Part shown: positions 1-64,000 of the stretch, piece after piece | Position numbering within the stretch: position 1 is the first letter of the stretch | How the letters are laid out: the number at the start of each line of letters is the position of its first letter | DNA from: Eledone cirrhosa | Taxonomy: Eukaryota | Direction of reading: 5' to 3' | Assembly (NCBI GenBank): GCA_964016885.1 | Contig: OZ024764.1 | Coordinates: 620,001-684,000 of the forward strand | Length of the DNA: 64,000 nucleotides | Position numbers and translations under genes: made by a program | Notes under the pieces: generated by a model | What the model saw: only the letters and a program-made list of their open reading frames with translations | Database searches by the model: none | Told to the model about the DNA's origin: nothing

Positions 1-495
1 ATGACGATGCAAAATCCTGCAAATGCGGGATTGGATAACGGTCAGGCACAGTAATCGCGTTTAAGCGTCGGTAGTCACCCGTCGGTCTCCAATCACCAGA
101 AGATCTAGATACCATATGTAGAGGCGATGCCCAAGGACTTGTGGAGCGCCGAATTATTCCCAATTCCAGCATGTGGTCGAATTCAAGGCGTGCAGCTTTC
201 AACTTCATCTTCGAGGACGTGAGAAAACAGGTGGACCTGTAATGGATATGAAGTGTTCAATCGCATGATCCGGGCTAGTTATTTGTAACTTTCCCTGCGT
301 CAACTGAGGGAATGAATGTAACAGGCTTTGATACTGGTTGCCCACTTCAACCAAGAAAAAGGAAGGGCTGATAGTGGCGACGTCCGGCTCTGAACCCTCG
401 AAAGAAAGGCCTGTTTCAGCATCAAAAAGGCGTTGTCTGCGAATGTCCACCAACAAGGAAAAATGGTGGAGAAAATTCGCTCCCAAAATGGCGTA
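1..495 (-). mobile_element. Gypsy pol fragment (protease end to RT start); near-identical copy of 10391-10885
   Basis: [21 protein letters not shown] and ILGANFL motifs; matches 10391-10885 at offset 10390 with one mismatch seen (467 vs 10857). Confidence 0.95.
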
Positions 496-1494
496 CACAT
501 GTTTTTGGTCACTATTCAATAAAGGTTCCCTTTCTTCTACAAATTGTCGCTGTTCTTCTTTGCTGTATTGAAATTCATGCAATAACTCCAAATTGCCAAT
601 ATCCTGATTAGCGACAATATTATTTGGCCTTGGCAAGTTAAAGTCACTAAGACTTTTGCCCAGGTCGTTAAGTTTGTCTTCAAAATACAGAAGACATTGA
701 TCATAATGTCTCTCGCTAATCAAAAGGCTAGAGTTTCTTGTAGCTCTTTTTTCTATCGGAAGGTAATCCTCAGACAGCGAATTCTTAAATCGAGCCCATA
801 AAGCATTGGAATTGTCAATTTCCGTATTTGTGAGGAGCACGATGAATAGATCTCTCATGGCTTTGGGAAGCCTTGTTCGCTCAGCATCTTCCAGAGTCTG
901 CTGCCAATGTTCATCTGATTGAAGCAGACCTTTCTCTCTGCAAACGTCTTTGAATAATGGCAGGAGTTCTCCATCACACATTTTCAAAGAGTTGAAAGAT
1001 ACTGGTCCTTTGACGTGATGCAGAAGGAGTTTTAAATAATACAGGTCACCACTTCGTGGGGAAACAGTGTACACTCGTCCCAAAACGTTCGCCTCAAAAA
1101 TTCCTGGATACTGCTCAACTGTTTTCCCCACTTTCCTCCTTTCCCATCTCTTATTATTCCATGTGTAAAACTTTGGTACATCGGCATAATACAATGTTTT
1201 TGCAAACGGATCGCGAGTGCAAAGATCCATGAACTCAGTCAGAGTTGTCTTAGCCATGTTATTGTTTACTTTAACAGCAGCATTGACCCGAAAGAAGATT
1301 TGATTTTTCTCAGGTAGATGAACTTGAAGGCGAACTACGGTCGGTTCCCTCTCATGAATTGGAAATCCAAGTACCGAGGCAACAGCTTCTGAAGGACCGA
1401 TATATCTTCCTGTTAAATTCTGTGTTATCTCATCTTCCCTGTTCACTCCAAACATTGCTTGATCACTGCCCTTCATGGTATATTTTATAACGTA
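496..1494 (-). mobile_element. Helitron RepHel fragment A (end of Rep motif 3 to pre-helicase region)
   Basis: YVIKYTMKGSD, RYIGPSEA, VVRLQVHLP, LGRVYTVSP, YYLKLLLHHVKGP; ORF 205..1476 is a Helitron-Gypsy fusion. Confidence 0.93.
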
Positions 1495-4400
1495 CTAGCG
1501 GAGCTACCCGGCTTCGCTCAGTGTTAAAAAGCTTATTTTGAAAAGAATAATATTAACATTTTAATCGTTATTTAAAAACTTCTGTAATTTAGTTTCTATT
1601 TTTTAGATTTTAACATTTATCTTTAAATGACTGAATGACTGACGAATTTAAAGAAAATTCGTTATAAGAACATTTAATTTGTTTTACTGAAGTGCTTTTG
1701 GGTACACAATGTTTTTTGTTTTTCCTTCTGGTGCGTACACGAATAAATCAGAAGGTTTACCGACGCGTGAGCAAGCCACATACAGCTGTCCATGTGAGAA
1801 GCATAGATTTTCTAAATTTAGTCCACACTTGTAGCGATTGTCCTTGTGCTTTGTTGATAGTCATTGCAAAGGCGAGTCGCACCGGAAACTGCAAACGTTT
1901 GAAATCGAATGGCGTATCTGTTGGAATGATTGGGATGCGTGGCAAGAGTACATCTTCTCCTTTAAATTTTCCATTTAAAATTGTAGCCTCGATGATATTG
2001 TTCATCGTCTTATTCACTGAAAGTCTGGTACCGTTGCAAAGTTGTGGTGGATTGATATTTCGGAGAAGGATGATAGGCACGCCAATTTTCAATGTTAAAA
2101 TGTGCGGTGGCATGCCTGGCAAATCAAGTGAATTCAAGAATTCAATTGGATAATTGATAATTTTGTCTTGATTCATTACAGTATCGATGGACTTATACGT
2201 TGTCGCTTCGCCTGGTATTTCGTTTTGAATGCTGAAATTAATGGCATTGACATCGGTGTTTTTGGCTGCTAATATAGCACGTACACTGAGCCACTGATGA
2301 TTTTTGTAATGCTGCGCAATATTTGGGAACACTTTGTGAATCAGTTCGTCTCTGGTTGCCGTGATTCTACAGAAGTTTGTTGGCAATGTGATACATTTTG
2401 TGGAATCATCGATTACCATTTTTCCCATTCCCAATATCCAGCAATTGTTTTGTGAAACGTTCAGCGGATGCGTCATTTTGTAGTTGTACACGCATATTGT
2501 TTTTTAAAGTTAATTTCTGTACGTGTCGCCATAAAACTGATGATTTGAGACATGCATTAAGCTCATCAGCGGGTGTTGATCGCGGTATAACTGGTAGAGT
2601 TTGTCGAAAATCACCAGACAATAAAATGAGTGTGCCACCGAAGAGCTGTTCATTTCCTTTCAAATCTTTTAGCGTATTATTAAGCGCTTCCAATGATTTT
2701 TTGTGCGCCATAGTACATTCGTCCCATATAAGGATTTTACATGATTGGAGTACTTTACCTATACCAGAATTTTTGGTAATATTGCATGTTGATGTCTCAG
2801 CGATTTGCATATTCAATGGCAATTTCAGGGCTGAATGTGCTGTTCGGCCACCATCTAAAAGAGTTGCCGCAATTCCAGATGATGCGATTGCCAGTGCAAT
2901 ATTATTTTCTGATCGTATAGTTGCCAAAATAAGTGAAATGAGAAAAGTTTTGCCTGTACCACCGGGCGCATCTATAAAATAGAATCCGCCGCTTTGACTT
3001 ATAATTGCCTGCATAATTTGGTCATATACTATGCGTTGTTCTGGTAGCAATTTGGGAAGATTCGTTTGAACAAATGTACCCAATTCGGCGACATCAAAGT
3101 TTGTTTCTCGTTGCAAATCACGATCGAAAATGTCGTTTACAGATCGATTCGGCGCAGGCATTCCCAATTGTACCAGTGTTTTGTTAGCGATTGCTAAACA
3201 TATGACCTCAATGGAAACCAATGCTTCATTATACACATTTGGTGTGAATTGAATATTCATATTTTGATTTGTTGCACGCAAACGATGTAGGATGTCTTCA
3301 CTCATGTAGTCTTTATATTTTTCCCAAAGATCTTTTGGATTTGATGGGAAGCACGTTGTCAATATTATTGAGAATAATGTGCGTATTTGCTTTGGTCGAG
3401 CAGTATTCGATGCATCAGCGAGTGAAGTGTCCCAATGTCCATCATTTTCAAGAAGATTTAATTCTTGGCAAGCTTCACGATAAGTGGCACATACTTGACC
3501 GTTTACTGTTCTCAATTCTTGTCTCCAAAAACATGATGCTTGACAATGAAATCGATTAAAGATTTCAATTTTTGTTTGAACACACGCGCTGTAATATCAT
3601 GACGATCCGAAGATGATTGACCAGGTAACAGCGTCCGGCAGTGGTAGTAGTGATCCAGCACGATGATAAATTTGCCCTTGCACTTTGAATGTTGGCATGT
3701 AATTCTCGCGCACGATATTTGTTGCACCGAACGATGTCATTTGGAAACATGAATTGTACTTGCGTATGTTTGCCAAGAAATGTTTAGATTCGCTTGTGTC
3801 ACCTGATACTAACGTTGATAATGGTTCAGGTGGTGGATGGAATTCTGGCAATTTCACTTTTCCACCCGAGCAGCACTTTCCTGGTGTTTCATTTTTAAAT
3901 TTGAGGGCACCACAATACCCGCATAATTTATCCATTTTTCCAATAATCACATTTGGATGAAGACTGTAATCACAATTTGAATCGTAATGAAATGCACCAA
4001 GATTGAAATCATCGTGCAGTATTCTTCTTGTGAGAGCATTGCGTAGTCGATTCGTTTCCAATCTTGCTTCCCGTTGCTCGTCTGTTTCAGATGAACGGGC
4101 TTGAGCAGTTCTTACTCGAACGGTTTGCAATCTTGCTTCCCGTTGCTCGTCTGTTTCAGATGAACGGGCTTGAGCAGTTCTTACTCGAACGGTTTGCAAT
4201 CTTGCTTCCCGTTGCTCGTATGTTTCAGATGAACGGGCTTGAGCAGTTCTTACTCGAACGGTTTGCAATCTTGCTTCCCGTTGCTCGTATGTTTCAGATG
4301 AACGGGCTTGAGCAGTTCTTACTCGAACGGTTTGCAATCTTGCTTCCCGTTGCTCGTATGTTTCAGATGAACGGGCTTGAGCAGTTCTTACTCGAACGGT

Positions 4401-4538
4401 TTCCAATCGTGATTCCCGTTGCTCGTATGTTTCTGAAGCTCGTAATGCATATTTTTTCGTTGCTTGAGGGGTAGATTGACCAATCGCTCGTAGTAATATC
4501 AAATAGATTACTATATGTGTTTCTGGTCCAGTATTCAT
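1495..4538 (-). mobile_element. Helitron B with intact 3' end, PIF1 helicase, internally deleted Rep and STPR-like N-terminus
   Basis: Minus-strand 3' end GCGAAGCCGGGTAGCTCCG-CTAG|T (CTAG at 1495-1498); PIF1 motifs DAPGGTGKT, IWDECTM, GDFRQTLPV, FAMTINKAQGQS; zinc motif CGYCGALKF..CCSGG; sequence jumps near 3515 and 3660. Confidence 0.95.
4060..4440 (-). repeat. 69-bp (23-aa) coding tandem repeat, STPR-like, about 5.5 copies
   Basis: Unit SETYEQREARLQTVRVRTAQARS repeated in ORF 3597..4538. Confidence 0.9.
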
Positions 4539-4539
4539 T

Positions 4540-4716
4540 CTGAAATTCCAGTAGTGTTAGTCTAGCATGTGTAATAATATTAATGTCATCCAAAGTTAAG
4601 TTAGATCTATTTTTAGCAAATATCAAGGCTTTGTTCAGGAGTATAGGTGATATAGAAGAATAGTAATTATCTATATCAAATTGTAGAAATGAAGCAGAGG
4701 ATTTATATCTAATATA
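4540..4716 (-). mobile_element. Naiad-type PLE RT fragment (left flank of piggyBac)
   Basis: Translates FLQFDIDNYYSSISPILLNKALIFAKNRSNLT. Confidence 0.85.
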
Positions 4717-4720
4717 TTAA

Positions 4721-7279
4721 CCCTTTAGCATTCACATTGAATTGTCAAATGTCATGTTCATCTATTCGCATTATTTTCACTTAATTATACTCAAGAGGGT
4801 TATCAATTTTATTTGTTTGTAATTACTTTAATTTTCTATGTGCAGACTTGAAATTTTGTCAGTAGACGTTTAAAGAACTATAATTTACAATTATATATTT
4901 TTACCTGATTTTTTTTTGTTAAATTTGACTTTTATGGGCAGGTAAAATTAATTAACAGGTGTAAAAGTAATAACTTTATGGATAAACACAAAAATTTAAA
5001 CTTTATCTGCCTTACCTGTTAGATTTGTTGCAAAAAAATCCAATAATGATCTAGATGCTGATTTCCATCAATTCTAGCAGTTTTCCGAACAGGTGAATTA
5101 ATTAAAAATGCAGGTGTAATCAGTACAATGTTTTAGTCTTTCTCTACATTCCAGGCAAATATTTTCATTGAAAAAAATGTATAAAACCTTTTCACCAGTC
5201 AAAATAATATTGGCAATGTACTCTTACACAATGTACGGTGTAAAATTACGTAACAGAATGTTCCCAATATATAAGTTCATTAACAGGTGTGTCACAGGTG
5301 AATGCAGGTGTTTTTGTATATGTGTGCTAATATATTTTAAAAATAGTGTTTTCAATATTGTTAGACAATATTTCTATCGTGATACTGCCCAAAGCACCCT
5401 TTACATAAGGGCACTTTGCAAAAGGAACACATAAATAGGGTTTGGATTGCGTAACCTTTAACAGTTTTTCTCTTTTGCAAAGAGCACAATCGGCAAACCT
5501 TCCTCCTACCATCAATTCTCTCCACTTTATGAAAATCAATATTTTCTTTGTGGACCACTGCTAATTTTGATTTTTTTTTCCCAGCTTTGTGTTTGCGAGA
5601 AGTATATCCCCCACGTAGCTGGGATGCAATGTCCACGCGAAATTTCATGTGGCAGTAGTCCTTTGGTGGTGGCGGATCCTTGTGGCTTTTAGTAAATACA
5701 ATATAAGAATTCACAATGGTTAAATTCACTAAAAACCACAAGATGTATCTCCACCATTTCTTTCCAGGGCGTCCAACTGGGTAATACGCGCAATATTGGT
5801 CGGATTTGTCAACCCCACCCATATATTTATTGTAGGAGAGGTTAACTAAAGGTCTACCCTCAGCCCCAACACCTGGTTGTTGGTTAGAACTCAGGAACAA
5901 AATTTGCCGTTTGTCTTTGAACACTGCGGCTAACATGTTCTCTTTTTGCATTTGGAGAATGTCTCCTCTGTTTTTTAGTTTCGCAACTTTTATTTCTTGG
6001 GGTAGCCCTTTCCGATTGCTCATTATTGTGCCGCAGGTGTACGTATTTACAAGAGCAAGATCCTCTGCTAAAAGCACCGAAGAAAAAAAAACGGTCATAA
6101 TAAATGTGTCTGTGTTGAAAGTGGAAGGGTTGAGTCAGCGACCACACAACATCATAACCCAACCTGTGCTTTCTCTCTCCGTTAAGTTTTTTTCCTGTGT
6201 AAACATCAAAGTTTACACAGTATCCCGTGTCCGATTCACACTTCCCACACTTTGATGCCCCATTTGGTGGGTTTAGCTGGCATATACTGTCTGAAATGAA
6301 CCCTACCCTTATATCCAATCATAGCTTCATCAACACTAAGATTTTTTCCAGGTATATACATACTTTTAAATTTTTCCATCAACATTTCAATTAATGGTCG
6401 TACTTTGTACAGTGGGTCGTAATTCGATTCATTTCTACCAGGGGCATTTGTAGTATCAACCAGATGCAAATACTGGTTTAATTTTATAAATCTCGTTTTG
6501 GCCATAATACTAGATATATAAGGGTCACCAAACCTTATATCAGTACTCCAATAATTCCACAGTCGTGGAAATTGTTTAATACCAAACATAATGTTTATGG
6601 TAAAAAACGCTTTCATTTCGGCAGAATCTGTCGGACGCCATAAAAGATCGGGATTTGCTCGATTAGAAATCTGTTGTTGTGCATAGCGATTTGTCTCCTC
6701 TGCCACAACTTCGAAGAAAGTTTGTGGTAGAAATAAAAAAAAAATAATCCAGAGCTTTAGCATCGGGTGGTAATGTGTGTTGTGGTCCAGAATTTTCATT
6801 AAAATCCGAAACATGTATCGGTGTTGTTTCTTTCAACCACGTTGGTGTTTTTTCAATGGTGTCAGATATCTCTTCGCTTTCACTTTCAAAGTGACTATCA
6901 TCATCATCAGATATATCAGAAATAAATATATCTGATTCATTTGAAGATAAATCACTGATATTATCTTCTGTTTCTTTGTTATCTTGAATGTCGTATGATG
7001 TGAAACCTTCAAAATCGTTGTCGCTGCTTTCGGAAGCCATGTTACAATTTCAAAGTTAAAAACACGTGTTATCACAAGGTCTTTAACTATACTAAGAGTT
7101 AATTTTCGCGCGTAAGGGCTTTATCTCGCTGTAATCTCGAATTGACGAGATTTTGATGATGTCAATGTTTATTTTTAGAAGGATATCTACGAGTGGTCTG
7201 AAATGTCGGTTTTTGTCGGTTTGAATAAATGAAAGGGGACATAATTTTGTCGGTTTTTGTCGCTTTGAACGCTAAAGGG
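4721..7279 (-). mobile_element. Full-length piggyBac transposon (PGBD4-like transposase, frameshifted) with TTAA target-site duplication
   Basis: TTAA 4717-4720 + CCCTTTAGC ... GCTAAAGGG + TTAA 7280-7283; motifs SVDEAMI, KPTKWGIK, YYDRFF, YNKYMGGVDKSD and C-terminal Cys-rich domain; ORF pieces 6663-7040, 6236-6814, 5884-6318, 5361-6098; repeated ACAGGTG motifs at 4900-5310. Confidence 0.96.
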
Positions 7280-7283
7280 TTAA

Positions 7284-7480
7284 ACCACTCAATAACCTCA
7301 CCAGTTCCCTTCCACAAGTTTAAGTTAGGTAAACCATGTAAGTTTTTAACCTGCTGTATCACCCTGTCTAGAATGTTTTTGCTAAGTTTACCCAGGTCAG
7401 ATTTTCATGGTGCAATCAATCTGACTGGCAAATCATTTTCAAAATTTCTTTTGTGATCTTTCATATTGATCTTAGGTTTC
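7284..7480 (-). mobile_element. Naiad-type PLE RT fragment, related to 56285-56485
   Basis: KINMKDHKRNFENDLPVRLIAP ... LWKGTGEVIEWFN. Confidence 0.85.
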
Positions 7481-7994
7481 TTTTCTTTTAAGGCCCTAGA
7501 CACTCTAGGGAGTGATGAAAGTATTCTTAGCGTTTTGATATATTGATATCTGTTGTCTATTCTATACATGAACAATAATCATGTATGTGAGGGCAGGAAT
7601 ATTTATATTACGGCAGGATGGCACGGGTCCGCCACAGTTACAGGCTAAATTTCTACTAGTGCAGCCTAAATCACAGTACACGCTTTACATAAATACATTA
7701 CATCACAACTCATGCGCATACAGAGGTACAGATCAACAAGATATACGTCAGGATAGGTCCACCAATGCACTAATGGTGGGTAGGCCAGCGTTGATGGGTT
7801 ACATCCACTGTACCAAACAGGGGTGCTTATTAACATACACTCCCCTGCACACCCCAATATCAAGGTCAATATCCTCCCACAGGCATACGTATACATTCAC
7901 AGACTCGTATACATAGACGACCAACATTAGGAGACAGTTACACTCAGTCAGAGACAGTTACACAAGACAGCCCAACTGGAGGAATAAGGACGTG

Positions 7995-9213
7995 CTAGCT
8001 AACAGGTTTAAAGTAGAAGAAAGAGCTTAATATTCGGTGGGGGCAAGAGGAAAAAATTTCAGACTTTCTATTTAGTAGAGGGCATTTAGCAAATATAATA
8101 GAGTGGGATTCGGCAAGGCACAGGTTGCATACTCTACTATGAGGAGTATATGGATGGGATTTAGCAACCTGCCGCCAAGTAAGTGTGTAAGGTGTTCGTG
8201 CATTTTTTAAATTATGGACGTACGCTGCCAAGGAGGTGGAGTTCTTCAGTTTATTATGTCTAAAAGTGCATTGATGAGAGTTAAACCTGGTCTTAAAGGG
8301 GGTGGAAGTTGATCCTATATAGGTCATAGTGGACGCCGTAGTTACCACATCACACGCATAAACTATGTTTCTAACAAGGCAGAAACCATTCAGGGGGCAG
8401 CCCGAAGCCCTTCTACAGTTACAACCTCTGGTGATGCTATTCTCAGAAAGATCACCACCAGTGCTACTGCCCACTCTATCCACTACCGTGTTTTCCCCTA
8501 GGCTTAGGTTGTCCAGGCCTTCCTTTATTTTCTTATTATTAGTAATGGCCAGATGAGAGGCCAGATTTTGGGTTGTAGAATACGAAAGTTTAACAACATT
8601 CTTATTGAGGATAGAGTGGTACCTATTACCAGGAGGGAAGTTCCGTTCTAGCACAGAGAAGAAGGCCCTAGGAATATTTGTAGCCACTTCAGAATTAAAA
8701 GGGGGGTTGAAGTATGTATTCAATCTTCTTCTATTCTTTTTATTCTTTCTATTTCCATCAGTATTATTAGCATTATTATTTCTACGGTTCCTATGCTCAC
8801 CTAGTCTATGCGGGGAGCTGCGAGGCCCACCATTGCTATTACTTAGACTAATGGTGCCATGCTGGTTCATTCCACCGGCATCTAGAAACCTCCCGTTCAC
8901 GACACCTCTATTGTTATTACTTAGACTAATGGTGCCCTGCTGTTTCATTCCACCGGCATTTAGAACCCTCCCATTCGCGACACCTCGATTACCAATGGAC
9001 ATATTATGTGTTATAACAACACTGGTAGAGCTACTATTAGGACTATTATTTCCCTGGGTGTAATACAATTTGTCCCTAAAGCCGGATCTAGCTAAGGCGT
9101 CGTTATAGTAATCAGCCTGCGAGTCAAACGCCTCCTCACTATGTGAGAGTGAACTTATTCTATTAGATACGCCCTTCAGTATACCGCTGATGACAGACCT
9201 AGGGTGGTTGGAG
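7995..9213 (-). mobile_element. Naiad-type PLE thumb, linker and GIY-YIG endonuclease
   Basis: SNHP, YFNPPF, CNCRRASGCPLNGFCL, NIVYAC..TYIGST, FKTRFNSH, CNLCLAE, SSCPH. Confidence 0.92.
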
Positions 9214-9261
9214 TAAATGAAAGGGGACATAATTTTGTCGCTTTGAACGCTAAAGGGTTAA
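9214..9261 (-). mobile_element. Isolated copy of the piggyBac terminus plus TTAA
   Basis: Matches 7226-7283 minus one 10-bp GTTTTTGTCG unit. Confidence 0.92.
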
Positions 9262-9948
9262 ACCAGTTAATTACCTGGGATGTGTTTTCCCAGAGTGGTA
9301 AATTAACATGTTTTCTTATTTGTGGGATGACTCTATCTAAAATTTTTTTACTAATTATTCCAATATCAGATTTGGAAGGGCATATAAGTCTTATAGAAGG
9401 ATTATAGTTAAAGTTTGATTTATGATCTTTCAGGTTGAAGTGTGGTCTTTTCAATGCCAAAGATTCAGTTCTATCTTCAATATTAAGTCTATTCACTATG
9501 CTGTGTGTTTTGTTGTTGATGTTGGTAAGTGACGCATTATTTGATTTTCTATAATTTTTCCTGAGTTCTTTGTATATGAACTCATTGTAATTTTCAATAT
9601 CCATGTGATATAGATTTCCAGTTTTGTCCGAGTGGACATGGATTTTTTTAGATTTTTTTTAGGTCCTTTTGAAAGTTAGATTTATACCTCTTAAATTTGA
9701 GGTGTTTGATTAAATTAAAAATGTCTTTCTCAAAGTTTTCAAGTAGAGAGTTGTGTGGTGGAATTTTATATGTAGTGAAATCATAGATATTTCCTATCTG
9801 TACATTTTGATTTTTTATCGAAGTGGTAGGCCCTCCATCTGACTCTTCTGATAAATTGGTTGGTTTTTTGTATCATAAGAAGTAAGAAATCATCCTTAGA
9901 AGGTAATGGTATATTCTTTAAAGAAGTTCCCAAGTATTGTTTTTCCAT
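9262..9948 (-). mobile_element. Naiad-type PLE N-terminal/RT fragment (frameshifted)
   Basis: MEKQYLGTSLKNIP, RRVRWRAYHFD, SDKTGNLY, LKDHKSNF, PSKSDIGIISK. Confidence 0.92.
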
Positions 9949-10069
9949 TGTGATATGGATAATGGACAAGAAAAAGAGCTCAACTATTTGTATATGGAGT
10001 TATAAAGCCATACATACAGTGGCGGACATGAAAGTAAGAACACTTTTTATTTTGCATGGAAGCATTAAG

Positions 10070-12751
10070 ACTTGGAAGCATTAATACAAACATTATATCT
10101 CTGTAAACGACGAAATACGAGATCCAGATGCTTTGAATGCTGCTGAGGGGAAGAACTAGCAATCAACACGTCATCGATATACGTGTACACACAATCCAGG
10201 CCCCGAGTAATATCATCCATAAATCGTTGGAAGGTACTTGCAGCATTTCTAAGGCCGAAAGGCATAGTGAGGAAATCGAATGATCCGAAAGGAGTGGCAA
10301 TAGCAGTCTTTGGGATATCCTCCTTTTTAACCGGAATTTGATTATAAGCGCGGATCAAATCAAGCTTAGAAAAGATTCTGCAACCCTGCAATGACGATGC
10401 AAAATCCTGCAAATGCGGGATTGGATAACGGTCAGGCACAGTAATCGCGTTTAAGCGTCGGTAGTCACCCGTCGGTCTCCAATCACCAGAAGATCTAGAT
10501 ACCATATGTAGAGGCGATGCCCAAGGACTTGTGGAGCGCCGAATTATTCCCAATTCCAGCATGTGGTCGAATTCAAGGCGTGCAGCTTTCAACTTCATCT
10601 TCGAGGACGTGAGAAAACAGGTGGACCTGTAATGGATATGAAGTGTTCAATCGCATGATCCGGGCTAGTTATTTGTAACTTTCCCTGCGTCAACTGAGGG
10701 AATGAATGTAACAGGCTTTGATACTGGTTGCCCACTTCAACCAAGAAAAAGGAAGGGCTGATAGTGGCGACGTCCGGCTCTGAACCCTCGAAAGAAAGGC
10801 CTGTTTCAGCATCAAAAAGGCGTTGTCTGCGAATGTCCACCAACAAGGAAAAATGGGGGAGAAAATTCGCTCCCAAAATGGCGTATGGCAAGTCGGCGAT
10901 AGTAAACTTCCACTTCAAATTTTTTAACCGAAGAGGAAGCGAAATTTGCCCGTACGTTCGAATGGCCGTGTGGTTGACTGCTCGTAGATTTATATTTGAT
11001 TCAGCTGGGCTTTTTTTTTGAGATAACTGACTGGCCAAATACTCAGCGACGCCCCAGTATCGACAAGGAAACATTTTTTTGACCGCGGGTCGTATACGAA
11101 AAGATGGCGGTTCGGTCGGTTTTCCCAGAGTTCACTAGCCGCCCCTAGTGGCTCTGCTTTGCGTTTCCCGATCTCTTGTAATTACAGGGCGTGCGACAAC
11201 GTTGTGCCCTACTGCTGAAGTTAGCATGATACCAACACAACGAAGAATTATTGTTGTCTGCATCGTAGTGCTGGCGATGAATAGAGGACAGCGGCGAACG
11301 ATACCTCAAACGTTGAGAAGGCTCTCTGTGATGTACAGCCAAATCTTCTACCTTTTTGGTGAGAGCTTCAATCAACTCCAACAGTTTGCTGTCGGCCACA
11401 GAAGAATTGCGTGGGGGGACGCAAGCTGAAACCACATAAGGATTATGCTGATTGCTGTTCGAGTCCACCTCAAGTATTCTATCCGCGGACGCGGCAAGTT
11501 GCTCTAACGACTCCTTCTCCAAACTATTAACCAATATCCTTTGCGCACTTGGCGGTAGACGTGAGAAAAAAAGCTGCTTTATGAAGGGGGTGTCAATCTC
11601 CTGGGAGTCGCTCAAATCCCGCAAATGTCGAAAAATAGGAGCTCGGCTTCCTGTCACCTATTTGAGCATCGTCCAACAACTCCTGAAAATGGCTCTCTAC
11701 CGACTTGGTATTTCTGCGAAGAATTTCGTTTTTTAATGAGCCGTAGGTAACGTCGGGGTCCAAATCCGTCACAACGTCCTTCACCGAGAAAGCCAAGGAA
11801 ACAGGTAGGCCATTGATCAGGACCTTCAGCTTATGCTGTTCCTTTGTCTTGGTTAATTCAAAGAAACATTCCAGCTGCGCAAACCACAACTTGATGTCGC
11901 CTGCGAAGGACGGCAAATGATGTTGACTCATGGTGCCACGTATTTGATGAATTTTTGGTGTTGGTTACTAGTTAGCCAGGTGTTGCTGCTGATGGCTGGT
12001 ACGTGGTGGTATCCGTTTTGAAATACTGCTAAGTTTTTTTTCTTTAAAAAAAATATTCTAAAGAAAATTTGAATAATAAAAAAAATCATTTTCTATGAAA
12101 ATTAATGGTAAGAAAATCCAAGATGGCTGATTTAAAAATGTGTCCGTGATGAAGAAGCCGTCATGTGACACGATGCAGCCAATCAGATGGCTGGGATTGG
12201 AGAAGACAAGCTGAACGCGGGAAAACAAAATATCTGAGTCTCCATTTGTAATTTCCACAATGTTGAAAGCAAAATTCTATATCCAGAGAAATCCTTTTTT
12301 TTTTTTTTTGTGTTGTATTTTTGTGTTTGTCTGTATGTCTGCTTTAACAAATGGAATATTATGAATTTTATGGACTTACGCTAAGTGATTCGAACATTCC
12401 AAATGTTAAGCCATTCCACATTGCCGTTAAAACGAATGGCGAATTCAAATAGGCTGCGTTTTCATACTTAAACGTCGAGGGTCACCAATAAAGAAAATTA
12501 ATGTTTCTCTTTGTTGAATAAATAAATGAACAATCAAATCTAACGATCATTTTATTAAATGCGATAATTTATTAAATTTCCTACAACGTCAATATTTTGG
12601 GGAGCGAATCTTTCCACGTCTGTTCATGTCCGCGGTCCAAAGAGAGTGAGTGAACCTGCGTCTGTGACCGGATGTATTTTACCTCCGCTCTCTGAAGGGT
12701 TGTTAAGGGGAGGCAACTGCTAGTTGCCAAGCGACCATCTCAGCCACTACA
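10070..12751 (-). mobile_element. 5' half of a Gypsy LTR retrotransposon: LTR, PBS, gag, protease, RT (truncated, frameshifted)
   Basis: LTR starts TGTAGTGG at 12751; PBS TGGTGACCC-TCGACGT at 12472-12487 resembles the complement of the tRNA-Trp 3' end; gag LWFAQLE, CWYHANF..C..PC; [17 protein letters not shown]. Confidence 0.93.
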
Positions 12752-12903
12752 TATATATTGCCTGTACAGGTAATCAAAGTGTGTATACATTTTTCGAGGA
12801 CACTATATATATATATATATACCGGGGTCCCTAAAAATGTATACATCATTCTAATATATTGCCTGTACAGGTAATCAAAGTGTGTATACATTTTTCGGGG
12901 ACA

Positions 12904-12956
<53 letters not shown>

Positions 12957-13147
12957 GGGGTCCCTAAAAATGTATACACCATTCTAATATATATATTGCC
13001 TGTACAGGTAATCAAAGTGTGTATACTTTTTTCGGGGACACCATATATATATATACGGGCGTCCCTAAAAATGTATACACCATCCTAACAAATAATGCAT
13101 GTATAGGCAATCAAAGTGGGTATACATTTTTTGGGGGACAACCTGTA
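12752..13147. repeat. Tandem array of about four ~85-bp Tc1/mariner-type MITE units separated by (TA)n
   Basis: Units CCGGGGTCCCTAAAAATGTATACA ... TGTATACATTTTTCGGGGACACC form imperfect inverted ends flanked by TA. Confidence 0.75.
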
Positions 13148-13249
13148 TATACACAAATATGAACATATATATAGAGAGAAAGTGTGTGCAAGCAAGCAAA
13201 CATCGAGATCAGAGTTTTAGCAGTGGATAGATAATATACTTTCATCTAT

Positions 13250-13465
13250 TTATTTAAGCACCATAACCTAAAAATTGAATTTCTAAACAACGTCAAACTA
13301 GCTAACTTCCTGGATATATCCCTTAATCTTGACACCGGCCTATATTACCCTTACCATTAAGACAATGAGAATCTAAATTATGTTAATTTTAAATCTAACC
13401 ACCCTATTAACGTTAAAATTGCTATAGTCAGTAATATTGAAAAAAGAATCTCAAATCTATCTTCT
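13250..13465 (+). mobile_element. Naiad-type PLE RT/thumb fragment; the only plus-strand TE coding piece found
   Basis: Plus frame NLKIEFLNNVKLANFLDISLNLDTGLYYPYH*DNENLNYVNFKSNHP..EKRISNLSS. Confidence 0.85.
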
Positions 13466-14408
13466 TTTTTAAAATCTTTTTTTCTCAAACACTTTTATAT
13501 TTTTTACAAATGTACCTATCTTTCTACCTTATTTCAGTATATTATATAATATTACTCATACTATGTCGTTAGCGGTCCCCTAATTTATTCTTTTTTAATT
13601 TCTAATCTTTAATCTGCAACTTTTACTTCTCAATTACTTCTTAATTCCTCTTATAACTCACTATAGCATTTTCCTTATATTCTTGGCCATACAAACTTTT
13701 ATTTTTAATATATACTAATATTACCATTAGAGAAATTTTGTAAACATATTTTTTTGACATCATATATTTTTTCTTCCTTGAATTTTTTTCTTTCTTATCT
13801 CCTTCCATGATCGTATTAACTCTATTATTTACTTTTTCCTATTACAATATATAGAAACAAACTTGGACTCTAATTAATTCCTCTAAGTTCATAATTCATT
13901 TAACCTTTTCTTCATTCACCTTATCTTCTTAATATATTTTATTTTAATAATACATTTTAATAAATTCCTTTTCGCACATCTTATTAAACCCCTCAATATA
14001 TAAACCTTAAATAAATAGTATTCTTAATTCCTTTTTCTTTAAATCATAAGCATCACCATTCATAAACCTCATCTTTTAATTTCTAAATTTTTTAAAATTA
14101 TGTATTATCTTACAACAGCTTTTTTTTTTTTTCTCTGTGAGACAGTGTTTCTCAGTATTAAAGGTTATTTCTCTCTCTCACTCATTTTCTCCTCCTCCCT
14201 CATCCTTCCTTCTTATACTCCTCAATCATCATTTCCTTATATTTTTTTTTCTTCTATCTATATTTTTTCTTCTTCTTCTTTACCTTTTCTTTCCACCTTC
14301 CTTTCCTTTTGAAAAATGAAAGTTACACCAAAAAATTCAACAAGAATTATTGCAAATTATACATAAATTAAGCAATATTTCAACATATTGGTATGCAATT
14401 TTTATTTC

Positions 14409-15880
14409 TTAAAAATAGTCCAAAATGCTTTTTTGCACTCGATTGCTCGCAATGTTTTTTCAATCAAATCCTTGATCTCGGACAGAATATAATTTTCAAA
14501 ATTTTCAAACGATTGCATCATATGACCGTACAGTAAAGTATTCCTTCCAGAGATCTAAAATATTGATAAATGATTAAAGTTATGTTAGGTACCTATGGAC
14601 ATTCATATTATAAATATAAAAATAATACATACTAACCTTTCTAGTTAATTCGGTTTCAATATAATCTACTTCTTCCTCCCCTTCTATTATCATGAGCTCG
14701 TTTTGAACTTTCAAACATATTTCAGCATCAGTTAAATCACCATAGCACGGCTCGCTGACATCACAATCGATGACTTCGGGTTCCAATTGAGGAATATTGA
14801 CATCATCACTTTCGATTAATACATCGTTCAACTCGACTTCAATTTCATTGTGAAAACCCACTTTTTTTAAGCAATTGACAATTGTCGTGGGTTTGAGAAG
14901 AAAAAGAGAGCGCTTCAACATTTGCATAGACAAAAGAACATGAACAGATTTTTCAAATTCAGATACGCTCTTCCCATTTTCTATTGCCACCAATAACTTT
15001 CGCACAATTTGTGTATGATAATGCACCTTCACAGCACGTATTATTCCCTTATCAAGGGGCTGAATTAATGAGGTCGTATATGGAGGTAAAAATACGATTT
15101 TTACGTTTTCAAAATGATTTTCAATTTTATGACAGCTTGCATTGTCTGCAAAAATAATGACTTTTCGTTTTTTGGCCACGCAATTTTTGTCAAAGTGCGC
15201 AATAATTTCCAGCCAAATGTTTTTCGTCATCCAAGCTTTTGAATTACTGTAATAGAGGTACTTTTTTATTCAACATACGAGGTCGTTGAAATTTTCTGAT
15301 GACAAACGCGTGTTTTTCAGTTCCATCGGAATTGACTGCTAAGAGAATGGTGAGTCTGTCTTTTGCAGTTTTTTCTACCCGTTGGATTTGTTCCGGAGAC
15401 AGTTAGTGTACCAGATGGAAGTGCTTTAAAAAAAGACCAGATTCATCGAAATTATACACATCCTTTGGTGAATAGCCGCCAATTTCCTTGCTATAAATTG
15501 TTTCTATCCAATGTTTGGCACTTAAGTGATCAGCGACAGCTCTTTCACCATGCACTTTCCATTAATTTTATATTTTCGCACTTTTTAAGTCTCTAATCAA
15601 CCATGAGATGGTTCAAAATCGGGAATTCCCAAAGTTTGTGCAAATGTTTTGCCTTTTGCCGTTGATCGGAACATTTTGACTTCTCATTTGGTGAAACTCA
15701 TTTTATGAGTGCATCTTCCAATCCTTGATGATCAACTGATCTTCTACGTTTTGCATCCAAATTCACATTTGATAGAGCCAATTTTCGATATTTTTTCTCG
15801 TTTTTCTTTTAATTCTGGAGATGGCTGCTTGACCGCAATTGAATTTATTTGACAATTCATTTGTGACACAAAGTGCTATT
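14409..15880 (-). mobile_element. pogo/Tigger transposase pseudogene with intact intron 14555-14636
   Basis: FEPSHG (CENP-B-type HTH region), KAWMTK, ADNASCH, FLPPYTTSLIQPLDKGII; splicing GTTAGT..TTTTAG restores an in-frame C-terminus ending QKSILDYF* (PIP-box-like). Confidence 0.9.
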
Positions 15881-15919
15881 AACTTCAAAGAGATTTTTAG
15901 TTTTATCAGAAAGAACAAA

Positions 15920-17090
15920 AGATGTTTGTAGAATTTCTAAAATTAGAAATATCGTTAAACAGCTTAGTTTGAAAGTTATTATTGTACTTACGAAATTTGA
16001 TATCACTAATTAAATTAACAAGGTCTAATTCGAAGTTGGTCATGTCTTTAATTCTAGGTGGTTATTTACGGGATTTTATGTCAAAACAATCATTAGTATC
16101 AGCACTGAATAGTCCATCGTAAACCATTGCCTTCCATCTCATTCTTTTAACGACTTGTTCGGTTTTATCTATAAGCATTTTGGTATAAGTTGTGTTGGAA
16201 GGAGTAGGTATATTTTTGATTGAATAATCCAATTCATTATGTAACGGACAGGTTTCAGGTAGACGGCAATTATAATTCCTGTCAGGTGCAACTTTGGCAT
16301 TATAGTGGGTGGTTGTGTATTAGATATTCTGTTGTGTTCGATGGTAATTGTATTGTTATTGTTATAAATTTGTGTTCCGGTATTGTTACGCAGCTTTTTA
16401 GCGTTAAGCATCTTAATGTGCGCCTCTATGTTTGGTGCAGTGGAGTAAGATAGTCTAATAGATTTAGTATTAAGGATTTTGCTGTATCTATGTGAATCTG
16501 GAAAGTGCTTATTTATTATTCTAAAGAAGGTAGAGGGTAGGTTGGTGCCAATAGAGGTGTTAAATATAGGGTTATACCAAATATATTTTCTACTGCGTGA
16601 CCTGTTTGATTTTGACGTATTTCTATTTTCAGTATAATTGGTAGTTCTATGCGTGTGCGTGTGTTTCTGGAGTTTGTGTTATGCCTATTCGTGTGTGCTT
16701 TGCGGAGGCTTTCCTCTATATATTCTACTCTATCTAGGTGGCCTGCCTTATCTAGTGCGGTATTGTAGTACTCCGCGTGTTCCTCGAAGATTTGTCGGTT
16801 AGACGAGAGGCGGGAGATCCTAAGGGATATGCTGCGTGGAATGGACTTAATTATGGAGAGTGGGTGGTTCGAATTACAGTTGATGTATACTAAGTTTTCA
16901 TTAATCTTGTGAAAAGGTCTTATAATCCCATGTTTAGGTTAAGCGTCACGTCTAGAAAGTTAACTATTTTAGTGCTATACTCATAGGTTATGCCAAGGCC
17001 TAGTTTCCCGAGAGTCTTTCTAATATTCTTGTGCAGTCTTTCTATGCTCTGGTTATTTAGGTTCTTAACTAGAAGAAGAGCGTCGTCTCT
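15920..17090 (-). mobile_element. Two degenerate Naiad-type PLE fragments (N-terminus about 15920-16215; RT/thumb about 16230-17090)
   Basis: KRMRWKAM; RDDALLLV, VNFLDVTLNL, SNHP, IFWYNP. Confidence 0.8.
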
Positions 17091-17830
17091 AGATTCCACC
17101 GTGAAGGTCGCTAAATGATTTGCCTTATCCGCGAAGCTGGCATGATACCAGCACAATAATGGGTTGCTGGCGGGCGAAGTAGTACGTCGATGTGGAGTCG
17201 CGAAAGAACGCGAACGACTCATAGGCCGACGGCAATATGGCCTATTCTCCCTGCATAATTGAGCGACTTACTGCATCAAAGCGTCAATAGCCTTCAATAT
17301 GGCATCCTGTCGAGACGGGCTGGTTCAAATAGAGGAAGCAATACGCGGGTCCGAGGCGGTAGCCTTTTTAGAAAACGCCACGATTCGATCCGCAGAGGCA
17401 GCAATTTGCTCCAAAGAGCTAGTGTCCACTATATTTGCCAAAATATTTTGGACGTTGTTTGGCAGGCGAGAGAAAAATAATTGTTTTATAAAGGAATTAT
17501 CCTGTTCGGGCGATTCACTGAGGTCCCTAATGTGGCGCAAAAATTCGGACGACGACCTGTCGCCTAAACACCCGTCCTCCAACAATGAACGAAATCTGCT
17601 TTCAGCCAAACGACTGTTCCTTCGAAGAATTTCTTCCCGCAACGAATCATAGGAAATACCAGCCGAGGGGTTCGTAATAAAACTCGACAAGTCAAATCAC
17701 TTCATGGCAGTTTTCGTTTTATTTGTCTGTGCGAATCAACAGTTTGATAAGTCATTCGATGTCACCATTAAAGTGAATGGCGAAATTAAATAGGCTGCGT
17801 TTTCTTGATTTATCGTCGGAGTTGACCACT
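17091..17830 (-). mobile_element. Gypsy gag fragment and leader/PBS remnant
   Basis: EEILRRN, LGDRSSSEFLRHIRDL, IKQLFFSRLP, CWYHASF; leader 17775-17830 resembles 12435-12487. Confidence 0.85.
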
Positions 17831-18007
17831 TTAGGAGAGATGGTCAGATATCCCTTCTAATTGAATGTATAGTGTGGGCACATTATCAAGCAAAAAAGAA
17901 CATGCCTTGGGATTCATAAGCCTAAGAGGGTTTAATCAGCGACTGACGTCGGAACTACAGACTGTTAATCGACTGCCTCCTAAGTCGACGCTAGGTGGTG
18001 TAATCTT

Positions 18008-18823
18008 CTACAGGTCTTTTAGCTTCGAGACCTTTCTTCTCCACACCTTCCTGTATGTCTCATTCCATCTCTGGCTTACTGAGATATCACTAACGACTAA
18101 CCTATGCTGTGGGGTACATTCTTCCCCAGGGTATGCCTTGGTATTTGACATCATCTGCCTGTCCCGCTGCCTAACTAGTAAGAAGTCAATCTGGCTTATG
18201 TGCTCGCCTGATTTGTAGGCTATTAGGTGGTTGGCAGGTTTCTGGAAGTTTGTGTTGCAAATAGTCAATGTACCCGCATCACAAAATTCAAGAAGTCTCA
18301 CTCCTTCATTTCTTGAGCCGTAACCGTGCCCACCATGTACCCCAGTGTAACCATTCTGGAGCTGTCCAACATGACCATTGAAGTCTCCTGCTAGCATAAC
18401 GATGTCCCCGTCCTCTGTCATTGCGGCTGTTTGTAAAAGTCGCTCGTAAAAGCAGTCTTTCTCATCTTTGCCTAGGCCTGCTTGGGGAACATAGGCAGAG
18501 ATGATTGTCAGTAGTCTCCTGCCTACAACTAATCTAAGCTTAATTATTCGATTATTAACTCGAACTACCTCTATTGTCTTATTGATCCATCTCTCAGCCA
18601 GGAAAATGCCTACTCCCCCTAACCCATCATCCTTGCCTACCCAGAAAAGCTTATAACTAAGATGTTTGCCTGCGAATAGTCTTGCAGAGGCACCTCTCCA
18701 TCTCACCTCTTGCACACAGCACACATCCACATACCTTCTCTCCAGCATCTCCGCTATTACACCAGATCTACCTGTGAGAGTGCCAACATTAAGTGTTGCA
18801 ACTCTGAGATGCGACGTCTTCAT
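18008..18823 (-). mobile_element. RTE-type LINE AP endonuclease fragment
   Basis: VATLNVGTL, CVQEVRW, GGVGI, ISAYVPQ, GDFNGHVG, SQIDFLL, QHRLVV. Confidence 0.9.
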
Positions 18824-19029
18824 ATTTTTGTTCCTATATACTTGTTACTGTGCTTATAAGCGTTTTGGCATTGATACACTGGTTGGATGCCCTTCCTAAC
18901 ACCAGCGCCACTTTACAGCATGGACTGGATGCTTTTATTTGTGCCACCAGCACTAGAGAGGATGTCTTACTGGACTCATGGGCCCTCTCTACCCCTCCAT
19001 TTTACAGCATGGTAAAAAAAAAAAAATTG

Positions 19030-20134
19030 TATTAACATCCATCGTATACACACTTGAGGTTTTGTCCGCTTTGACAATAATTCCATTGATAGTTCGCAGC
19101 TTTTTTAGGAATGTATTTAAGTCATTCTGGAGTTTATTATTCCTCTGCTTTTTGAGTGGGTGTGTGTGTGTAAACAAGACAATAACCACAACGAAAGTTA
19201 TATTCAACAAATGTAAATAATGGTAAATAGACGGGGGACCTTATTAGGTCTTGGACCGAATCTGCTAGATTAGGGGGAAGTCCACTAATCACGACAGCGA
19301 GGCGCTGGTCAGACTCGGTCTTACAGACCATAAAATACGCCTGTAACTGGACAAACCACAGCTTAGGTTTTCCGGTAAAGGCGGGCAAATGTGGCGCATT
19401 CATGGTAAAACGTTTAAAATTTAAAAAAAAATATATATATATATCTAAACAGCAATTAATGTACCCTCGTACAGGGAAAAGCAAAACAGCCAAAATGGAG
19501 AAAAAATGAAAGATCAAAAAGAAACATTCAAAATATTAGGAAATAGGAAAAATACATAAAATACATATATATATTTAAAAAAAAAAAAAATTTTCCGTCA
19601 ACGTCTGTCCCCTCGTGTTGCTTCAACAAACCAGCCAAATCAAATAACCCGTGAAAAAGGGAAGAAAAAAAAAATGTTTGTTTTAGAATATATCCACGTT
19701 GGATATCAACAATAGGTAGCCTGTGGCTAAAAATCCCTTAGAAAAAATTAACTTTTTTGTGAACACTACTGCCCCTGCGGGGCAGTAATGTTCACAAAAA
19801 AGTTTTTTTCCTTTGATCAAATATGGAAAATTACAAAACGGGGAAGGAAAGCAACGCCATCTTGGAAACATTTTTTGGCTGGTTTGTATACCTTGTCAAT
19901 ACGGTATAAACACTTTATTATTTCTCTGTCCTTTCCTTTTTTTTTTTTTTTTTTGTATTTTCGTGGGTTCTTACATGATTCAAAGCTGTATGTTTCCTTG
20001 TTGTATTCCACGGTGCGACCAGTAGGTCCTTTGTCGAAATGGAAAGTTTTCCATCTAACCCGACGTATAAAGTTGTTTGTTTGCTGTATCATCCCGAGGG
20101 TATAATCCTTTCTCGAAGGTATAGGAATGTCCAT
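19030..20134 (-). mobile_element. Mosaic: PLE piece (about 19030-19140), Gypsy gag 5' end and leader (about 19225-19900), PLE N-terminus (about 19960-20134)
   Basis: IIVKADKTSSVY; MNAPHLPAFTGKPKLWFVQL (19243-19572 similar to 47503-47825); IRRVRWKTFHFD. Confidence 0.82.
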
Positions 20135-20159
20135 TTTTTAGTTATCTTAGCCGTGTGTG

Positions 20160-21458
20160 CAGGAGCATTGTCCTGTTAAAATATCATGTTTTGTAATATT
20201 CCCAGCTGCTGAATACTTGACAGAAGCCCTTTTTCTAGTATTTTAATGTACTCTTTTGCATTAATTGACTTATCACACCGTATCAGTTTGCCAACGCCTG
20301 CAGCAGTAAAGGCTCCCCACACCATTACCCTCCGTCCCCATACTTCACGATTCTTTTGATACAACTTGGCAGAAATCTTTCACCTCATCCTCTAGTGCAG
20401 CGTTCGGGGGCATCACTAGAAAGACAAAATCGCGATTCATCACACCAGATAACGTTACTAAACCACTCTGCATCTTTCTTGTCATAATAGGAAGCAAATG
20501 TCTTTCTATCATTGATGTTCTTCTTGGTTAGCAAGGGTTTGTTTGCACATCTTTTTGAAGTGAATCCCATTTCTTTCATTCTTCTAGATATTTTAGTGAG
20601 TTGGTCCCATGGTTAGTTACTCCAGTCAGTACCACCGGATCCCAACTACTAAATTTAATAAAAATAAGAGAAGAATGTTCATACATTTTCATTTCGCATG
20701 AGAATTATCTCTCACTACATTAGAAGTAATGACTGAAGCATAATAAGTTTCTCAAAACGAGTATCAAAAACTTGCGTTTATTGTTGTTCCGTGAATTACA
20801 TGTGTGGTAAAGAAATGTGCCTCGTGGTATAATCCTGAACCATCAGACATGGTTGAAAAGGGTTTAGCATGCTTGTGCTCGATGTGACCAGTTTGAGAAG
20901 GGCCGCCAAAAAGAGGAAGATGAATTTCAGTTCCATCTTTTATAATCCCTTGAACGGAAGTTCAGGGAAGGTTCTAGAATTTCAATGGTATGTAACTCTA
21001 GCTACTTCTCTTGTCTAGAGAGCGCTACAATATTGTAATTCTAGAAAGGTTTTCTTCCGATCTTTCAAAAGTCATTTTCAGCCTGTGGTCATCCTTGACT
21101 GTGGAAGCTCTAGGGCGACCAGACCCCGATTTCCTTGATACAGAACTTTTTGTATCTTAGACCAATTCGCTTCACAGTTGACAGAGATGTTTCAAGATTT
21201 TCTTTCTTTAGAAGATAAAAAATGTCCTTGTAAGTCAAGTTTGCCTGCCTTAATCCTGCAATTCAGCTTTTTGTTTTCTCAAGGTGTTTTCCTTTTTTCC
21301 GAGGAGTCATTTTAAATTAGAAATTATTATATGATGTAATGTTATTAATCTGAAAAATAAAAACTATCCATTAATATTCACTTATTACATCCAAAAACAC
21401 ATTGTATCTATTTTTCTTATAATATTACCTTGGCTCATTTTTTTTTTAACACGAGTGT
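20160..21458 (-). mobile_element. Tc1-family transposon remnants (catalytic region about 20160-20590; N-terminus about 21000-21311; probable TIR about 21430-21458)
   Basis: VIWCDESRF, VMVWGAFTAAGVGKL, GSGRPRAST; terminal CACTCGTGTTAAAA next to TA repeats. Confidence 0.8.
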
Positions 21459-22047
21459 GTGTGTATGTATATATATATATATATATGAAGAAGAAGTTTA
21501 TGAAATGGAAATGCGGGTATAAAGAATATATTAGGTAACAATTGTTTCTATAGTGTGTGGGTTACCTATACCTCGCTATTTGTATAATATAAAAATATCA
21601 TAAATCGTAGGTACACTGTAAGAGAACACACCATGTCGTCAAACCTTTATGGTAGAATGATAGGAGAATATTTTATACACTAGATATGTGAGAAAGTAGG
21701 AGGTAGGAAGGGAAGAGGAAGAGGGAAGCGAATAAGGGGGAGGTAGTCTTAGGATTCAAGACTGTCAGAGTTGTAGAGATTGTATAGAACATGTTTTGGC
21801 AGCAGTTAGCTAAATGAGGCGTGTTAGGGTTGGCGGGGGAAGTAAATTCTTCTAGTGGTGTTGTTTGGACAAAATTTAGTACAGAATTATAGACAAGTTA
21901 TTGGGGCTATTATAGTAGCCGGATATTTCTAAAGGGGTCTAGAAAACAGTGTTTAGTGCTATTATTATAAAAAGCCATATCGTGTGTATAAACATATAAA
22001 AATATGAAATAAAAATAAAAATTTGCAAATGGTGGTGTAAAAAGATA

Positions 22048-24322
22048 TTACATGCATTTAAAAAAAGAAAAAGTCGTTTTTAAACGATGGTTACAGTAAA
22101 GTGAACGTTCAATTTTGCTGTTCAAAAGTTTGTTTTCCGACGTTAAAATGCAGTATATCTCCATATTGCATAATTTACAAAATCGGTGATTTTGCTTATA
22201 TGCTGGCGCACCTGTAATAATTTGCCAATAAAGAGAGAATGCTTGATTGTTCTTCTGAAGATGCCAGGCTTTATCGGCGAGGGTTGTTACGGAGCGCATT
22301 TTCTCATGCTTGATCGAAGATCGATGTTGGTATAGGCGAGCTTTGAAAGATGTTGCGGTACATCCGACGTAATACCATTTGTTGGTTCCGGAATTTATTG
22401 TACATCGGTAGACAATATTGCGTGCTAGGCATTGGTTATTCAATGGGCACGAACCTGGTTTAGTGCAGTTACAGTTATTTTTATGTTTTGCAGTAGTATC
22501 CTGGATAGTTTGGTGGGGTTGTAGCTGCGTGTTAGTGCGTTGTATGTCGCTATTCTGGTGCGCTGTGTCATTAGGGATGTACTTATTTAGTATTGTTGAG
22601 TAGAGTTTTTTAATTAGTTCTATGTTAGGTGCAGTGGAGTATGAGTCTAATGGTGCGCGAGTTTAAGATTTTATAGTATTTATGTGAAGTTGTAAAGTGT
22701 TTATTGATCAGTGTATAGAATTGTGAGATGATCTTAGTGCTAATAGAAGTATTGTACACGGGGTTATACCATATGTACTCTCTACGTCTAACTCTATTTG
22801 TTGGTTTGCACCTATTATTATGCCTATTAATGTGTCTGTGTGGTGCAATACTAGTTCGACTTAGATGTGATTTATTCATAGCACCTATGTGGTTATCGTC
22901 TAGATATTCTATTTTCCCGCAGTAACCAGCTTTTCTAAGTGCGTCGTTATAATACTCAGCATGCTCGTTGAAGGTCTGCAGATTAGACGATAGTCGGGAG
23001 ATCCTTATGAATATATTTTTAGGGATAGATTTAATAATGGAATGGGGATGGTTCGATCTTACATTAACGTACTTAAGATTTTCATTAAGTTTGTGAAATG
23101 GCTCTATATTACCGTTATTAAGGTTGAAGGTGACATCCAAGAAATTGACCACTTTAAGATTGTGTTCGAAGGTAATACTAAGTCCTAGTTCTAAGAAAAG
23201 TTTCCTAATGTTTTTATGTCACCTTTCTAGGTTTTGTTTGTTCATATTTTTTACTAATAGAAGTGTATCATCGCGGTAGATTCCACTGTGGAGGTCAATA
23301 AATTCGCCCTGGAGTCTGTGAGCTATATAGATTCCAACCAAATCCGTAACTTCCGCCGAATCATTAGAACCCATCGTAATGTCGAATTCCGAGGGTCTAT
23401 CTCTGCGGACCCAATAACTATTTTCAAAGTGCACTACTGTGCGTCCAGCTTCAAGTATAATATTAATATCCTCGTTTGTGAGGTCCGAGTTAGTCTTAGC
23501 GAATGAGAGGGCCTTATGCAGGGTTTCGGGTGAAATAGAGGAATAGTATTCATCTATATCGAATTGAATAAAAGATTTGTTTTTGTCCCTAATGTTATTG
23601 AACCATCTTATTGCCTGTTGAGTATTACCCCATAATTTAATATCTACCTTAGCCTTAACTTGAGGGATAATACGATCTAATATGTACTTACTGATTCTAC
23701 CTATATCAGATTTTGAAGGACATATTAATCTAATTTTAGGGTTAGTATCGAAGTTAGCCTTATGGTCCTTCAAATTAAAAGTCGGTGTAGCTGGAGATAG
23801 GGGTTCCGTTCTGTCGTCGATTTTCAGTTTCTTAACAATATCACATGCTGCGTTATTAATGTTGGTTAGTGTAGTTGCGTTTGTTTTTTTTTACTTCGTA
23901 TGTAATTCCTTACGTATAAAATTATTATACGTTTCTACATCTAGGGTGTATAGATTCGATGTTTTGTCTGCCTTTATAATAATTCCTTTGGTATTTCTTA
24001 GGTTGTCGAGTAGAGTTTTAATCTCCCGTTGCAGTTCGTTTTTCCTTCCGTTTGCGAATTTGATTCCAGTTATCATTTTCATTAAGTCTTGCTCGAAAGA
24101 ATCCAGAAGAGGGTTAGAGGGTGGGTTTTTGTAGGATTTGAAACCAAACTTATCGTTGTTGGTGTTGGAAGTTTGTGTAATCCTATTCCTATCGAAGTGA
24201 AAGGCCTTCCATCTAATCCGCCGAATAAATTCGTTGGTCCTTTGTATCATACCAAGAATGTATTCTTTTTTACCTTGAATGGGTATGTTTTTTAAGGACA
24301 TACCACAATGATGTTTTTCCAT
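22048..24322 (-). mobile_element. Near full-length Naiad-type PLE ORF (frameshifted)
   Basis: SLKNIP, ADKT, QFDIDEYYSSI, MGSNDSAE, YRDD, NFLDV, CNC..CPLNNQCL, YYVGCT, CKLC; ORFs 23891-24322, 23219-23773, 22625-23152, 22048-22443. Confidence 0.94.
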
Positions 24323-24367
24323 TTCGGAGACGTAGGTTGATAGGTTACTCGACTGTAAAGGAGTGTG

Positions 24368-24465
24368 AAGAATTAATAAATCTGTACTCCAATGTTACTA
24401 GGTAGTCGCATTGGTAGTCCAATGCGACTACCTAGTAACATTGGAGTACAGATTTATTAATTCTT
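24368..24465. repeat. Perfect fold-back palindrome, 47-bp arms, 4-nt loop TAGT
   Basis: 24368-24414 is the exact reverse complement of 24419-24465. Confidence 0.97.
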
Positions 24466-24919
24466 ATATATATATATAAACAAAAAAGAGAAATAGGATG
24501 AAGGTAAACAGTTACAAAAGGATTTAATCCACGTATTAACAATTGTTTCATCAGAATTTCAGTCCATTATTGCTACACTATGTAAAAATAGGCAATCAAG
24601 AAAGATACTGTGGCATCCGAATTTTCAAAATACAAAGTTGAAATGACCTTAGGAAATGAAATAAGGGGTAGTAGTGTAAGATAGAGGAACAGAGAGAGAG
24701 AGGGGGGCAAAAGAGGGGGGGAGAGAGAAAAGGGACGGAGGTAGGAAGAGAAAGAGATAGGGTGGTGTGAGAGGATTTGTATAGAATATAGTTAAGTTAC
24801 AAGAAGGGAGGGTGAGGGGGGTTGTGTGCTAAAAGTTGTGATGAGTAGAGGGAGAGAGAAGGAAGATAGAATTTTAAGTGGCATTTGGAAGTGGACAGGC
24901 GAAAGTTTTACCAGAGAAC

Positions 24920-26080
24920 AGATGTATAACTAGTTTATTCCTTAATTGTATTATTATTCTATCTAAAATATGCTTGCTAATTTTACCAATATCTGACTTA
25001 GAAGGGCATATTAATCTAATTGTGGGTTTATCTAAGAAATCTAATTTGTGGTCCTCAAGATTGAAGGTGGGGGTCCAAGTTGTCATGGGCTCAGTTCTAT
25101 CTTCAAGTTCTAGACTTTTGACGATATGGTGTGCTTGTTTGTTGATGTTAAGTAGTGCTTGGTTATTGGTTTTCTTATATTTTTTATGTAATTCCTTCCG
25201 TATAAGGTCGTGATAGGTATTAATGTCCATTGTGTACACATTAGATGTTTTATCCGCTTTGACAATAATCCCGTTAGTGGTGCGCAGCTTGTTTAGAAAG
25301 GTATCCATGTCTTTATGAAGCTTATTGGTTTTGAACTATTTAGTATTCATGACCATCTTAAGTAAGTCCTGTTCAAAGGCGTCCAGTAGAGGGTTAGTGG
25401 GTGGGTTTTTACAGGAGTTGAACCCATATGTATTCTTTCCAGAGTTCGCGGTATAATCATTACGTCCTTTGTCGAAGTGGAATATATATATATAGTATTA
25501 TCCGTAGTGTTGTAATATGAATATTATACACAGTAGATGGACAGCTCACGTTGAGTTTGCTCGACGGTTCCAGTTGTAGTTTCAAAAGTAATCCGGAGAA
25601 AATAGAAGGATTTAAATGGATACAGTTCAGTAAAAGGAATTTATTGACACGTGTTTCAATAACAGTTATATAATCTGAAAACAGTTGCTATCTACAAAGT
25701 ATTAATTATGCAGACACTTTTTATACACATTCTAAAACCAAATTTGTTGTTTACACCACTTTCTGATGGTGAGTTCATATGGCTTCTATCATAGTGGAGC
25801 GTTTTCCACCTGACACGTCGAATGAATTCGTTTGTTTTTTGTATCATACTCAATAAGTATTCCTTTTTACCTGGGTTGGTATGTTTTTAAGTGACATATC
25901 CAGGTAGTGCTTTTCCATTGTTGTGGTTACGTTTGCTGAGTGGGTTGCTCAACTTTACAGGAGGTAAATATATAGTATTATCCGTAGTGTTGTAATATGA
26001 ATATTATACACAGTAGATGGACAGCTCACGTAGGGTTTCTCGACGGTTCCAGTTGTAGTTTCAAAAGTAATCCGGAGAAA
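24920..26080 (-). mobile_element. Naiad-type fragments, including an internally deleted copy between direct terminal repeats (about 25465-25603 and 25968-26080)
   Basis: ADKTSNVY, PSKSDIGKISK; MEKHYLDMSLKN; duplicated TAGTATTATCCGTAGTG..ATCCGGAGAAAA flanked by (TA)n. Confidence 0.8.
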
Positions 26081-26737
26081 ATATATATATATATATAATT
26101 AAAAGTTTAGCAAGGTTCAATGAATTCATCAATGAATAAAGTTTCACAATAGATTAGAAGCACTCTACAGTTAGGTTTTCTGGAGTTATTAATATTACTT
26201 CAAATATTGCATTGAAGGCACACTGCACAGTCTTAGGTGACTGTGTTCGAGCATATTCCAAAATGCAAAATGACTTTTCTTTGGAAGTGAATGGCATTTC
26301 TCAACCTGAAAAGAGAAAAATATAAAACATTAAATATAAAATCTTGATCTGTTTCTATACATTCTGTGAAAATTTGAGGTTATTTCAACAAGAATTGCCA
26401 AAATTATTGGCCTGTGAAATGATGTCAAATTTTATGGGACACCCTGTATATATATATATTTTTTTTTTATATGTTCGTCCCTGCAGAAAAAGTCACAAAT
26501 TTAGTGGTGTGTGGCATGTTTAGAATGTTTGCAGATCATCAATTTTGCGTGTTTCTTTTTTTCGTTGTTGGGGGCCACCATTTTAGTGGAGTTAGTTTTT
26601 ACAAATCAACCCCACTAATTTAATATTAGATGAGACATAATACTCTATCAACATTTTCTCTGTGTGTATGTTTTTTATACAAACACGATATTAGCAATGA
26701 ACAAGAAAGATGGCCTGAAAAATACTAATAAATAATT

Positions 26738-26997
26738 AAAATATGTAGTTTAGAAAGCCACAACAATGCAGATGGGAAATCTCGAGGTAGGAAGTGAGTG
26801 AGAAATAGGAGAAAAGTGAAAAATGAGAGAAACGAAAACAAAACAAAGGTAGAAGGATTACCGTAGTGGAGATTTAATCCCAATATTTCGGGCTCACGCC
26901 CATCAACGGGGGGGAGAGTTCCAAAAGGGGGGAACAGGCTAAGCCAGAGAAAGTTGTATTGTCGTAGGAATGCCGTTATGGGGAAAAATTCAAACGA
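26738..26997 (-). repeat. Solo copy of the terminal repeat (pLTR) of the PLE at 49113-51389
   Basis: Near-identical to 49113-49375 and 51217-51389. Confidence 0.9.
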
Positions 26998-27609
26998 GGG
27001 AAAGAGTGCGCGTGATAGGCTGTGGCAAAAGCTACTGACCAATTGGGTTAGATCAATAGGGTGCGCTAGCGTGTGAAAGCCGTAAAATATGTGTGTGTGT
27101 GAAAGATAGTGGGCCGTAGAAGCTGGAATTCAAAGGGTGTGAAAGGTGGTAGGTTGTATAAACATGTGTGCATGTATAAATATAGATGTGTGTGTATGTG
27201 TATGGGTATACATATAAGTGCGTGTGTGTGAAAGATAGTAGGCCGTAGGGGCTGTTACTGGTCACTATGGTTAGATTAGCCAATAAATAATTGTCTTTAT
27301 TTGTTTGAGTGCATGTAGATAATTATAGTCGAGATTCGTACCCGTTAGTGTGTAATTCAATCCTGTGCGTGTGTGTAGAGGATTTGCTCAAGGGCTGAAA
27401 ACCGCATCTGTCACAAGGACAGATTAGCCAAAAAGAGGAAATTGAAAATAAGGGTTCACCTTATATTAAGAACAAAATGGTTCATTTTCCCGCCACTAGG
27501 TGGCTCTGCTGACCTTATACTTCACTACATATGAAAGTTCTTCGATATCTTCATTCTATTAAAATTAATAGTTGGGATCCGGTGGTACTTACTGGAACTG
27601 GGACCAACT

Positions 27610-27970
27610 CCCTAAGTAAGTATTAATTTTAGCTATTTGATATTTGGCCGTAGTTGGTTATACAAATTATTAACTTCATAAAGATTTTTGGTTTTGTCAG
27701 AAAAAAACAAAAGTATTTTTAGAGTGTTTAAAATTAGAAATGTCGTTAAAGAGTTTGGATTGAAAATTGTTGTACTTACAGTATTTTAATTAATTTATCA
27801 AGTTAATTAGGTCTATTTCGAAGTTGGCCATGTTCTTAACTCGAGGTGGGTATTTACGTGATTTAATATCAAAGTAGTCATTAGAATCAGCACAGATAGC
27901 CTTCCATCTCATTCTTTTTATGGCTTGTTCAATTTTGTCAATTAATAATTTGGTGTAAGTGGTGGAAGGA
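27610..27970 (-). mobile_element. Degenerate Naiad-type PLE N-terminal fragment
   Basis: YTKLLIDKIEQAIKRMRWKA, FSDKTKNLYEV. Confidence 0.8.
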
Positions 27971-28094
27971 ATACAAACTCACTAAGAGATTGTTTCACCG
28001 TATTAGTGGTTTGTAACTCAGCTCTTGGATCATCAGCAAGTGCTCCAGCTGATATTGTCTCGTGCATCTATTCACATGCAGGTCAGTAGGATGG

Positions 28095-28465
28095 ATGTGA
28101 CCAGTTCATCTGTTGTCAGTCTCCAGATGCAGCCACTCCATCTGTTGTCAGTCTCCAGATGTGGCCACTCCATCTGTTGTTAGTCTCCAGATGTGGCCAG
28201 CCCGTCTGTTGTCAGTCTCCAGATGTGGCCAGTCCGTCTGTTGTCAGTCTCCAGATGTGACCAGTCCGTCTGTTGTCAGTCTCCAGATGTGGCCAGTCCG
28301 TCTGTTGTCAGTCTCCAGATGTGGCCAGTCCGTCTGTTGTCAGTCTCCAGATGTGGCCAGTCCGTCTGTTGTCAGTCTCCAGATGTGGCCAGTCCGTCTG
28401 TTGTCAGTCTCCAGATGTGGCCAGTCCGTCTGTTGTCAGTCTCCAGATGTGGCCAGTCCGTCTGT
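28095..28465. repeat. 32-bp minisatellite, about 11-12 copies
   Basis: Unit ATGTGGCCAGTCCGTCTGTTGTCAGTCTCCAG. Confidence 0.95.
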
Positions 28466-28599
28466 TTGTTCGTCTTGATGGTTGATGTTATGTCACTGAC
28501 TCCAGTTTGTGGTCAGCTCCAAGTGTTGTTCCTCTTGTCACACCACCTGACACTCAGCATAGTGTGCTCCACCTTTCACTGTGTGACACTATCTCCTTC

Positions 28600-28890
28600 C
28601 TGGTGTCAGTGTCACCCTCCATACCTCGCTACTGGCAAGATGGGCTCGTTGAAGATTTTCCGCTTTATTCTCATGGTGGCCTTAGGACTCTTCCTGGTGT
28701 TATGTACTTTCCAAAGGCCGCCCATCCAAGCGTGATTCTTCTCTTAATCTCCGGAAGAAGGTCTCTGTCCTTTGTCACCATCTTCCCTAGGTAAACATAT
28801 GTCTACTCCCTCAACAATCTTGCTATTTATAGAGACAGGTGCAGGTGTGGCATGGTTGTTAAACATTACCTTGGTCTTTTCTAAGTCATG
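28600..28890 (-). mobile_element. Degenerate RTE-type LINE RT C-terminal fragment
   Basis: EIKRRITLGWAAFGK, KRKIFNEPILPVARYG. Confidence 0.65.
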
Positions 28891-29024
28891 TTCAGTCTAA
28901 CTGGTTGATTTGTTGTGTGGTTCCTACCTCCTGGGGTGAGTGCACACACACACACACACATATATATGTTATTGCTGCTAATGAAATGTTTGAATTTATA
29001 TTAGAGCTGACTTAAGGTTCTTGT

Positions 29025-30647
29025 GACTACATGTAGCTGACTTAGTTATAATAGTGACTACATGTAGCTGACTTAGTTCTAATAGTGACTATATGTGGCT
29101 GACTTAGTTCTAATAGTGACTACATGTAGCTGACTTAGTTATAATAGTGACTACATGTAGCTGACTTAGTTATAATAGTGACTACATGTAGCTGACTTAG
29201 TTCTAATAGTGACTACATGTAGCTGACTTAGTTCTAATAGTGACTACATGTAGCTGACTTAGTTCTAATAGTGACTACATGTGGCTGACTTAGTTCTAAT
29301 AGTGACTACATGTAGCTGACTTAGTTCTAATAGTGACTACATGTAGCTGACTTAGTTCCTATAGTGACTACATGTGGCTGACTTAGTTCTAATAGTGACT
29401 ACATGTAGCTGACTTAGTTCCTATAGTGACTACATGTGGCTGACTTAGTTCTAATAGTGACTACATGTAGCTGACTTAGTTCTAATAGTGACTACATGTG
29501 GCTGACTTAGTTCTAATAGTGACTACATGTGGCTGACTTAGTTATAATAGTGACTACATGTAGCTGACTTAGTTCTAATAGTGACTACATGTAGCTGACT
29601 TAGTTATAATAGTGACTACATGTAGCTGACTTAGTTCTAATAGTGACTACATGTAGCTGACTTAGTTCTAATAGTGACTACATGTGGCTGACTTAGTTCT
29701 AATAGTGACTACATGTAGCTGACTTAGTTATAATAGTGACTACATGTAGCTGACTTAGTTCTAATAGTGACTACATGTAGCTGACTTAGTTCCTATAGTG
29801 ACTACATGTGGCTGACTTAGTTCTAATAGTGACTACATGTAGCTGACTTAGTTCCTATAGTGACTACATGTGGCTGACTTAGTTCTAATAGTGACTACAT
29901 GTGGCTGACTTAGTTCTAATAGTGACTACATGTGGCTGACTTAGTTCTAATAGTGACTACATGTGGCTGACTTAGTTATAATAGTGACTACATGTAGCTG
30001 ACTTAGTTATAATAGTGACTACATGTAGCTGACTTAGTTCTAATAGTGACTACATGTAGCTGACTTAGTTCTAATAGTGACTACATGTAGCTGACTTAGT
30101 TCTAATAGTGACTACATGTGGCTGACTTAGTTATAATAGTGACTACATGTAGCTGACTTAGTTCTAATAGTGACTACATGTAGCTGACTTAGTTATAATA
30201 GTGACTACATGTAGCTGACTTAGTTATAATAGTGACTACATGTAGCTGACTTAGTTCTAAGTGACTACATGTAGCTGACTTAGTTCTAATAGTGACTACA
30301 TGTAGCTGACTTAGTTCTAATAGTGACTACATGTAGCTGACTTAGTTCTAATAGTGACTACATGTAGCTGACTTAGTTCCTATAGTGACTACATGTGGCT
30401 GACTTAGTTCTAATAGTGACTACATGTGGCTGACTTAGTTCTAATAGTGACTACATGTAGCTGACTTAGTTCTAATAGTGACTACATGTAGCTGACTTAG
30501 TTCCTATAGTGATTACATGTAGCTGACTTAGTTCCTATAGTGACTACATGTGGCTGACTTAGTTCTAATAGTGACTACATGTAGCTGACTTAGTTCTAAT
30601 AGTGACTACATGTAGCTGACTTAGTTCTAATAGTGACTACATGTAGC
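29025..30647. repeat. 31-bp satellite, about 52 copies
   Basis: Unit GACTACATGTAGCTGACTTAGTTCTAATAGT with variants TAG/TGG and TTCTAAT/TTATAAT/TTCCTAT. Confidence 0.97.
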
Positions 30648-31096
30648 ACTTTGATTAACTTATACTTTTGTCAGATAATATAATTAATTACTTTATGTAT
30701 TAATCAATATTTATATATATATGCGTGTGTGTGTGTGTGTGTGTGTGTGTATAAGAAGGAATTGGTAGTTTACTTGAAGCATTGTATAGTGAGGTGTAAA
30801 CGTAAGGCCAGAAGAAGGCAGGTTTGCGGATAGAGTATAAATGTAAAAGATAGCGCTGACAATTAGTCTTTTACCTTAATTTATTCATATATCCTGATAT
30901 TTTGAGATAATATCTCTTCGTCTGAGGAAAGTAAAGGGGTTACTCCAGTGTCCGAAGTGGGTTGCTAAGTCATGCTGACTGGAAGTAGTGTAAAATTCTA
31001 TTCTACTTCTAATGCCAAAGAGTGAAGGTCTGGGTTATCTTTTACATGTATATTCTATCTCCAAACCTGCATTGTTCTGTCCTTCTAACTTCTAAT

Positions 31097-31146
<50 letters not shown>

Positions 31147-31149
31147 AAA

Positions 31150-33810
31150 AATTGAACAGGGACAGAACAGAGAGGCAGTACGACAAATGTTTATTAGATT
31201 CACGCTCAGGAGAGTGGGGGGTAGGTGGAGGACGACGTTTCGGGCATAAGCCCTTCAGGTAAGAGTTCAAAAGGTGTGTAGGGGAGTGGTGGAGAGACAT
31301 ATAGCGAAAGGAAAGTGAAGGTGGTGTGTGTGGTTAGGTGTGCGTGTGTGTGTGTATGTGAAAGTGAGGGTTGGGGGAAGAACGGGGTTGCATGTTCAGG
31401 AAGGTGTGTGTGGGGGGTGTTTTTGTGTGTCGGAGGGTCTGTGCGTGTGTGGATAGGGGGGTGGGGGGAGAGGAATCAGGGGGCTGAGGGTGTAAATATG
31501 TGGTGGGAAGCACGTGTGTGTGGTTTAAGCGTGTTGTATTTGTGGGTGGCGTGTGGATTTTGGGATGTGTGTGGGTGAGTTATATAGGTGGTGTTAGAGG
31601 ATGGTTGAAAAGTGGTAAGTTACACGGATGTATGGAGATTTTGGTTGGAAGTCAAAACGCGTGTGGGTAATCCAAGAAGCGGTGGTCGGAAGATGAGAGA
31701 TGTGGGGTGCGCGCGCAACAGGAAGTGGTCAGCAGTGGAAGTGCTGTGGTCAGTTGGTGCTGAGACAGTGGTCGGAAGGGCATAGCAGCAGTCAGCGGAA
31801 TGGTAGGGAGGCGAGGATGGGTAGGTGTGAGAGTTGGAGTGAGGAGGGTGTGTGTGTGTGTATTAGTAGGGGTGTTAGTGGGATGAGTGAGTGTGGAGTG
31901 GGGAGAGAAGGGTGTGTGTGGTTCTATGGAGGGAGTGTGGTGTACTGGTGTGTGTGTAGTTTGGTGAGGAGGTGTTAGTGGGTGTTAGTAGACGGGAGGT
32001 GGGGAGGGGTGGAATGCAGGTGTTAGTGGGGGTAGGGTGTGTAGAGTTGGTGGTGTACGAGGGTGTGTGGGTACGTGTGCGTGGGGTTGGAGGGTGTTAG
32101 TGATGTTAGTTGCGTGTGGGGTGGGTGGTGTAAGTGTGTGCGTGTGATAAGGAGGGGGGAGGAGGAGAAGAGGGGAGGGAAGGGATGTTAGTATGTTAGT
32201 TGGGGAAGGGTGGTTAGATGAGGGGTGGAGTGGTGTTAGTATTGTTAGTGTGGGGTGGGCGGTGAAAAGGAGGGGTGTGTTAGTGGGGGAGGGGGGCGGT
32301 CGAACGCTAAAGGAATAAGGGTGGGGAGTTCAGGCCGGGGGGAGTGTGGGTCTGTAAGAGGAAGATAGTACGTTGTTCGACCGTGAGGCGATGGGCGGGT
32401 GTTCCGTGGCACTGGAGTAGGCCACAGACTGTGAGATGGTGTGCGGAGTGTCCAGGGCCACCAAAGTGGCGGGCGATGGTGAGATGTCCAAGAAGTGGAC
32501 GTGGGTGGTGGAGATAGAGGTGGTGAAGTGGAGGGAGGGGTGGAAGGAGCAGAAGAAGGAGAGAAAGGAGTCGAGCTGTACTCGGGTGAGGGTCGTGGCT
32601 CCGATACAGTCGTCAATGTAACGACCGTACAGTTCGGGCGTGGGGCCGGTGTACTGGGCAAAGATTTGGGCCTCAACATGGCCAACAAAAAGGTTGGCAT
32701 AGTTCGGGCCCATTCTTGTGCCCATGGCTACCCCCGTGACCTGTTGGTAAAACTCACCCGAGAAGGAGAAACAATTTAGGGTCAGGATCGGCGAGGCGAA
32801 GGAGGGTGGGGGTGGATGGAATGGGGGAGGGGCGAAGGTCGAGGTAGTGTTTGAGGGCGCGAAGGCCGTCGGCGTGGGGGATGACGGTATAGAGGGACTT
32901 GATGTCTAGGGTGAAGAGGAATGGCTGAGGGCCGGGTAGGTAGGTGAAGGAGTCGAAAAGGCGCAGGGCGTGGTTGGTGTCAGATGTGGGAGGGGAGGGT
33001 GGTGACATGGGGGGCGAGGAGGGAGTCGAGAAAGGCGAAGATGAGTTCGGTGGGGCAGTTGCAAGCGGAGACGATGGGACGGCCGGGTTTGTGGAGTTTG
33101 GGGAGGAAGTAGATGGTGGGGGTGCGGGGTGTGCGGACTATGAGGTGGGAGGAGGCGATAAGGTCTTTGATGGTGGAGGAGACTTGTTGTTGGTAGAGGG
33201 GGGTGGGATCGGAGGGTAGAGGGCGGTAAAAGAGGGGGTTACAGAGCTGCCTGAGGGCTTCAGCCTTGTAGAGGTCCGCGCGCCATACCACCACGGCGCC
33301 TCCCTTGTCCGCCGGTTTGATGACGATGTCATCTCGGCTACGGAGGGAGCGGAGAGCGAGGAGTTCGCCCCGTGAGATGTTGTGCCGTTTGGAACGGTGG
33401 CGGAAGTCGAAACGATTTACTGCGCTACGGCTGGCATCGACGAAGGCGTCCAGGGTGCTAAATTGCCCTGGCGCCGGCGTCCAAGAAGATGGTCGTCGGC
33501 CCAGGGCGAGAAACGGGTCTGGGGCGTCCGGAGCCGGTGGCGTTTGACCGAAATGTGCCTGTAGCTTAGTGCATCGCACGAATCGCTCGACTTCCGTTCG
33601 GGTGCGGAACTCGTCGCTGATGTAAATATCTTTAAGTCGTTTGGAAGCCTCGACAATGCAAATGGGTAAATCTCCGGGTAACAAGGTCCGGTGGTGGAGA
33701 GAGAGATGTAAGTGGGTGTACGTTGAGATGCGTGGTGTGTATAAGATGTGTGAGATGTGTAGAATGAAGGGAAGAGTATAAAGGATAAAATAAAAATAAC
33801 AACACAAGAG
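31150..33810 (-). mobile_element. GC-rich PLE of a different clade (Neptune-like), disrupted, with degenerate hammerhead at about 31228-31262
   Basis: IKPADKGGAVVVW, YFLPKLHK, GRPIVS, LDIKSLYTVIP, AMGTRMGPNYANLFVG, RYIDD, HFLDI; CTGAAG-GGCTTATGCCC-GAAACGTCGTC. Confidence 0.85.
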
Positions 33811-34250
33811 AGAGTTACCTTGGGAGAGATTTAATAGTCCCTATATATTTCGGATTCACATCCATCAACTGGGGTTTTTTTCTGGGGTGGGGGAAAAAGG
33901 TCTGTCGGACAAGTCCTTCGCTGTTTGTTGTTTTGAATATCTGAGGTATTCGGCAGAGCGCGCGTGCGCGTGAAATGGGGTCGGTCGTACAGAGGTCAGC
34001 GGCCGAATGAGGGAGTGGGATGGCGCTAGCTGTCAGTCCATTCTCTGCCTGTTTGTTAAATGTTACTGTGTGTGCGTGTGTTGTTGTCTCGCTTGTGTGT
34101 GTGTGTGCGTGTGTTGTTGCCTTGTTCCTCTGTATTGGCAGTGTAGTATGTTCGTATGGTGGAATGCTACTGTGCGTGTGTAGTTGTCTCGTATATATAT
34201 ATATGTATATATTACATTACAGAATCAAAACTATGTTCAAAACATTTTAT

Positions 34251-34297
34251 TGCTGACAATCGTTTCTTCCAAACTTTCGTTTGGAATCATCAGAGTA
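34251..34297 (-). ncRNA. Minimal type I hammerhead ribozyme (PLE 3' terminus)
   Basis: tact-CTGATGA-ttccaaac(gaaa)gtttggaa-GAAAC-gatt-GTC-agca, followed by AATAAA and (TA)n. Confidence 0.85.
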
Positions 34298-34799
34298 TTG
34301 GCAAAGGTTAGCAGTTGTTTATAATAATAGATATCACCAAGACTCATGTCGAGTCACCATTTTTGCAGATAGTTTGTAGAGCAATTTATAAGAGGTTAGT
34401 TGGGGTCACCAATTTATCAGAAAGATATAATAATGATGGGAATATCAACACGGATAATACATTGGTTATATTTTAGTGAATGTTTATCAGTAGTTACATC
34501 TAAGGATTGTATATTGGTCCTATTACAATCTTATTCAGGAATCGAGTTGTTCTAGAGTGATCTGTCTAACGGTTTAATTTCAGGGAATGAATTAGAGAGC
34601 TATATTAAGGGGAGGTAAAGTTGTGGAAAGAGTGTCGGTGGTAGTGTTGGCACATGATAAAAACCTCTGATTTTCTATTTAGCTTAGAATAGATTATAGT
34701 GCGGGTCTCTAGAAGACAGAGGTTACATAATCTATTTGGTGGTTTATATATATATATATAAAGTACAGAACAATCAAATCTATATTTAATACATTTTAT

Positions 34800-34846
34800 T
34801 GCTGACAATCGTTTCTTCCAAACGGTTGTTTGGATTCATCAGAGCA
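34800..34846 (-). ncRNA. Minimal type I hammerhead ribozyme, paralogue of 34251-34297
   Basis: tgct-CTGATGA-atccaaac(aacc)gtttggaa-GAAAC-gatt-GTC-agca. Confidence 0.88.
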
Positions 34847-35165
34847 TTGGCAAAGTTTAAACATATAATTAAATTCCTATTCCACAGAACATTCATAAAG
34901 ATACGTTGATATTATTGTTGCTATCAATACTGTCATATTCAAAGAGAGTGAAGATGTGGTCTGTAGCAATGGCTATAATAAAGAGTATAAAGGAAGGTTA
35001 CTCGCAAAGGAGGACATTAGTGGTACATAGCCATATAGACAGTAAGAGTGCAGAGGTATTAAGCATATACAGAATAACATGGTAAAGATATCACAAAATA
35101 TAGGTGTAATAGGATACACATGTATATATTGATAGACACACAAACACTATCACACTACCAATATA

Positions 35166-35688
35166 TCTATATATTAATTTCAACAATGTCAGTATTCCGT
35201 GTATCATAATTCTTGATTATCATTGGTTCATAGGTTTCAAACGAGGGAGTGAGAGGGGAGAGTAAGAAACAGAGAGGCAAAGTGAACGCTGTGTTGGATA
35301 CACTATGTATATGTGTCAGTGTAGAGACGTGTGTGGAAATAAGAGGGGAAGGAAAGCAATAACTATTAACGTGTGTGTGTATGTATGTGTGCGTGCGTGC
35401 AGCGTTCCACAGAAAGTAAAAACTATCAATGTGTGTGTAAGTTTGTGTGCGTGTGCGCGTTTCCATGCATGTACGTGTGGCGTTCCACAATCGCCACGCA
35501 GTTTATCTCTCTGTGCCTGTCTGTCAGTCTAACATACACAGAGTTGTGAAGGGAGTAAATAGGGACCTTATTTTACATTGACGGACATCTTTTATAATTA
35601 TTATTGTCTCATTTTTTGACAATTGCTCGAAATGAATACTGATAATAAAAGTAATTCATCTGTTTACCCATCTGGGTACGTCGGCTAG
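35166..35688 (+). mobile_element. Non-autonomous Helitron (plus orientation, non-coding)
   Basis: A|TCTATATA 5' start; 3' end CCCATCTGGGTACGTCGG-CTAG|T. Confidence 0.65.
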
Positions 35689-35759
35689 TATATATTTATT
35701 TTATTATACATATTTCAATGATACGAGATTATAGTATGCTTTCTTGAGATAAAATACAA

Positions 35760-36010
35760 TATCTGGTGTTAAAATATGACTTATCCAGAGCATGACCTTA
35801 CAATGTAAGCCAACAATGGGCAGTGAGAGAAAACTTCACAATTTCAAAGGATAGAAATTAACAGGGATACATTAAAACAGAGAAAGACTTGTCCGTGTTC
35901 TTATTGGTGTCAATCAACTTGGAGACTTCATTTCTGGGAATCTGATCGAGTAGTTTTTGGTTCATCACGTCAACAGTGGCATTGTGTGGTGCCAAAATAG
36001 CTCTCGCTTT
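35760..36010 (-). mobile_element. Degenerate Helitron PIF1 helicase fragment
   Basis: RAILAPHNATVDVMNQKLLDQIP. Confidence 0.7.
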
Positions 36011-36049
36011 CAGCCAGGTGTGATCATGGAATCGTGATTCAAGGTCTGG

Positions 36050-36700
36050 AAATACAGGAGATCATCAACGTAAGCAAACACGAAATCCAATCCAGGCGTG
36101 ACTTCATCAATAAAACGTTGGAACGTACTAGAGGCATTCCGCAAACCAAAAGGCATGGACAGAAATTCAAAGGAACCAAAAAGGGTGGTCACATCTGTTT
36201 TTGGTATGTCTTCTGGATGCATGGGTATCTGGTGGTAAGCACGTACCAGATCTATTTTAGAAAATATCTTGCATCCATGCAGAACGGATGAAAACTCCTG
36301 TAAATTTGGTAAAGGATAATGATCAGGTGTAGTGATAGCATTAAGTCGTCTATAATCTCCCACAGGTCTAAAATCCGCCTCACCCTTACGAGCCAAATGA
36401 AGCGGAGATGCCCATGGGTTGGTTGACAGTCGTATAAGACCAAGCTGGAGCATGTGTTCGAATTCATCCCTCGCTTTCTTTAGCCTGTCTGGAGCCAGCC
36501 TACGTGGGCGAGAGAAAACAGGCGGAGCAGTTGTAATAAAATGTCGAGTTGAGTGGACTACTTGGTGCGGTTTAAATGAAATGTCAGTTAACTCGGGGAA
36601 ACGAGGCAAGAAGCGAATGAATTCCTGCGACGGACAGTGTTTGCCCCTGCGCTTTGTTAATTGACATTGCGAAGTATGGCCTGAGGTGATACGAAGTATG
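36050..36700 (-). mobile_element. Gypsy RT fragment
   Basis: [39 protein letters not shown]. Confidence 0.92.
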
Positions 36701-36714
36701 GGTGAGGTGATACA

Positions 36715-37715
36715 GAGTATTTTTGTGCTGTTGGCTGGTCATTCATTAGCACCGAAATGCTACCAAATAGTTTTCCTTTTTGGATGAAGGTTATGTCTTT
36801 CATTGCATCTTTTAGAACCAGCTCAATTTCATTTTGTGATAATTGAACTGGTTTTCTAGTTTTGTTAGATATTGTCCTGAAAGCCACAGTTTTCAGGACA
36901 GCCTCTCTACGTAATACCTGTGGAGAATTGATGCTAAAAGCACTGTTCTGTCCAAAAGTCACGTATTGTTTTGCGTCTTGTAGTAGTTGTTTTGCATTAG
37001 TTATGTCAATTGGCGTGTATAAGTGTGCGAGGTAGAAATGGTATCCATTGCTGACTACCAAGTCTACACAGTTTTGAGATGAAAATGAAAATTTCACCCC
37101 TTTCTGGGGCGAAAATTAATTGACTCAACATCTGAAGGCCCAGGCAAGGGGCTAAACTAAACAATGCTATTAAATTGAGCAATGAACTCAGTTTTTTTGA
37201 CAATAATCCGTAAAAGTCCGGAGCGAAGTAATTCACGTCTATATCAAGTAGTATTTGATATAGAAGGGATTTGTTGCTGTTGTTGATGTTGTTCATATTT
37301 TCCTTGGTGTTGTTATTGTTGTAGTTGTTGGTTGTGGTGTTATTGTTCTTGTTGGTTGTGGTGTTATTGTTCTTGTTGGTGCTGGTATTATTTACCGGGT
37401 TTGGTTCCGTGGTTGCAAATTTTTTGATAAGGTGAGAGGGGATGGCTGCAAGCTTTGTACTCCTACCTTCCCTCCACCACTTTTCTTAGTGGACGTGGCA
37501 CTCACTACAGTGTGTGAGGTTGAAATGGCATCCATTATTGACTACCGAGTCTACACAGATTTTGAGATGAAAATTTCGCCCCAAAAGGGGGCGAAAATTA
37601 GTTAACTCAACGTCTGAAGGCCCAGACAAGGGGTTAAACCAAACAATACTAACAAATTGAACAATGAACTCACAGTCTCTTGAACAACAATCCGCAAAAA
37701 TCCGGAGCGAAGCAA
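36715..37715 (-). other. Unidentified ORF start (possible LINE ORF1/gag) with a duplicated leader
   Basis: 37020-37230 and 37505-37715 are diverged copies, each ending in MD(T/A)ISTSHT; the downstream ORF has no motif I recognise. Confidence 0.4.
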
Positions 37716-38760
37716 TGCACATGTTTTCTCTAAGAACTTCTTTTGCAACTCGCGCAGAATGCGCTGGTGCATTGTCATGGTGAAACAAGATCTCACCATG
37801 AAGTTTTCTTTTTCGTTTCTTGACTAATGCCTCTTTCAGCTTCCTTAAAACATTTGTATAGTAAGCTCCTGTCACAGTTCTTTGACCTTCAAGATAATCT
37901 ATTAGTATCACCCCATCTGAATCCCAGAAAATGGTGGCCATCACTTTTTGATCTGACTTTTGTGATTTGAACTTGATTGGCCCTGATGATCCACGTGGAA
38001 GCCACTGTTTTGACTGCTGTTTGGATTCAGGATCATACTGGTAGATCCAGGTTTCATCTCCGGTGATGATTCTGGTCAGGAAATGCTCTTCATCAACTTC
38101 AATTTTGTTTAATATCGCCAAAGACAGATCACTTCGAAGAATCAGCTGATCAGGGCACAACGCTTTTGGGACCCATCGCGCTGAAGGCTTGCTTAGTTCC
38201 AAATTATTGTGCAGAATTGAATTTGCCGAACCATATGAAAGTCTAGGGACTTAGCTAACTGATTAGCTGTTAGTCTTCGATCTTCTTCAATTAAGGTCTG
38301 AGCAGCCTCAATGTTTTGGTCATTTTTTGATGTTCCTGGTCGTCTTCAAGGTCGTCTCTCCCTTGTTTGAATAAACTGTCCGAATGCTTCAATTACCTCT
38401 TCTCTATTTAAGAATGTTTTATTGCGTATAAAAAGCTCAAAATGCTTAAATAAGTGATAACCAGTAAGAGAGATATCGGGTGAATAGGGAGGATGTTGCA
38501 AAATTTCATAATTCAGACTTTGCAACTTGTGGACCGTAGCTTGTGAGGTGTGGAGGCCATGCATTATCGTGAAGCAAAATTGAGCCATCTCTATTCACTA
38601 GTCTGGGATGCTCCTTCTTCAATATTTCATGTATACGATCAATTTCCTGACAATATGATGTTGCTGTTACAGTATTGCCTTGTTGCAAAGATGAATAATG
38701 AATAATCCCCTTTGCAGACCACCATACAGTGACCATCAACTTCTTAGGGTGCAATGGTGG
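37716..38760 (-). mobile_element. Two different mariner transposase fragments (about 37716-38345 and 38346-38760)
   Basis: WVPK, GDETWIY, IFWDSDG, HDNAPAH; KKLMVTVWWS, LHDNAWP, HPPYSPDI. Confidence 0.92.
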
Positions 38761-38774
38761 TTTCCGGTAGTGTT

Positions 38775-40880
38775 TCGGTGACTATAGAAGAAAGAATTAG
38801 AAATGGCATGCGGACAGGAAGAAAATATCTCAGATTTTCTATTAAGCAATGCGTTCCTAGAGAAAATTATAGAGTGGGTCTCTAGGATACAAAGATTACA
38901 GAATTTAGTGTGTGTTGATAGGTGATTAGAGTGTGCTACTATACGCCAATTTAGGCTATATGGTATACCAGCCCCTTTTAAATCCCAGATATGGTGTGCC
39001 AAAGAAGTAGAGTTCTTAAACTTGATATACTTAAAATTAGAAACATGTGAATTAAACCTAGTTTTAAAAGTATTAGATGTGGAGCCTATATATGTTCTAC
39101 AAGAAGAATTAGTCTTAACTTCACATGCATAAACAATGTTCCTAGAGAGGCAGTGACCATTTAAAGGGCAGTTATTACTTATTCTACAGTTGCACTTCCA
39201 GGTACTAGTGACTAGCTGATTACGCGATGGATTATTCCTAGGGTTATTAGAAGATAAGATCTGCTCGGGTGGTAAGTTATCAATAGAGCTATCTAGATTA
39301 GTAGTACGCAAAGAGGAGTAGCTATCCCTAATTTTCTTATTGTTAGTGCTAGCTAGATGAGAATTAATGTTAGGGGTGGTAGAGAAGGAAAGTTTAATTA
39401 TGTTTTTATTAAATATACCATGATATTTATTAGTAGGAGGGAAATTTTTCTCTAAGATAGAAAAGAAAGACCTAGGGATATTAGTTAATACTTCATGATC
39501 AAAAGGTGGGTTAAAGTAAGTATTGAGTCTTCTCCTATTCCTACCTTTACTATCTCTACCGTTATCTGGTATCCTATTAATAGGATCAGGGTTAATATGA
39601 GGATCAGTTGAATTAACACTATTAGAAGCAGTTAAAACATTACCACTGGGTGAACGTTCAGAGCGCCTATCCTGCTCCCTAGAACTGATCTCGATATGCG
39701 TACCATTAGACTGACTAATCCGACTACTATTTCGGTAGTTAAACTTACGGTTCGGTTTGGATATATCTATAATATTTCTATGATTCCTATGTTTTCTACT
39801 CCCATTCAAGGCCATGTTATGGGATATTACGTTATTATGGGTAATCGGAGTCATTTCAAGGTTGTCCTCCTTATAATGTATTTTACCAGAGTAACCTGAG
39901 TTAGCTAGGGCGTTATTATAATACTCTGCATGTGAATTAAAGATTCCTATATTCTTAGAGAGTGTGGAGATTCTATTAGATACACCATTAATTATAGAAC
40001 TAATCATAGATTTAGGGTGGTTGGAATTGGGATTAACGTAAGAGAGTGTCTCATTAGGCTTGTGGAAGGGTTTATAACTATTAGTGGCCAAGTCTAATGT
40101 CACATCTAAAAAGTTGACTGCTCTATTATTCTTATCAATTGTGATCGAAAGGTTAAAACTTTAAAAAAATTTATAAAGTTTCTTCCTATTATGCTCAATA
40201 TTATTAGTGCTAGAGTTTATCACAAATAATGTATTGTCACGATAAAGTCCCCCTTTAAGGTGCGGAAAGCTAACATACAGTTCGTTCAAGAGGAACAGCC
40301 CAACAAGGTCAGTTACCTGGGCCGAATCACTCGAACCCATTGTAACGTCAAAGTTGTTGGGTGTGTTTTTACGCGTCCAAAGAGTATCTTCGAATTTGAT
40401 TATAGTCCTACGGGCGGCTAGTATAACATCTATCTGGGGTCGCGTAAGACTAGACATTCTCATGGCCATAATTAAGGCCTTATTAAGGAGGATAGGTGAA
40501 ATCGACGTGTAATAGGCGTCTATATCAAACTGGATAAACCTACTAGACTCAAGTTTATTGATACCAGAGAACCAATCTATGACATCCCCAGTATTTCCCC
40601 ATAGATTAAAATGAACCTTTTCCCTAACGGTAGGTATAATCAGGTCAAGGATTTTCTTACTAATTATAGCTATATCAGACTTAGAGGGACTGATAAGTCT
40701 AACAGAAGGATTACTTATAAAGTCTACCTTATGATCCTTAAGTGTGAAACTCAGTTCCCTAGAGTAATATGGTTGGGTATACTTATCAAGACCCAGATCC
40801 GAAACTATCTTGAGGCCCTCATTGATTTGATCCAAATTATCCTGCGTTTTCTTTTGTTAATTTTTATGCAGCTCCTTATA
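38775..40880 (-). mobile_element. Naiad-type PLE RT, linker and GIY-YIG (5'-truncated)
   Basis: QFDIDAYYTSI, MGSSDSAQ, YRDN, CNCRISNNCPLNGHCL, TYIGST, CNLC, SSCPH. Confidence 0.93.
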
Positions 40881-40884
40881 AATA

Positions 40885-42704
40885 AAAGTACTGCGACACC
40901 TCGTCCATGCTATTGTCCTTTTGAAGGCTGAACATGGCAGTGTCGGAACCCTTGTTAACATATTTACATATGTACTTTATCGATTTTTACTGAATGACAG
41001 AACTCAACATTTATATGACCGTTGAAAGTTTTCATCAGAAATGGACAGTGCGGGACCACCCACCGATTATCAACACAATGACCCCGTAACGTCATAGTGA
41101 ATCCACCATTCTCAGGGCCCCTTCGTCTGTACAGTGGGTATCCGTCGCCGCCGGTCTGTCTCCATGAACCTCTTTGGGTATCGTTTAGTGCACACATGGT
41201 TTTTGTGGCATGAGGAGAACTCTTGAAAACCGGGACCGCACGGACCGTGCATCATGTGTGCCTTCACAATGTCGTATAGCTGCCTGTCAACAGCGGGGTC
41301 GCGGATTTCTGCTGCGATGATGTCATCTATAACTGTAGGGTCTATTTTGGTGACCAACCAAACCAAAATGTGCGCGTGTGGCAACCCTCTCTTCTGCCAC
41401 TCAACAGTATACATGTGGCACTTAACAGGCCCAAAAACCTGCCCCCTTTTGATTAAATCAATTATCTTAGCCAGCTTCAGTCTAAAAACCCTGGCAATAA
41501 TATCATGGCGTTGGCAGTACTGCTGCCCTGGGAGAAGTTCTCGCGTTACCTCAACCCACTTCAGGTTATACGTAAACGTGATGAATAAATCGGGGCGCCC
41601 ATAATGCCGAACGAAAGTCATAGCGTCTTGTGATCGCTCGTGCATGTACCGTGGCCCCCCTGTATATGTTGAGGGTAGAATGCACATTTTGCCGATGTTC
41701 CGGGGGTCTGTGTCATTCCTGATGCCGTCACACAAATGGATGTAGGAGTCTGAGCGCAGCTGCTTCTGATTCAATTTTATGAAGCACAGTCTCTCCGACT
41801 CCATCTTTGCAGCCATGTCAACGGCAAACTGGTGAAACAGTTCCCGTGATCTGTGCAGGGGGCTAAAATCATTAGGCCTCGTCATGAAGCGGTATGAGTA
41901 CAAAGCCATACATGAAACAGTTTTAGATGTCGCAGCAGTGGGCTCGTTTGGTTTGCAGAGGAATGCCGAAATGGTAGCCGTCTTCTCCGTATGCAAAAAG
42001 AAGGGGATACTGCAGGGCGTCGTAGGAACGATGTGTCTCATTAATACGTTGAAGACCACTGTCACGGCTTTGAAGAACTATGTCTCGCTTATTGTGCTGT
42101 TCACCATGGAGAACTACAGCCACTTCATTGCACGAAGGAGCGTTATAACGGCGTGCGTGCTCTCCAGAAGGTCTTTTGTCAGCATCGATGACAATGGTGA
42201 AGTTTGGTGAAGGAGCTGTTTCCAAGGCGTATTTAAAACTGCGAATATAGCTGTTGTGCTCATGAAGCATGTTTTGCAGACTGAGCAGCACATCCCTGTC
42301 AAAGTTGTCAGCGTCATTGTTTGCAGGTGGTGGAATAACGCCAAACCGCACATCAACTTGTAGTTCGAAATAAAGTAAATTTGAAGGAACGAAGGCTTGC
42401 AATTTTGTTGTTTTAAACGTTCCAAAGACCTGGAAGCAGCATTAGTCGCAGCGTTTCTAGCCAGGCGCTTCGACCTTTGTTCACGGCTCTCTGAAGCCCT
42501 GGAAGAAGCCTGGTATGAAGCCATTTTGGCTAGGCGTGCGGTGCGCTGTTGGAAACTTTCAGCGGCTCGACATTCTGCTGAACGTAAGGCTGTCTGTGAA
42601 AGTCTTGAAGCATTTTCCTCAGATGACTCGTTTGCTATAGTAGCCTTTTGCGCCACTGCTGACGCGGTATGTCGACTGAGGCGACTTCTCTTTTTAGGTG
42701 GCAT
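40885..42704 (-). mobile_element. Helitron Rep fragment with STPR-like N-terminus
   Basis: MPPKKR start at 42704; ESFQQRTARLAKMASY; YDALQYPLL, GRPDLFITFT, VEWQKRGLPHAH, GYPLYRRR, NVEFC. Confidence 0.93.
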
Positions 42705-42969
42705 TTTATGTCTAAAAGAAAGGGTGAAAGTTACTTTTACAGAAAAATTTAGTTTGAAAGTGTAAGACCAATGTGTGTGTAAGTGTTTAGAAAAATATTT
42801 GCAAATGAAAGTCACAGTTTAGTAAATGAAAATCAGCTTCGAAATGGAGTTTGAACGCGCTAATACAAACACACACACATATATCCATCTTTTAGTGTGT
42901 CTGTTTGTTTCTCTCTCCCTCTTTATCATTATATGCTATTGTTATTTCTAAAACAAACTATGCGTTGAT

Positions 42970-44857
42970 TGATTGAAATGAGGGAGGTAATGAAGGTTTT
43001 GCCTGTACCGCCAGAGGCATCAAGAAAGAAGACACAACCTAATCCACCCAGTTCACTGTCAACGACAGTCTCATAAGCAACCCTTTGCTCGGGAAGAAGC
43101 TTACGTTCATTTTCATCTAGGAAAGTTGTCAACATGGCGACATCGTAAGATGTCTCCAACAGAATATCTGGACCCAGCACACTAACATTTTCCCTGCTGG
43201 CGGCTGGCAAGCCGTATGTTGGCAAGTCATTCCCCCCTAGTTGAAGGAGCTCTTCTCGGATGGAAATTAGCCCTTGGTTGTAAATGATTTCGGTGAACCC
43301 CACTTCTAAAGACGGATTTTGCCGTTTGGCTGTGCGGAGGAAATCCTCGCACAAATCGTCCCTGTACTTCAGCCAAAGGGCTGAAGGGTTAGCTAAGCCA
43401 CAATTGTGCAGCAAAAAGGCAAACAGTTCCCTTAATTTCTGTGGGGATTTCAGCAGAGCACCATCGGCGAGTCCCATTGGGAGTCATCTTCCAAGAGACC
43501 AAGCCTAAAGCAGGCTTCTCGAAAAGTGTTTCAAAGTACCCCGTTTACTCTTTTTAAGTCAAAGAAACCTTGCGGCCCCTTGACCTCGTGCAGAAGAATG
43601 CGCAGGTGAAAGCACTCAGGTTGGGTTGGGGGAACCGTGTAGACTCTACCGAGGCAGTCAGAAAATTTAACTCCCGGATGCGATTCAACTGCCTTACCAG
43701 TTTTTCGCCGTACCCAGCTATTGCGGCGCCAAGGGAAGTAGGACGGCACCTGAGGGTAAATTAGAGTTCTTGCAAAAGCGTCTACGTGACAGAGCTTAAA
43801 GAAAGCGGTTAACGTGGTTTCTTTGGGGTTAGCCGCAACTTGAGCAGCATTTGCGGCCGTAAAGTAAACCCGCTGTCGGTTCTCTAAGTGGACCGCCAGG
43901 TTTGTGATTTTGGGGTACCTTTCATGGATAGAAAAACCAAAAATTCGCCGAAACGCTTCGTTTGTAATTTATGTACCGGGCCGATAGGTACTCACTGACC
44001 TCGTCCCGGTTGGACTGGAGGGCGAATGCGGTGGAATCGCAGCCCTTGTTGACGTACTTGCAAACATATTTAATCGATTTAACTGAGCTACAGAATTCCA
44101 CATTAATGTGGGCTTGGAACGTCGAAGTGAGAAGTGGACAATAGGGGACCACCCATCGATTGTCGACTTGCTTGCCTCTTACAATGGCAGTAAAACCACC
44201 GTCTTCAGGCGACCGGCGCCTGTACAGGGGATAGCCGTCGTGCCCTGTCTGGGTCTCTGAAACAAATTTCCTAGGGTACCTCTTACTACAGATCCCGTCT
44301 TTCTGACACAAATGGTTAGAACCCGGATAACAGGGTCCGTGTATCATTGAAGTCGTGACGACGTCGAAGAATTCTTTGTCGGTGGCAGGGTTGGGGATCT
44401 CTGCGCAGATAAATTTGTCGATGTTGTTGGAGTTGATCTTGTTCTGCAGCCACAGTAACAGATGAATGTGAGGCAGGCCCCGTTTCTGCCATTCTACGGT
44501 GTACGTATGGCATCTAGCAGGGCCGAAGATGTTGGCTTTTGCACAACATGCCTTCATTTTCTGTATGTTCTTCTCGAAAACCCTCGCTATGAGGTCAAGG
44601 CGGTGGTGGTATGACTGCCCTGGAAGGAGTTCTCGGGTGATCTCATCCGCCTTCGGGTTGCACGTGAAGGTGATGAAGAGGTCAGGACGGCCGTAGGCCC
44701 GCAGGTAGGTCATGGCGTCCTGAGTCCTCTCGTGCATGTACCGAGGTCCTCCAGTGAAGGTAGAAGGCAGGATGCAGACCTTGCCAATGTTTCGGGGATC
44801 CCCGTCATTGGTCAAGCCGTCTTGCAGGTGTAGGTAGCTTTCGCAGTTGCTGCTCAT
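42970..44857 (-). mobile_element. Helitron Rep to helicase motif I fragment (frameshifted)
   Basis: PDLFITFTCNP, VEWQKRGLPHIH, KYVCKYVNKG, LGRVYTV, DASGGTGKT. Confidence 0.93.
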
Positions 44858-45919
44858 TCAATCGCCTCTTTTTTTAAACAACAGACGATGTTTTCCTACG
44901 GCTAAGGGTACTCTTTCTTTTCAGTGGCATGGTTGCAATAGTACAGTAAACAGTAAAGGGGAAGCAGGTTTAGAGCAAAGGCAAAAAAGCGAAGGTGATG
45001 AGCAGTATTTTGGGGAAAGTAAAAAAAAGTGACAAATTGTTACAATTTTAAGCAACAATAAACGTACTGGGAATGGCAAAGTCCGAAAGCGAGGTCACAA
45101 AATGTAATGCAGTGAGAGTGAAGCACACGCCTACACAGTAGCCTAACCAAGTAACAAGTGTAGCGTTTGAAAACCAAAGCTTTGCAGGTCACTCAAATCA
45201 ACGATAAGAGTCTGCAGAATTTTTTGATAGCAGTCTTGCCAAAACAGAATAAAAGCTGCCACCTCCAGCCGTACAGGACATTTTTTTTTTTTTGATTCAA
45301 GGCGAAAATTTGTCCACTTCTCATCCGAAAGAAAGCAAAAACTGACTCAACTGGTGCCAGGTGGTCAGAACTGGCAGGAACTGGTTTGTGTCACGTGAAG
45401 CTGTAACTATAGCAACAGTGGTTCCCTCGGTCTCAAAGACCAAAGTAAGTGGAGAGGGGAAGGTAATGTTACTGTAACACCAACAACGTCTCTCTCTCTA
45501 TATTCCTCGCTCAATAAAGGGGGAGGGGGAAGGTAATGTTACTATAGTAACAGTGGTTCGCTCATTGACCAAAGTGGAGAGGGGAATGTAATATTTCTGT
45601 GACACCCAAAACTTCTCTCTCTATCTTCCTCTCTCTCTCTCTCTCTCTCTAAAGAAGGAGGAAGGGGAAGGTAATGTTACTATAAGACCTGTTATTCCTG
45701 TCTCTCTATATACGAAGTGGAGATTCGACCTCGAGCTTCACTCTCGACCCAATTTCGAAATGATTCGAGCACGTCAACAAAATTTAGACTCGTTTCTACC
45801 CAAATTAGCAAAAAACCGGGTCAAAAAACTCAAAAGGAAAAATTGTTCACGCGTGCATAAAATGCAACCCCATCTCCCGATTTCACTCAAAATAGACAAA
45901 AAGGTGGATTGCGGGCCCC

Positions 45920-46110
45920 TGTCCTTGCACCATATAAGGATGTGAGCATGTGGTAGTCCCCGCTTCTGCCACTCCACGGTATACATCCATGCATTAAGAC
46001 CACCAAATATTTTGCCGTCTTTCAGTAGCCACATCAATTTCTTGAGTTTCTGCTGGAAGACTCTGGCTATGAGGTCATGCCTGTCACTACTCACCTGGTC
46101 CTGCATTAAC
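45920..46110 (-). mobile_element. Short Helitron Rep motif-2 fragment
   Basis: RHDLIARVF, VEWQKRGLPHAHILIW. Confidence 0.88.
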
Positions 46111-46659
46111 AAACTTCTTTTTCAGTTTTCAGATAGAACTAGTGTCAGAAAGTCTGTACACTGGTGATATGTGAACTATTTGACTTTGAAAAACTTTGAA
46201 CTTATTGAGCAATTTCTCTGCTCCCTTAGATTGACTTTGAATTATCAGTTTGTTACATTCACATATTTCTTTGTAGAATGCATTTACTTGTTTTGTGCTC
46301 TTTTGCTATTTGCTTGCTCATGGTTTTTGTTCATTCACATTCTTTGCTGTTTTACATGCCTGCATATGCACACATTTCTTTGTCACACACCAACATGTTG
46401 TTCTTGGTATATGTTCTTCAAACGTAATATTCTGCGAGTCCCTTTTCACCTGGTTGAGATGCTGTCACATGCGAGCAGCTCACAGCGCTTAATCCACCTG
46501 GATTTAAACAGGCACCGCAACACGAGAATACTAATTGCAGCTGAGCTCAAACAGTTTTGCATCTCGTTGCACACTGATCGTCCATGACGGCCTTCGTCTT
46601 GCTGTTCTTCCTCCGACAATTTTTCAAAATTTCTGTCAGGGAGAAAAGCAATTTTGCAC

Positions 46660-47825
46660 AATTTGGCAGATTACGAAACTGCAAAGGTAGCGAGATTTGT
46701 TCGAATCGGCGAACAATTTACTGCCTGCAACTCAATAGGTGTCTCAGGGGGAGTCTCCTTCATACAACACACGGGCCATACTGAACAAACTGCACCTGTG
46801 TCAACCAGAAAAGCTCTACCTGACAGCAGGTCCTCAATGAAAAAGTGGCGGTTGGATGTTGTTTCGCAGAGCGCACTATCCGCCGTTAGTGACTCTGGTC
46901 GTCTTTTCCCTCGTAAGCACAAGGAGGCCTACAATGGGCAGCTTTTTTACCATATCTGTCATGGTAATAACAATATGGTGTTTTTGGTGTGTTGGAAGGG
47001 CTACGGTGGCGAGGAGTTGAATAACGTCATGAGCGGCTCCTCTGCCGTCCAAAAGACCTGAATTCCTGGCACAACTCCGCCATTTGACGAGTCATGGCTT
47101 CCATTGTGGTTATTAATTTCTCATCACTCTCTGATGAGCGTGATTGAGGAAGAGAAGAGGAAGCAACGTACTTTGGCTTCGAAGTGTCTCTCTTCGTCAC
47201 TTCTACAATTTTGTCAGCAGAGACAGCAATGTGATCGAGGGTATTTACCTCTAGCATATGGGCTAGGATCACCTGTACCTCTTGAGAGAAGAACAATTGC
47301 TTCAGGAAAGGGCTATCCTGATCTCGGGAATCACTCAAATCCCGCAAATGCCGGAGAAAAGCGGTAGGGGTCCTGCCACCTAATCGTTCGTCCTCGATCA
47401 ATGACCGAAAACGACTCTCTACCGACTCACAATTCCTCCTCAAAATCTCGCTTTTCAAAAACTCATACGTTAAGTCAGAGGGGGGGGGGGGGGGGCTCTG
47501 TAATTAGGTCTTGGACCGAATCTGCTAGATTAGGGGGAAGTCCGCTAATCACGACAGCGAGGCACTGGTCACTCGGTCTTACAGACCGTAAAATACGCCT
47601 GTAACTGGGCAAACCACATCTTAGGTTTTCCAGTAAAGGCGGGAAAATGTGGCACATTCATGGTAAAACGTTTAAAATTTTAAAAAATATATATATCAAA
47701 ACAGCAATTAATGTACCCTCGTACAGTGAAAAGCGAACAGCCAAAATCGAGAAAAAATGAAAGGTCAAAAAGAAACATTCAAAACATTAGGAAATATGAA
47801 AAATACATAAAATACATATATATAT
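46660..47825 (-). mobile_element. Gypsy leader, gag and protease fragment
   Basis: FLVDTGAVCSV (aspartic protease), EILRRN, FLRHLRDL. Confidence 0.88.
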
Positions 47826-47967
47826 AAAATATATAAGGGAGAGAATTGGGAGTGTGTAACACTCCACTTATCAAATAGGCAGTATATGGTTAGCTCAATG
47901 TCAGAGGACAGAGCCGTAATACAATTAACAACAAAGAGCGCTTAGAACATAGGTATATCTTTAATTT

Positions 47968-48010
47968 CTAACAGTGTTTCGTCCACACTAGAAGTGGGAC
48001 TCTTCAGAGC
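47968..48010 (-). ncRNA. Probable hammerhead ribozyme (CTGAAGA variant)
   Basis: ct-CTGAAGA-gtcccac..gtggac-GAAAC-act-GTT-ag; stem I is short. Confidence 0.6.
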
Positions 48011-49112
48011 ATAAAGAGTAAATACATAGTATACAAGCATTGACAAAGCCAAAACAGAAGAATATATGTGGGGATACCATAAGTTGGGAGGAGTTTAAAG
48101 AGTAAAGTAAAAGGAGTAAAATAAGAAAAGAGAAAAATAAAAATAAAAATGAAAAATAAGAAATGTTATCACTCACAGTTGGGCAGGGTTCCGTTAACAT
48201 ACAGCTACATACAAGTATACGCATAAGCATGAGCACCCGTATGCAACACATACAGTATACACTAATACAAATAACATATCATAGACGGATGGGCACAAGT
48301 TAAGAGATAGAGATAGATAAAAAATAGATAAGAAATAGATAATAGATAAAAGATAAAATATAAAATAGAATAAAATAAAATAAAGTAAAGTAAAATATAC
48401 ACCAGAAGATAAATAAAACAATACACCAAAAAAAATGGAGTAAAATATACACCATAAAGGAAGGTGTGGGTAAAGATAAGACTGGCAAATGCATAAGCTA
48501 TCAAGCTATGTTCAACAAGTGATATACGTACAACATATAATATATACAAAAATATATATAAAAGAGACGTATATATAAGGATATATATATATATATATAT
48601 ACACATATCAGTCCAAGTAATGCATATTTATAAAAATGTAACTGGGGGTAAAAAGATGTAATAAGGGTAATCAAGATGGTAATTATTAGGGCATGTAATA
48701 ATAATATTATTATAGAAATCCTAAGGTGACACTAGTGTTGACTCATGGTGATATATGGAATATATCAGGAGCACACGAACGCCTTAGGTGTTGCAGTTAG
48801 CCGCAGTTCAACAATAGAGTGTTCGAATGAGATTTTTTATGAACAGATGCTATGTCCGCACTAGATTGAGTGGAACATTACAATGCAATGGAAACATCCC
48901 AGGTTGGACAGTCCCAAAAGTTCACACTCCAAAGTTCAATCCACAGGTGTGCATTCATAGAGTTGAGCGGTTGGGCAATCCCAAAAAGTTCACACTCCAA
49001 AGTTCAATACACAGATGTGCATTCATAGAGTTGAGCACTCAGGCAAGAATTAATTGGTTAACAAGGTGTATCCGTATCACAAGCAGGAGCATATGCTGGG
49101 AAGGTTGCAGGC

Positions 49113-51389
49113 AAAATATGTAGTTTAGAAAGCCACAACAATGCAGATGGGAAATCTCGAGGTAGGAAGTGAGTAATAGGAGAAAAGTGAAAAATGAGAG
49201 AAACGAAAACAAAACAAAGGTAGAAGGATTACCGTAGTGGAGATTTAATCCCAATATTTTGGGCTCACGCCCATCAACGGAGGGAAAGTTCCAAAAGGGG
49301 GGGAACAGGCTAAGCCAGAGAAAGTTGTTGTATTGTTAAAACATAGGAATGACGTTATGGGGAAAATTCAAACGAAGGTCCTGTGTGGGCCAAATGTATA
49401 TCAAGTCCCGCCCTGCGGATGGCGTTCGTGGTATATTCAATCAGATGAGGGATTTTAAAGAAGCACTTGTATTTATCTAGGTTTCTAGTGGGTGTCTGTC
49501 TATTGGGTCTGGGGTCTGTAATTCTGTTAATCAGTCGCTTGGGATATCCATTAGACTTGAGTAGATTACAGAATTGCGTGGTATGGGTGAGGCCACCCAT
49601 CGGGTCGCTGCATATATTAGTGATCCGTGTAAGTTCATTTAGGACATAGCCTCTCTTAGCATTGTTGGGGAGGGCTGAGTTGTAATGCACAAATAAGTCC
49701 TTGCACGCTGCCTTGCGGTAGAAGGTGGTGTTTATGTCTCCTTCTTCCGAGATGTTGATATGGAAGCCGAGGAGGGCGAGTGACCCGTCTTCTTTAGGGT
49801 GTTCGATGGTGAAATCGACGTGATGGTCAGTGTCGTTAAAGATTTGGTGAATTTCATTCGCCATCTCCCGGGAAGAAGTAAGTATCGGGATGTCATCAAC
49901 GTATCTGGAGTAGAAGGCGACGGCGTTGGGTTGGCAGGTGTTGAGTGCCTTGCGTTCCAGGTGGTCCATGTACGAGATCGCAAGTATGCCGGACAGACTA
50001 GAGCCCATAGGTAGCCCAGAGATCTGTTTGTACGTGTGGCCGAGGAAATTAAAGAATGCATTATCCACAACGAAGGAGAGGAGTTGGTGGATGTCCGTGT
50101 GTGTGAGTCCGAAGTAGTGTAAGTTAGATGATCGGACTCGTTCGGTTAACAGGTCGACGGCTGGGGATGCTGGAACGGAGGTATAAAGGGCGACCACATC
50201 AAGACTGAAGGCATATCCGTTGTCCTTTCTGGTGTTGGGTGCCAAATGGTGTAGTAGCTCCAAGACCTCCTTTGAGCTGCAGACGTGGGCTGGTAGTGTG
50301 TGTAGAATGGGTTTCAGTAGTGTGGAGAACAGCCACGATATTTTGTAAAGTGGGCCCTCCACGCCAGAGCCAATGGGCCTGATTTTCAAATCAGGTCCTT
50401 GTTTATGGGTTTTCACCAGGTGGTAGGTGGGTAGTTTGCTGTTTCTAGTCGTTATGTTATTTTTTACCTTCTTTGGCAGTTGTCGTTGGACACAGATGTT
50501 AGTCCATATGGTGTTAATGCCTTCCTCGATTAGAGTCGAGGAGGTCCCTGTGACTTTCGAGTAGAGGCTGTCGTCATTAAGATGTTGGAGAGCTCGAGTT
50601 CGTCGTTGGTGAGGGTACCGGTTAGGTCGGTAACGAGGTGTGACGCATCGTTGGTAGGTAGATCGCTGTTGGGGAGTGTAGCAGAGGGTGTTGTATCGCT
50701 GTTGCCCCTGGTGTGGTTGTAGTCGGTCCGTCTGTGGGAGCGGATGTTGTCATTGTAGTATTTGTTTACAGTCCATTCGTATTTCCGTATAAGGCGCTGT
50801 TTATCGTATTTGACTCAGGTGTGGTAACATTGATCAATAGCTTCACGTATTTTCTGGACCTGGTGGTCAGGGGTGAGGGTTGGAGCTATACGATCTATGT
50901 GCTCGGAGAGCGTTTGTATATGGAGTCGCAGTTGATGGTGGTTATGTCGTAGTATTTTCTTGATACACGTGCGTTGAATGTGGCGGATGGTGTTTTCGAA
51001 GGATGGTAATCGTAAACATTCGGGTAGATGTATATTCCTGATGGTGGTTGGAATGATGTTGTTCTTTAGGCAGCGTTTTAAGAAAGTAATTTGGCAACCG
51101 AGTTTGGCAGGATTCTCCGATAGTCTGAATAAGTCCCTTATGGGTGCAAACAAGTCCTGGCTCAGGTGTAATGATAAGAGGGTGTTAAAATTTGCTTGAA
51201 GCATTGTGAAATATGTAAAATATGTAATTTAGAAAGCCACAACAATGCAGATGGGAAATCTCGAGGTAGGAAGTGAGTAAGAAATAGGAGAAAAGTGAAA
51301 AATGAGAGAAACGAAAACAAAACAAAGGTAGAAGGATTACCGTAGTGGAGATTTAATCCCAATATTTCGGGCTCACGCCCATCAACGGG
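49113..51389 (-). mobile_element. Penelope/Poseidon-like PLE between direct pLTRs; endonuclease deleted
   Basis: KTHK..IRPIGS, SLDVVALYTSVP, GLPMGSSLS, RYVDDI, FYRK; pLTRs at 49113-49375 and 51217-51389. Confidence 0.9.
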
Positions 51390-51617
51390 GTGAAAAAATA
51401 TATATATATCTTTTTAAAAAAATGTTTATATATATTAATAGATATATATATATTAATATATATATATAAATAAATATATATATATATGCAAAAGTTTTAT
51501 TTAAAATTGTTGGGTTACAACGAGTAAATATTTTATAACTGATATAAAGCACTCAACAAGTTTTGGAGTAGATATACGATATTAAACAAATGGAAACTAT
51601 ATTTATAAAACCATATT

Positions 51618-51683
51618 TATTTCATTATACATATTTCAGGGATACCATATTAAAAATATGGCATGCCTTCTTCAGATAAAATA
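51618..51683 (-). ncRNA. Hammerhead ribozyme in a diverged pLTR copy
   Basis: tattttat-CTGAAGA-long stem II-GAAA-tatgt-ATA-atgaaata. Confidence 0.7.
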
Positions 51684-52689
51684 CAATATATAAGCAGTTT
51701 TATAAATAAATTTGACGTACCATAAAATATTGATCAACTTCCATTTAAAAAAGTTGGTTTGGTAGTGAAATTTTGTAAATATTTAGTGTTAAGCACAGTT
51801 AGAAAGAAAGACGTAGAGAAGGAATAAAGGTATGTAAAGAAAAACAGCGAGAGATAGAGAGATATATGGGAGAGAGAAATAGTGAGGAGGTGAAAAATGA
51901 GAGGCAGCTGAGGTAACAGATGAATAATAATAATCATCATACAAATTGAGAGATTTAGGAGGGAGGGAGTACTGTAATTATTTATTTATTTAGTTATAGT
52001 GTTAAGGAGACGGAGATAAATAAAAAATAACTAAAGAGAAAACAGCGATACTTAGATTACATCATGTATAGAGGGAGGAGAAGAAAGCTATATCTAGAGA
52101 GAAGGATGACAGATTTACAGCTTTACGTTATGTCCCATCATTTTGAATTATCAATTCATATGAATTGGGTATTATACTGTAAATATCAATATTCATGAAT
52201 GAGACATAGATATATAATGTGTGAAAAATAATGACCATATGTTTAGTTTAAAAATTCTCATATATTGTTAATAACTCCCTCTGGTCGAGCAATCTTTGAA
52301 GTGTGGGGACAACTGGAAAGCTTCCATTACTCATACTTCTAGCCTTCTTCACCACCTCTTCTGCGGCCTCGATATGAATACCCCCTCCGCCTCCGTGGTA
52401 TTTTCTTTGTGGTTATAAGAGGCTTAGCTCTGTTTCTCGACCGTTATATCGCGTGACTATCTCCCCCTCCGCCTTTTGGGATTCTTTCTCACGTCGTGTA
52501 GACGCGTTCTTGAGACTAGTAAAATGAGGTATCCTCTTGATAAGTCGGCAGACCTCGCAGGGACTCTATATCTTTATGATATATTGTTTTTGTTTATGCC
52601 ACGAAACTACGTAGTCGAGGAATTTAGGAGCAGTTTAGGTATGATACATTTTATTACTAATTATATCTAAATGTTTCTTCTCTCTTCAT

Positions 52690-53283
<594 letters not shown>

Positions 53284-53321
53284 ATTAAATAAATGGAAAA
53301 CTATATTTATAAAACCATATT

Positions 53322-53387
53322 TATTTCATTATATATATTTCGGGGATATCATATTAACAATATGCTATGCCTTCATCAGACAAAATA
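53322..53387 (-). ncRNA. Hammerhead ribozyme in the 3' pLTR of the Naiad at 54801-57006
   Basis: tattttgt-CTGATGA-stem II-GAAA-tatat-ATA-atgaaata; same sequence as 57187-57252. Confidence 0.75.
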
Positions 53388-54800
53388 CAATATAAACAGT
53401 TTTATAGATAAATAGATTCGACATACCGTAATAAACACCGACTTCATTTGAAGAGGTTTACGCTAGCAGTGAAAATTTTATACAGAGAGAAAGAAAGAGA
53501 AAAAAGAAAGAAAGACAAAACGAAGAAAAGGAAGAAAAAGAAAGAGAAGAAATGCATGGAACAAAATAGAGAGATGGAAAAATAGATAAAGCGAAGAGCT
53601 TCATGTAAAGAAACAGAAAGAGATATATATATATAGAGAGAGAGAGGAAATAGAGATAGATACATATATATATAGAAAATTAGGTAGTGGGAGGTCATTT
53701 TGAGTAAGTGTATCAATGATACATTTATTTATTTATTTAGCTCAAGTATTAATGTAAGGGAGATATATAGAGAGAGAAAAAAATAGCGAGAGAAAAAATT
53801 TAAAAATAGCCAGACATATTCGAGGCGTAGAAAACCCTATGTTTTAATGTATTAGTATTTATAAAACTTACACTATATTGTAAATATCAGTATTCCTGAA
53901 TGAAACAAGTATCATAATGTGTGAAAATTAATTATCTTATGTTTAGTTTTAAAAAATTCACATGTTTATGTGACAGCTACAAACATCCATGTGAATCCAA
54001 CTGATTCACTCTGCAAACTCTATGTTACCGGAAAACATTCTCAATGTGGTATAAAAATTTGAGCGTATTATTATTCCTGTCATTATTCTACAAGATTATC
54101 TATCAAGCAGAAATAGAGAGCAGATTTCAATATACTAATAAAAAATATATATTATATTATAAACAAAACTAAAAATAAAAAGATAACAATAATAATAATA
54201 AGTAAAAATATAGAATAGAAAACTAAAAAAAATATTACGAAAGAATATTACATAATAAAAATATTACATATTAAAAATACTACGTATTAAAAAATATTAC
54301 GTATTAAAAATTTACATATTAAAGATATTAAAAATAAAATAAACAATAAAAAAATAAAAAAATATTATAGAATACTACAATACTAAAAAATAAAAATAAA
54401 AATAAAAATAAAAATAAAAATAAACCACAAAGAACAACCCTTCAAAGTTAATTGACAATATATTGCCAAGTTCATTACAAGACAAAGCCAAAAATTATCT
54501 ATCAAATCACATCTAGCAAAGAACATTTCAAAAAGATTATGATGTCCAATTAGGTCTACATATGTTCTTATATTTAATATAGAAGTTTATCTAGTGTAAG
54601 GTTAATTCAAAAAATTTGGAGCATCGGCTTTTAGGGTAGCTTCATTTTTCATGAGGAATGTTTAGATAAAAATAAAAATAAAATAAAAATAAAAATAAAA
54701 ATAAACAATAAAAAAAAGAGTAAAAAGAGGGAATCAAAGATTTAGGAATCAAAAAATTTATCGGCTAGTTCACATATAAATATAAATCAAACTAAATATA

Positions 54801-57006
54801 CTACATTTTAAATTTAAATTTATATTTAAACGTTGAGTTTAATCTATGTTTGCAACAACTGAATAAATTTGTCCGTAGGTTAAGGGAATTTTTAGATTTT
54901 AGTATAAAGAATATCTCCTCTGCGCAGAGGTCACATGTCTCAGATGATGAATTAAAAGGAATCCCTCTTGAGACTATATTCCAAGCCGTCGAATATCTAA
55001 CGTTATCTAGCTTAAGTTGCCAGAGTACGCCTGATAGTGCCGTTGAAGATTTTTTACTTGGATCTGTGAAAGAATTCTTGTGGTTATTATAGCGAAGTTT
55101 AAATTCCGTCGATGTGGAACCGACGTAGTTAAAAGAATTAGAGTCAGTATTAACATTACAATTGTATACTATATTTTTAACTAAGCAGTTGTTATTTAAC
55201 GGACATTTAGATCTATCTCTACAGTTACATTTGTTAACTTGTATATTATTTATGCTATTATCAGTAGGTTTTAAGTTCCTATTATTTATTCTATTAATAT
55301 TTTGTGCTAAATTTTTGGTGGATGAGTAGGTCAATTTAATTGTATGCCTATTGAAGATTGAGTGATACCTATGTGTTCTAGGGAAGCGATTATCAAGAGC
55401 TTTGAAAAATAATTTAGCGATGTGGGTTTTAATGTTTAGTGAGAAAGGGGGGGGCAAACCAAATTATGTTCCTAGTTCTATTTCTTTTTTGTCCTTTGGA
55501 ATTATTGTAATGCTTTCTATTATAGTTGTTAATGTTGTTGCCGTAATTAAAAAAGTTGTTACTTTGTTTAGTTTGTCTATCATTATCTATGTACACAATC
55601 TTATCAGCATATCCTGCCCTAGCTAGTGCATCATTATAGTACTGGGCCTTTTCGTCAAAAATCTTTCTATTCAACGAAATCCTAGAGATACGTTTTTGGA
55701 CTGAGTTTACTATAGTGTTTTTGACAGATCTGGGGTGGTTAGAGTTAAAGTTGACATAGTTTAAGTTTTCATTCAACTTGTGAAAAGGATAGTGGAGACG
55801 TGTTGAGATTTAATGTTATATCTAGGAAATTGACTATTCTATGGTTGTTCTCAATTTCTATTTTAAGGTTAAAGTAATTAAAAAATTTTGTAATTTGTTT
55901 ACATTTTCTATTTAGTTCAGGGTTATTATTATTAATAAGTAAAAGCATGTCATCCCTATATAAACCTCCGGTAGTACCAGGTATTTTCCTATGTAGCGAA
56001 TTGATTAAAAATAAGCCCACAAGGTCAGTTACCTGAGCTGAGTCGGAAGATCCCATAGTTATGTCAAAATTGCTATCTCTATCTGCTCTGGTCCATAATT
56101 TGTCATTAAATTCTATCAAAGTTTTCCTAGCCGATAATATAATATGCATTTCTTTGCTAGTTAGGTCAGTATGTTTGAATGCGTAATTTAGTGCCTTATT
56201 TAGTAGACTAGGGGTAATAGAAGAATAATAGTTAGCTATATCAAGTTGAATAAACCTATTATTATTGTTATATTTAATTTGCCTAAACCACTCAACAACC
56301 TCTCCAGTTCCCTTCCACAAGCTCAGGTTAGATACACAATCCAAGTTCTTAATTTGCTGTATCACCCTGTCAAGAATGTTTTTGCTTAATTTGCCCAGGT
56401 CCGATTTTGAAGGTGCGATCAATCTAACTGGCAGGTCATTTTCAAAATTCCTCTTGTGGTCCTTCATATTGATCTTCGGTTTCCTGGGCACGAAAGGTTG
56501 TGTTCTGTTCTCAATTTCCAACTCGTGCATTATACAAGATGCTTCGACATTCATTTTCTCAAGTTCGGCCTTACCTTGTACTTTTTCCTCAGCTCTTTCA
56601 GTATGAGGCCATTATACATGTCTTTCCGCACTCCATAGAGGTTGTTGGTCTTGTCAGATTTCACCAAGATCTTCACAGTTTTCTCTAAGCTCTCAATGTT
56701 ATCCTTAATGCCTTTCAGATATTCCTGGCCTTTAAAGTTTCTCTTGAATTTGACCCCTTGTATGATAGAAATTATATCGTTTTCAAAGTCAGATAAAAGT
56801 TTGTTAGGGGGTGGATTTCTTTTAGATTTGAAAACTTTGTTTAAGTCCGAGATATTTTCGTCTGCATTAGATTTATCAAAGTGGAATGCACGCCACCTGA
56901 TTCTCCTTATAAAAGAGTCAGATTTATCTATTAATTGTTTTACAAAGTCTTTGTTTCTAGGTAGAGGTATGTCTTTTAGAGAGGAAGTAATCTTAAAGAA
57001 TTCCAT
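54801..57006 (-). mobile_element. Full-length Naiad-type PLE ORF (frameshifted); terminal-repeat copies at about 53280-53460 and 57050-57300
   Basis: SLKDIP, SDKT, QLDIANYYSSI, MGSSDSAQ, YRDD, CNCRDRSKCPLNNNCL, NYVGST, CDLC. Confidence 0.94.
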
Positions 57007-57053
57007 TTTTCCAGTTATAATATAAAGCGCTCAACAGTATTGGAGCAAGATAC

Positions 57054-57568
57054 ATGTAAAGTTATATTTAAAATTGTTGGGTTACAACTAGTAAATATTT
57101 ATAACTGATATAAAAGCACTTGACAAATATTTGGAGTATATTTACAATATTAAATAAATGGAAAACTATATTTATAAAACCATATTTATTTCATTATATA
57201 TATTTCGGGGATATCATATTAACAATATGCTATGCCTTCATCAGACAAAATACAATATAAACAGTTTTATAGATAAATAGATTCGACATACCGTAATAAA
57301 CCTCTTCAAATGAAGTCGGTGTTTATTACGGTATGTCGAATCTATTTATCTATAAAACTGTTTATATTGTATTTTGTCTGATGAAGGCATAGCATATTGT
57401 TAATATGATATCCCCGAAATATATATAATGAAATAAATATGGTTTTATAAATATAGTTTTCCATTTATTTAATATTGTAAATATACTCCAAATATTTGTT
57501 GAGTGCTTTTATATCAGTTATAAATATTTACTAGTTGTAACCCAACAATTTTAAATATAACTTTACAT
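57054..57568. repeat. Near-perfect inverted repeat with ~250-bp arms; each arm carries a hammerhead (minus 57187-57252, plus 57370-57435)
   Basis: Arms are reverse-complementary around the spacer CTCTTCAAATGAAGTCGGT (57302-57320). Confidence 0.95.
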
Positions 57569-57674
57569 ATATATACACACACACACGCACACGCACACAT
57601 ACATACATACACACACACACATACAAATATATATATATACGCATATATACACACATAAAACACATATACACACA

Positions 57675-57716
<42 letters not shown>

Positions 57717-57932
57717 TACATATACACACTTACAAACAAATGTATACACATACAAATAAATAGGTACTCAATAAATATACGCATATACGCAAGCACATAA
57801 AGACACCTCTACAGGCAGAAAATGTAGATACGAAAGAGGTACTCACATAACCATAGTGGCCGTATTTCAGGTTGAGGAGGAGTGGGGGTAGGGTGGGGAG
57901 GAGGTATAGGGGCCAATAGGGGGAGGTCGTTT

Positions 57933-58310
57933 TTAGCCATTGGGCTTTAACACTGGCTTAAAGTGTTTGAAAGTTGCAAAGTTCTTGTGCATGCAGTTCG
58001 GGCAGTGTTCAGAGAGTTTGTTCAGTAGCGGGCCCTTGGCGAATAAAATTTCGTAGCTCTCTGAAATACAAAGGTCGCAGCCCTTGTGTCCTCCGTTGTA
58101 AGAGCGCGCTTTCTGGAGTATTTTCCAATTAAGCGTGAAGGGGGTGGAGTTCCTTTTGAGGTCCCAAACGTAGGAGGCGAGTGTTGTCTGATTTGATTTA
58201 TCCGGTCTTCTGAAGGAGTGGGTATGGGCATACCAACGGGTCTTAAAGTTGTTGGAGGTCATGCCGATGTAAGTTTTTTTGCAATCCTCGGTGCCTGAGA
58301 TGACATCGCA
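57933..58310 (-). mobile_element. Naiad-type PLE GIY-YIG fragment
   Basis: IYKC..TYIGMT, FKTRWYAH, CDLCISE, CMH. Confidence 0.88.
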
Positions 58311-58330
58311 TTTGTATATATATATTAATA

Positions 58331-59262
58331 GTATTGAAATTTCCGTTGGAAACAGAAAAGGTCATAGAAATGAAGAGTGTTCTATGTAAGTATCAGAGCA
58401 AAATTTAATGTATAAAAATCAATACAATATAATTACCTCATTACCAGAGGTTTCCCGAATGAGGCGAATACGAAATAAACGACTTCATTCGTTCGTCAGA
58501 CGAGGCAATATAAAACATGGGTAAATACTTAGAAAAACTCAAGAAAATCAAAAAAAGATATAGATAAATGAAATAGAAATTGAAATATATAAAAATCTAT
58601 CAAGAAATATAGTTAGGTGTGTGTATATGTATGTATATACGCTCACAGATGTGCATATATGTATATGCGCACATGTATATGTATAGTGAGAAAGTGTGTG
58701 TAATTCTAAAATTTAGGGCAAATGTATCTATATGTCTGTAATCTACAGACAGAATAGTTACATCATAAATATATGAATATGAAGGCGCGCGCATAAAACG
58801 CCTGCACACTCGTACACTTAGATGCGGAAAGAAAGGAGGTAAGGGCGTGTAATAATTAAAAGAAAAGTATCAGTCTCGATATATTTATAAAAATATAATA
58901 AGGATAAATTAGAAAGAAAAAATTAAAGAAAACAAAAAAAGGGGGTACATACATACATACACAGACAAGCGTGTCTCACAAAAGAAATGTAAAAATAATT
59001 ATGCTTATATACACACGCGCACTTACACATCCATCCATACGTACACACACACACACACACTTATACTCACGCATATAAACCTGTTTGCATGCCCACGCAT
59101 GAAACTGAGTAAGTAAAAAAAAAGGAGGGGGGGGGGGAAAGAAAAAAGGAACAAAACATAAAACCGAGATGTCAAAAACACGGATATAAAGACACGTACA
59201 CATACGCATAATATATACATACACACACACACAAACACATGTACACACACACATATATATAT

Positions 59263-59308
<46 letters not shown>

Positions 59309-62090
59309 GCACGCGCGCGCACATACGTAGTCACTCATGTACATATATAAAAAGTATACACACATTAAGGCGTTCAGCCATATTGATACAGGGTGTAAAA
59401 AACTTGTGGGATAAATAAGTACAAATATAAAATTGTAAGATAGGCTGCGCAAAAATAAAATAAAAATAAAAATAAAAATGAAAAATATATCTGGATTGAA
59501 AAACACAAAAGACATGTGTAATCAGTTAGTGGAGGAAAAAGGGAAGTAAAAAATAGAAAGTGGATCGGAGAATAAAGGGGGGAGGGGATGTGAAGTAAAA
59601 ATAAATGAAATTATTGACAAGGATAAAAATGAAAGTAAGTCAGAAAGGGTAGTTAAAAAGAATAATAAGAGTTAATGGAGGATAAGTATCTGAAAGTGTG
59701 TTAAGTTTATATGAGCTGGAAAGCCGGTGTGATTTCATGTGTGGGCAACTGGTGAAAATTTCCATCTTTGTGTTCAGGCAGGTCTTTGGTGATTTTAGAT
59801 TTTGCAATATCCAAAATTTTTCATTTATGCAGAGCGTGCATTTTCTTGTTCCTCTAGCATATTCTTTAGATTGGTTCAAAATTGACTAATCTAGTTTATA
59901 TTGGATGCCTTGGTCTTTCAAATCCCAAATTCTGCTAGCCAGAGCTGTTGTAAATCTTTTTTCTGGATGTCGAAAGGATGCGACATGTGAGTAATAACGC
60001 GTTTTGAATCTGTCTTGCGTCATACCCACATATCGTTCACTGGTGGCTGGATGGTTGTTGCTGATGGTTGTCACTTTAGCCGCATATACAATGGCTTTGG
60101 TGTTGCATTTACCTTGTAATGGGCATTCACTTTTGATTCTACAGGAGCAAGTTTGATTTTCTCTAGGTGATATTTTGTTGAGGATATAGGACTTAATAGG
60201 GGGACCGCAGGAATAGCTAATTTTAACACAGTTTCTGTTAAAGATCTTATAGTATCTATGTGTTCTAGGGAAATGTTTATCTAGGAGTTCTAGGAATGTT
60301 TTGCCTACATTAGTTTTAACTGCTAGAGAGTAGGGGGGTGTGAACCAGATTATTTTTCTTTTCCTATTTTTATGTTTAATAGAGTTAGTGTAGTTAGGTA
60401 TGTATTTAATCGGTTCGCTAAAGCCGCTATTTTGGAGGGCTTTATTATAGTAGGGGGATGCCTTATTAAAAATAGCTTCTGAGGAAGAGAGGGTGGAGAT
60501 CCTACGGCTAATATTAGGGATAAGGTTTTTAAAAACTATAGGTGGATGGCAAGATCCTTTATTTATATATTTTAAGTTTTCATTAGGTTTATGGTATGGT
60601 TTATACGAAGCAGTAGGCAAATCTAGGTTTATATCTAGGAAATCTATGTTGGAAAGGTTAGTGTCAATAGTAATTTTAAGATTAAAACTAGCGAAGGTTT
60701 TTATTAAGTCTTTCCTTAATCTATCTAAGTTATGGCCTATGGTGGTATGGGAAAGTATTAGACCATCATCGCGATAAAGCCCAAAAATATGGTTAGGAAA
60801 TTTTTCTTTAAGTGTATGTAAGAGGAATAGGCCGACCAGATCACAAACCTCGGCACTGTCATAAGAGCCCATTGAGACATAGAATGGGTTCTCTGGGTTA
60901 GATATTTTTACCCAAGTGTCATTATCATTAAAAAGTAGAGTGTTCCTAGCATGCAAGATGACATTCTCTTCAATATCGGAGATATTAGTGAACCCTCTAG
61001 CGAAATTTAAAGCTTTCACTAAAAGGGTCTGAGTAATAGATGGGTAGAAATCTACAATGTCAAATTGGGTGAATCTAGAACTGATTTTGTTTTTAATATT
61101 ATTAAACCAATGTACTACGGAAGAGCTATTTATCCATTGGAATAATTTAGACTTACTTCTAATGTGTGTATTTAATTTATTTAAAATTTTTTTGCTGGCA
61201 AGACCAATATCAGTCTTAGCAGGGTTGATTAATCTACAACTAGGACGATTAATAAAGTCGGGTTTATGATCTTTAAGGGTGATATACGCAGAACGTTTAG
61301 CAAGTTTTCCTGTCCTATTATCTATTTTTAAAGAAACAGCTAATTCTTTAGCTTCCTTATTTATATTATGGTACGTATTTATATTAGCTATTTGGTATTT
61401 AGAGGTGATATTATCTATTAATAGTTGGTCGTGTAAATTATTATTAACTTCATATAGGTTTTTAGTTTTATCAGAGAAGATGAACTTATTAGAAGATTTG
61501 AAAGTAGAAATATCATTAGATAATTTAGATTGAAAGGGGTTAGAGTACTTACGAAAAATGATGTTGTTGATAAGGTTAACTAGGTCTAATTCAAAGGCGG
61601 TCATATCTTTTACTCTTTGCGGGTATTTGTGAGTTTTGATGTCAAAATATTCCGTAGAATCCGTGTTAAATTGTCCATCGAGAATCAAAGCTTTCCATCT
61701 CATTCTTTTAACAACCTTCTCTACTTTGTCTATCAGTATTTTCGTGTAGAGAGTGTTAGGTGTTGGGATATTCTTTACAGAGTAGTCCAAAGGGTATTTA
61801 TCCATGTTCGGTATTGGTTTAAAATCCTATAACTGAAGAGTGCTCGACTTTAAAAGGGCTGGAAGGTGCCAATCTCATAACGATGTAGAATATGCTGCGA
61901 TCATTCCCTTGGGAGCTTTATAAGTATTGAAATTTCCGTTGGAAACAGAAAAGGTCATAGAAATGAAGAGTGCTCTATGTCAGTATCAGAGCAAAATTTA
62001 ATGTATAAAAATCAATACAATATAATTACCTCATTACCAGAGGTTTCCCGAATGAGGCGAATACGAAATAAACGACTTCATTCGTTCGTC
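58331..62090 (-). mobile_element. Complete Naiad-type PLE insertion: near-intact ORF (59886-61805 plus frameshifted 59640-59879), direct terminal repeats and 8-bp TSD
   Basis: TATTAATA at 58323-58330 and 62091-62098; repeats about 58331-58498 and 61923-62090; SVKNIP, QFDIVDFYPSI, MGSYDSAE, YRDDG, CSCR..CPLQGKC, RYVGMT, CTLC. Confidence 0.95.
58436..58505 (-). ncRNA. Hammerhead ribozyme (CTGACGA variant) in the Naiad 3' repeat
   Basis: cctcgt-CTGACGA-acgaatga..tcattcgg-GAAACC-tct-GGTA-atgagg; the upstream copy is cut off within the core at 62090. Confidence 0.8.
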
Positions 62091-62764
62091 TATTAATATA
62101 TATATATATATATATTGTTATACTTGGGGAGGGTCATATTTGCGTAATATTGCCAGAATTAATAACAGAACACACTCACTGTTTGGTTGGTTTTCGCTTC
62201 TCGCTGTCTTTTATATCTGCGATCTAACTTACTCGGTCCTCAATGTTGCCATTGACTGACCGACGGTCAAAAATAATACAGATACAATATAGACACAAAC
62301 ACATATATATAGTTTACATAATTTACATAAATCTTTCGTTGCACATCTGCAACATCGTCACTGGTGTTATATTTTTTTCCTCCTGTTGTGTTGTATGTCT
62401 ACGCCATTTTTTTATTCAGTCTGTCTATATATTTATTTATTTATTTGCTTGTTTGTTTATTTTATTTTGTCTTCTTTGCGCATGCGTTTGCGTGTGTGTA
62501 TAGTGTTATGTGTGCTGTGTGTATAGTGTTGTGTCTGTTGTGTGACTAGTGTTTGTTTATGTGCTTGTTGTTATTGTGCTTGTGTATGTATTTATTTATC
62601 TTATTTTATTTTATTTACTTATTTATACTTCTCTTAGGTCAGTGTTGTTTGTTTGGGTGTTGTTCCACTCATTCTTTCTGTTTAGCTTTGGTCTTCTAAT
62701 TTCTATTTCACTGGCCTCTCTGATTTGCCTATCTGCTGGGTCATTCCTATGTTTAGATATTATT

Positions 62765-64000
62765 CTAATTTCTATGTTGTCTAGCATGTTCGTATAGTAC
62801 TGACCCGTTTTTTCGTCCTTTTAGTTCCCCCAAGTGTTGGTCTATCCTTTCACCTATGCTACGAGCTGTCTCACCTATGTATGTTGTTGTCATGTTTCTG
62901 CAAGTACCCTCTGTACATCTTATGCTATAGACTACGTTTCTAGTTTTACAGTTTATCCGGGGGTTCACCTTACATATGATACATTTCCTATTGGTACAGT
63001 GGGTTTTCTTAAAAGGGTAGGTTTTGCTGATCAGGGATTTTATGGTGGTTCCTGGCTTTTCTACCACCTTTATTTTTAAGTGGGTCTTTCTCAGGGCCTT
63101 TCTACACTGGTTAGCTAATTTCCCTCCAGGGGTGCCGTCCACAAACATGACACTCTGATATCTCTGGTTGTCGTACCATGATGTGGCCTTCCCTATCTTA
63201 TGTCTAGCCCTATCTAAGCTATTCCATGATTTGCTCCTGTATAGTGGGCAAATTCCTTTCATGTCCAGTTCTATGAGGGTCTTATACTTTTCCATGGCTC
63301 CTTCGTATACTCTGACTCTGTCTCTTTGGTTGTAGCCAGAGAACTGCATGCGGTTGATGAAGTGTTGGATGTGTCTTTCCATTTCTGTTGGGTCGCACAT
63401 GCTGGACACATTCTTCATCACTCGTACCAAATCTGCGATCAGAATATTAAACTTAGCACTACTGGACATTGCTGAGTTTTTGAGTATCAGGTATTTGGAG
63501 GCCATAGGTTTAGCATAGTGTGAGTGGAGAATTTGGGCTCTCTCGTCTATAGTGTTAATCCAGAGTTCTGTGTCTAATACAGGTAGTCTATTGTTAGGGT
63601 GTTTGGAAGGGAAGTCGATAGTTACAGTTATACTCTGGTGTATGGAATTAGCTATCTGCTGGATGCTTTCCATCGTGCTACGTTCTAAATCAAACTTGTT
63701 AGTGCTCTCTAGTGGGGGTGTTCTTATAACTATATTGATATCGTCTACATAACGAGAGTACATGATGAGGTCTATGGAGCTTTCATTAGGGAGATCTTTA
63801 AGTCTCCTTTCCCACCTACCATGAAAAGGTTGGCAACATCACAAGCTATGCTGACGCCGATGGCTTTTCCCTCATTTTGGGTGTAGATTTTCTCATTGAA
63901 CTTGAATATGTGGCTCTTTAGGGTAGTTTTGATACTAGCCCCTATTGCATGTGCGACCATTTTTCTTACCTGATCAGTGTTTTGGGGGGTCCGTATAGCT
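62765..64000 (-). mobile_element. Non-Naiad PLE RT, thumb and GIY-YIG (continues beyond the window)
   Basis: AIGVSIA..ANLFM, YSRYVDDI, LPVLD, CxxxxCxxC linker, NVVYSIRC..TYIGETAR. Confidence 0.88.

Follow-up and report, generated by a model that had tools for sequence, protein, structure and literature searches.

An antisense transposon array behind the FKBP6 gene of Eledone cirrhosa is laid out like a uni-strand piRNA cluster

Why do the transposable element (TE) remnants in one stretch of cephalopod DNA nearly all lie on the same strand? The window, by which we mean the whole 64-kb stretch analysed here (C25:620,001-684,000), was proposed in an earlier note to be a flamenco-like piRNA cluster read on the plus strand, with about 40 minus-strand TE coding pieces and no host gene. 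All eight TE groups named there (PLE, Helitron, Gypsy, piggyBac, pogo, Tc1, mariner and RTE) are present in the window, and we identified an L1/Tx1-like ORF1 piece besides. The features, in window positions, are as follows.

208-4,556, minus: Helitron RepHel pieces with STPR repeats, Helitron_like_N, PIF1 and Pif1 2B (Pfam, tblastn); a 97.5% identical copy lies on C12, antisense behind NAF1
492-10,885: third unit of a tandem triplication, recognised by identity to two upstream units
5,364-7,049, minus: frameshifted piggyBac-type transposase with DDE_Tnp_1_7 and zf-Tnp_2 (Pfam)
7,255-9,969, minus: Hydra-clade PLE pieces with RT, CxCX5C linker and C-terminal GIY-YIG
10,068-11,964, minus: Gypsy-type gag (DUF7041) and RT pieces (Pfam, tblastn)
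13,147-13,708, plus: PLE fragment, the sole sense-strand coding piece in the window; a 97.7% copy of the plus-strand PLE at C25:597,464-598,023
14,312-15,867, minus: pogo/Tigger-type element (DDE_1, Pfam), whose dispersed genomic copies are 91-94% identical and longer at both ends
15,869-20,612, minus: PLE, Gypsy gag, RTE-like endonuclease (18,011-18,844), PLE, Gypsy gag, PLE and Tc1 (HTH_Tnp_Tc3_2), back to back
22,051-24,394, minus: broken, near-full-length Hydra-clade PLE
24,877-27,978, minus: more PLE pieces (tblastn)
28,094-30,647: two tandem repeats (32 bp x 11.7 and 31 bp x 52.5)
32,333-33,798, minus: GC-rich PLE RT of another lineage
35,849-38,738, minus: Gypsy RT, L1/Tx1-like ORF1 piece (36,739-37,115) and mariner transposase (Transposase_1)
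38,739-40,966, minus: Hydra-clade PLE
40,967-46,121, minus: Helitron pieces of several families
46,889-47,783, minus: Gypsy gag piece
49,358-51,228, minus: PLE RT (RVT_1)
54,804-58,361, minus: Hydra-clade PLE and a separate PLE endonuclease piece
57,050-57,572: palindromic element of 523 bp between those two PLE pieces
59,703-64,000, minus: Hydra-clade PLE (646-aa frame) and another PLE crossing the window end

Strand was counted with a tblastn library built from the TE proteins of the locus itself, which may miss unrelated families on either strand, and matches were merged into segments. Short 'Helitron' matches in the controls, which traced to a single non-coding segment of the library, are excluded from the final counts. 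The window holds 32 minus-strand segments and 1 plus-strand TE-coding segment, covering 37.5 kb and 0.26 kb, respectively (binomial P = 8e-9). The strong minus excess reported earlier is confirmed, and the figure of about 40 falls to 33 segments once split pieces are merged. Grouped at 80% nucleotide identity or more, these form 30 groups, 29 on minus and 1 on plus (P = 6e-8), so the bias of the window does not come from duplication. Among window open reading frames of at least 60 aa, Pfam recognised TE families in 22 of 149 on the minus strand and in 0 of 139 on the plus strand, where two had spurious repeat matches; a further plus-strand set gave 0 of 71. An Rfam search of the window returned no matches.

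Orientation was compared with background and flanks, as the earlier note had advised, and the pooled controls hold 35 minus and 38 plus segments over 661 kb. No bias was seen in the flanks, the FKBP6-intron region, random stretches or the DNA behind four Piwi/Ago loci. An equal bias in ordinary regions such as long introns, which the note had listed as speaking against a cluster, was not found; C25:520-581.8 kb, which contains the introns of FKBP6, has 5 plus and 5 minus segments, and behind the Piwi/Ago loci both orientations occur (10 plus, 5 minus).

The window is the central 64 kb of an array of ~163 kb (C25:581,852-744,500) that reaches ~38 kb farther upstream and 60 kb farther downstream. 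Four landmarks lie outside the window.

C25:550,953-581,184, plus: FKBP6 (shutdown) gene, ending 38.8 kb upstream of the window and pointing into the array
C25:581,852-583,636, antisense: Merlin element with inverted ends, the first TE
C25:592,419-594,397, minus: parvovirus-like insert (NS1 and VP)
C25:697-744 kb: L1/Tx1-like LINE block

L1/Tx1-like LINEs, Merlin and the antisense parvovirus-like insert thus add to the eight groups. By class, the 85 segments tallied include 29 PLE, 21 Tx1-like, 13 Helitron and 9 Gypsy. The L1/Tx1-like and RTE-like labels are ones we presume from motifs; Pfam recognised only RVT_1, zf-RVT and Exo_endo_phos in the LINE pieces, and of three word-index protein searches two returned nothing and one gave RTE relatives of 57% identity or less.

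The common orientation might be a by-product of transposition, arising through nesting, template-jumping PLE and LINE chains, Helitron capture, tandem duplication or mis-assembly. Neighbouring fragments are joined directly to one another, PLEs form tandems (PMC8557442), and the array contains a 10.39-kb tandem triplication (Helitron-PLE-piggyBac-PLE-Gypsy), whose units, the third being window 492-10,885, are 99.93-99.97% identical; a 10.4-kb repeat identical at >99.9% could be an assembly artefact. Recent duplication makes up about 41 kb of the array. However, the 82 minus and 2 plus segments of the whole array still stand at 47:1 once grouped at 80% identity (P = 3e-13), and these 48 distinct groups carry 11 TE or virus labels and include the cut-and-paste Merlin, with both inverted ends, and a DNA-virus insert. 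With duplicates removed and same-class neighbours merged, 42:1 is left (P = 1e-11). Neighbours of different class share a strand in 52 of 56 cases in the array against an unbiased 16 of 33 in the controls (Fisher P = 4e-6). Duplication as the source of the orientation is largely refuted, and we consider a by-product of this kind very unlikely.

The array is also a dense archive of many families (48 groups), young and dispersed ones among them. TE-coding density is 50% in the array versus 8-9% in controls, with self matches and those of at least 90% identity excluded (about six-fold), and tandem repeats occupy 6% versus 44-52% in the flanks. On the 3' side, no convincing Pfam match to a host gene came from 145 candidate frames of C25:744-864 kb (one match was weak). 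The 5' boundary is abrupt and falls at the FKBP6 stop; the earlier statement that there is no host gene holds inside the window but not at this edge.

The 13 exons of FKBP6 join into an intact open frame of 490 codons, with FKBP_C and TPR domains by Pfam. The product is 53% identical over 447 aa to a protein whose cluster has a member named FKBP6, and exon 2 has human FKBP6 as its sole PDB match (E 0.006). The single close relative that carries a name comes from cuttlefish, at 53% identity, in line with the cephalopod origin presumed in the earlier note. We identify the gene as FKBP6/shutdown by its single FKBP domain, TPR and identity. FKBP6/shutdown is a co-chaperone of piRNA biogenesis. From its stop codon (C25:581,182-581,184) to the end of the first TE at 581,852, only a TA/TG microsatellite intervenes, and the last intron holds a 6.5-kb satellite. 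The array starts behind the last exon, with TEs antisense to the gene; it was rejected as a coding intron of FKBP6 because the stop codon precedes it.

That the array is arranged like a uni-strand piRNA cluster read on plus is supported by its strand bias, which the controls lack, and by the plus-strand gene entering it. We suggest, with a probability of about 0.6, that the array is such a cluster of the downstream-of-gene type, made by read-through from FKBP6. RNA polymerase II would transcribe FKBP6 on plus, sometimes fail to terminate after the last exon and continue across TE and viral remnants for up to ~163 kb. Antisense insertions would be retained as a source of antisense piRNAs against active families, and sense insertions, now so scarce, would have been lost. 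Truncation and duplication are seen; deletions and local duplications may have compacted the locus to coding-rich fragments. By known biology, 1U piRNAs processed from the precursor would direct Piwi proteins to TE transcripts. The antisense Merlin, 668 bp behind the FKBP6 stop, is a plausible seed of the array.

A uni-strand piRNA cluster with a promoter of its own, to which FKBP6 is a mere neighbour, would fit the strand bias and density equally. Flamenco has its own promoter, and candidates here would be the satellite of the last intron, the 3' microsatellite or the first TE. Read-through is favoured by the lack of any AATAAA or ATTAAA between the FKBP6 stop and the first TE, but the first plus-strand AATAAA is at C25:582,260, within Merlin, and with sites from there on the FKBP6 mRNA could end within ~1 kb of the stop. 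AATAAA is not depleted on plus across the array (126 observed versus 131 expected under a Markov model), and thus nothing in the sequence points to a particular safeguard against termination along the 163 kb. Against a separate promoter, the array starts no more than 0.7 kb from the stop with just the microsatellite between, and the same gene-then-array geometry recurs at a second array (NAF1, C12). We regard this alternative as unlikely, and read-through from FKBP6 appears the better explanation.

Alternatively, a long transcript or 3' extension may have no piRNA role, sense insertions being purged for disturbing FKBP6 mRNA processing. Sense TEs inside transcripts are generally purged, and the bias is set against a known plus-strand gene. 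Yet the FKBP6-intron region is unbiased and the DNA behind the Piwi/Ago loci mixed, and purging alone explains neither the six-fold enrichment in coding remnants nor the low tandem repeat content; this seems quite unlikely to us.

It is also highly improbable that a former piRNA cluster is now silent and only its layout persists. Many fragments are old (array families are 64-85% alike), but young insertions, which match dispersed copies at 93-97% identity, are all antisense, as are the very recent duplications. A young dispersed PLE family has an antisense copy in the array. For the PLE at window 22,051-24,394, at least 90% protein identity is seen in 94 of the 149 other genomic matches listed (hand count), and many of the listed relatives have open frames of >700 codons.

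The PLEs themselves had been called Naiad, which we revise. Naiad PLEs have an N-terminal GIY-YIG endonuclease (PMC8557442). In the 646-aa frame the RT-DD lies at residue 351 and YIG at 599, which places the endonuclease C-terminally. The criteria used for the Hydra clade were RWK, DKT, a CxCX5C linker and a C-terminal endonuclease without CCHH, as well as CxxC and CxH around a conserved E/N. Among eight frames checked, CxCX5C was found in five and CxxC...CxH in five, and RWK and DKT are also present. By motifs and endonuclease position the main PLEs are assigned to the Hydra clade, and the frames at window 62,768-63,838 and 49,358-50,749, with neither CxCX5C nor CxxC...CxH, may be from other clades.

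Five other loci were found through parvoviral matches; their strand was predicted beforehand and then sampled. Three are biased in the predicted direction, in counts that include local duplicates (C12 22/26, C3 17/20, C18 11/12), and two show no significant bias (C27 4/5, C23 3/5). The C12 array begins ~2.2 kb behind a plus-strand NAF1 exon and is antisense to NAF1; the last NAF1 exon was not located, and the array could start within a NAF1 intron. A general rule that piRNA genes carry arrays is unsupported, as the 30-50 kb behind the four Piwi/Argonaute-domain loci of the genome are ordinary. Among the best candidates adjoining the C12, C3, C18 and C27 loci there was no Tudor, Maelstrom or AAA_12 match. 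A weak helicase match by the C23 parvoviral pieces proved to be ordinary DNA with a zinc-finger gene, and a viral-looking frame of 1,080-1,585 aa on C12/C27 was rejected as viral because it has Helitron domains. Three sequencing runs, all from one sample and not independent, were rejected as expression evidence for their DNA-like behaviour: they gave 16-17 million contigs, in which locus-identical pieces have a depth of 7-10 and repeats hundreds to 400,000.

A close published parallel is in mosquitoes, where parts of one study (Qu et al., 10.1101/2022.08.22.504762) trace core piRNA clusters to read-through. Like the array, those clusters are uni-strand, lie directly downstream of a protein-coding gene and hold viral inserts antisense, and several such loci occur per genome behind different genes. 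They are documented with small RNA and chromatin data and they trap non-retroviral endogenous viral elements, whereas the array is dominated by TEs of many classes and its viral element is parvovirus-like. In those parts of the study Shutdown is a needed factor, not a driver gene. Mammalian piC-DoG pre-pachytene clusters share the flam-like antisense TE packing downstream of a last exon (PMC11615739). Antisense TEs in host 3' UTRs serve as piRNA sources and likewise lie just behind the stop codon, although these are single insertions (PMC13226689) and here there is a 163-kb array.

Large, uni-strand flamenco and flam-like clusters of Drosophila, with TE fragments antisense to the transcript (a predicted one here), are recognisable from DNA by strand bias, as excerpts of PMC10643416 report. 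Their bias is exclusively Gypsy-driven, so the array, made up mainly of PLEs, L1/Tx1-like LINEs, Helitrons and DNA transposons, is not flamenco in the Drosophila sense. Densely packed, uni-strand, TE-antisense clusters are described for another mollusc, the slug Arion vulgaris (PMC11615739), and unidirectional ones for Deroceras laeve (PMC12506671); the kind is therefore already known, and there is less novelty than the earlier note supposed. For cephalopods, our literature search found no piRNA source locus. Nor did it find a cluster driven by a piRNA-pathway gene. The portions of PMC11615739 consulted contain no cephalopod cluster and no driver genes of the slug clusters, and two of its supplements mention none of Fkbp6, Naf1 or shutdown. 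Overall, the first interpretation is partly supported: the uni-strand layout read on plus stands, a dedicated promoter upstream gives way to FKBP6 read-through as the likelier origin, and the Naiad assignment and broad novelty do not stand.

Cephalopod genomes are large and TE-rich, and for one large candidate the coordinates are now known, along with predictions of its strand and driver gene; three sister candidates were added by using viral inserts as markers. Small RNAs have been published for arm tips of Octopus bimaculoides (PMC12479628), and with them the orthologues of FKBP6 and NAF1 already offer a test of the prediction on existing data. If true, molluscs would join mosquitoes and mammals as animals with read-through clusters, and we have found no printed account of a layout in which a piRNA-pathway gene drives a cluster. 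We speculate, doubtful as this is, that cephalopods might maintain, as a 3' extension of FKBP6/shutdown, a master archive of transposons and viruses, one promoter yielding co-chaperone and piRNA precursor in the same cells, with termination versus read-through setting the ratio of machinery to guides. Should octopus species share the position behind FKBP6 but differ in what has accumulated there, the site would be a fixed trap, findable from genomes alone.

We identified TE families by Pfam in 22 of the 149 minus-strand open reading frames (ORFs) of the window and in none of its 139 plus-strand ORFs. A tblastn library built from the TE frames of the locus itself revealed 32 TE-coding segments on the minus strand and one on the plus strand, the latter a copy of a plus-strand PLE 36 kb upstream. 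At 80% nucleotide identity the segments form 30 groups, 29 minus and one plus (P=6e-8), confirming the near-total minus orientation claimed in an earlier note; all eight TE groups that it named (PLE, Helitron, Gypsy, piggyBac, pogo, Tc1, mariner and RTE) were recovered. Its ‘Naiad’ label for the PLEs did not hold, as the Naiad endonuclease is N-terminal in the available part of PMC8557442 and the main window PLEs match the Hydra clade as defined there. Hydra-clade PLEs appear abundant and young across the assembly (3.0 Gb, 1,796 contigs), with many open frames of 700-800 codons; the same partial source describes few families of this clade, among them some from molluscs. A near-perfect palindrome of 523 bp lies at window 57,050-57,572 (arms of 252 nt, 99% identity), with kin at 51.5 and 53.3 kb.

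The window occupies positions 620,001-684,000 of contig C25 (29.35 Mb). Contiguous sequence over C25:520-864 kb shows that the array spans C25:581,852-744,500; its 82 minus segments total 102.7 kb and its 2 plus segments 1.7 kb, and they form 48 sequence groups (47:1 by strand). In the flanking parts, Pfam matches occur in 16 of 99 minus frames and in none of 71 non-redundant plus-strand frames. Across forty 5-kb samples spread over C25:1-2.0 Mb, the window's families are nearly confined to its vicinity. Beyond the window's groups the array contains Merlin, LINEs that are putatively L1/Tx1-like and, on minus at C25:592,419-594,397, an insert that resembles a parvovirus and carries frames for NS1 and capsid. 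A minus-strand frame of 428 aa with a weak Ulp1 protease match (C25:727,280-728,563) adjoins a Helitron RepHel and is probably a Helitron accessory gene. Upstream of the array, the translation of a fragment at C25:527.8-528.2 kb appears to resemble small-subunit rRNA sequence.

The earlier note had proposed comparing orientation with background and flanks, and the bias withstands this comparison: pooled controls gave 38 plus and 35 minus segments, leaving out short matches to one non-coding library segment. These comprise the upstream flank (5 plus, 5 minus), the downstream flank (8 and 14), DNA behind four Piwi/Ago loci (10 and 5), four random 40-kb stretches (6 and 7) and 32 sparse C25 samples (9 and 4). 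Among neighbours of different class, 52 of 56 array pairs lie on the same strand, against 16 of 33 control pairs. With self and near-identical matches excluded, coding density is 50% versus 8-9%, measured with a library derived from the array, and tandem repeats occupy 6% of the array versus 44-52% of the flanks. No arrays were found at other piRNA-pathway loci in the stretches checked. The strand-biased array is a real, non-chance feature. A 10.4-kb triplication reaches into the window with its third copy (492-10,885); the 10.39-kb units, in tandem with C25:599,710-620,495, are 99.93-99.97% identical and represent either a very recent duplication or an assembly artefact. That the array as a whole is a by-product of transposition or assembly seems to us very unlikely; with 40.9 kb of duplicates removed and same-class neighbours merged, the ratio is 42:1.

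The PLE at window 22,051-24,394 has 94 relatives of at least 90% protein identity among 149 other matches listed (hand count); they lie on both strands, many with frames above 700 codons, the best at 96-97% DNA identity. Seven dispersed copies share 91-94% identity with the window pogo copy, which is cut at both ends. The array thus holds antisense copies of recently active families. That it is the silent relic of a cluster we consider as improbable as a by-product of transposition or assembly.

Plus-strand exons upstream of the array match FKBP_C and TPR, and human FKBP6. They were located with P0001, a protein whose cluster includes one named FKBP6; the only close relative with a name is a cuttlefish protein (53% identity), and the host is probably a coleoid cephalopod, most likely an octopod. 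The gene model has 13 exons with AG/GT borders and an open frame of 490 codons whose stop lies at C25:581,182-581,184, one exon's 3' border and the first coding exon being uncertain. Its last intron, a 6.5-kb satellite/minisatellite (C25:574.4-581.0 kb), immediately precedes the last exon and the array. A Merlin with both inverted ends is the first TE and begins 668 bp past the stop; the interval holds a TA/TG microsatellite and neither AATAAA nor ATTAAA, and no AATAAA depletion beyond composition was seen on the plus strand. A cluster with a promoter of its own is a less favoured reading of the array, and we regard it as unlikely. A Tudor-domain exon lies about 70 kb upstream of FKBP6 (C25:480,901-481,059, plus).

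Searching the assembly for parvoviral NS1 yielded 73 matches, several of them in same-strand groups. From these we predicted the strand at five sister loci and sampled 24-35 kb at each; the samples are sparse and include local duplicates.

TE-coding segments on the predicted strand at the five sister loci
C12:8.97-9.10 Mb, 22 of 26 segments
C3:58.12-58.21 Mb, 17 of 20 segments
C18:15.03-15.09 Mb, 11 of 12 segments
C27, 4 of 5 segments, not significant
C23, 3 of 5 segments, not significant

The C12 array (8.96-9.10 Mb) is mostly minus, with PLE, piggyBac, Gypsy, Helitron, pogo and parvoviral pieces. NAF1 exons lie on the plus strand at C12:8,958.0-8,963.2 kb, followed about 2.2 kb on by a minus Helitron 97.5% identical to the window's; the last NAF1 exon was not found. 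Antisense ankyrin-repeat coding fragments occur in both arrays (C25:590,933-591,286, minus, and C12, where they are tandemly repeated together with PLE pieces). The C3 (58.11-58.21 Mb) and C18 (15.03-15.09 Mb) arrays are biased to plus, and no driver gene was identified at either; C3 is rich in Tx1-like LINEs and C18 in tandem GC-rich non-LTR elements, presumably R2/NeSL-like. Parvovirus-like inserts also occur on C841 (with many NS1 matches), C998, C27 and C12, and C23 carries a zinc-finger gene that we take to resemble octopus ones.

Strand bias, density, an abrupt beginning behind the FKBP6 stop, young targets, an antisense viral insert and the geometry repeated at NAF1 together suggest a read-through piRNA cluster, a reading to which we assign a probability of roughly 0.6. 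Transcription would read through from FKBP6 on the plus strand into the array, antisense insertions would be kept by selection, and the array transcript may be processed into piRNAs. A transcript serving as something other than a piRNA source is slightly less likely than a separate promoter.

In the accessible portions of the published accounts, the layout resembles mosquito read-through clusters (10.1101/2022.08.22.504762) and mammalian piC-DoGs (PMC11615739). Unlike flam-like clusters, for which a Gypsy-only criterion is given (PMC10643416, in part), the array is not Gypsy-only. Among molluscs, the partial sources report uni-strand clusters of tightly packed antisense TE fragments in the slug Arion vulgaris (PMC11615739), unidirectional piRNA clusters in Deroceras laeve (PMC12506671), clusters of 2.7-17 kb in six other species (PMC11067994) and antisense-enriched TE piRNAs in oyster (PMC6128900); for octopus, a piRNA profile of arm tips has been published, with no cluster anatomy in the part available (PMC12479628). 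In the literature searched, largely outside subscription papers, we found no description of a cephalopod piRNA cluster and no FKBP6-driven cluster.

FKBP6/Shutdown is described, in the parts available, as a piRNA-biogenesis co-chaperone (PMC9606565; 10.1101/2024.11.13.623522) needed for mosquito clusters (10.1101/2022.08.22.504762). Host gene identity is reported to be irrelevant to 3' UTR-derived piRNAs (PMC13226689, in part), and FKBP6 may therefore be incidental. Judged from sequence, the array is a strong candidate for a uni-strand piRNA cluster of the read-through type, a kind already known, and what would be unusual here is the candidate driver gene, FKBP6.

Follow-up and report, generated by a model that had tools for sequence, protein, structure and literature searches.

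Probable trimming by deletions of nested transposable elements in a co-oriented block of about 160 kb in Eledone cirrhosa, a likely unistrand piRNA cluster

The window, i.e. the whole 64-kb stretch analyzed here (positions 620,001-684,000 of a 29.4-Mb contig in a genome of 3.0 Gb), is best read as nested insertions of transposable elements (TEs) trimmed by ordinary end-joining deletions, inside a co-oriented block of about 160 kb which is likely a unistrand piRNA cluster. A probability of about 0.7 is assigned to this reading. TEs would have inserted into one another and would have been cut down by ordinary end-joining deletions. Most element ends would have been removed in this way, and target site duplications (TSDs) would be missing because one end of the element was deleted. 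A preliminary description had proposed that microhomology-mediated deletion compacts nested insertions. The anatomy fits this proposal, but microhomology is a genome-wide signature, one third of the junctions are blunt and one TSD is intact.

Junction-centered stretches were searched against the genome and dispersed copies were aligned across each junction to find both parents. About 26 of the 64 kb (492-12751, 16232-20130 and 36055-45921) were resolved in detail and gave 34 fragments; these stretches do not include 21000-26000 or the greater part of 20131-36054 and 46700-63763. The family letters are our own, and the labels Penelope-like (PLE), RTE and Tx1 were partly assigned by motif. The window is a TE mosaic as described before, and all junctions named for it are present in the assembly, several of them 20-30 bp away from the positions first given. 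These fragments have 68 ends, of which a hand count gives 57 as broken, 9 as natural and 2 as unclear. Only one of the 34 fragments is a whole element. Among the natural ends which survive are the CTAG of a Helitron, inserted between A and T, the LTR ends of Gypsy in two cases and a terminus flanked by TA. Around their guests, the hosts Helitron A, PLE-C and Helitron C are collinear.

In the left part, an in-frame fusion of Helitron and Gypsy with a 5-bp overlap had been described at 491-495. The fusion of Helitron A and Gypsy-1 is in frame (429-aa stop-to-stop frame, 208-1494, minus strand), with an overlap of 4 bp (CGTA, 492-495). As assembled, the join marks where one unit of a tandem triplication meets the next; the unit measures 10,390-10,391 bp and the triplication about 31 kb in all. 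Two copies precede the window and the third occupies 492-10885; the assembled copies are 4 SNPs and 2 small indels apart (~99.95% identical). The Helitron A fragment (492-1494, minus strand), whose own 5' region is found at ~12751-13256, is followed on the same strand by Helitron B (1495-4491), which retains a natural 3' end (CTAG, at an A|T site) and lost its 5' end at 4491 (1-bp overlap). The Helitron jumps placed earlier near 3515, 3660 and 42400 exist at slightly different positions: the first two are blunt internal deletions of Helitron B (985 bp at 3521/3522 and 851 bp at 3630/3631), and the third is a deletion of Helitron C at 42407-42408 with a 2-bp overlap (GT).

Next to Helitron B, again on the minus strand, the left half of PLE-B (4491-4720) ends at a TTAA target duplication. 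A full-length piggyBac follows (4717-7284, minus strand, flanked by TTAA on either side, with 98-99% identity to dispersed copies), and then the right half of PLE-D (7281-7607, minus strand), an internal 1.6-kb piece of PLE-A which is cut at both ends (7608-9215, minus strand, 99.5% identical to dispersed copies) and a terminal piggyBac remnant (9214-9262, minus strand) with a 2-bp overlap on its left and the TTAA target duplication on its right. At the junction of this piggyBac end with the PLE (9214-9215), the exact overlap is TA (2 bp) within a longer imperfect match of 8/10. The right half of PLE-B (9259-10016, minus strand) complements the half at 4491-4720. PLE-B runs uninterrupted in all 11 dispersed copies compared; here it is split by piggyBac, with TTAA at 4717-4720 and 9259-9262. 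A 53-bp terminal remnant at a TA (10017-10069), whose parent was not found and which by its motif we take to be Tc1/mariner-like, is followed by the Gypsy-1 fragment (10070-12751, minus strand) with a natural LTR end at 12751. That the junctions lack TSDs, as claimed before, was too strong a statement, since the TTAA duplication (4717-4720, 9259-9262) and the Helitron, LTR and TA ends survive. Two distinct Penelope-like families each carry a piggyBac insertion at homologous TTAA sites (7281-7284 and 9259-9262). The idea that this piggyBac targets a Penelope site was rejected, as dispersed piggyBac copies have unrelated flanks.

The TTAA target in PLE-D has its two halves at 7281 and, 61 kb downstream, at window coordinate 68297, where the left half of PLE-D ends at the same TTAA beside a second piggyBac. 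Both PLE-D halves are 97-99% identical to most of five dispersed copies. The segment 7281-9215 was probably copied between the two piggyBac copies 61-64 kb apart, as the arrangement of the halves suggests. The first piggyBac would have been broken close to its end; the broken end would have invaded the second and copied out through PLE-D and PLE-A, and copying would have ended by rejoining at the 2-bp microhomology at 9214. A PLE-A donor was sought near 68-72 kb and was not found there.

In the middle part, collinear pieces of PLE-C (16232-20130, minus strand) are the host of three guests on the same strand, namely Gypsy-2 (17114-18012), an RTE-type LINE (18012-19027) and pieces of Gypsy-4 (19153-19963). 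The passage from Gypsy to PLE reported at about 17090 was recovered, in frame, at 17114-17116 (AAT, 3 bp). Gypsy-4 retains part of an LTR together with gag, arranged as in the parents, and only about 64 bases of the host are lost. A circular permutation of Gypsy-4 was rejected, because the piece in question is the LTR.

The stretch 36055-45921 holds no natural end and is a run of doubly cut pieces. It begins with an internal fragment of Gypsy-3 (36055-36621, minus strand), which joins at 36616 in an imperfect match of 5/6 to a 69-bp piece of Helitron C (36616-36684, minus strand). This piece and 40886-42979 are collinear, about 2 kb of the element between them being lost. Between Helitron C and the following LINE lies a templated-insertion scar (36685-36713), in which pieces of both ends are repeated and of which ATGG is present in both parents. 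The ORF1 region of an L1/Tx1-type LINE (36706-37720, minus strand) has a 300-bp deletion at 37021/37022 and includes a second ORF1 piece at 37270-37720. The junction at about 36690-36715 had been taken for an unknown ORF joined directly to Gypsy. This does not hold, as the 69-bp Helitron piece (36616-36684) lies between and the ORF belongs to the LINE; the repeat noticed at 36690-36715 is present as an 11-mer and is part of the templated insertion. Judged by its relatives, the ORF is LINE ORF1, because in dispersed copies it is followed by a frame which, from its motif, we take to be of the endonuclease type, and a related copy carries zf-RVT. A breakpoint common to the two ORF1 copies in the block was rejected, as the upstream copy continues like the parents.

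Two mariner fragments (37726-38783, minus strand) are joined at AT (38371-38372) and meet the PLE bluntly at 38783/38784. The mariner-to-mariner junction exists as described, 2 bp of overlap being found at 38371-38372 instead of at about 38346. At the latter position, mariner A has probably lost about 17 bp internally (647 window bases versus 663-664 in the parents). PLE-F (38784-40887, minus strand) is cut at both ends and overlaps Helitron C by 2 bp; this Helitron-to-PLE junction, expected at about 40885, was found at 40886-40887 (AA, imperfect match of 5/6). Helitron C and Helitron D (40886-45921, minus strand) are joined by AAAT (42976-42979), and Helitron D has a deletion at 44850-44854 (CTGCT).

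Overlaps were scored with both parents for 18 truncation junctions (17 by script and 1 by eye), of which two have 4 mismatches near the join and are uncertain. The set excludes natural-end junctions, the templated insertion, PLE-D 7481, LINE 37270 and the internal joins of Gypsy-4, as well as the junctions at 10070, 17682, 36055, 45921 and 46103, for which one parent only was available. The exact overlaps were 4, 0, 0, 1, 0, 1, 3, 0, 1, 0, 1, 2, 0, 2, 2, 4, 5 and 2 bp. With both parents aligned, the overlaps are longer than chance, the mean being 1.56 versus 0.71 when these sequences are joined at random (P = 0.00125). Overlaps of at least 2 bp were found in 8/18 junctions versus 17% expected (P = 0.006), and 6/18 were blunt. 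The same scoring was applied to 40 deletions of at least 30 bp in dispersed copies, a few of which were called against no more than two partner copies, so that an insertion in the partners could explain them instead; here the mean was 1.68, with 18/40 overlaps of at least 2 bp and 12/40 blunt. Window junctions and controls did not differ (Mann-Whitney P = 0.81 for all 40; P = 0.96 for the 18 controls of at least 150 bp). Since dispersed deletions have the same overlap spectrum, the microhomology is genome-wide and not special to this locus. A templated insertion copied from the flanks, which is an end-joining scar, was found in one clear case (36685-36713). The main claim of the preliminary description is closed by this ordinary junction mechanism.

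Chimeric ORFs had been said to be often in frame. Of 13 junctions flanked by coding frames on either side, 2 are in frame by best frame, and 4 more have a weaker matching frame (at most 6/13), versus 4.3 by chance at 1 in 3. An excess of in-frame joins, as expected of selected chimeric genes, was not found. In-frame fusions would be by-products of co-orientation and would lie antisense to a plus-strand transcript. Lost pieces with GT..AG ends were not seen in the three deletions checked (0/3), and splicing as the cause of the Helitron jumps, or retrocopied spliced RNA, was rejected on this basis.

In the flanks of dispersed copies, 92 breaks were counted in 427.8 kb (0.215 per kb), versus about 1.1 breaks per kb in the window (hand count). 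The nearest-neighbor divergence is 0.027 for the window copies, which are older, and 0.017 for dispersed copies. The window thus has a break excess of 5-fold raw, which was scaled to about 2-3-fold because its copies are older; this is a rough estimate, as the controls are top matches and insertions are counted on both sides. When the count is restricted to the three youngest families, the window has 4 breaks in 7.2 kb and the dispersed copies have 20 in 116 kb. The suggestion that the locus is a library of short family samples rests on the one-strand orientation and this rough 2-5-fold excess, not on junction chemistry. An all-class unistrand piRNA cluster which is actively compacting, i.e. 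with breaks arising at several times the rate of equally old dispersed copies and with segments copied between homologous elements inside it, is a tentative idea which we lean against. If it were true, each family would be reduced to a short antisense sample and more families would fit into one precursor RNA.

A Pfam scan of 65 window frames gave domains of Helitron, piggyBac type, mariner, DDE_1, Gypsy RT and gag, LINE endonuclease and GIY-YIG, and all frames with a domain are on the minus strand. Window coding bases matching a TE protein library numbered 30,409 on the minus and 228 on the plus strand. From -60 to +125 kb around the window, the numbers were 77,434 and 2,104 (62 vs 4 segments), and eight 50-kb control windows held 11,287 vs 11,461 bases per strand (13 vs 14 segments); individual control windows with few segments are sometimes one-sided (8:0, 0:3), and a comparison of density favors the window, as the library was drawn from dispersed copies of the window's own families. 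The co-oriented block reaches from about 38 kb upstream to about 124 kb from the window start (about 60 kb past the window end), on the minus strand, and spans about 160 kb. It is bounded by satellite arrays and lies 0.6-0.75 Mb from the contig end. Helitron, piggyBac, mariner, ISXO2-type, Gypsy, LINE, PLE and a viral insertion share the common strand. A TE-dense block in one orientation, as is used to recognize unistrand piRNA clusters, is therefore present. Judged by this arrangement, the co-oriented all-class block of about 160 kb is a likely candidate for a unistrand piRNA cluster, which would be transcribed from the plus strand. Selection may keep those insertions which are antisense to such a transcript. 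The left edge of the block, near an ISXO2-like fragment, is a candidate promoter region.

Several further features were observed in the block and its surroundings. The ISXO2-like transposase fragment, which we take to be Merlin-type, is close to the left edge and adjoins the satellite array. A parvovirus-like insertion (Parvo_NS1 and PLA2-like frames) is located about 27.6-25.6 kb upstream of the window, on the strand of the block's TEs. At window coordinates 88-116 kb, pieces of L1/Tx1-type LINE form tandem duplications with periods of about 7.65 kb and about 1.72 kb (98-99% identical). Downstream of the window and beside a Helitron, a 428-aa minus-strand frame has a weak match to Peptidase_C48 (E = 0.0056, below the cut-off). 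Inverted arms of 252 bp, 99% complementary, adjoin a Penelope-like element at 57050-57572, with partial copies at 51.5 and 53.3 kb. Minisatellites inside the block are found at 28094-28466 (32 bp, 11.7 copies) and 29023-30647 (31 bp, 52.5 copies). A Gypsy-derived piece at 46103-46617 is 95-98% identical to many dispersed copies, and plus-strand open frames without Pfam matches are present there (46168-47058). The retroelement-like region 31000-34000 is GC-rich (48-58%) with a strong G skew, in contrast to its AT-rich surroundings.

Under the trimming reading many deletions are needed, since only 9 of 68 ends are natural and none of them lies in 36055-45921. The doubly cut run in 36055-45921 would be explained more cheaply by direct capture, in which breaks are patched with TE pieces (DNA or cDNA) or a reverse transcriptase switches from one TE RNA to another, so that pieces arrive already cut and co-oriented. 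The 57 broken ends, the loss of only about 64 host bases around Gypsy-4 in PLE-C and the segment 7281-9215, which does look copied in, agree with such a process. We nevertheless consider it improbable: natural ends at canonical targets and an intact TSD survive, hosts are collinear, Gypsy-4 keeps its LTR and gag as a decayed whole element would, the three deletions checked lack GT..AG ends, and the overlap spectrum is that of ordinary deletions. Quite improbable, too, is a gene-free subtelomeric dump of TEs without silencing function, whose co-orientation would stem from insertion bias or local duplication. Although the block's distance of 0.6-0.75 Mb from the contig end, its position between satellite arrays and several tandem duplications would suit it, all classes and even the viral insertion are on one strand, and most families were acquired independently and not through duplication. 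To our knowledge, there is no insertion bias common to the mechanisms of Helitron, piggyBac, mariner, ISXO2-type, Gypsy, LINE, PLE and viruses.

Errors of the assembly, either in the junctions or in the triplication, are very improbable, even though the near identity of the three triplicated copies (~99.95%) might point to them. Assemblers join on long overlaps and not on 0-5 bp, so joins of this kind are an unlikely product of an assembler. Three copies, told apart by SNPs, all have the junctions at 3521, 3630, 4491 and 9214, and the overlap spectrum equals that of dispersed deletions. In other contig sets and reads (four sets for 35800-46200; three sets and RAD reads for 3440-3720), the sequences followed intact parents, and none among the matches listed bridged the junctions of these two regions; as contigs drop rare forms, this outcome speaks neither for nor against the junctions.

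On the reading of trimmed nested insertions, the block offers a precisely placed candidate for a master locus which would silence TEs of all classes in a repeat-rich animal genome of 3 Gb. Its unique junctions would allow small-RNA reads to be mapped unambiguously. The history, resolved to the base, makes a prediction of the trap model testable, namely that clusters turn over by faster deletion and not by a different kind of deletion.

The deletions may have been made by polymerase theta-type repair. In C. elegans, deletions made by this polymerase where transposons or Cas9 cut the DNA measure about 7-13 bp, and short homology together with templated inserts is described as its signature (main text of PMC4490562). 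The window resembles this repair in its short homology above chance and its occasional flank-templated insert, but its deletions span tens to thousands of bases; those of C. elegans are far smaller, and polymerase theta is therefore a guess here. Common piRNA clusters of Drosophila are enriched for deletions of unchanged size (PMC10197564, in whose main text the word 'microhomology' does not occur). The block is similar in that its deletions are of the same kind as those outside, as in the trap model of that source; the block is described from a single assembly. A literature search, mostly outside subscription journals, listed nothing on the anatomy of cephalopod clusters or on microhomology at cluster junctions.

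As far as the main texts of PMC10643416 and PMC10495008 go, flamenco-like clusters of Drosophila have a strand bias driven only by Gypsy elements (PMC10643416), hold 17-41 full-length elements (PMC10495008) and, outside the melanogaster subgroup, span 227-1,085 kb. The block shares with them a long gene-free run of TE fragments in one orientation and local duplications. It differs in the shared orientation of all classes across about 160 kb and in having a whole element as only 1 of its 34 resolved fragments. The strand bias is not limited to Gypsy, as it would be in a strict flamenco-like cluster, since Helitron, piggyBac, mariner, LINE, PLE and ISXO2-type elements are co-oriented as well. 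Among molluscs, for which PIWI pathway genes are reported, the piRNA clusters of Lymnaea and Crassostrea are enriched for young, low-divergence TEs of mixed classes, according to the main text of PMC6128900, from which the word 'strand' is absent. In its young TEs and its mixture of classes, the block of E. cirrhosa is like these molluscan clusters.

Follow-up and report, generated by a model that had tools for sequence, protein, structure and literature searches.

A 163-kb block of antisense transposon fragments downstream of an FKBP6/shutdown paralogue in Eledone cirrhosa: a candidate read-through piRNA cluster

Read-through piRNA clusters are already known from mosquitoes and mammals. For the core clusters of Aedes, Culex and Anopheles, piRNAs and transcriptional read-through were both shown in the relevant passages of bioRxiv 10.1101/2022.08.22.504762, in which Shutdown appears as a required factor and not as the upstream gene. 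The passages of PMC11615739 on piC-DoGs of mouse, human and hamster propose selection as the cause of their orientation, and those on the slug Arion vulgaris report uni-strand clusters with the same fragment layout and demonstrated piRNAs. In the flamenco-like clusters of Drosophila, as treated in passages of PMC10643416, the bias is confined to Gypsy and absent for other LTR elements. Among other molluscs, the clusters of Lymnaea and Crassostrea favour young elements, DNA transposons included (passages of PMC6128900), and a unidirectional cluster is exemplified in Deroceras (passages of PMC12506671); neither class-by-class orientation nor a link to an upstream gene is given in these passages.

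The locus described here is a block of co-oriented transposon fragments of about 163 kb (163,516 bases, G000:C25:581,185-744,700) in E. cirrhosa. Like the mosquito clusters (bioRxiv 10.1101/2022.08.22.504762), it runs in one direction from the end of an upstream gene of the same direction and contains antisense virus-derived pieces; unlike them, it is dominated by transposons of all classes. It shares with the piC-DoGs (PMC11615739) dense antisense fragments that follow immediately on an intact host gene, but the mammalian content consists of LINE-1 and ERV, whereas Penelope-like elements, Helitrons and DDE transposons abound in the 163 kb of E. cirrhosa. Its scale of hundreds of kb, its one-strand bias and its fragments opposite to the predicted transcript recall flamenco, which, in contrast, has its own promoter and a Gypsy-only bias (PMC10643416), while every class found here is biased. 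As in the molluscan clusters (PMC6128900), young elements are enriched, DNA transposons included. No published example was found of such an archive placed behind a gene of the piRNA pathway. The host genes of piC-DoGs named in these passages are not known to be piRNA factors. A search for Fkbp6 in two supplement files of PMC11615739 gave no match; the supplementary cluster tables of the mosquito preprint and of PMC12506671 may list such an archive.

Strand bias and borders of the block

The stretch analysed, hereafter the window, comprises 64,000 nucleotides (1..64000, minus strand for the co-oriented fragments) and is part of the block. Positions on the whole contig carry the prefix C25 or are given in kb. 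After de-duplication, merging into blocks and masking of later copies, 50 of 51 coding fragments of the block lay on the minus strand, including all 13 derived from DNA transposons. The controls, 837 kb in total, were split into 46 plus and 53 minus, or 41 and 53 once a control that proved to be a tandem array was left aside. The tblastn library used was mostly derived from the block, so the density of coding fragments in it is inflated. Pfam searches of the 150 longest of the 156 window ORFs found transposon domains in 20 of 82 on the minus strand and in 0 of 68 on the plus strand, where the sole match was sub-threshold and lay on the reverse of a repeat. For the part of the block beyond the window, the library-free Pfam search placed 26 of 26 mobile-element, ankyrin or virus-like domains on the minus strand, the parvovirus-like pieces having the same orientation as the transposons; outside the block, transposon domains were distributed as 6 plus and 7 minus. 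The flanks within 200 kb contain the same kinds of elements on mixed strands (6 plus and 7 minus; 13 plus and 13 minus), and the bias ends at a right border at about 744.7 kb. The orientation bias exceeds chance by a wide margin, and these data uphold the proposal, made in a preliminary description of the locus, that the orientation bias extends to DNA-level insertions.

Gypsy-type elements account for 7 of the 51 fragment blocks, and Penelope-like, Helitron and DDE classes are biased to an equal degree; a bias driven by Gypsy LTR elements, the flamenco-like pattern, was not found in the block. Later copies of the block's own sequence make up 41,498 of its 163,516 bases. A SINE-like repeat common elsewhere reaches 0.7 copies per 100 kb in the block vs 4.6-20 in all eight controls. 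The ten antisense elements that were dated are 94-99% like dispersed copies, and the block thus samples recently active families. Only one sense element was dated; at 92% it is older than all the others, and not a young copy awaiting removal. Elements that differ from their family by just about 0.2% are already antisense, so that fast selection or a directed step is needed. A second candidate cluster, at the start of another contig (C9), was rejected because of its mixed orientation (7 plus, 13 minus). No clear second-haplotype joint was detected at 600-12600 or C25:581,860-590,000 in the contigs of three runs from one sample.

At the left border, two features outside the window were annotated:

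C25:550,968-581,184, plus strand: FKBP6/shutdown paralogue a (FKBP6a), intact, with 13 exons and a frame of 477 aa
C25:581,864-583,623, minus strand: Merlin-like DNA transposon that retains each of its 167-bp terminal repeats

Judged by its FKBP domain, TPR repeats and orthology, the upstream gene is FKBP6/shutdown. All 12 introns have GT-AG ends, the exons match Pfam FKBP_C and then TPR, and 350 of 472 residues (74%) are identical to an octopus FKBP6-like protein. A tree places FKBP6a in a clade with cephalopod FKBP6, its deep forks being unsettled with an outgroup of only four other FKBP-TPR proteins. The gene, the likely cause of the bias, had been missed in the preliminary description, as had homology-guided insertion beside a related resident copy. 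The first antisense element starts at 581,864, 680 bp beyond the FKBP6a stop (C25:581,184), and the spacer is mostly microsatellite. Since the block begins 680 bp after the stop of this plus-strand gene, every block fragment would be antisense to FKBP6a read-through. Polyadenylation signals (AATAAA) can be found from 582,260 onwards, one of them inside the Merlin-like element 1.1 kb past the stop. Plus-strand AATAAA is not depleted in the block (137 plus, 157 minus); together with the signal inside the Merlin-like element, this leaves sense purging via poly(A) signals unsupported here. In the introns of FKBP6a, coding fragments are few (1 plus, 2 minus), and the SINE-like repeat occurs in both orientations. 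No comparable block was found in the 170 kb downstream of FKBP6 paralogue b, so the archive link is not general to FKBP6 genes. As FKBP6 is a piRNA-pathway factor (PMC9606565), the FKBP6a promoter should fire where piRNAs form; a role in piRNA biogenesis of E. cirrhosa is presumed from other animals.

Tandem units and nested insertions in the window

The features of the window considered here were as follows:

492..10885, no strand assigned: third of three tandem units, 10.39 kb as assembled, the first starting at C25:599,710
492..1494, minus: portion of Helitron A downstream of the insertion site, 98% to dispersed copies, host of Helitron B
1495..4490, minus: Helitron B, 99% to dispersed copies, with PIF1 and STPR domains
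4491..4720, minus: Penelope-like P1, 3' of the piggyBac target TTAA, 99-100% to dispersed copies, with empty site
4721..7279, minus: full-length, very young piggyBac with both terminal repeats, TTAA flanks and DDE_Tnp_1_7
7280..9214, minus: Penelope-like P2 (7280-7480, 7483-7607) and P3 (7608-9214), a later insert
9214..9265, minus: repeat of the 5' end of piggyBac together with the target, matching 7226-7287 and one 10-bp unit shorter
9258..10016, minus: Penelope-like P1, 5' of the piggyBac target, 95-98% to dispersed copies
10068..11964, minus: pieces with RVT_1 and DUF7041 and broken frames, which from protein motifs we take to be of a Gypsy-type LTR retrotransposon
13147..13708, plus: copy of C25:597,464-598,023 (97.7% identity) carrying a Penelope-like RT piece
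14312..15867, minus: pogo-like transposase fragment with DDE_1, 94% to the best dispersed copy

The three tandem units are 99.93-99.98% identical, differing by 2-4 substitutions and 0-2 indels, and piggyBac and Helitron matches occur three times each at a spacing of 10.39 kb. Because of this near-identity, elements within 492-10885 were counted once. The tandem repetition of this segment had also been overlooked previously.

The true 3' end of Helitron B is CTAG at 1498-1495, followed by T. Its target lies between A and T of another Helitron, as the empty site of 3/3 host copies reveals, and all seven family copies share the same 3' ending, in agreement with the earlier reading of this end. 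The 5' end is lost, and two internal deletions of 985 bp and 851 bp, with breakpoints at 3521/3522 and 3630/3631 relative to a longer copy, lack microhomology. None of three internal deletions examined has GT-AG ends on either strand, and a splice-like origin was rejected on this basis. Four co-oriented Helitron B copies on a further contig (C3) proved to be one insertion duplicated in a tandem array, which removed local directed hops as their explanation.

The P1 segments 4491-4720 and 9258-10016 are continuous in dispersed copies, the empty site joining 4720 to 9258 ff. in 5/5 of them and the same joint occurring in DNA contigs. All nine dispersed piggyBac copies read likewise have two terminal repeats between TTAA flanks, and over about 1.4 kb the window copy carries 3 substitutions of its own. 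The piggyBac is therefore a cut-and-paste insertion whose 5' host flank was displaced by a later insert. Its right neighbour (7284-7607) belongs to a different Penelope-like family from host P1 and is not its host element; the terminal repeats and TTAA flanks that had been reported for a piggyBac inside a Penelope-like RT stand (4721-7279). With the Merlin-like and Helitron elements, piggyBac was inserted antisense at the DNA level. The repeat at 9214-9265 forms, with 7226-7287, a 62-bp target duplication around the P2-P3 insert. P2 and P1 are joined in register at exact homologous codons via an 8-bp match, of which 2.2 kb of a P2 copy contain a single instance. This one junction suggests homology-guided capture, with inherited orientation, as a third source of bias. 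Another piggyBac copy adjoins a third Penelope-like copy at its homologous site, and outside the block the piggyBac 5'-end pattern turns up just once. A genome-wide preference of piggyBac for the Penelope site was rejected, six of seven pattern matches being the tandem copies in the block and the seventh having another flank. No derived substitution is exclusive to the window copy and the piggyBac pieces at 688-692 kb. A single duplicated insertion was therefore rejected for them; they are probably separate copies and, less probably, products of an early duplication.

The pogo-like copy is truncated at both ends, and neither terminal repeats nor a TA duplication was found at the window site. 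It retains an 82-bp GT-AG segment, a predicted intron, at 14555-14636. Six of eight pogo copies examined carry this segment, one has a longer segment and one lacks a donor match. Excision yields an ending Q(K/R)SILDYF plus stop in 4/5 dispersed copies, while the window copy reads ...ECKKAFWTIFKK* and lacks QKSILDYF because of extra indels. The earlier observation of the segment was thus correct, and the restored ending applies to other copies and not to this one. The piece shows a DNA or unspliced origin, not cut-and-paste at the window site. With pogo lacking its terminal repeats and Helitron B its 5' end, the number of intact signatures had been set too high. One exception to the minus orientation lies within the range originally considered (1494..14636), a plus-strand Penelope-like RT piece at 13250-13480 detected by tblastn, whose source element is 92% to its best dispersed copy.

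Origin of the antisense orientation

An intact gene of the same direction at the start of the block, followed by dense fragments antisense to it, is consistent with a read-through uni-strand piRNA cluster behind FKBP6a whose orientation was set by selection, a reading to which we assign a probability of about 0.6. RNA polymerase II would continue beyond the end of FKBP6a in piRNA-active cells, and the long read-through RNA would be processed into antisense piRNAs. Insertions would arrive both ways, antisense copies of active families being retained and sense copies lost, and later deletions, tandem duplications and homology-guided inserts would preserve the orientation and multiply the fragments. 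Against this reading stand the undepleted plus-strand AATAAA, the age of the single dated sense element, the antisense orientation of even the elements closest to their family, the lack of a block behind paralogue b and the Gypsy-only bias of the fly clusters. The preliminary description had left purging and directed insertion side by side; selection fits better, because the bias starts at the 3' end of a gene, stops at about 744.7 kb and affects unrelated classes between mixed flanks.

A uni-strand piRNA cluster transcribed from a separate promoter close to the 3' end of FKBP6a, the gene being a mere neighbour as in a flamenco-like arrangement, would fit the orientation data equally, would be in line with paralogue b lacking a block, and would let the FKBP6a mRNA end normally at AATAAA from 582,260 on; with just 680 bp, mostly microsatellite, between stop and first antisense element there is little room for such a promoter, the block has its left border right where the gene ends, and we consider this reading unlikely. 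Orientation could also have been inherited with little selection, an early orientation spreading as pieces were copied beside related residents via short homology, by repair or target-primed reverse transcription. The in-register P2/P1 join with its 8-bp match and 62-bp duplication, the other piggyBac copy that adjoins a third Penelope-like copy at its homologous site, with the 5'-end pattern found once outside the block, and the share of later copies (41,498 of 163,516 bases) speak for such copying. It gives no orientation, however, to pieces that lack a homologous host (piggyBac, Merlin-like, pogo, mariner and parvovirus-like), the other checked junctions share only about 0-2 bp and the border at the gene end is left unexplained, which makes this an improbable general cause.

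Antisense bias of insertions in transcribed regions is common in animals, and a transcribed 3' extension or long intron purged of sense insertions that disturb the transcript, with no piRNAs made, would produce it as well. Such purging alone would not accumulate young coding fragments where the SINE-like repeat is rare, though, and it is at odds with the undepleted plus-strand AATAAA and with FKBP6a introns in which coding fragments are few and the repeat lies both ways; we regard it as quite improbable. That replication-fork or transcription direction makes new copies arrive antisense would agree with very young dated elements that are all antisense and with the absence of a young sense copy among them. 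The insertion chemistries of DDE cut-and-paste, rolling-circle, target-primed and LTR elements are unrelated, however, the flanks within 200 kb are mixed and the C3 quartet is one duplicated insertion, so directed insertion appears very improbable. Least credible is retrocopy capture from spliced transposon mRNA: most pieces are coding and truncated, and an RNA template may underlie the P2-P3 insert and its target duplication, but the piggyBac has complete terminal repeats with TTAA, the Merlin-like element is a second one with both repeats, Helitron B ends between A and T, the 82-bp pogo segment is retained and the deletions lack GT-AG ends. For DNA transposons this route is already contradicted, and its earlier rejection as a general route, now based on the TTAA-flanked piggyBac, the Helitron end, the Merlin-like element and the unspliced pogo, was justified.

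Significance of the locus

How piRNA precursor transcripts are chosen, and whether antisense bias stems from selection or from the mode of arrival, are open questions. The locus offers a sharp test of them, since its upstream promoter is defined, a block-less paralogue provides a control, insertions from unrelated classes are very young and junctions can be dated. Tentatively, and with less confidence than in the cluster itself, we envisage that FKBP6 duplicated in cephalopods and that paralogue a then came to serve as promoter for the 163-kb antisense archive, one transcript serving as co-chaperone mRNA and piRNA precursor. Slicing by transposon-triggered piRNAs could then feed back on FKBP6a levels, and the archive would grow by transposition and by homology-guided capture that inherits orientation. 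If FKBP6a read-through is not the precursor, the locus would be another candidate cluster of known layout; if it is, a component of the piRNA pathway would be coupled to its own substrate.

Strand bias of the block

The window spans positions 620,001-684,000 of contig C25 (29.35 Mb), which belongs to a 3.0-Gb animal genome, and proteins from genes near the window cluster with octopod sequences in a tree. Besides the window, the DNA examined comprised 200 kb upstream, 250 kb downstream and control stretches. The window lies inside a 163-kb block of transposon fragments (C25:581,185-744,700). By Pfam, a check independent of the locus, transposon domains were found in 20 of 82 minus-strand ORFs of the window vs 0 of 68 on the plus strand (150 of 156 ORFs). 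Elsewhere in the block (~582 kb-744.7 kb), every ORF in which a mobile-element, ankyrin or virus-like domain was detected lay on the minus strand (26/26), and outside it 6 plus and 7 minus domain-bearing ORFs were found, in searches covering the 150 longest of 197 and the 150 longest of 361 ORFs. A tblastn map, in which fragment density is overstated because the library was mostly block-derived, with orientation unaffected, placed 57 of 59 merged coding blocks on the minus strand, two extra tandem units being left out. Masking of later copies (at least 300 bp at 93% identity or more) took out 41,498 of 163,516 bases, among them one of the two plus fragments and, at 688-692 kb, the piggyBac pieces; of the coding blocks that remained, 50 of 51 were on the minus strand. 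Eight control sets (837 kb) gave 46 plus and 53 minus coding blocks, or 41 and 53 without one set that is a tandem array. The bias claimed in the preliminary description is therefore real, and its extension to DNA transposons is also borne out (13/13 minus; p = 2e-4 if independent).

DNA transposon coding blocks, all minus strand (labels correspond to the best library hit)
Helitron: 9
piggyBac: 1
pogo: 1
mariner: 1
Merlin-like: 1

The block also contains parvovirus-like NS1 and capsid phospholipase-domain pieces adjoining ankyrin-repeat pieces (C25:592,419-594,397, minus strand), several more duplicated stretches within its distal part (C25:708,144-736,674), 1-6 kb long and with copies 93-99% alike, and tandem arrays with units of about 62 bp and 64 bp (window 29005-30647 and 28094-28466). 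On another contig, eight copies of one Penelope-like element, 93% like window 22000-24415, lie within 440 kb (C4:204,133,941-204,574,873), seven on the same strand, forming either a tandem array or a second biased block.

Insertions at the DNA level

The piggyBac element (window 4721-7279) is complete, with TTAA at each end as in 9/9 dispersed copies, and carries only 3 private substitutions over about 1.4 kb. Its host belongs to a Penelope-like family, P1; in 5/5 copies of this family the site is empty, and the sequence runs directly from 4720 into 9258 onwards. To its right lies a later insert from two different Penelope-like families, P2 and P3, flanked by a 62-bp duplication that takes in the piggyBac 5′ end. 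P2 was joined at 7280, at codons homologous to the P1 target, via an 8-bp match present once in the P2 copy. Three tandem units are present, and one of them spans all of 492-10885. More piggyBac pieces occur on the minus strand at C25:687,047-692,438, where one 3′ end adjoins a third Penelope-like copy at its corresponding, homologous TTAA. An AT-rich repeat (window 57058-57575, 51479-51711 and 53272-53460) is present as an inverted pair and single copies beside P2-family copies.

Helitron B ends in CTAG, followed by T, and is located between A and T of its host, Helitron A; the element lacks its 5′ end and carries two deletions in its interior, both blunt. A complex tandem array at C3:139,415,001-139,485,000 holds four copies of a single Helitron B insertion. 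The pogo copy in the window retains an 82-bp GT-AG segment, predicted to be a spliced intron, whose excision yields Q[KR]SILDYF and a stop in 4/5 dispersed copies; the window copy, with extra indels, does not reach this frame and lacks terminal repeats. The first element of the block is a further complete DNA transposon, which is Merlin-like and has terminal repeats of 167 bp. Given the complete piggyBac and Merlin-like elements, the Helitron B end and the pogo segment, spliced-mRNA capture is not the general route, in agreement with the preliminary description. That account was right in substance, including the complete piggyBac with TTAA flanks in a Penelope-like host, the Helitron B 3′ end and the retained pogo segment, but wrong in several details: the sequence to the right of the piggyBac is not its host element, Helitron B has lost its 5′ end, and the pogo frame is not restored in the window copy.

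FKBP6a at the border of the block

Two host exons detected by Pfam upstream of the block on the plus strand, one FKBP and one TPR, belong to a 13-exon gene, FKBP6a, with 12/12 GT-AG introns and a frame of 477 residues; it shares 350/472 residues with an FKBP6-like protein from Octopus sinensis. A tree of 25 sequences places FKBP6a with cephalopod FKBP6 paralogue a (100/99), and a second gene, FKBP6b (C25:13.18-13.20 Mb), with paralogue b. The FKBP6a stop is at C25:581,184 and the first antisense element starts at 581,864, with mostly microsatellite between them. Since the gene is on the plus strand and the fragments on the minus strand, the latter are antisense to any FKBP6a read-through. No biased block was found downstream of FKBP6b (over 200 kb, 7 plus and 6 minus). 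The available text of PMC9606565 and bioRxiv 10.1101/2022.08.22.504762 describes FKBP6 and insect Shutdown as piRNA-pathway factors.

The last FKBP6a intron is filled by a 6.6-kb satellite with a 72-bp unit (C25:574,350-580,960), and similar arrays occur at 494, 790, 834 and 853 kb of C25. For proteins P0154 and P0169, one in each cephalopod FKBP6 paralogue cluster, the longest contig is 4,777 bases in both cases; these may be a single contig with both genes on it, hinting at read-through between tandem FKBP6 genes in another cephalopod, or could reflect an assembly chimera.

Origin of the bias

We consider it probable (about 0.6) that the block serves as a uni-strand piRNA cluster of the read-through kind, in which FKBP6a transcription would run on through the block, the RNA would be cut into antisense piRNAs, and selection would retain antisense copies of active families. 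The coincidence of the border with the gene end, the many classes involved, including parvovirus-like pieces, the young elements (ten dated antisense elements are 94-99% identical to dispersed copies) and the scarcity of a common repeat that we take to be SINE-like argue for this reading. Against it, AATAAA is not depleted on the plus strand of the block (137 plus vs 157 minus), and, of the elements that were dated, the only one in sense orientation is also the oldest (92%), although the inverted piece of its own family within it suggests that it may be an inversion and not a sense insertion. That the very young copies are all antisense also counts against this reading and agrees with directed insertion, in which new copies would arrive antisense, an explanation that is at odds with the mixed flanks and the unrelated chemistries of the elements. 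Homology-guided capture, with orientation inherited from a resident copy, appears to be a third route, indicated by one clear junction (P2 at 7280) and one suggestive one, and able to act among related elements only. That FKBP6a, as a piRNA-pathway gene, drives its own cluster is a tentative and rather doubtful proposition, and the adjacency of a piRNA gene may be due to chance, given the many clusters and many germline genes.

As far as the available text of these sources goes, read-through clusters are known in mosquitoes (bioRxiv 10.1101/2022.08.22.504762) and mammals (PMC11615739), a slug has one-strand clusters over densely packed fragments of the opposite strand (PMC11615739), and molluscan clusters contain young DNA transposons (PMC6128900); flamenco-like clusters of flies have their own promoter and, in contrast to the block, a Gypsy-only bias (PMC10643416). 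The accessible portions of PMC12506671, PMC12479628 and bioRxiv 10.64898/2026.01.28.702291 contain nothing on FKBP6 or on class-wise DNA-transposon orientation, and a cluster behind FKBP6 was not found in the literature searched (mostly open-access, at title/abstract level, plus supplementary files). From its layout, the block is a putative member of the read-through clusters, and biased DNA-level insertions are an expected property of this known kind of locus. What is new here beyond it is the link to FKBP6a and the in-register capture junction.
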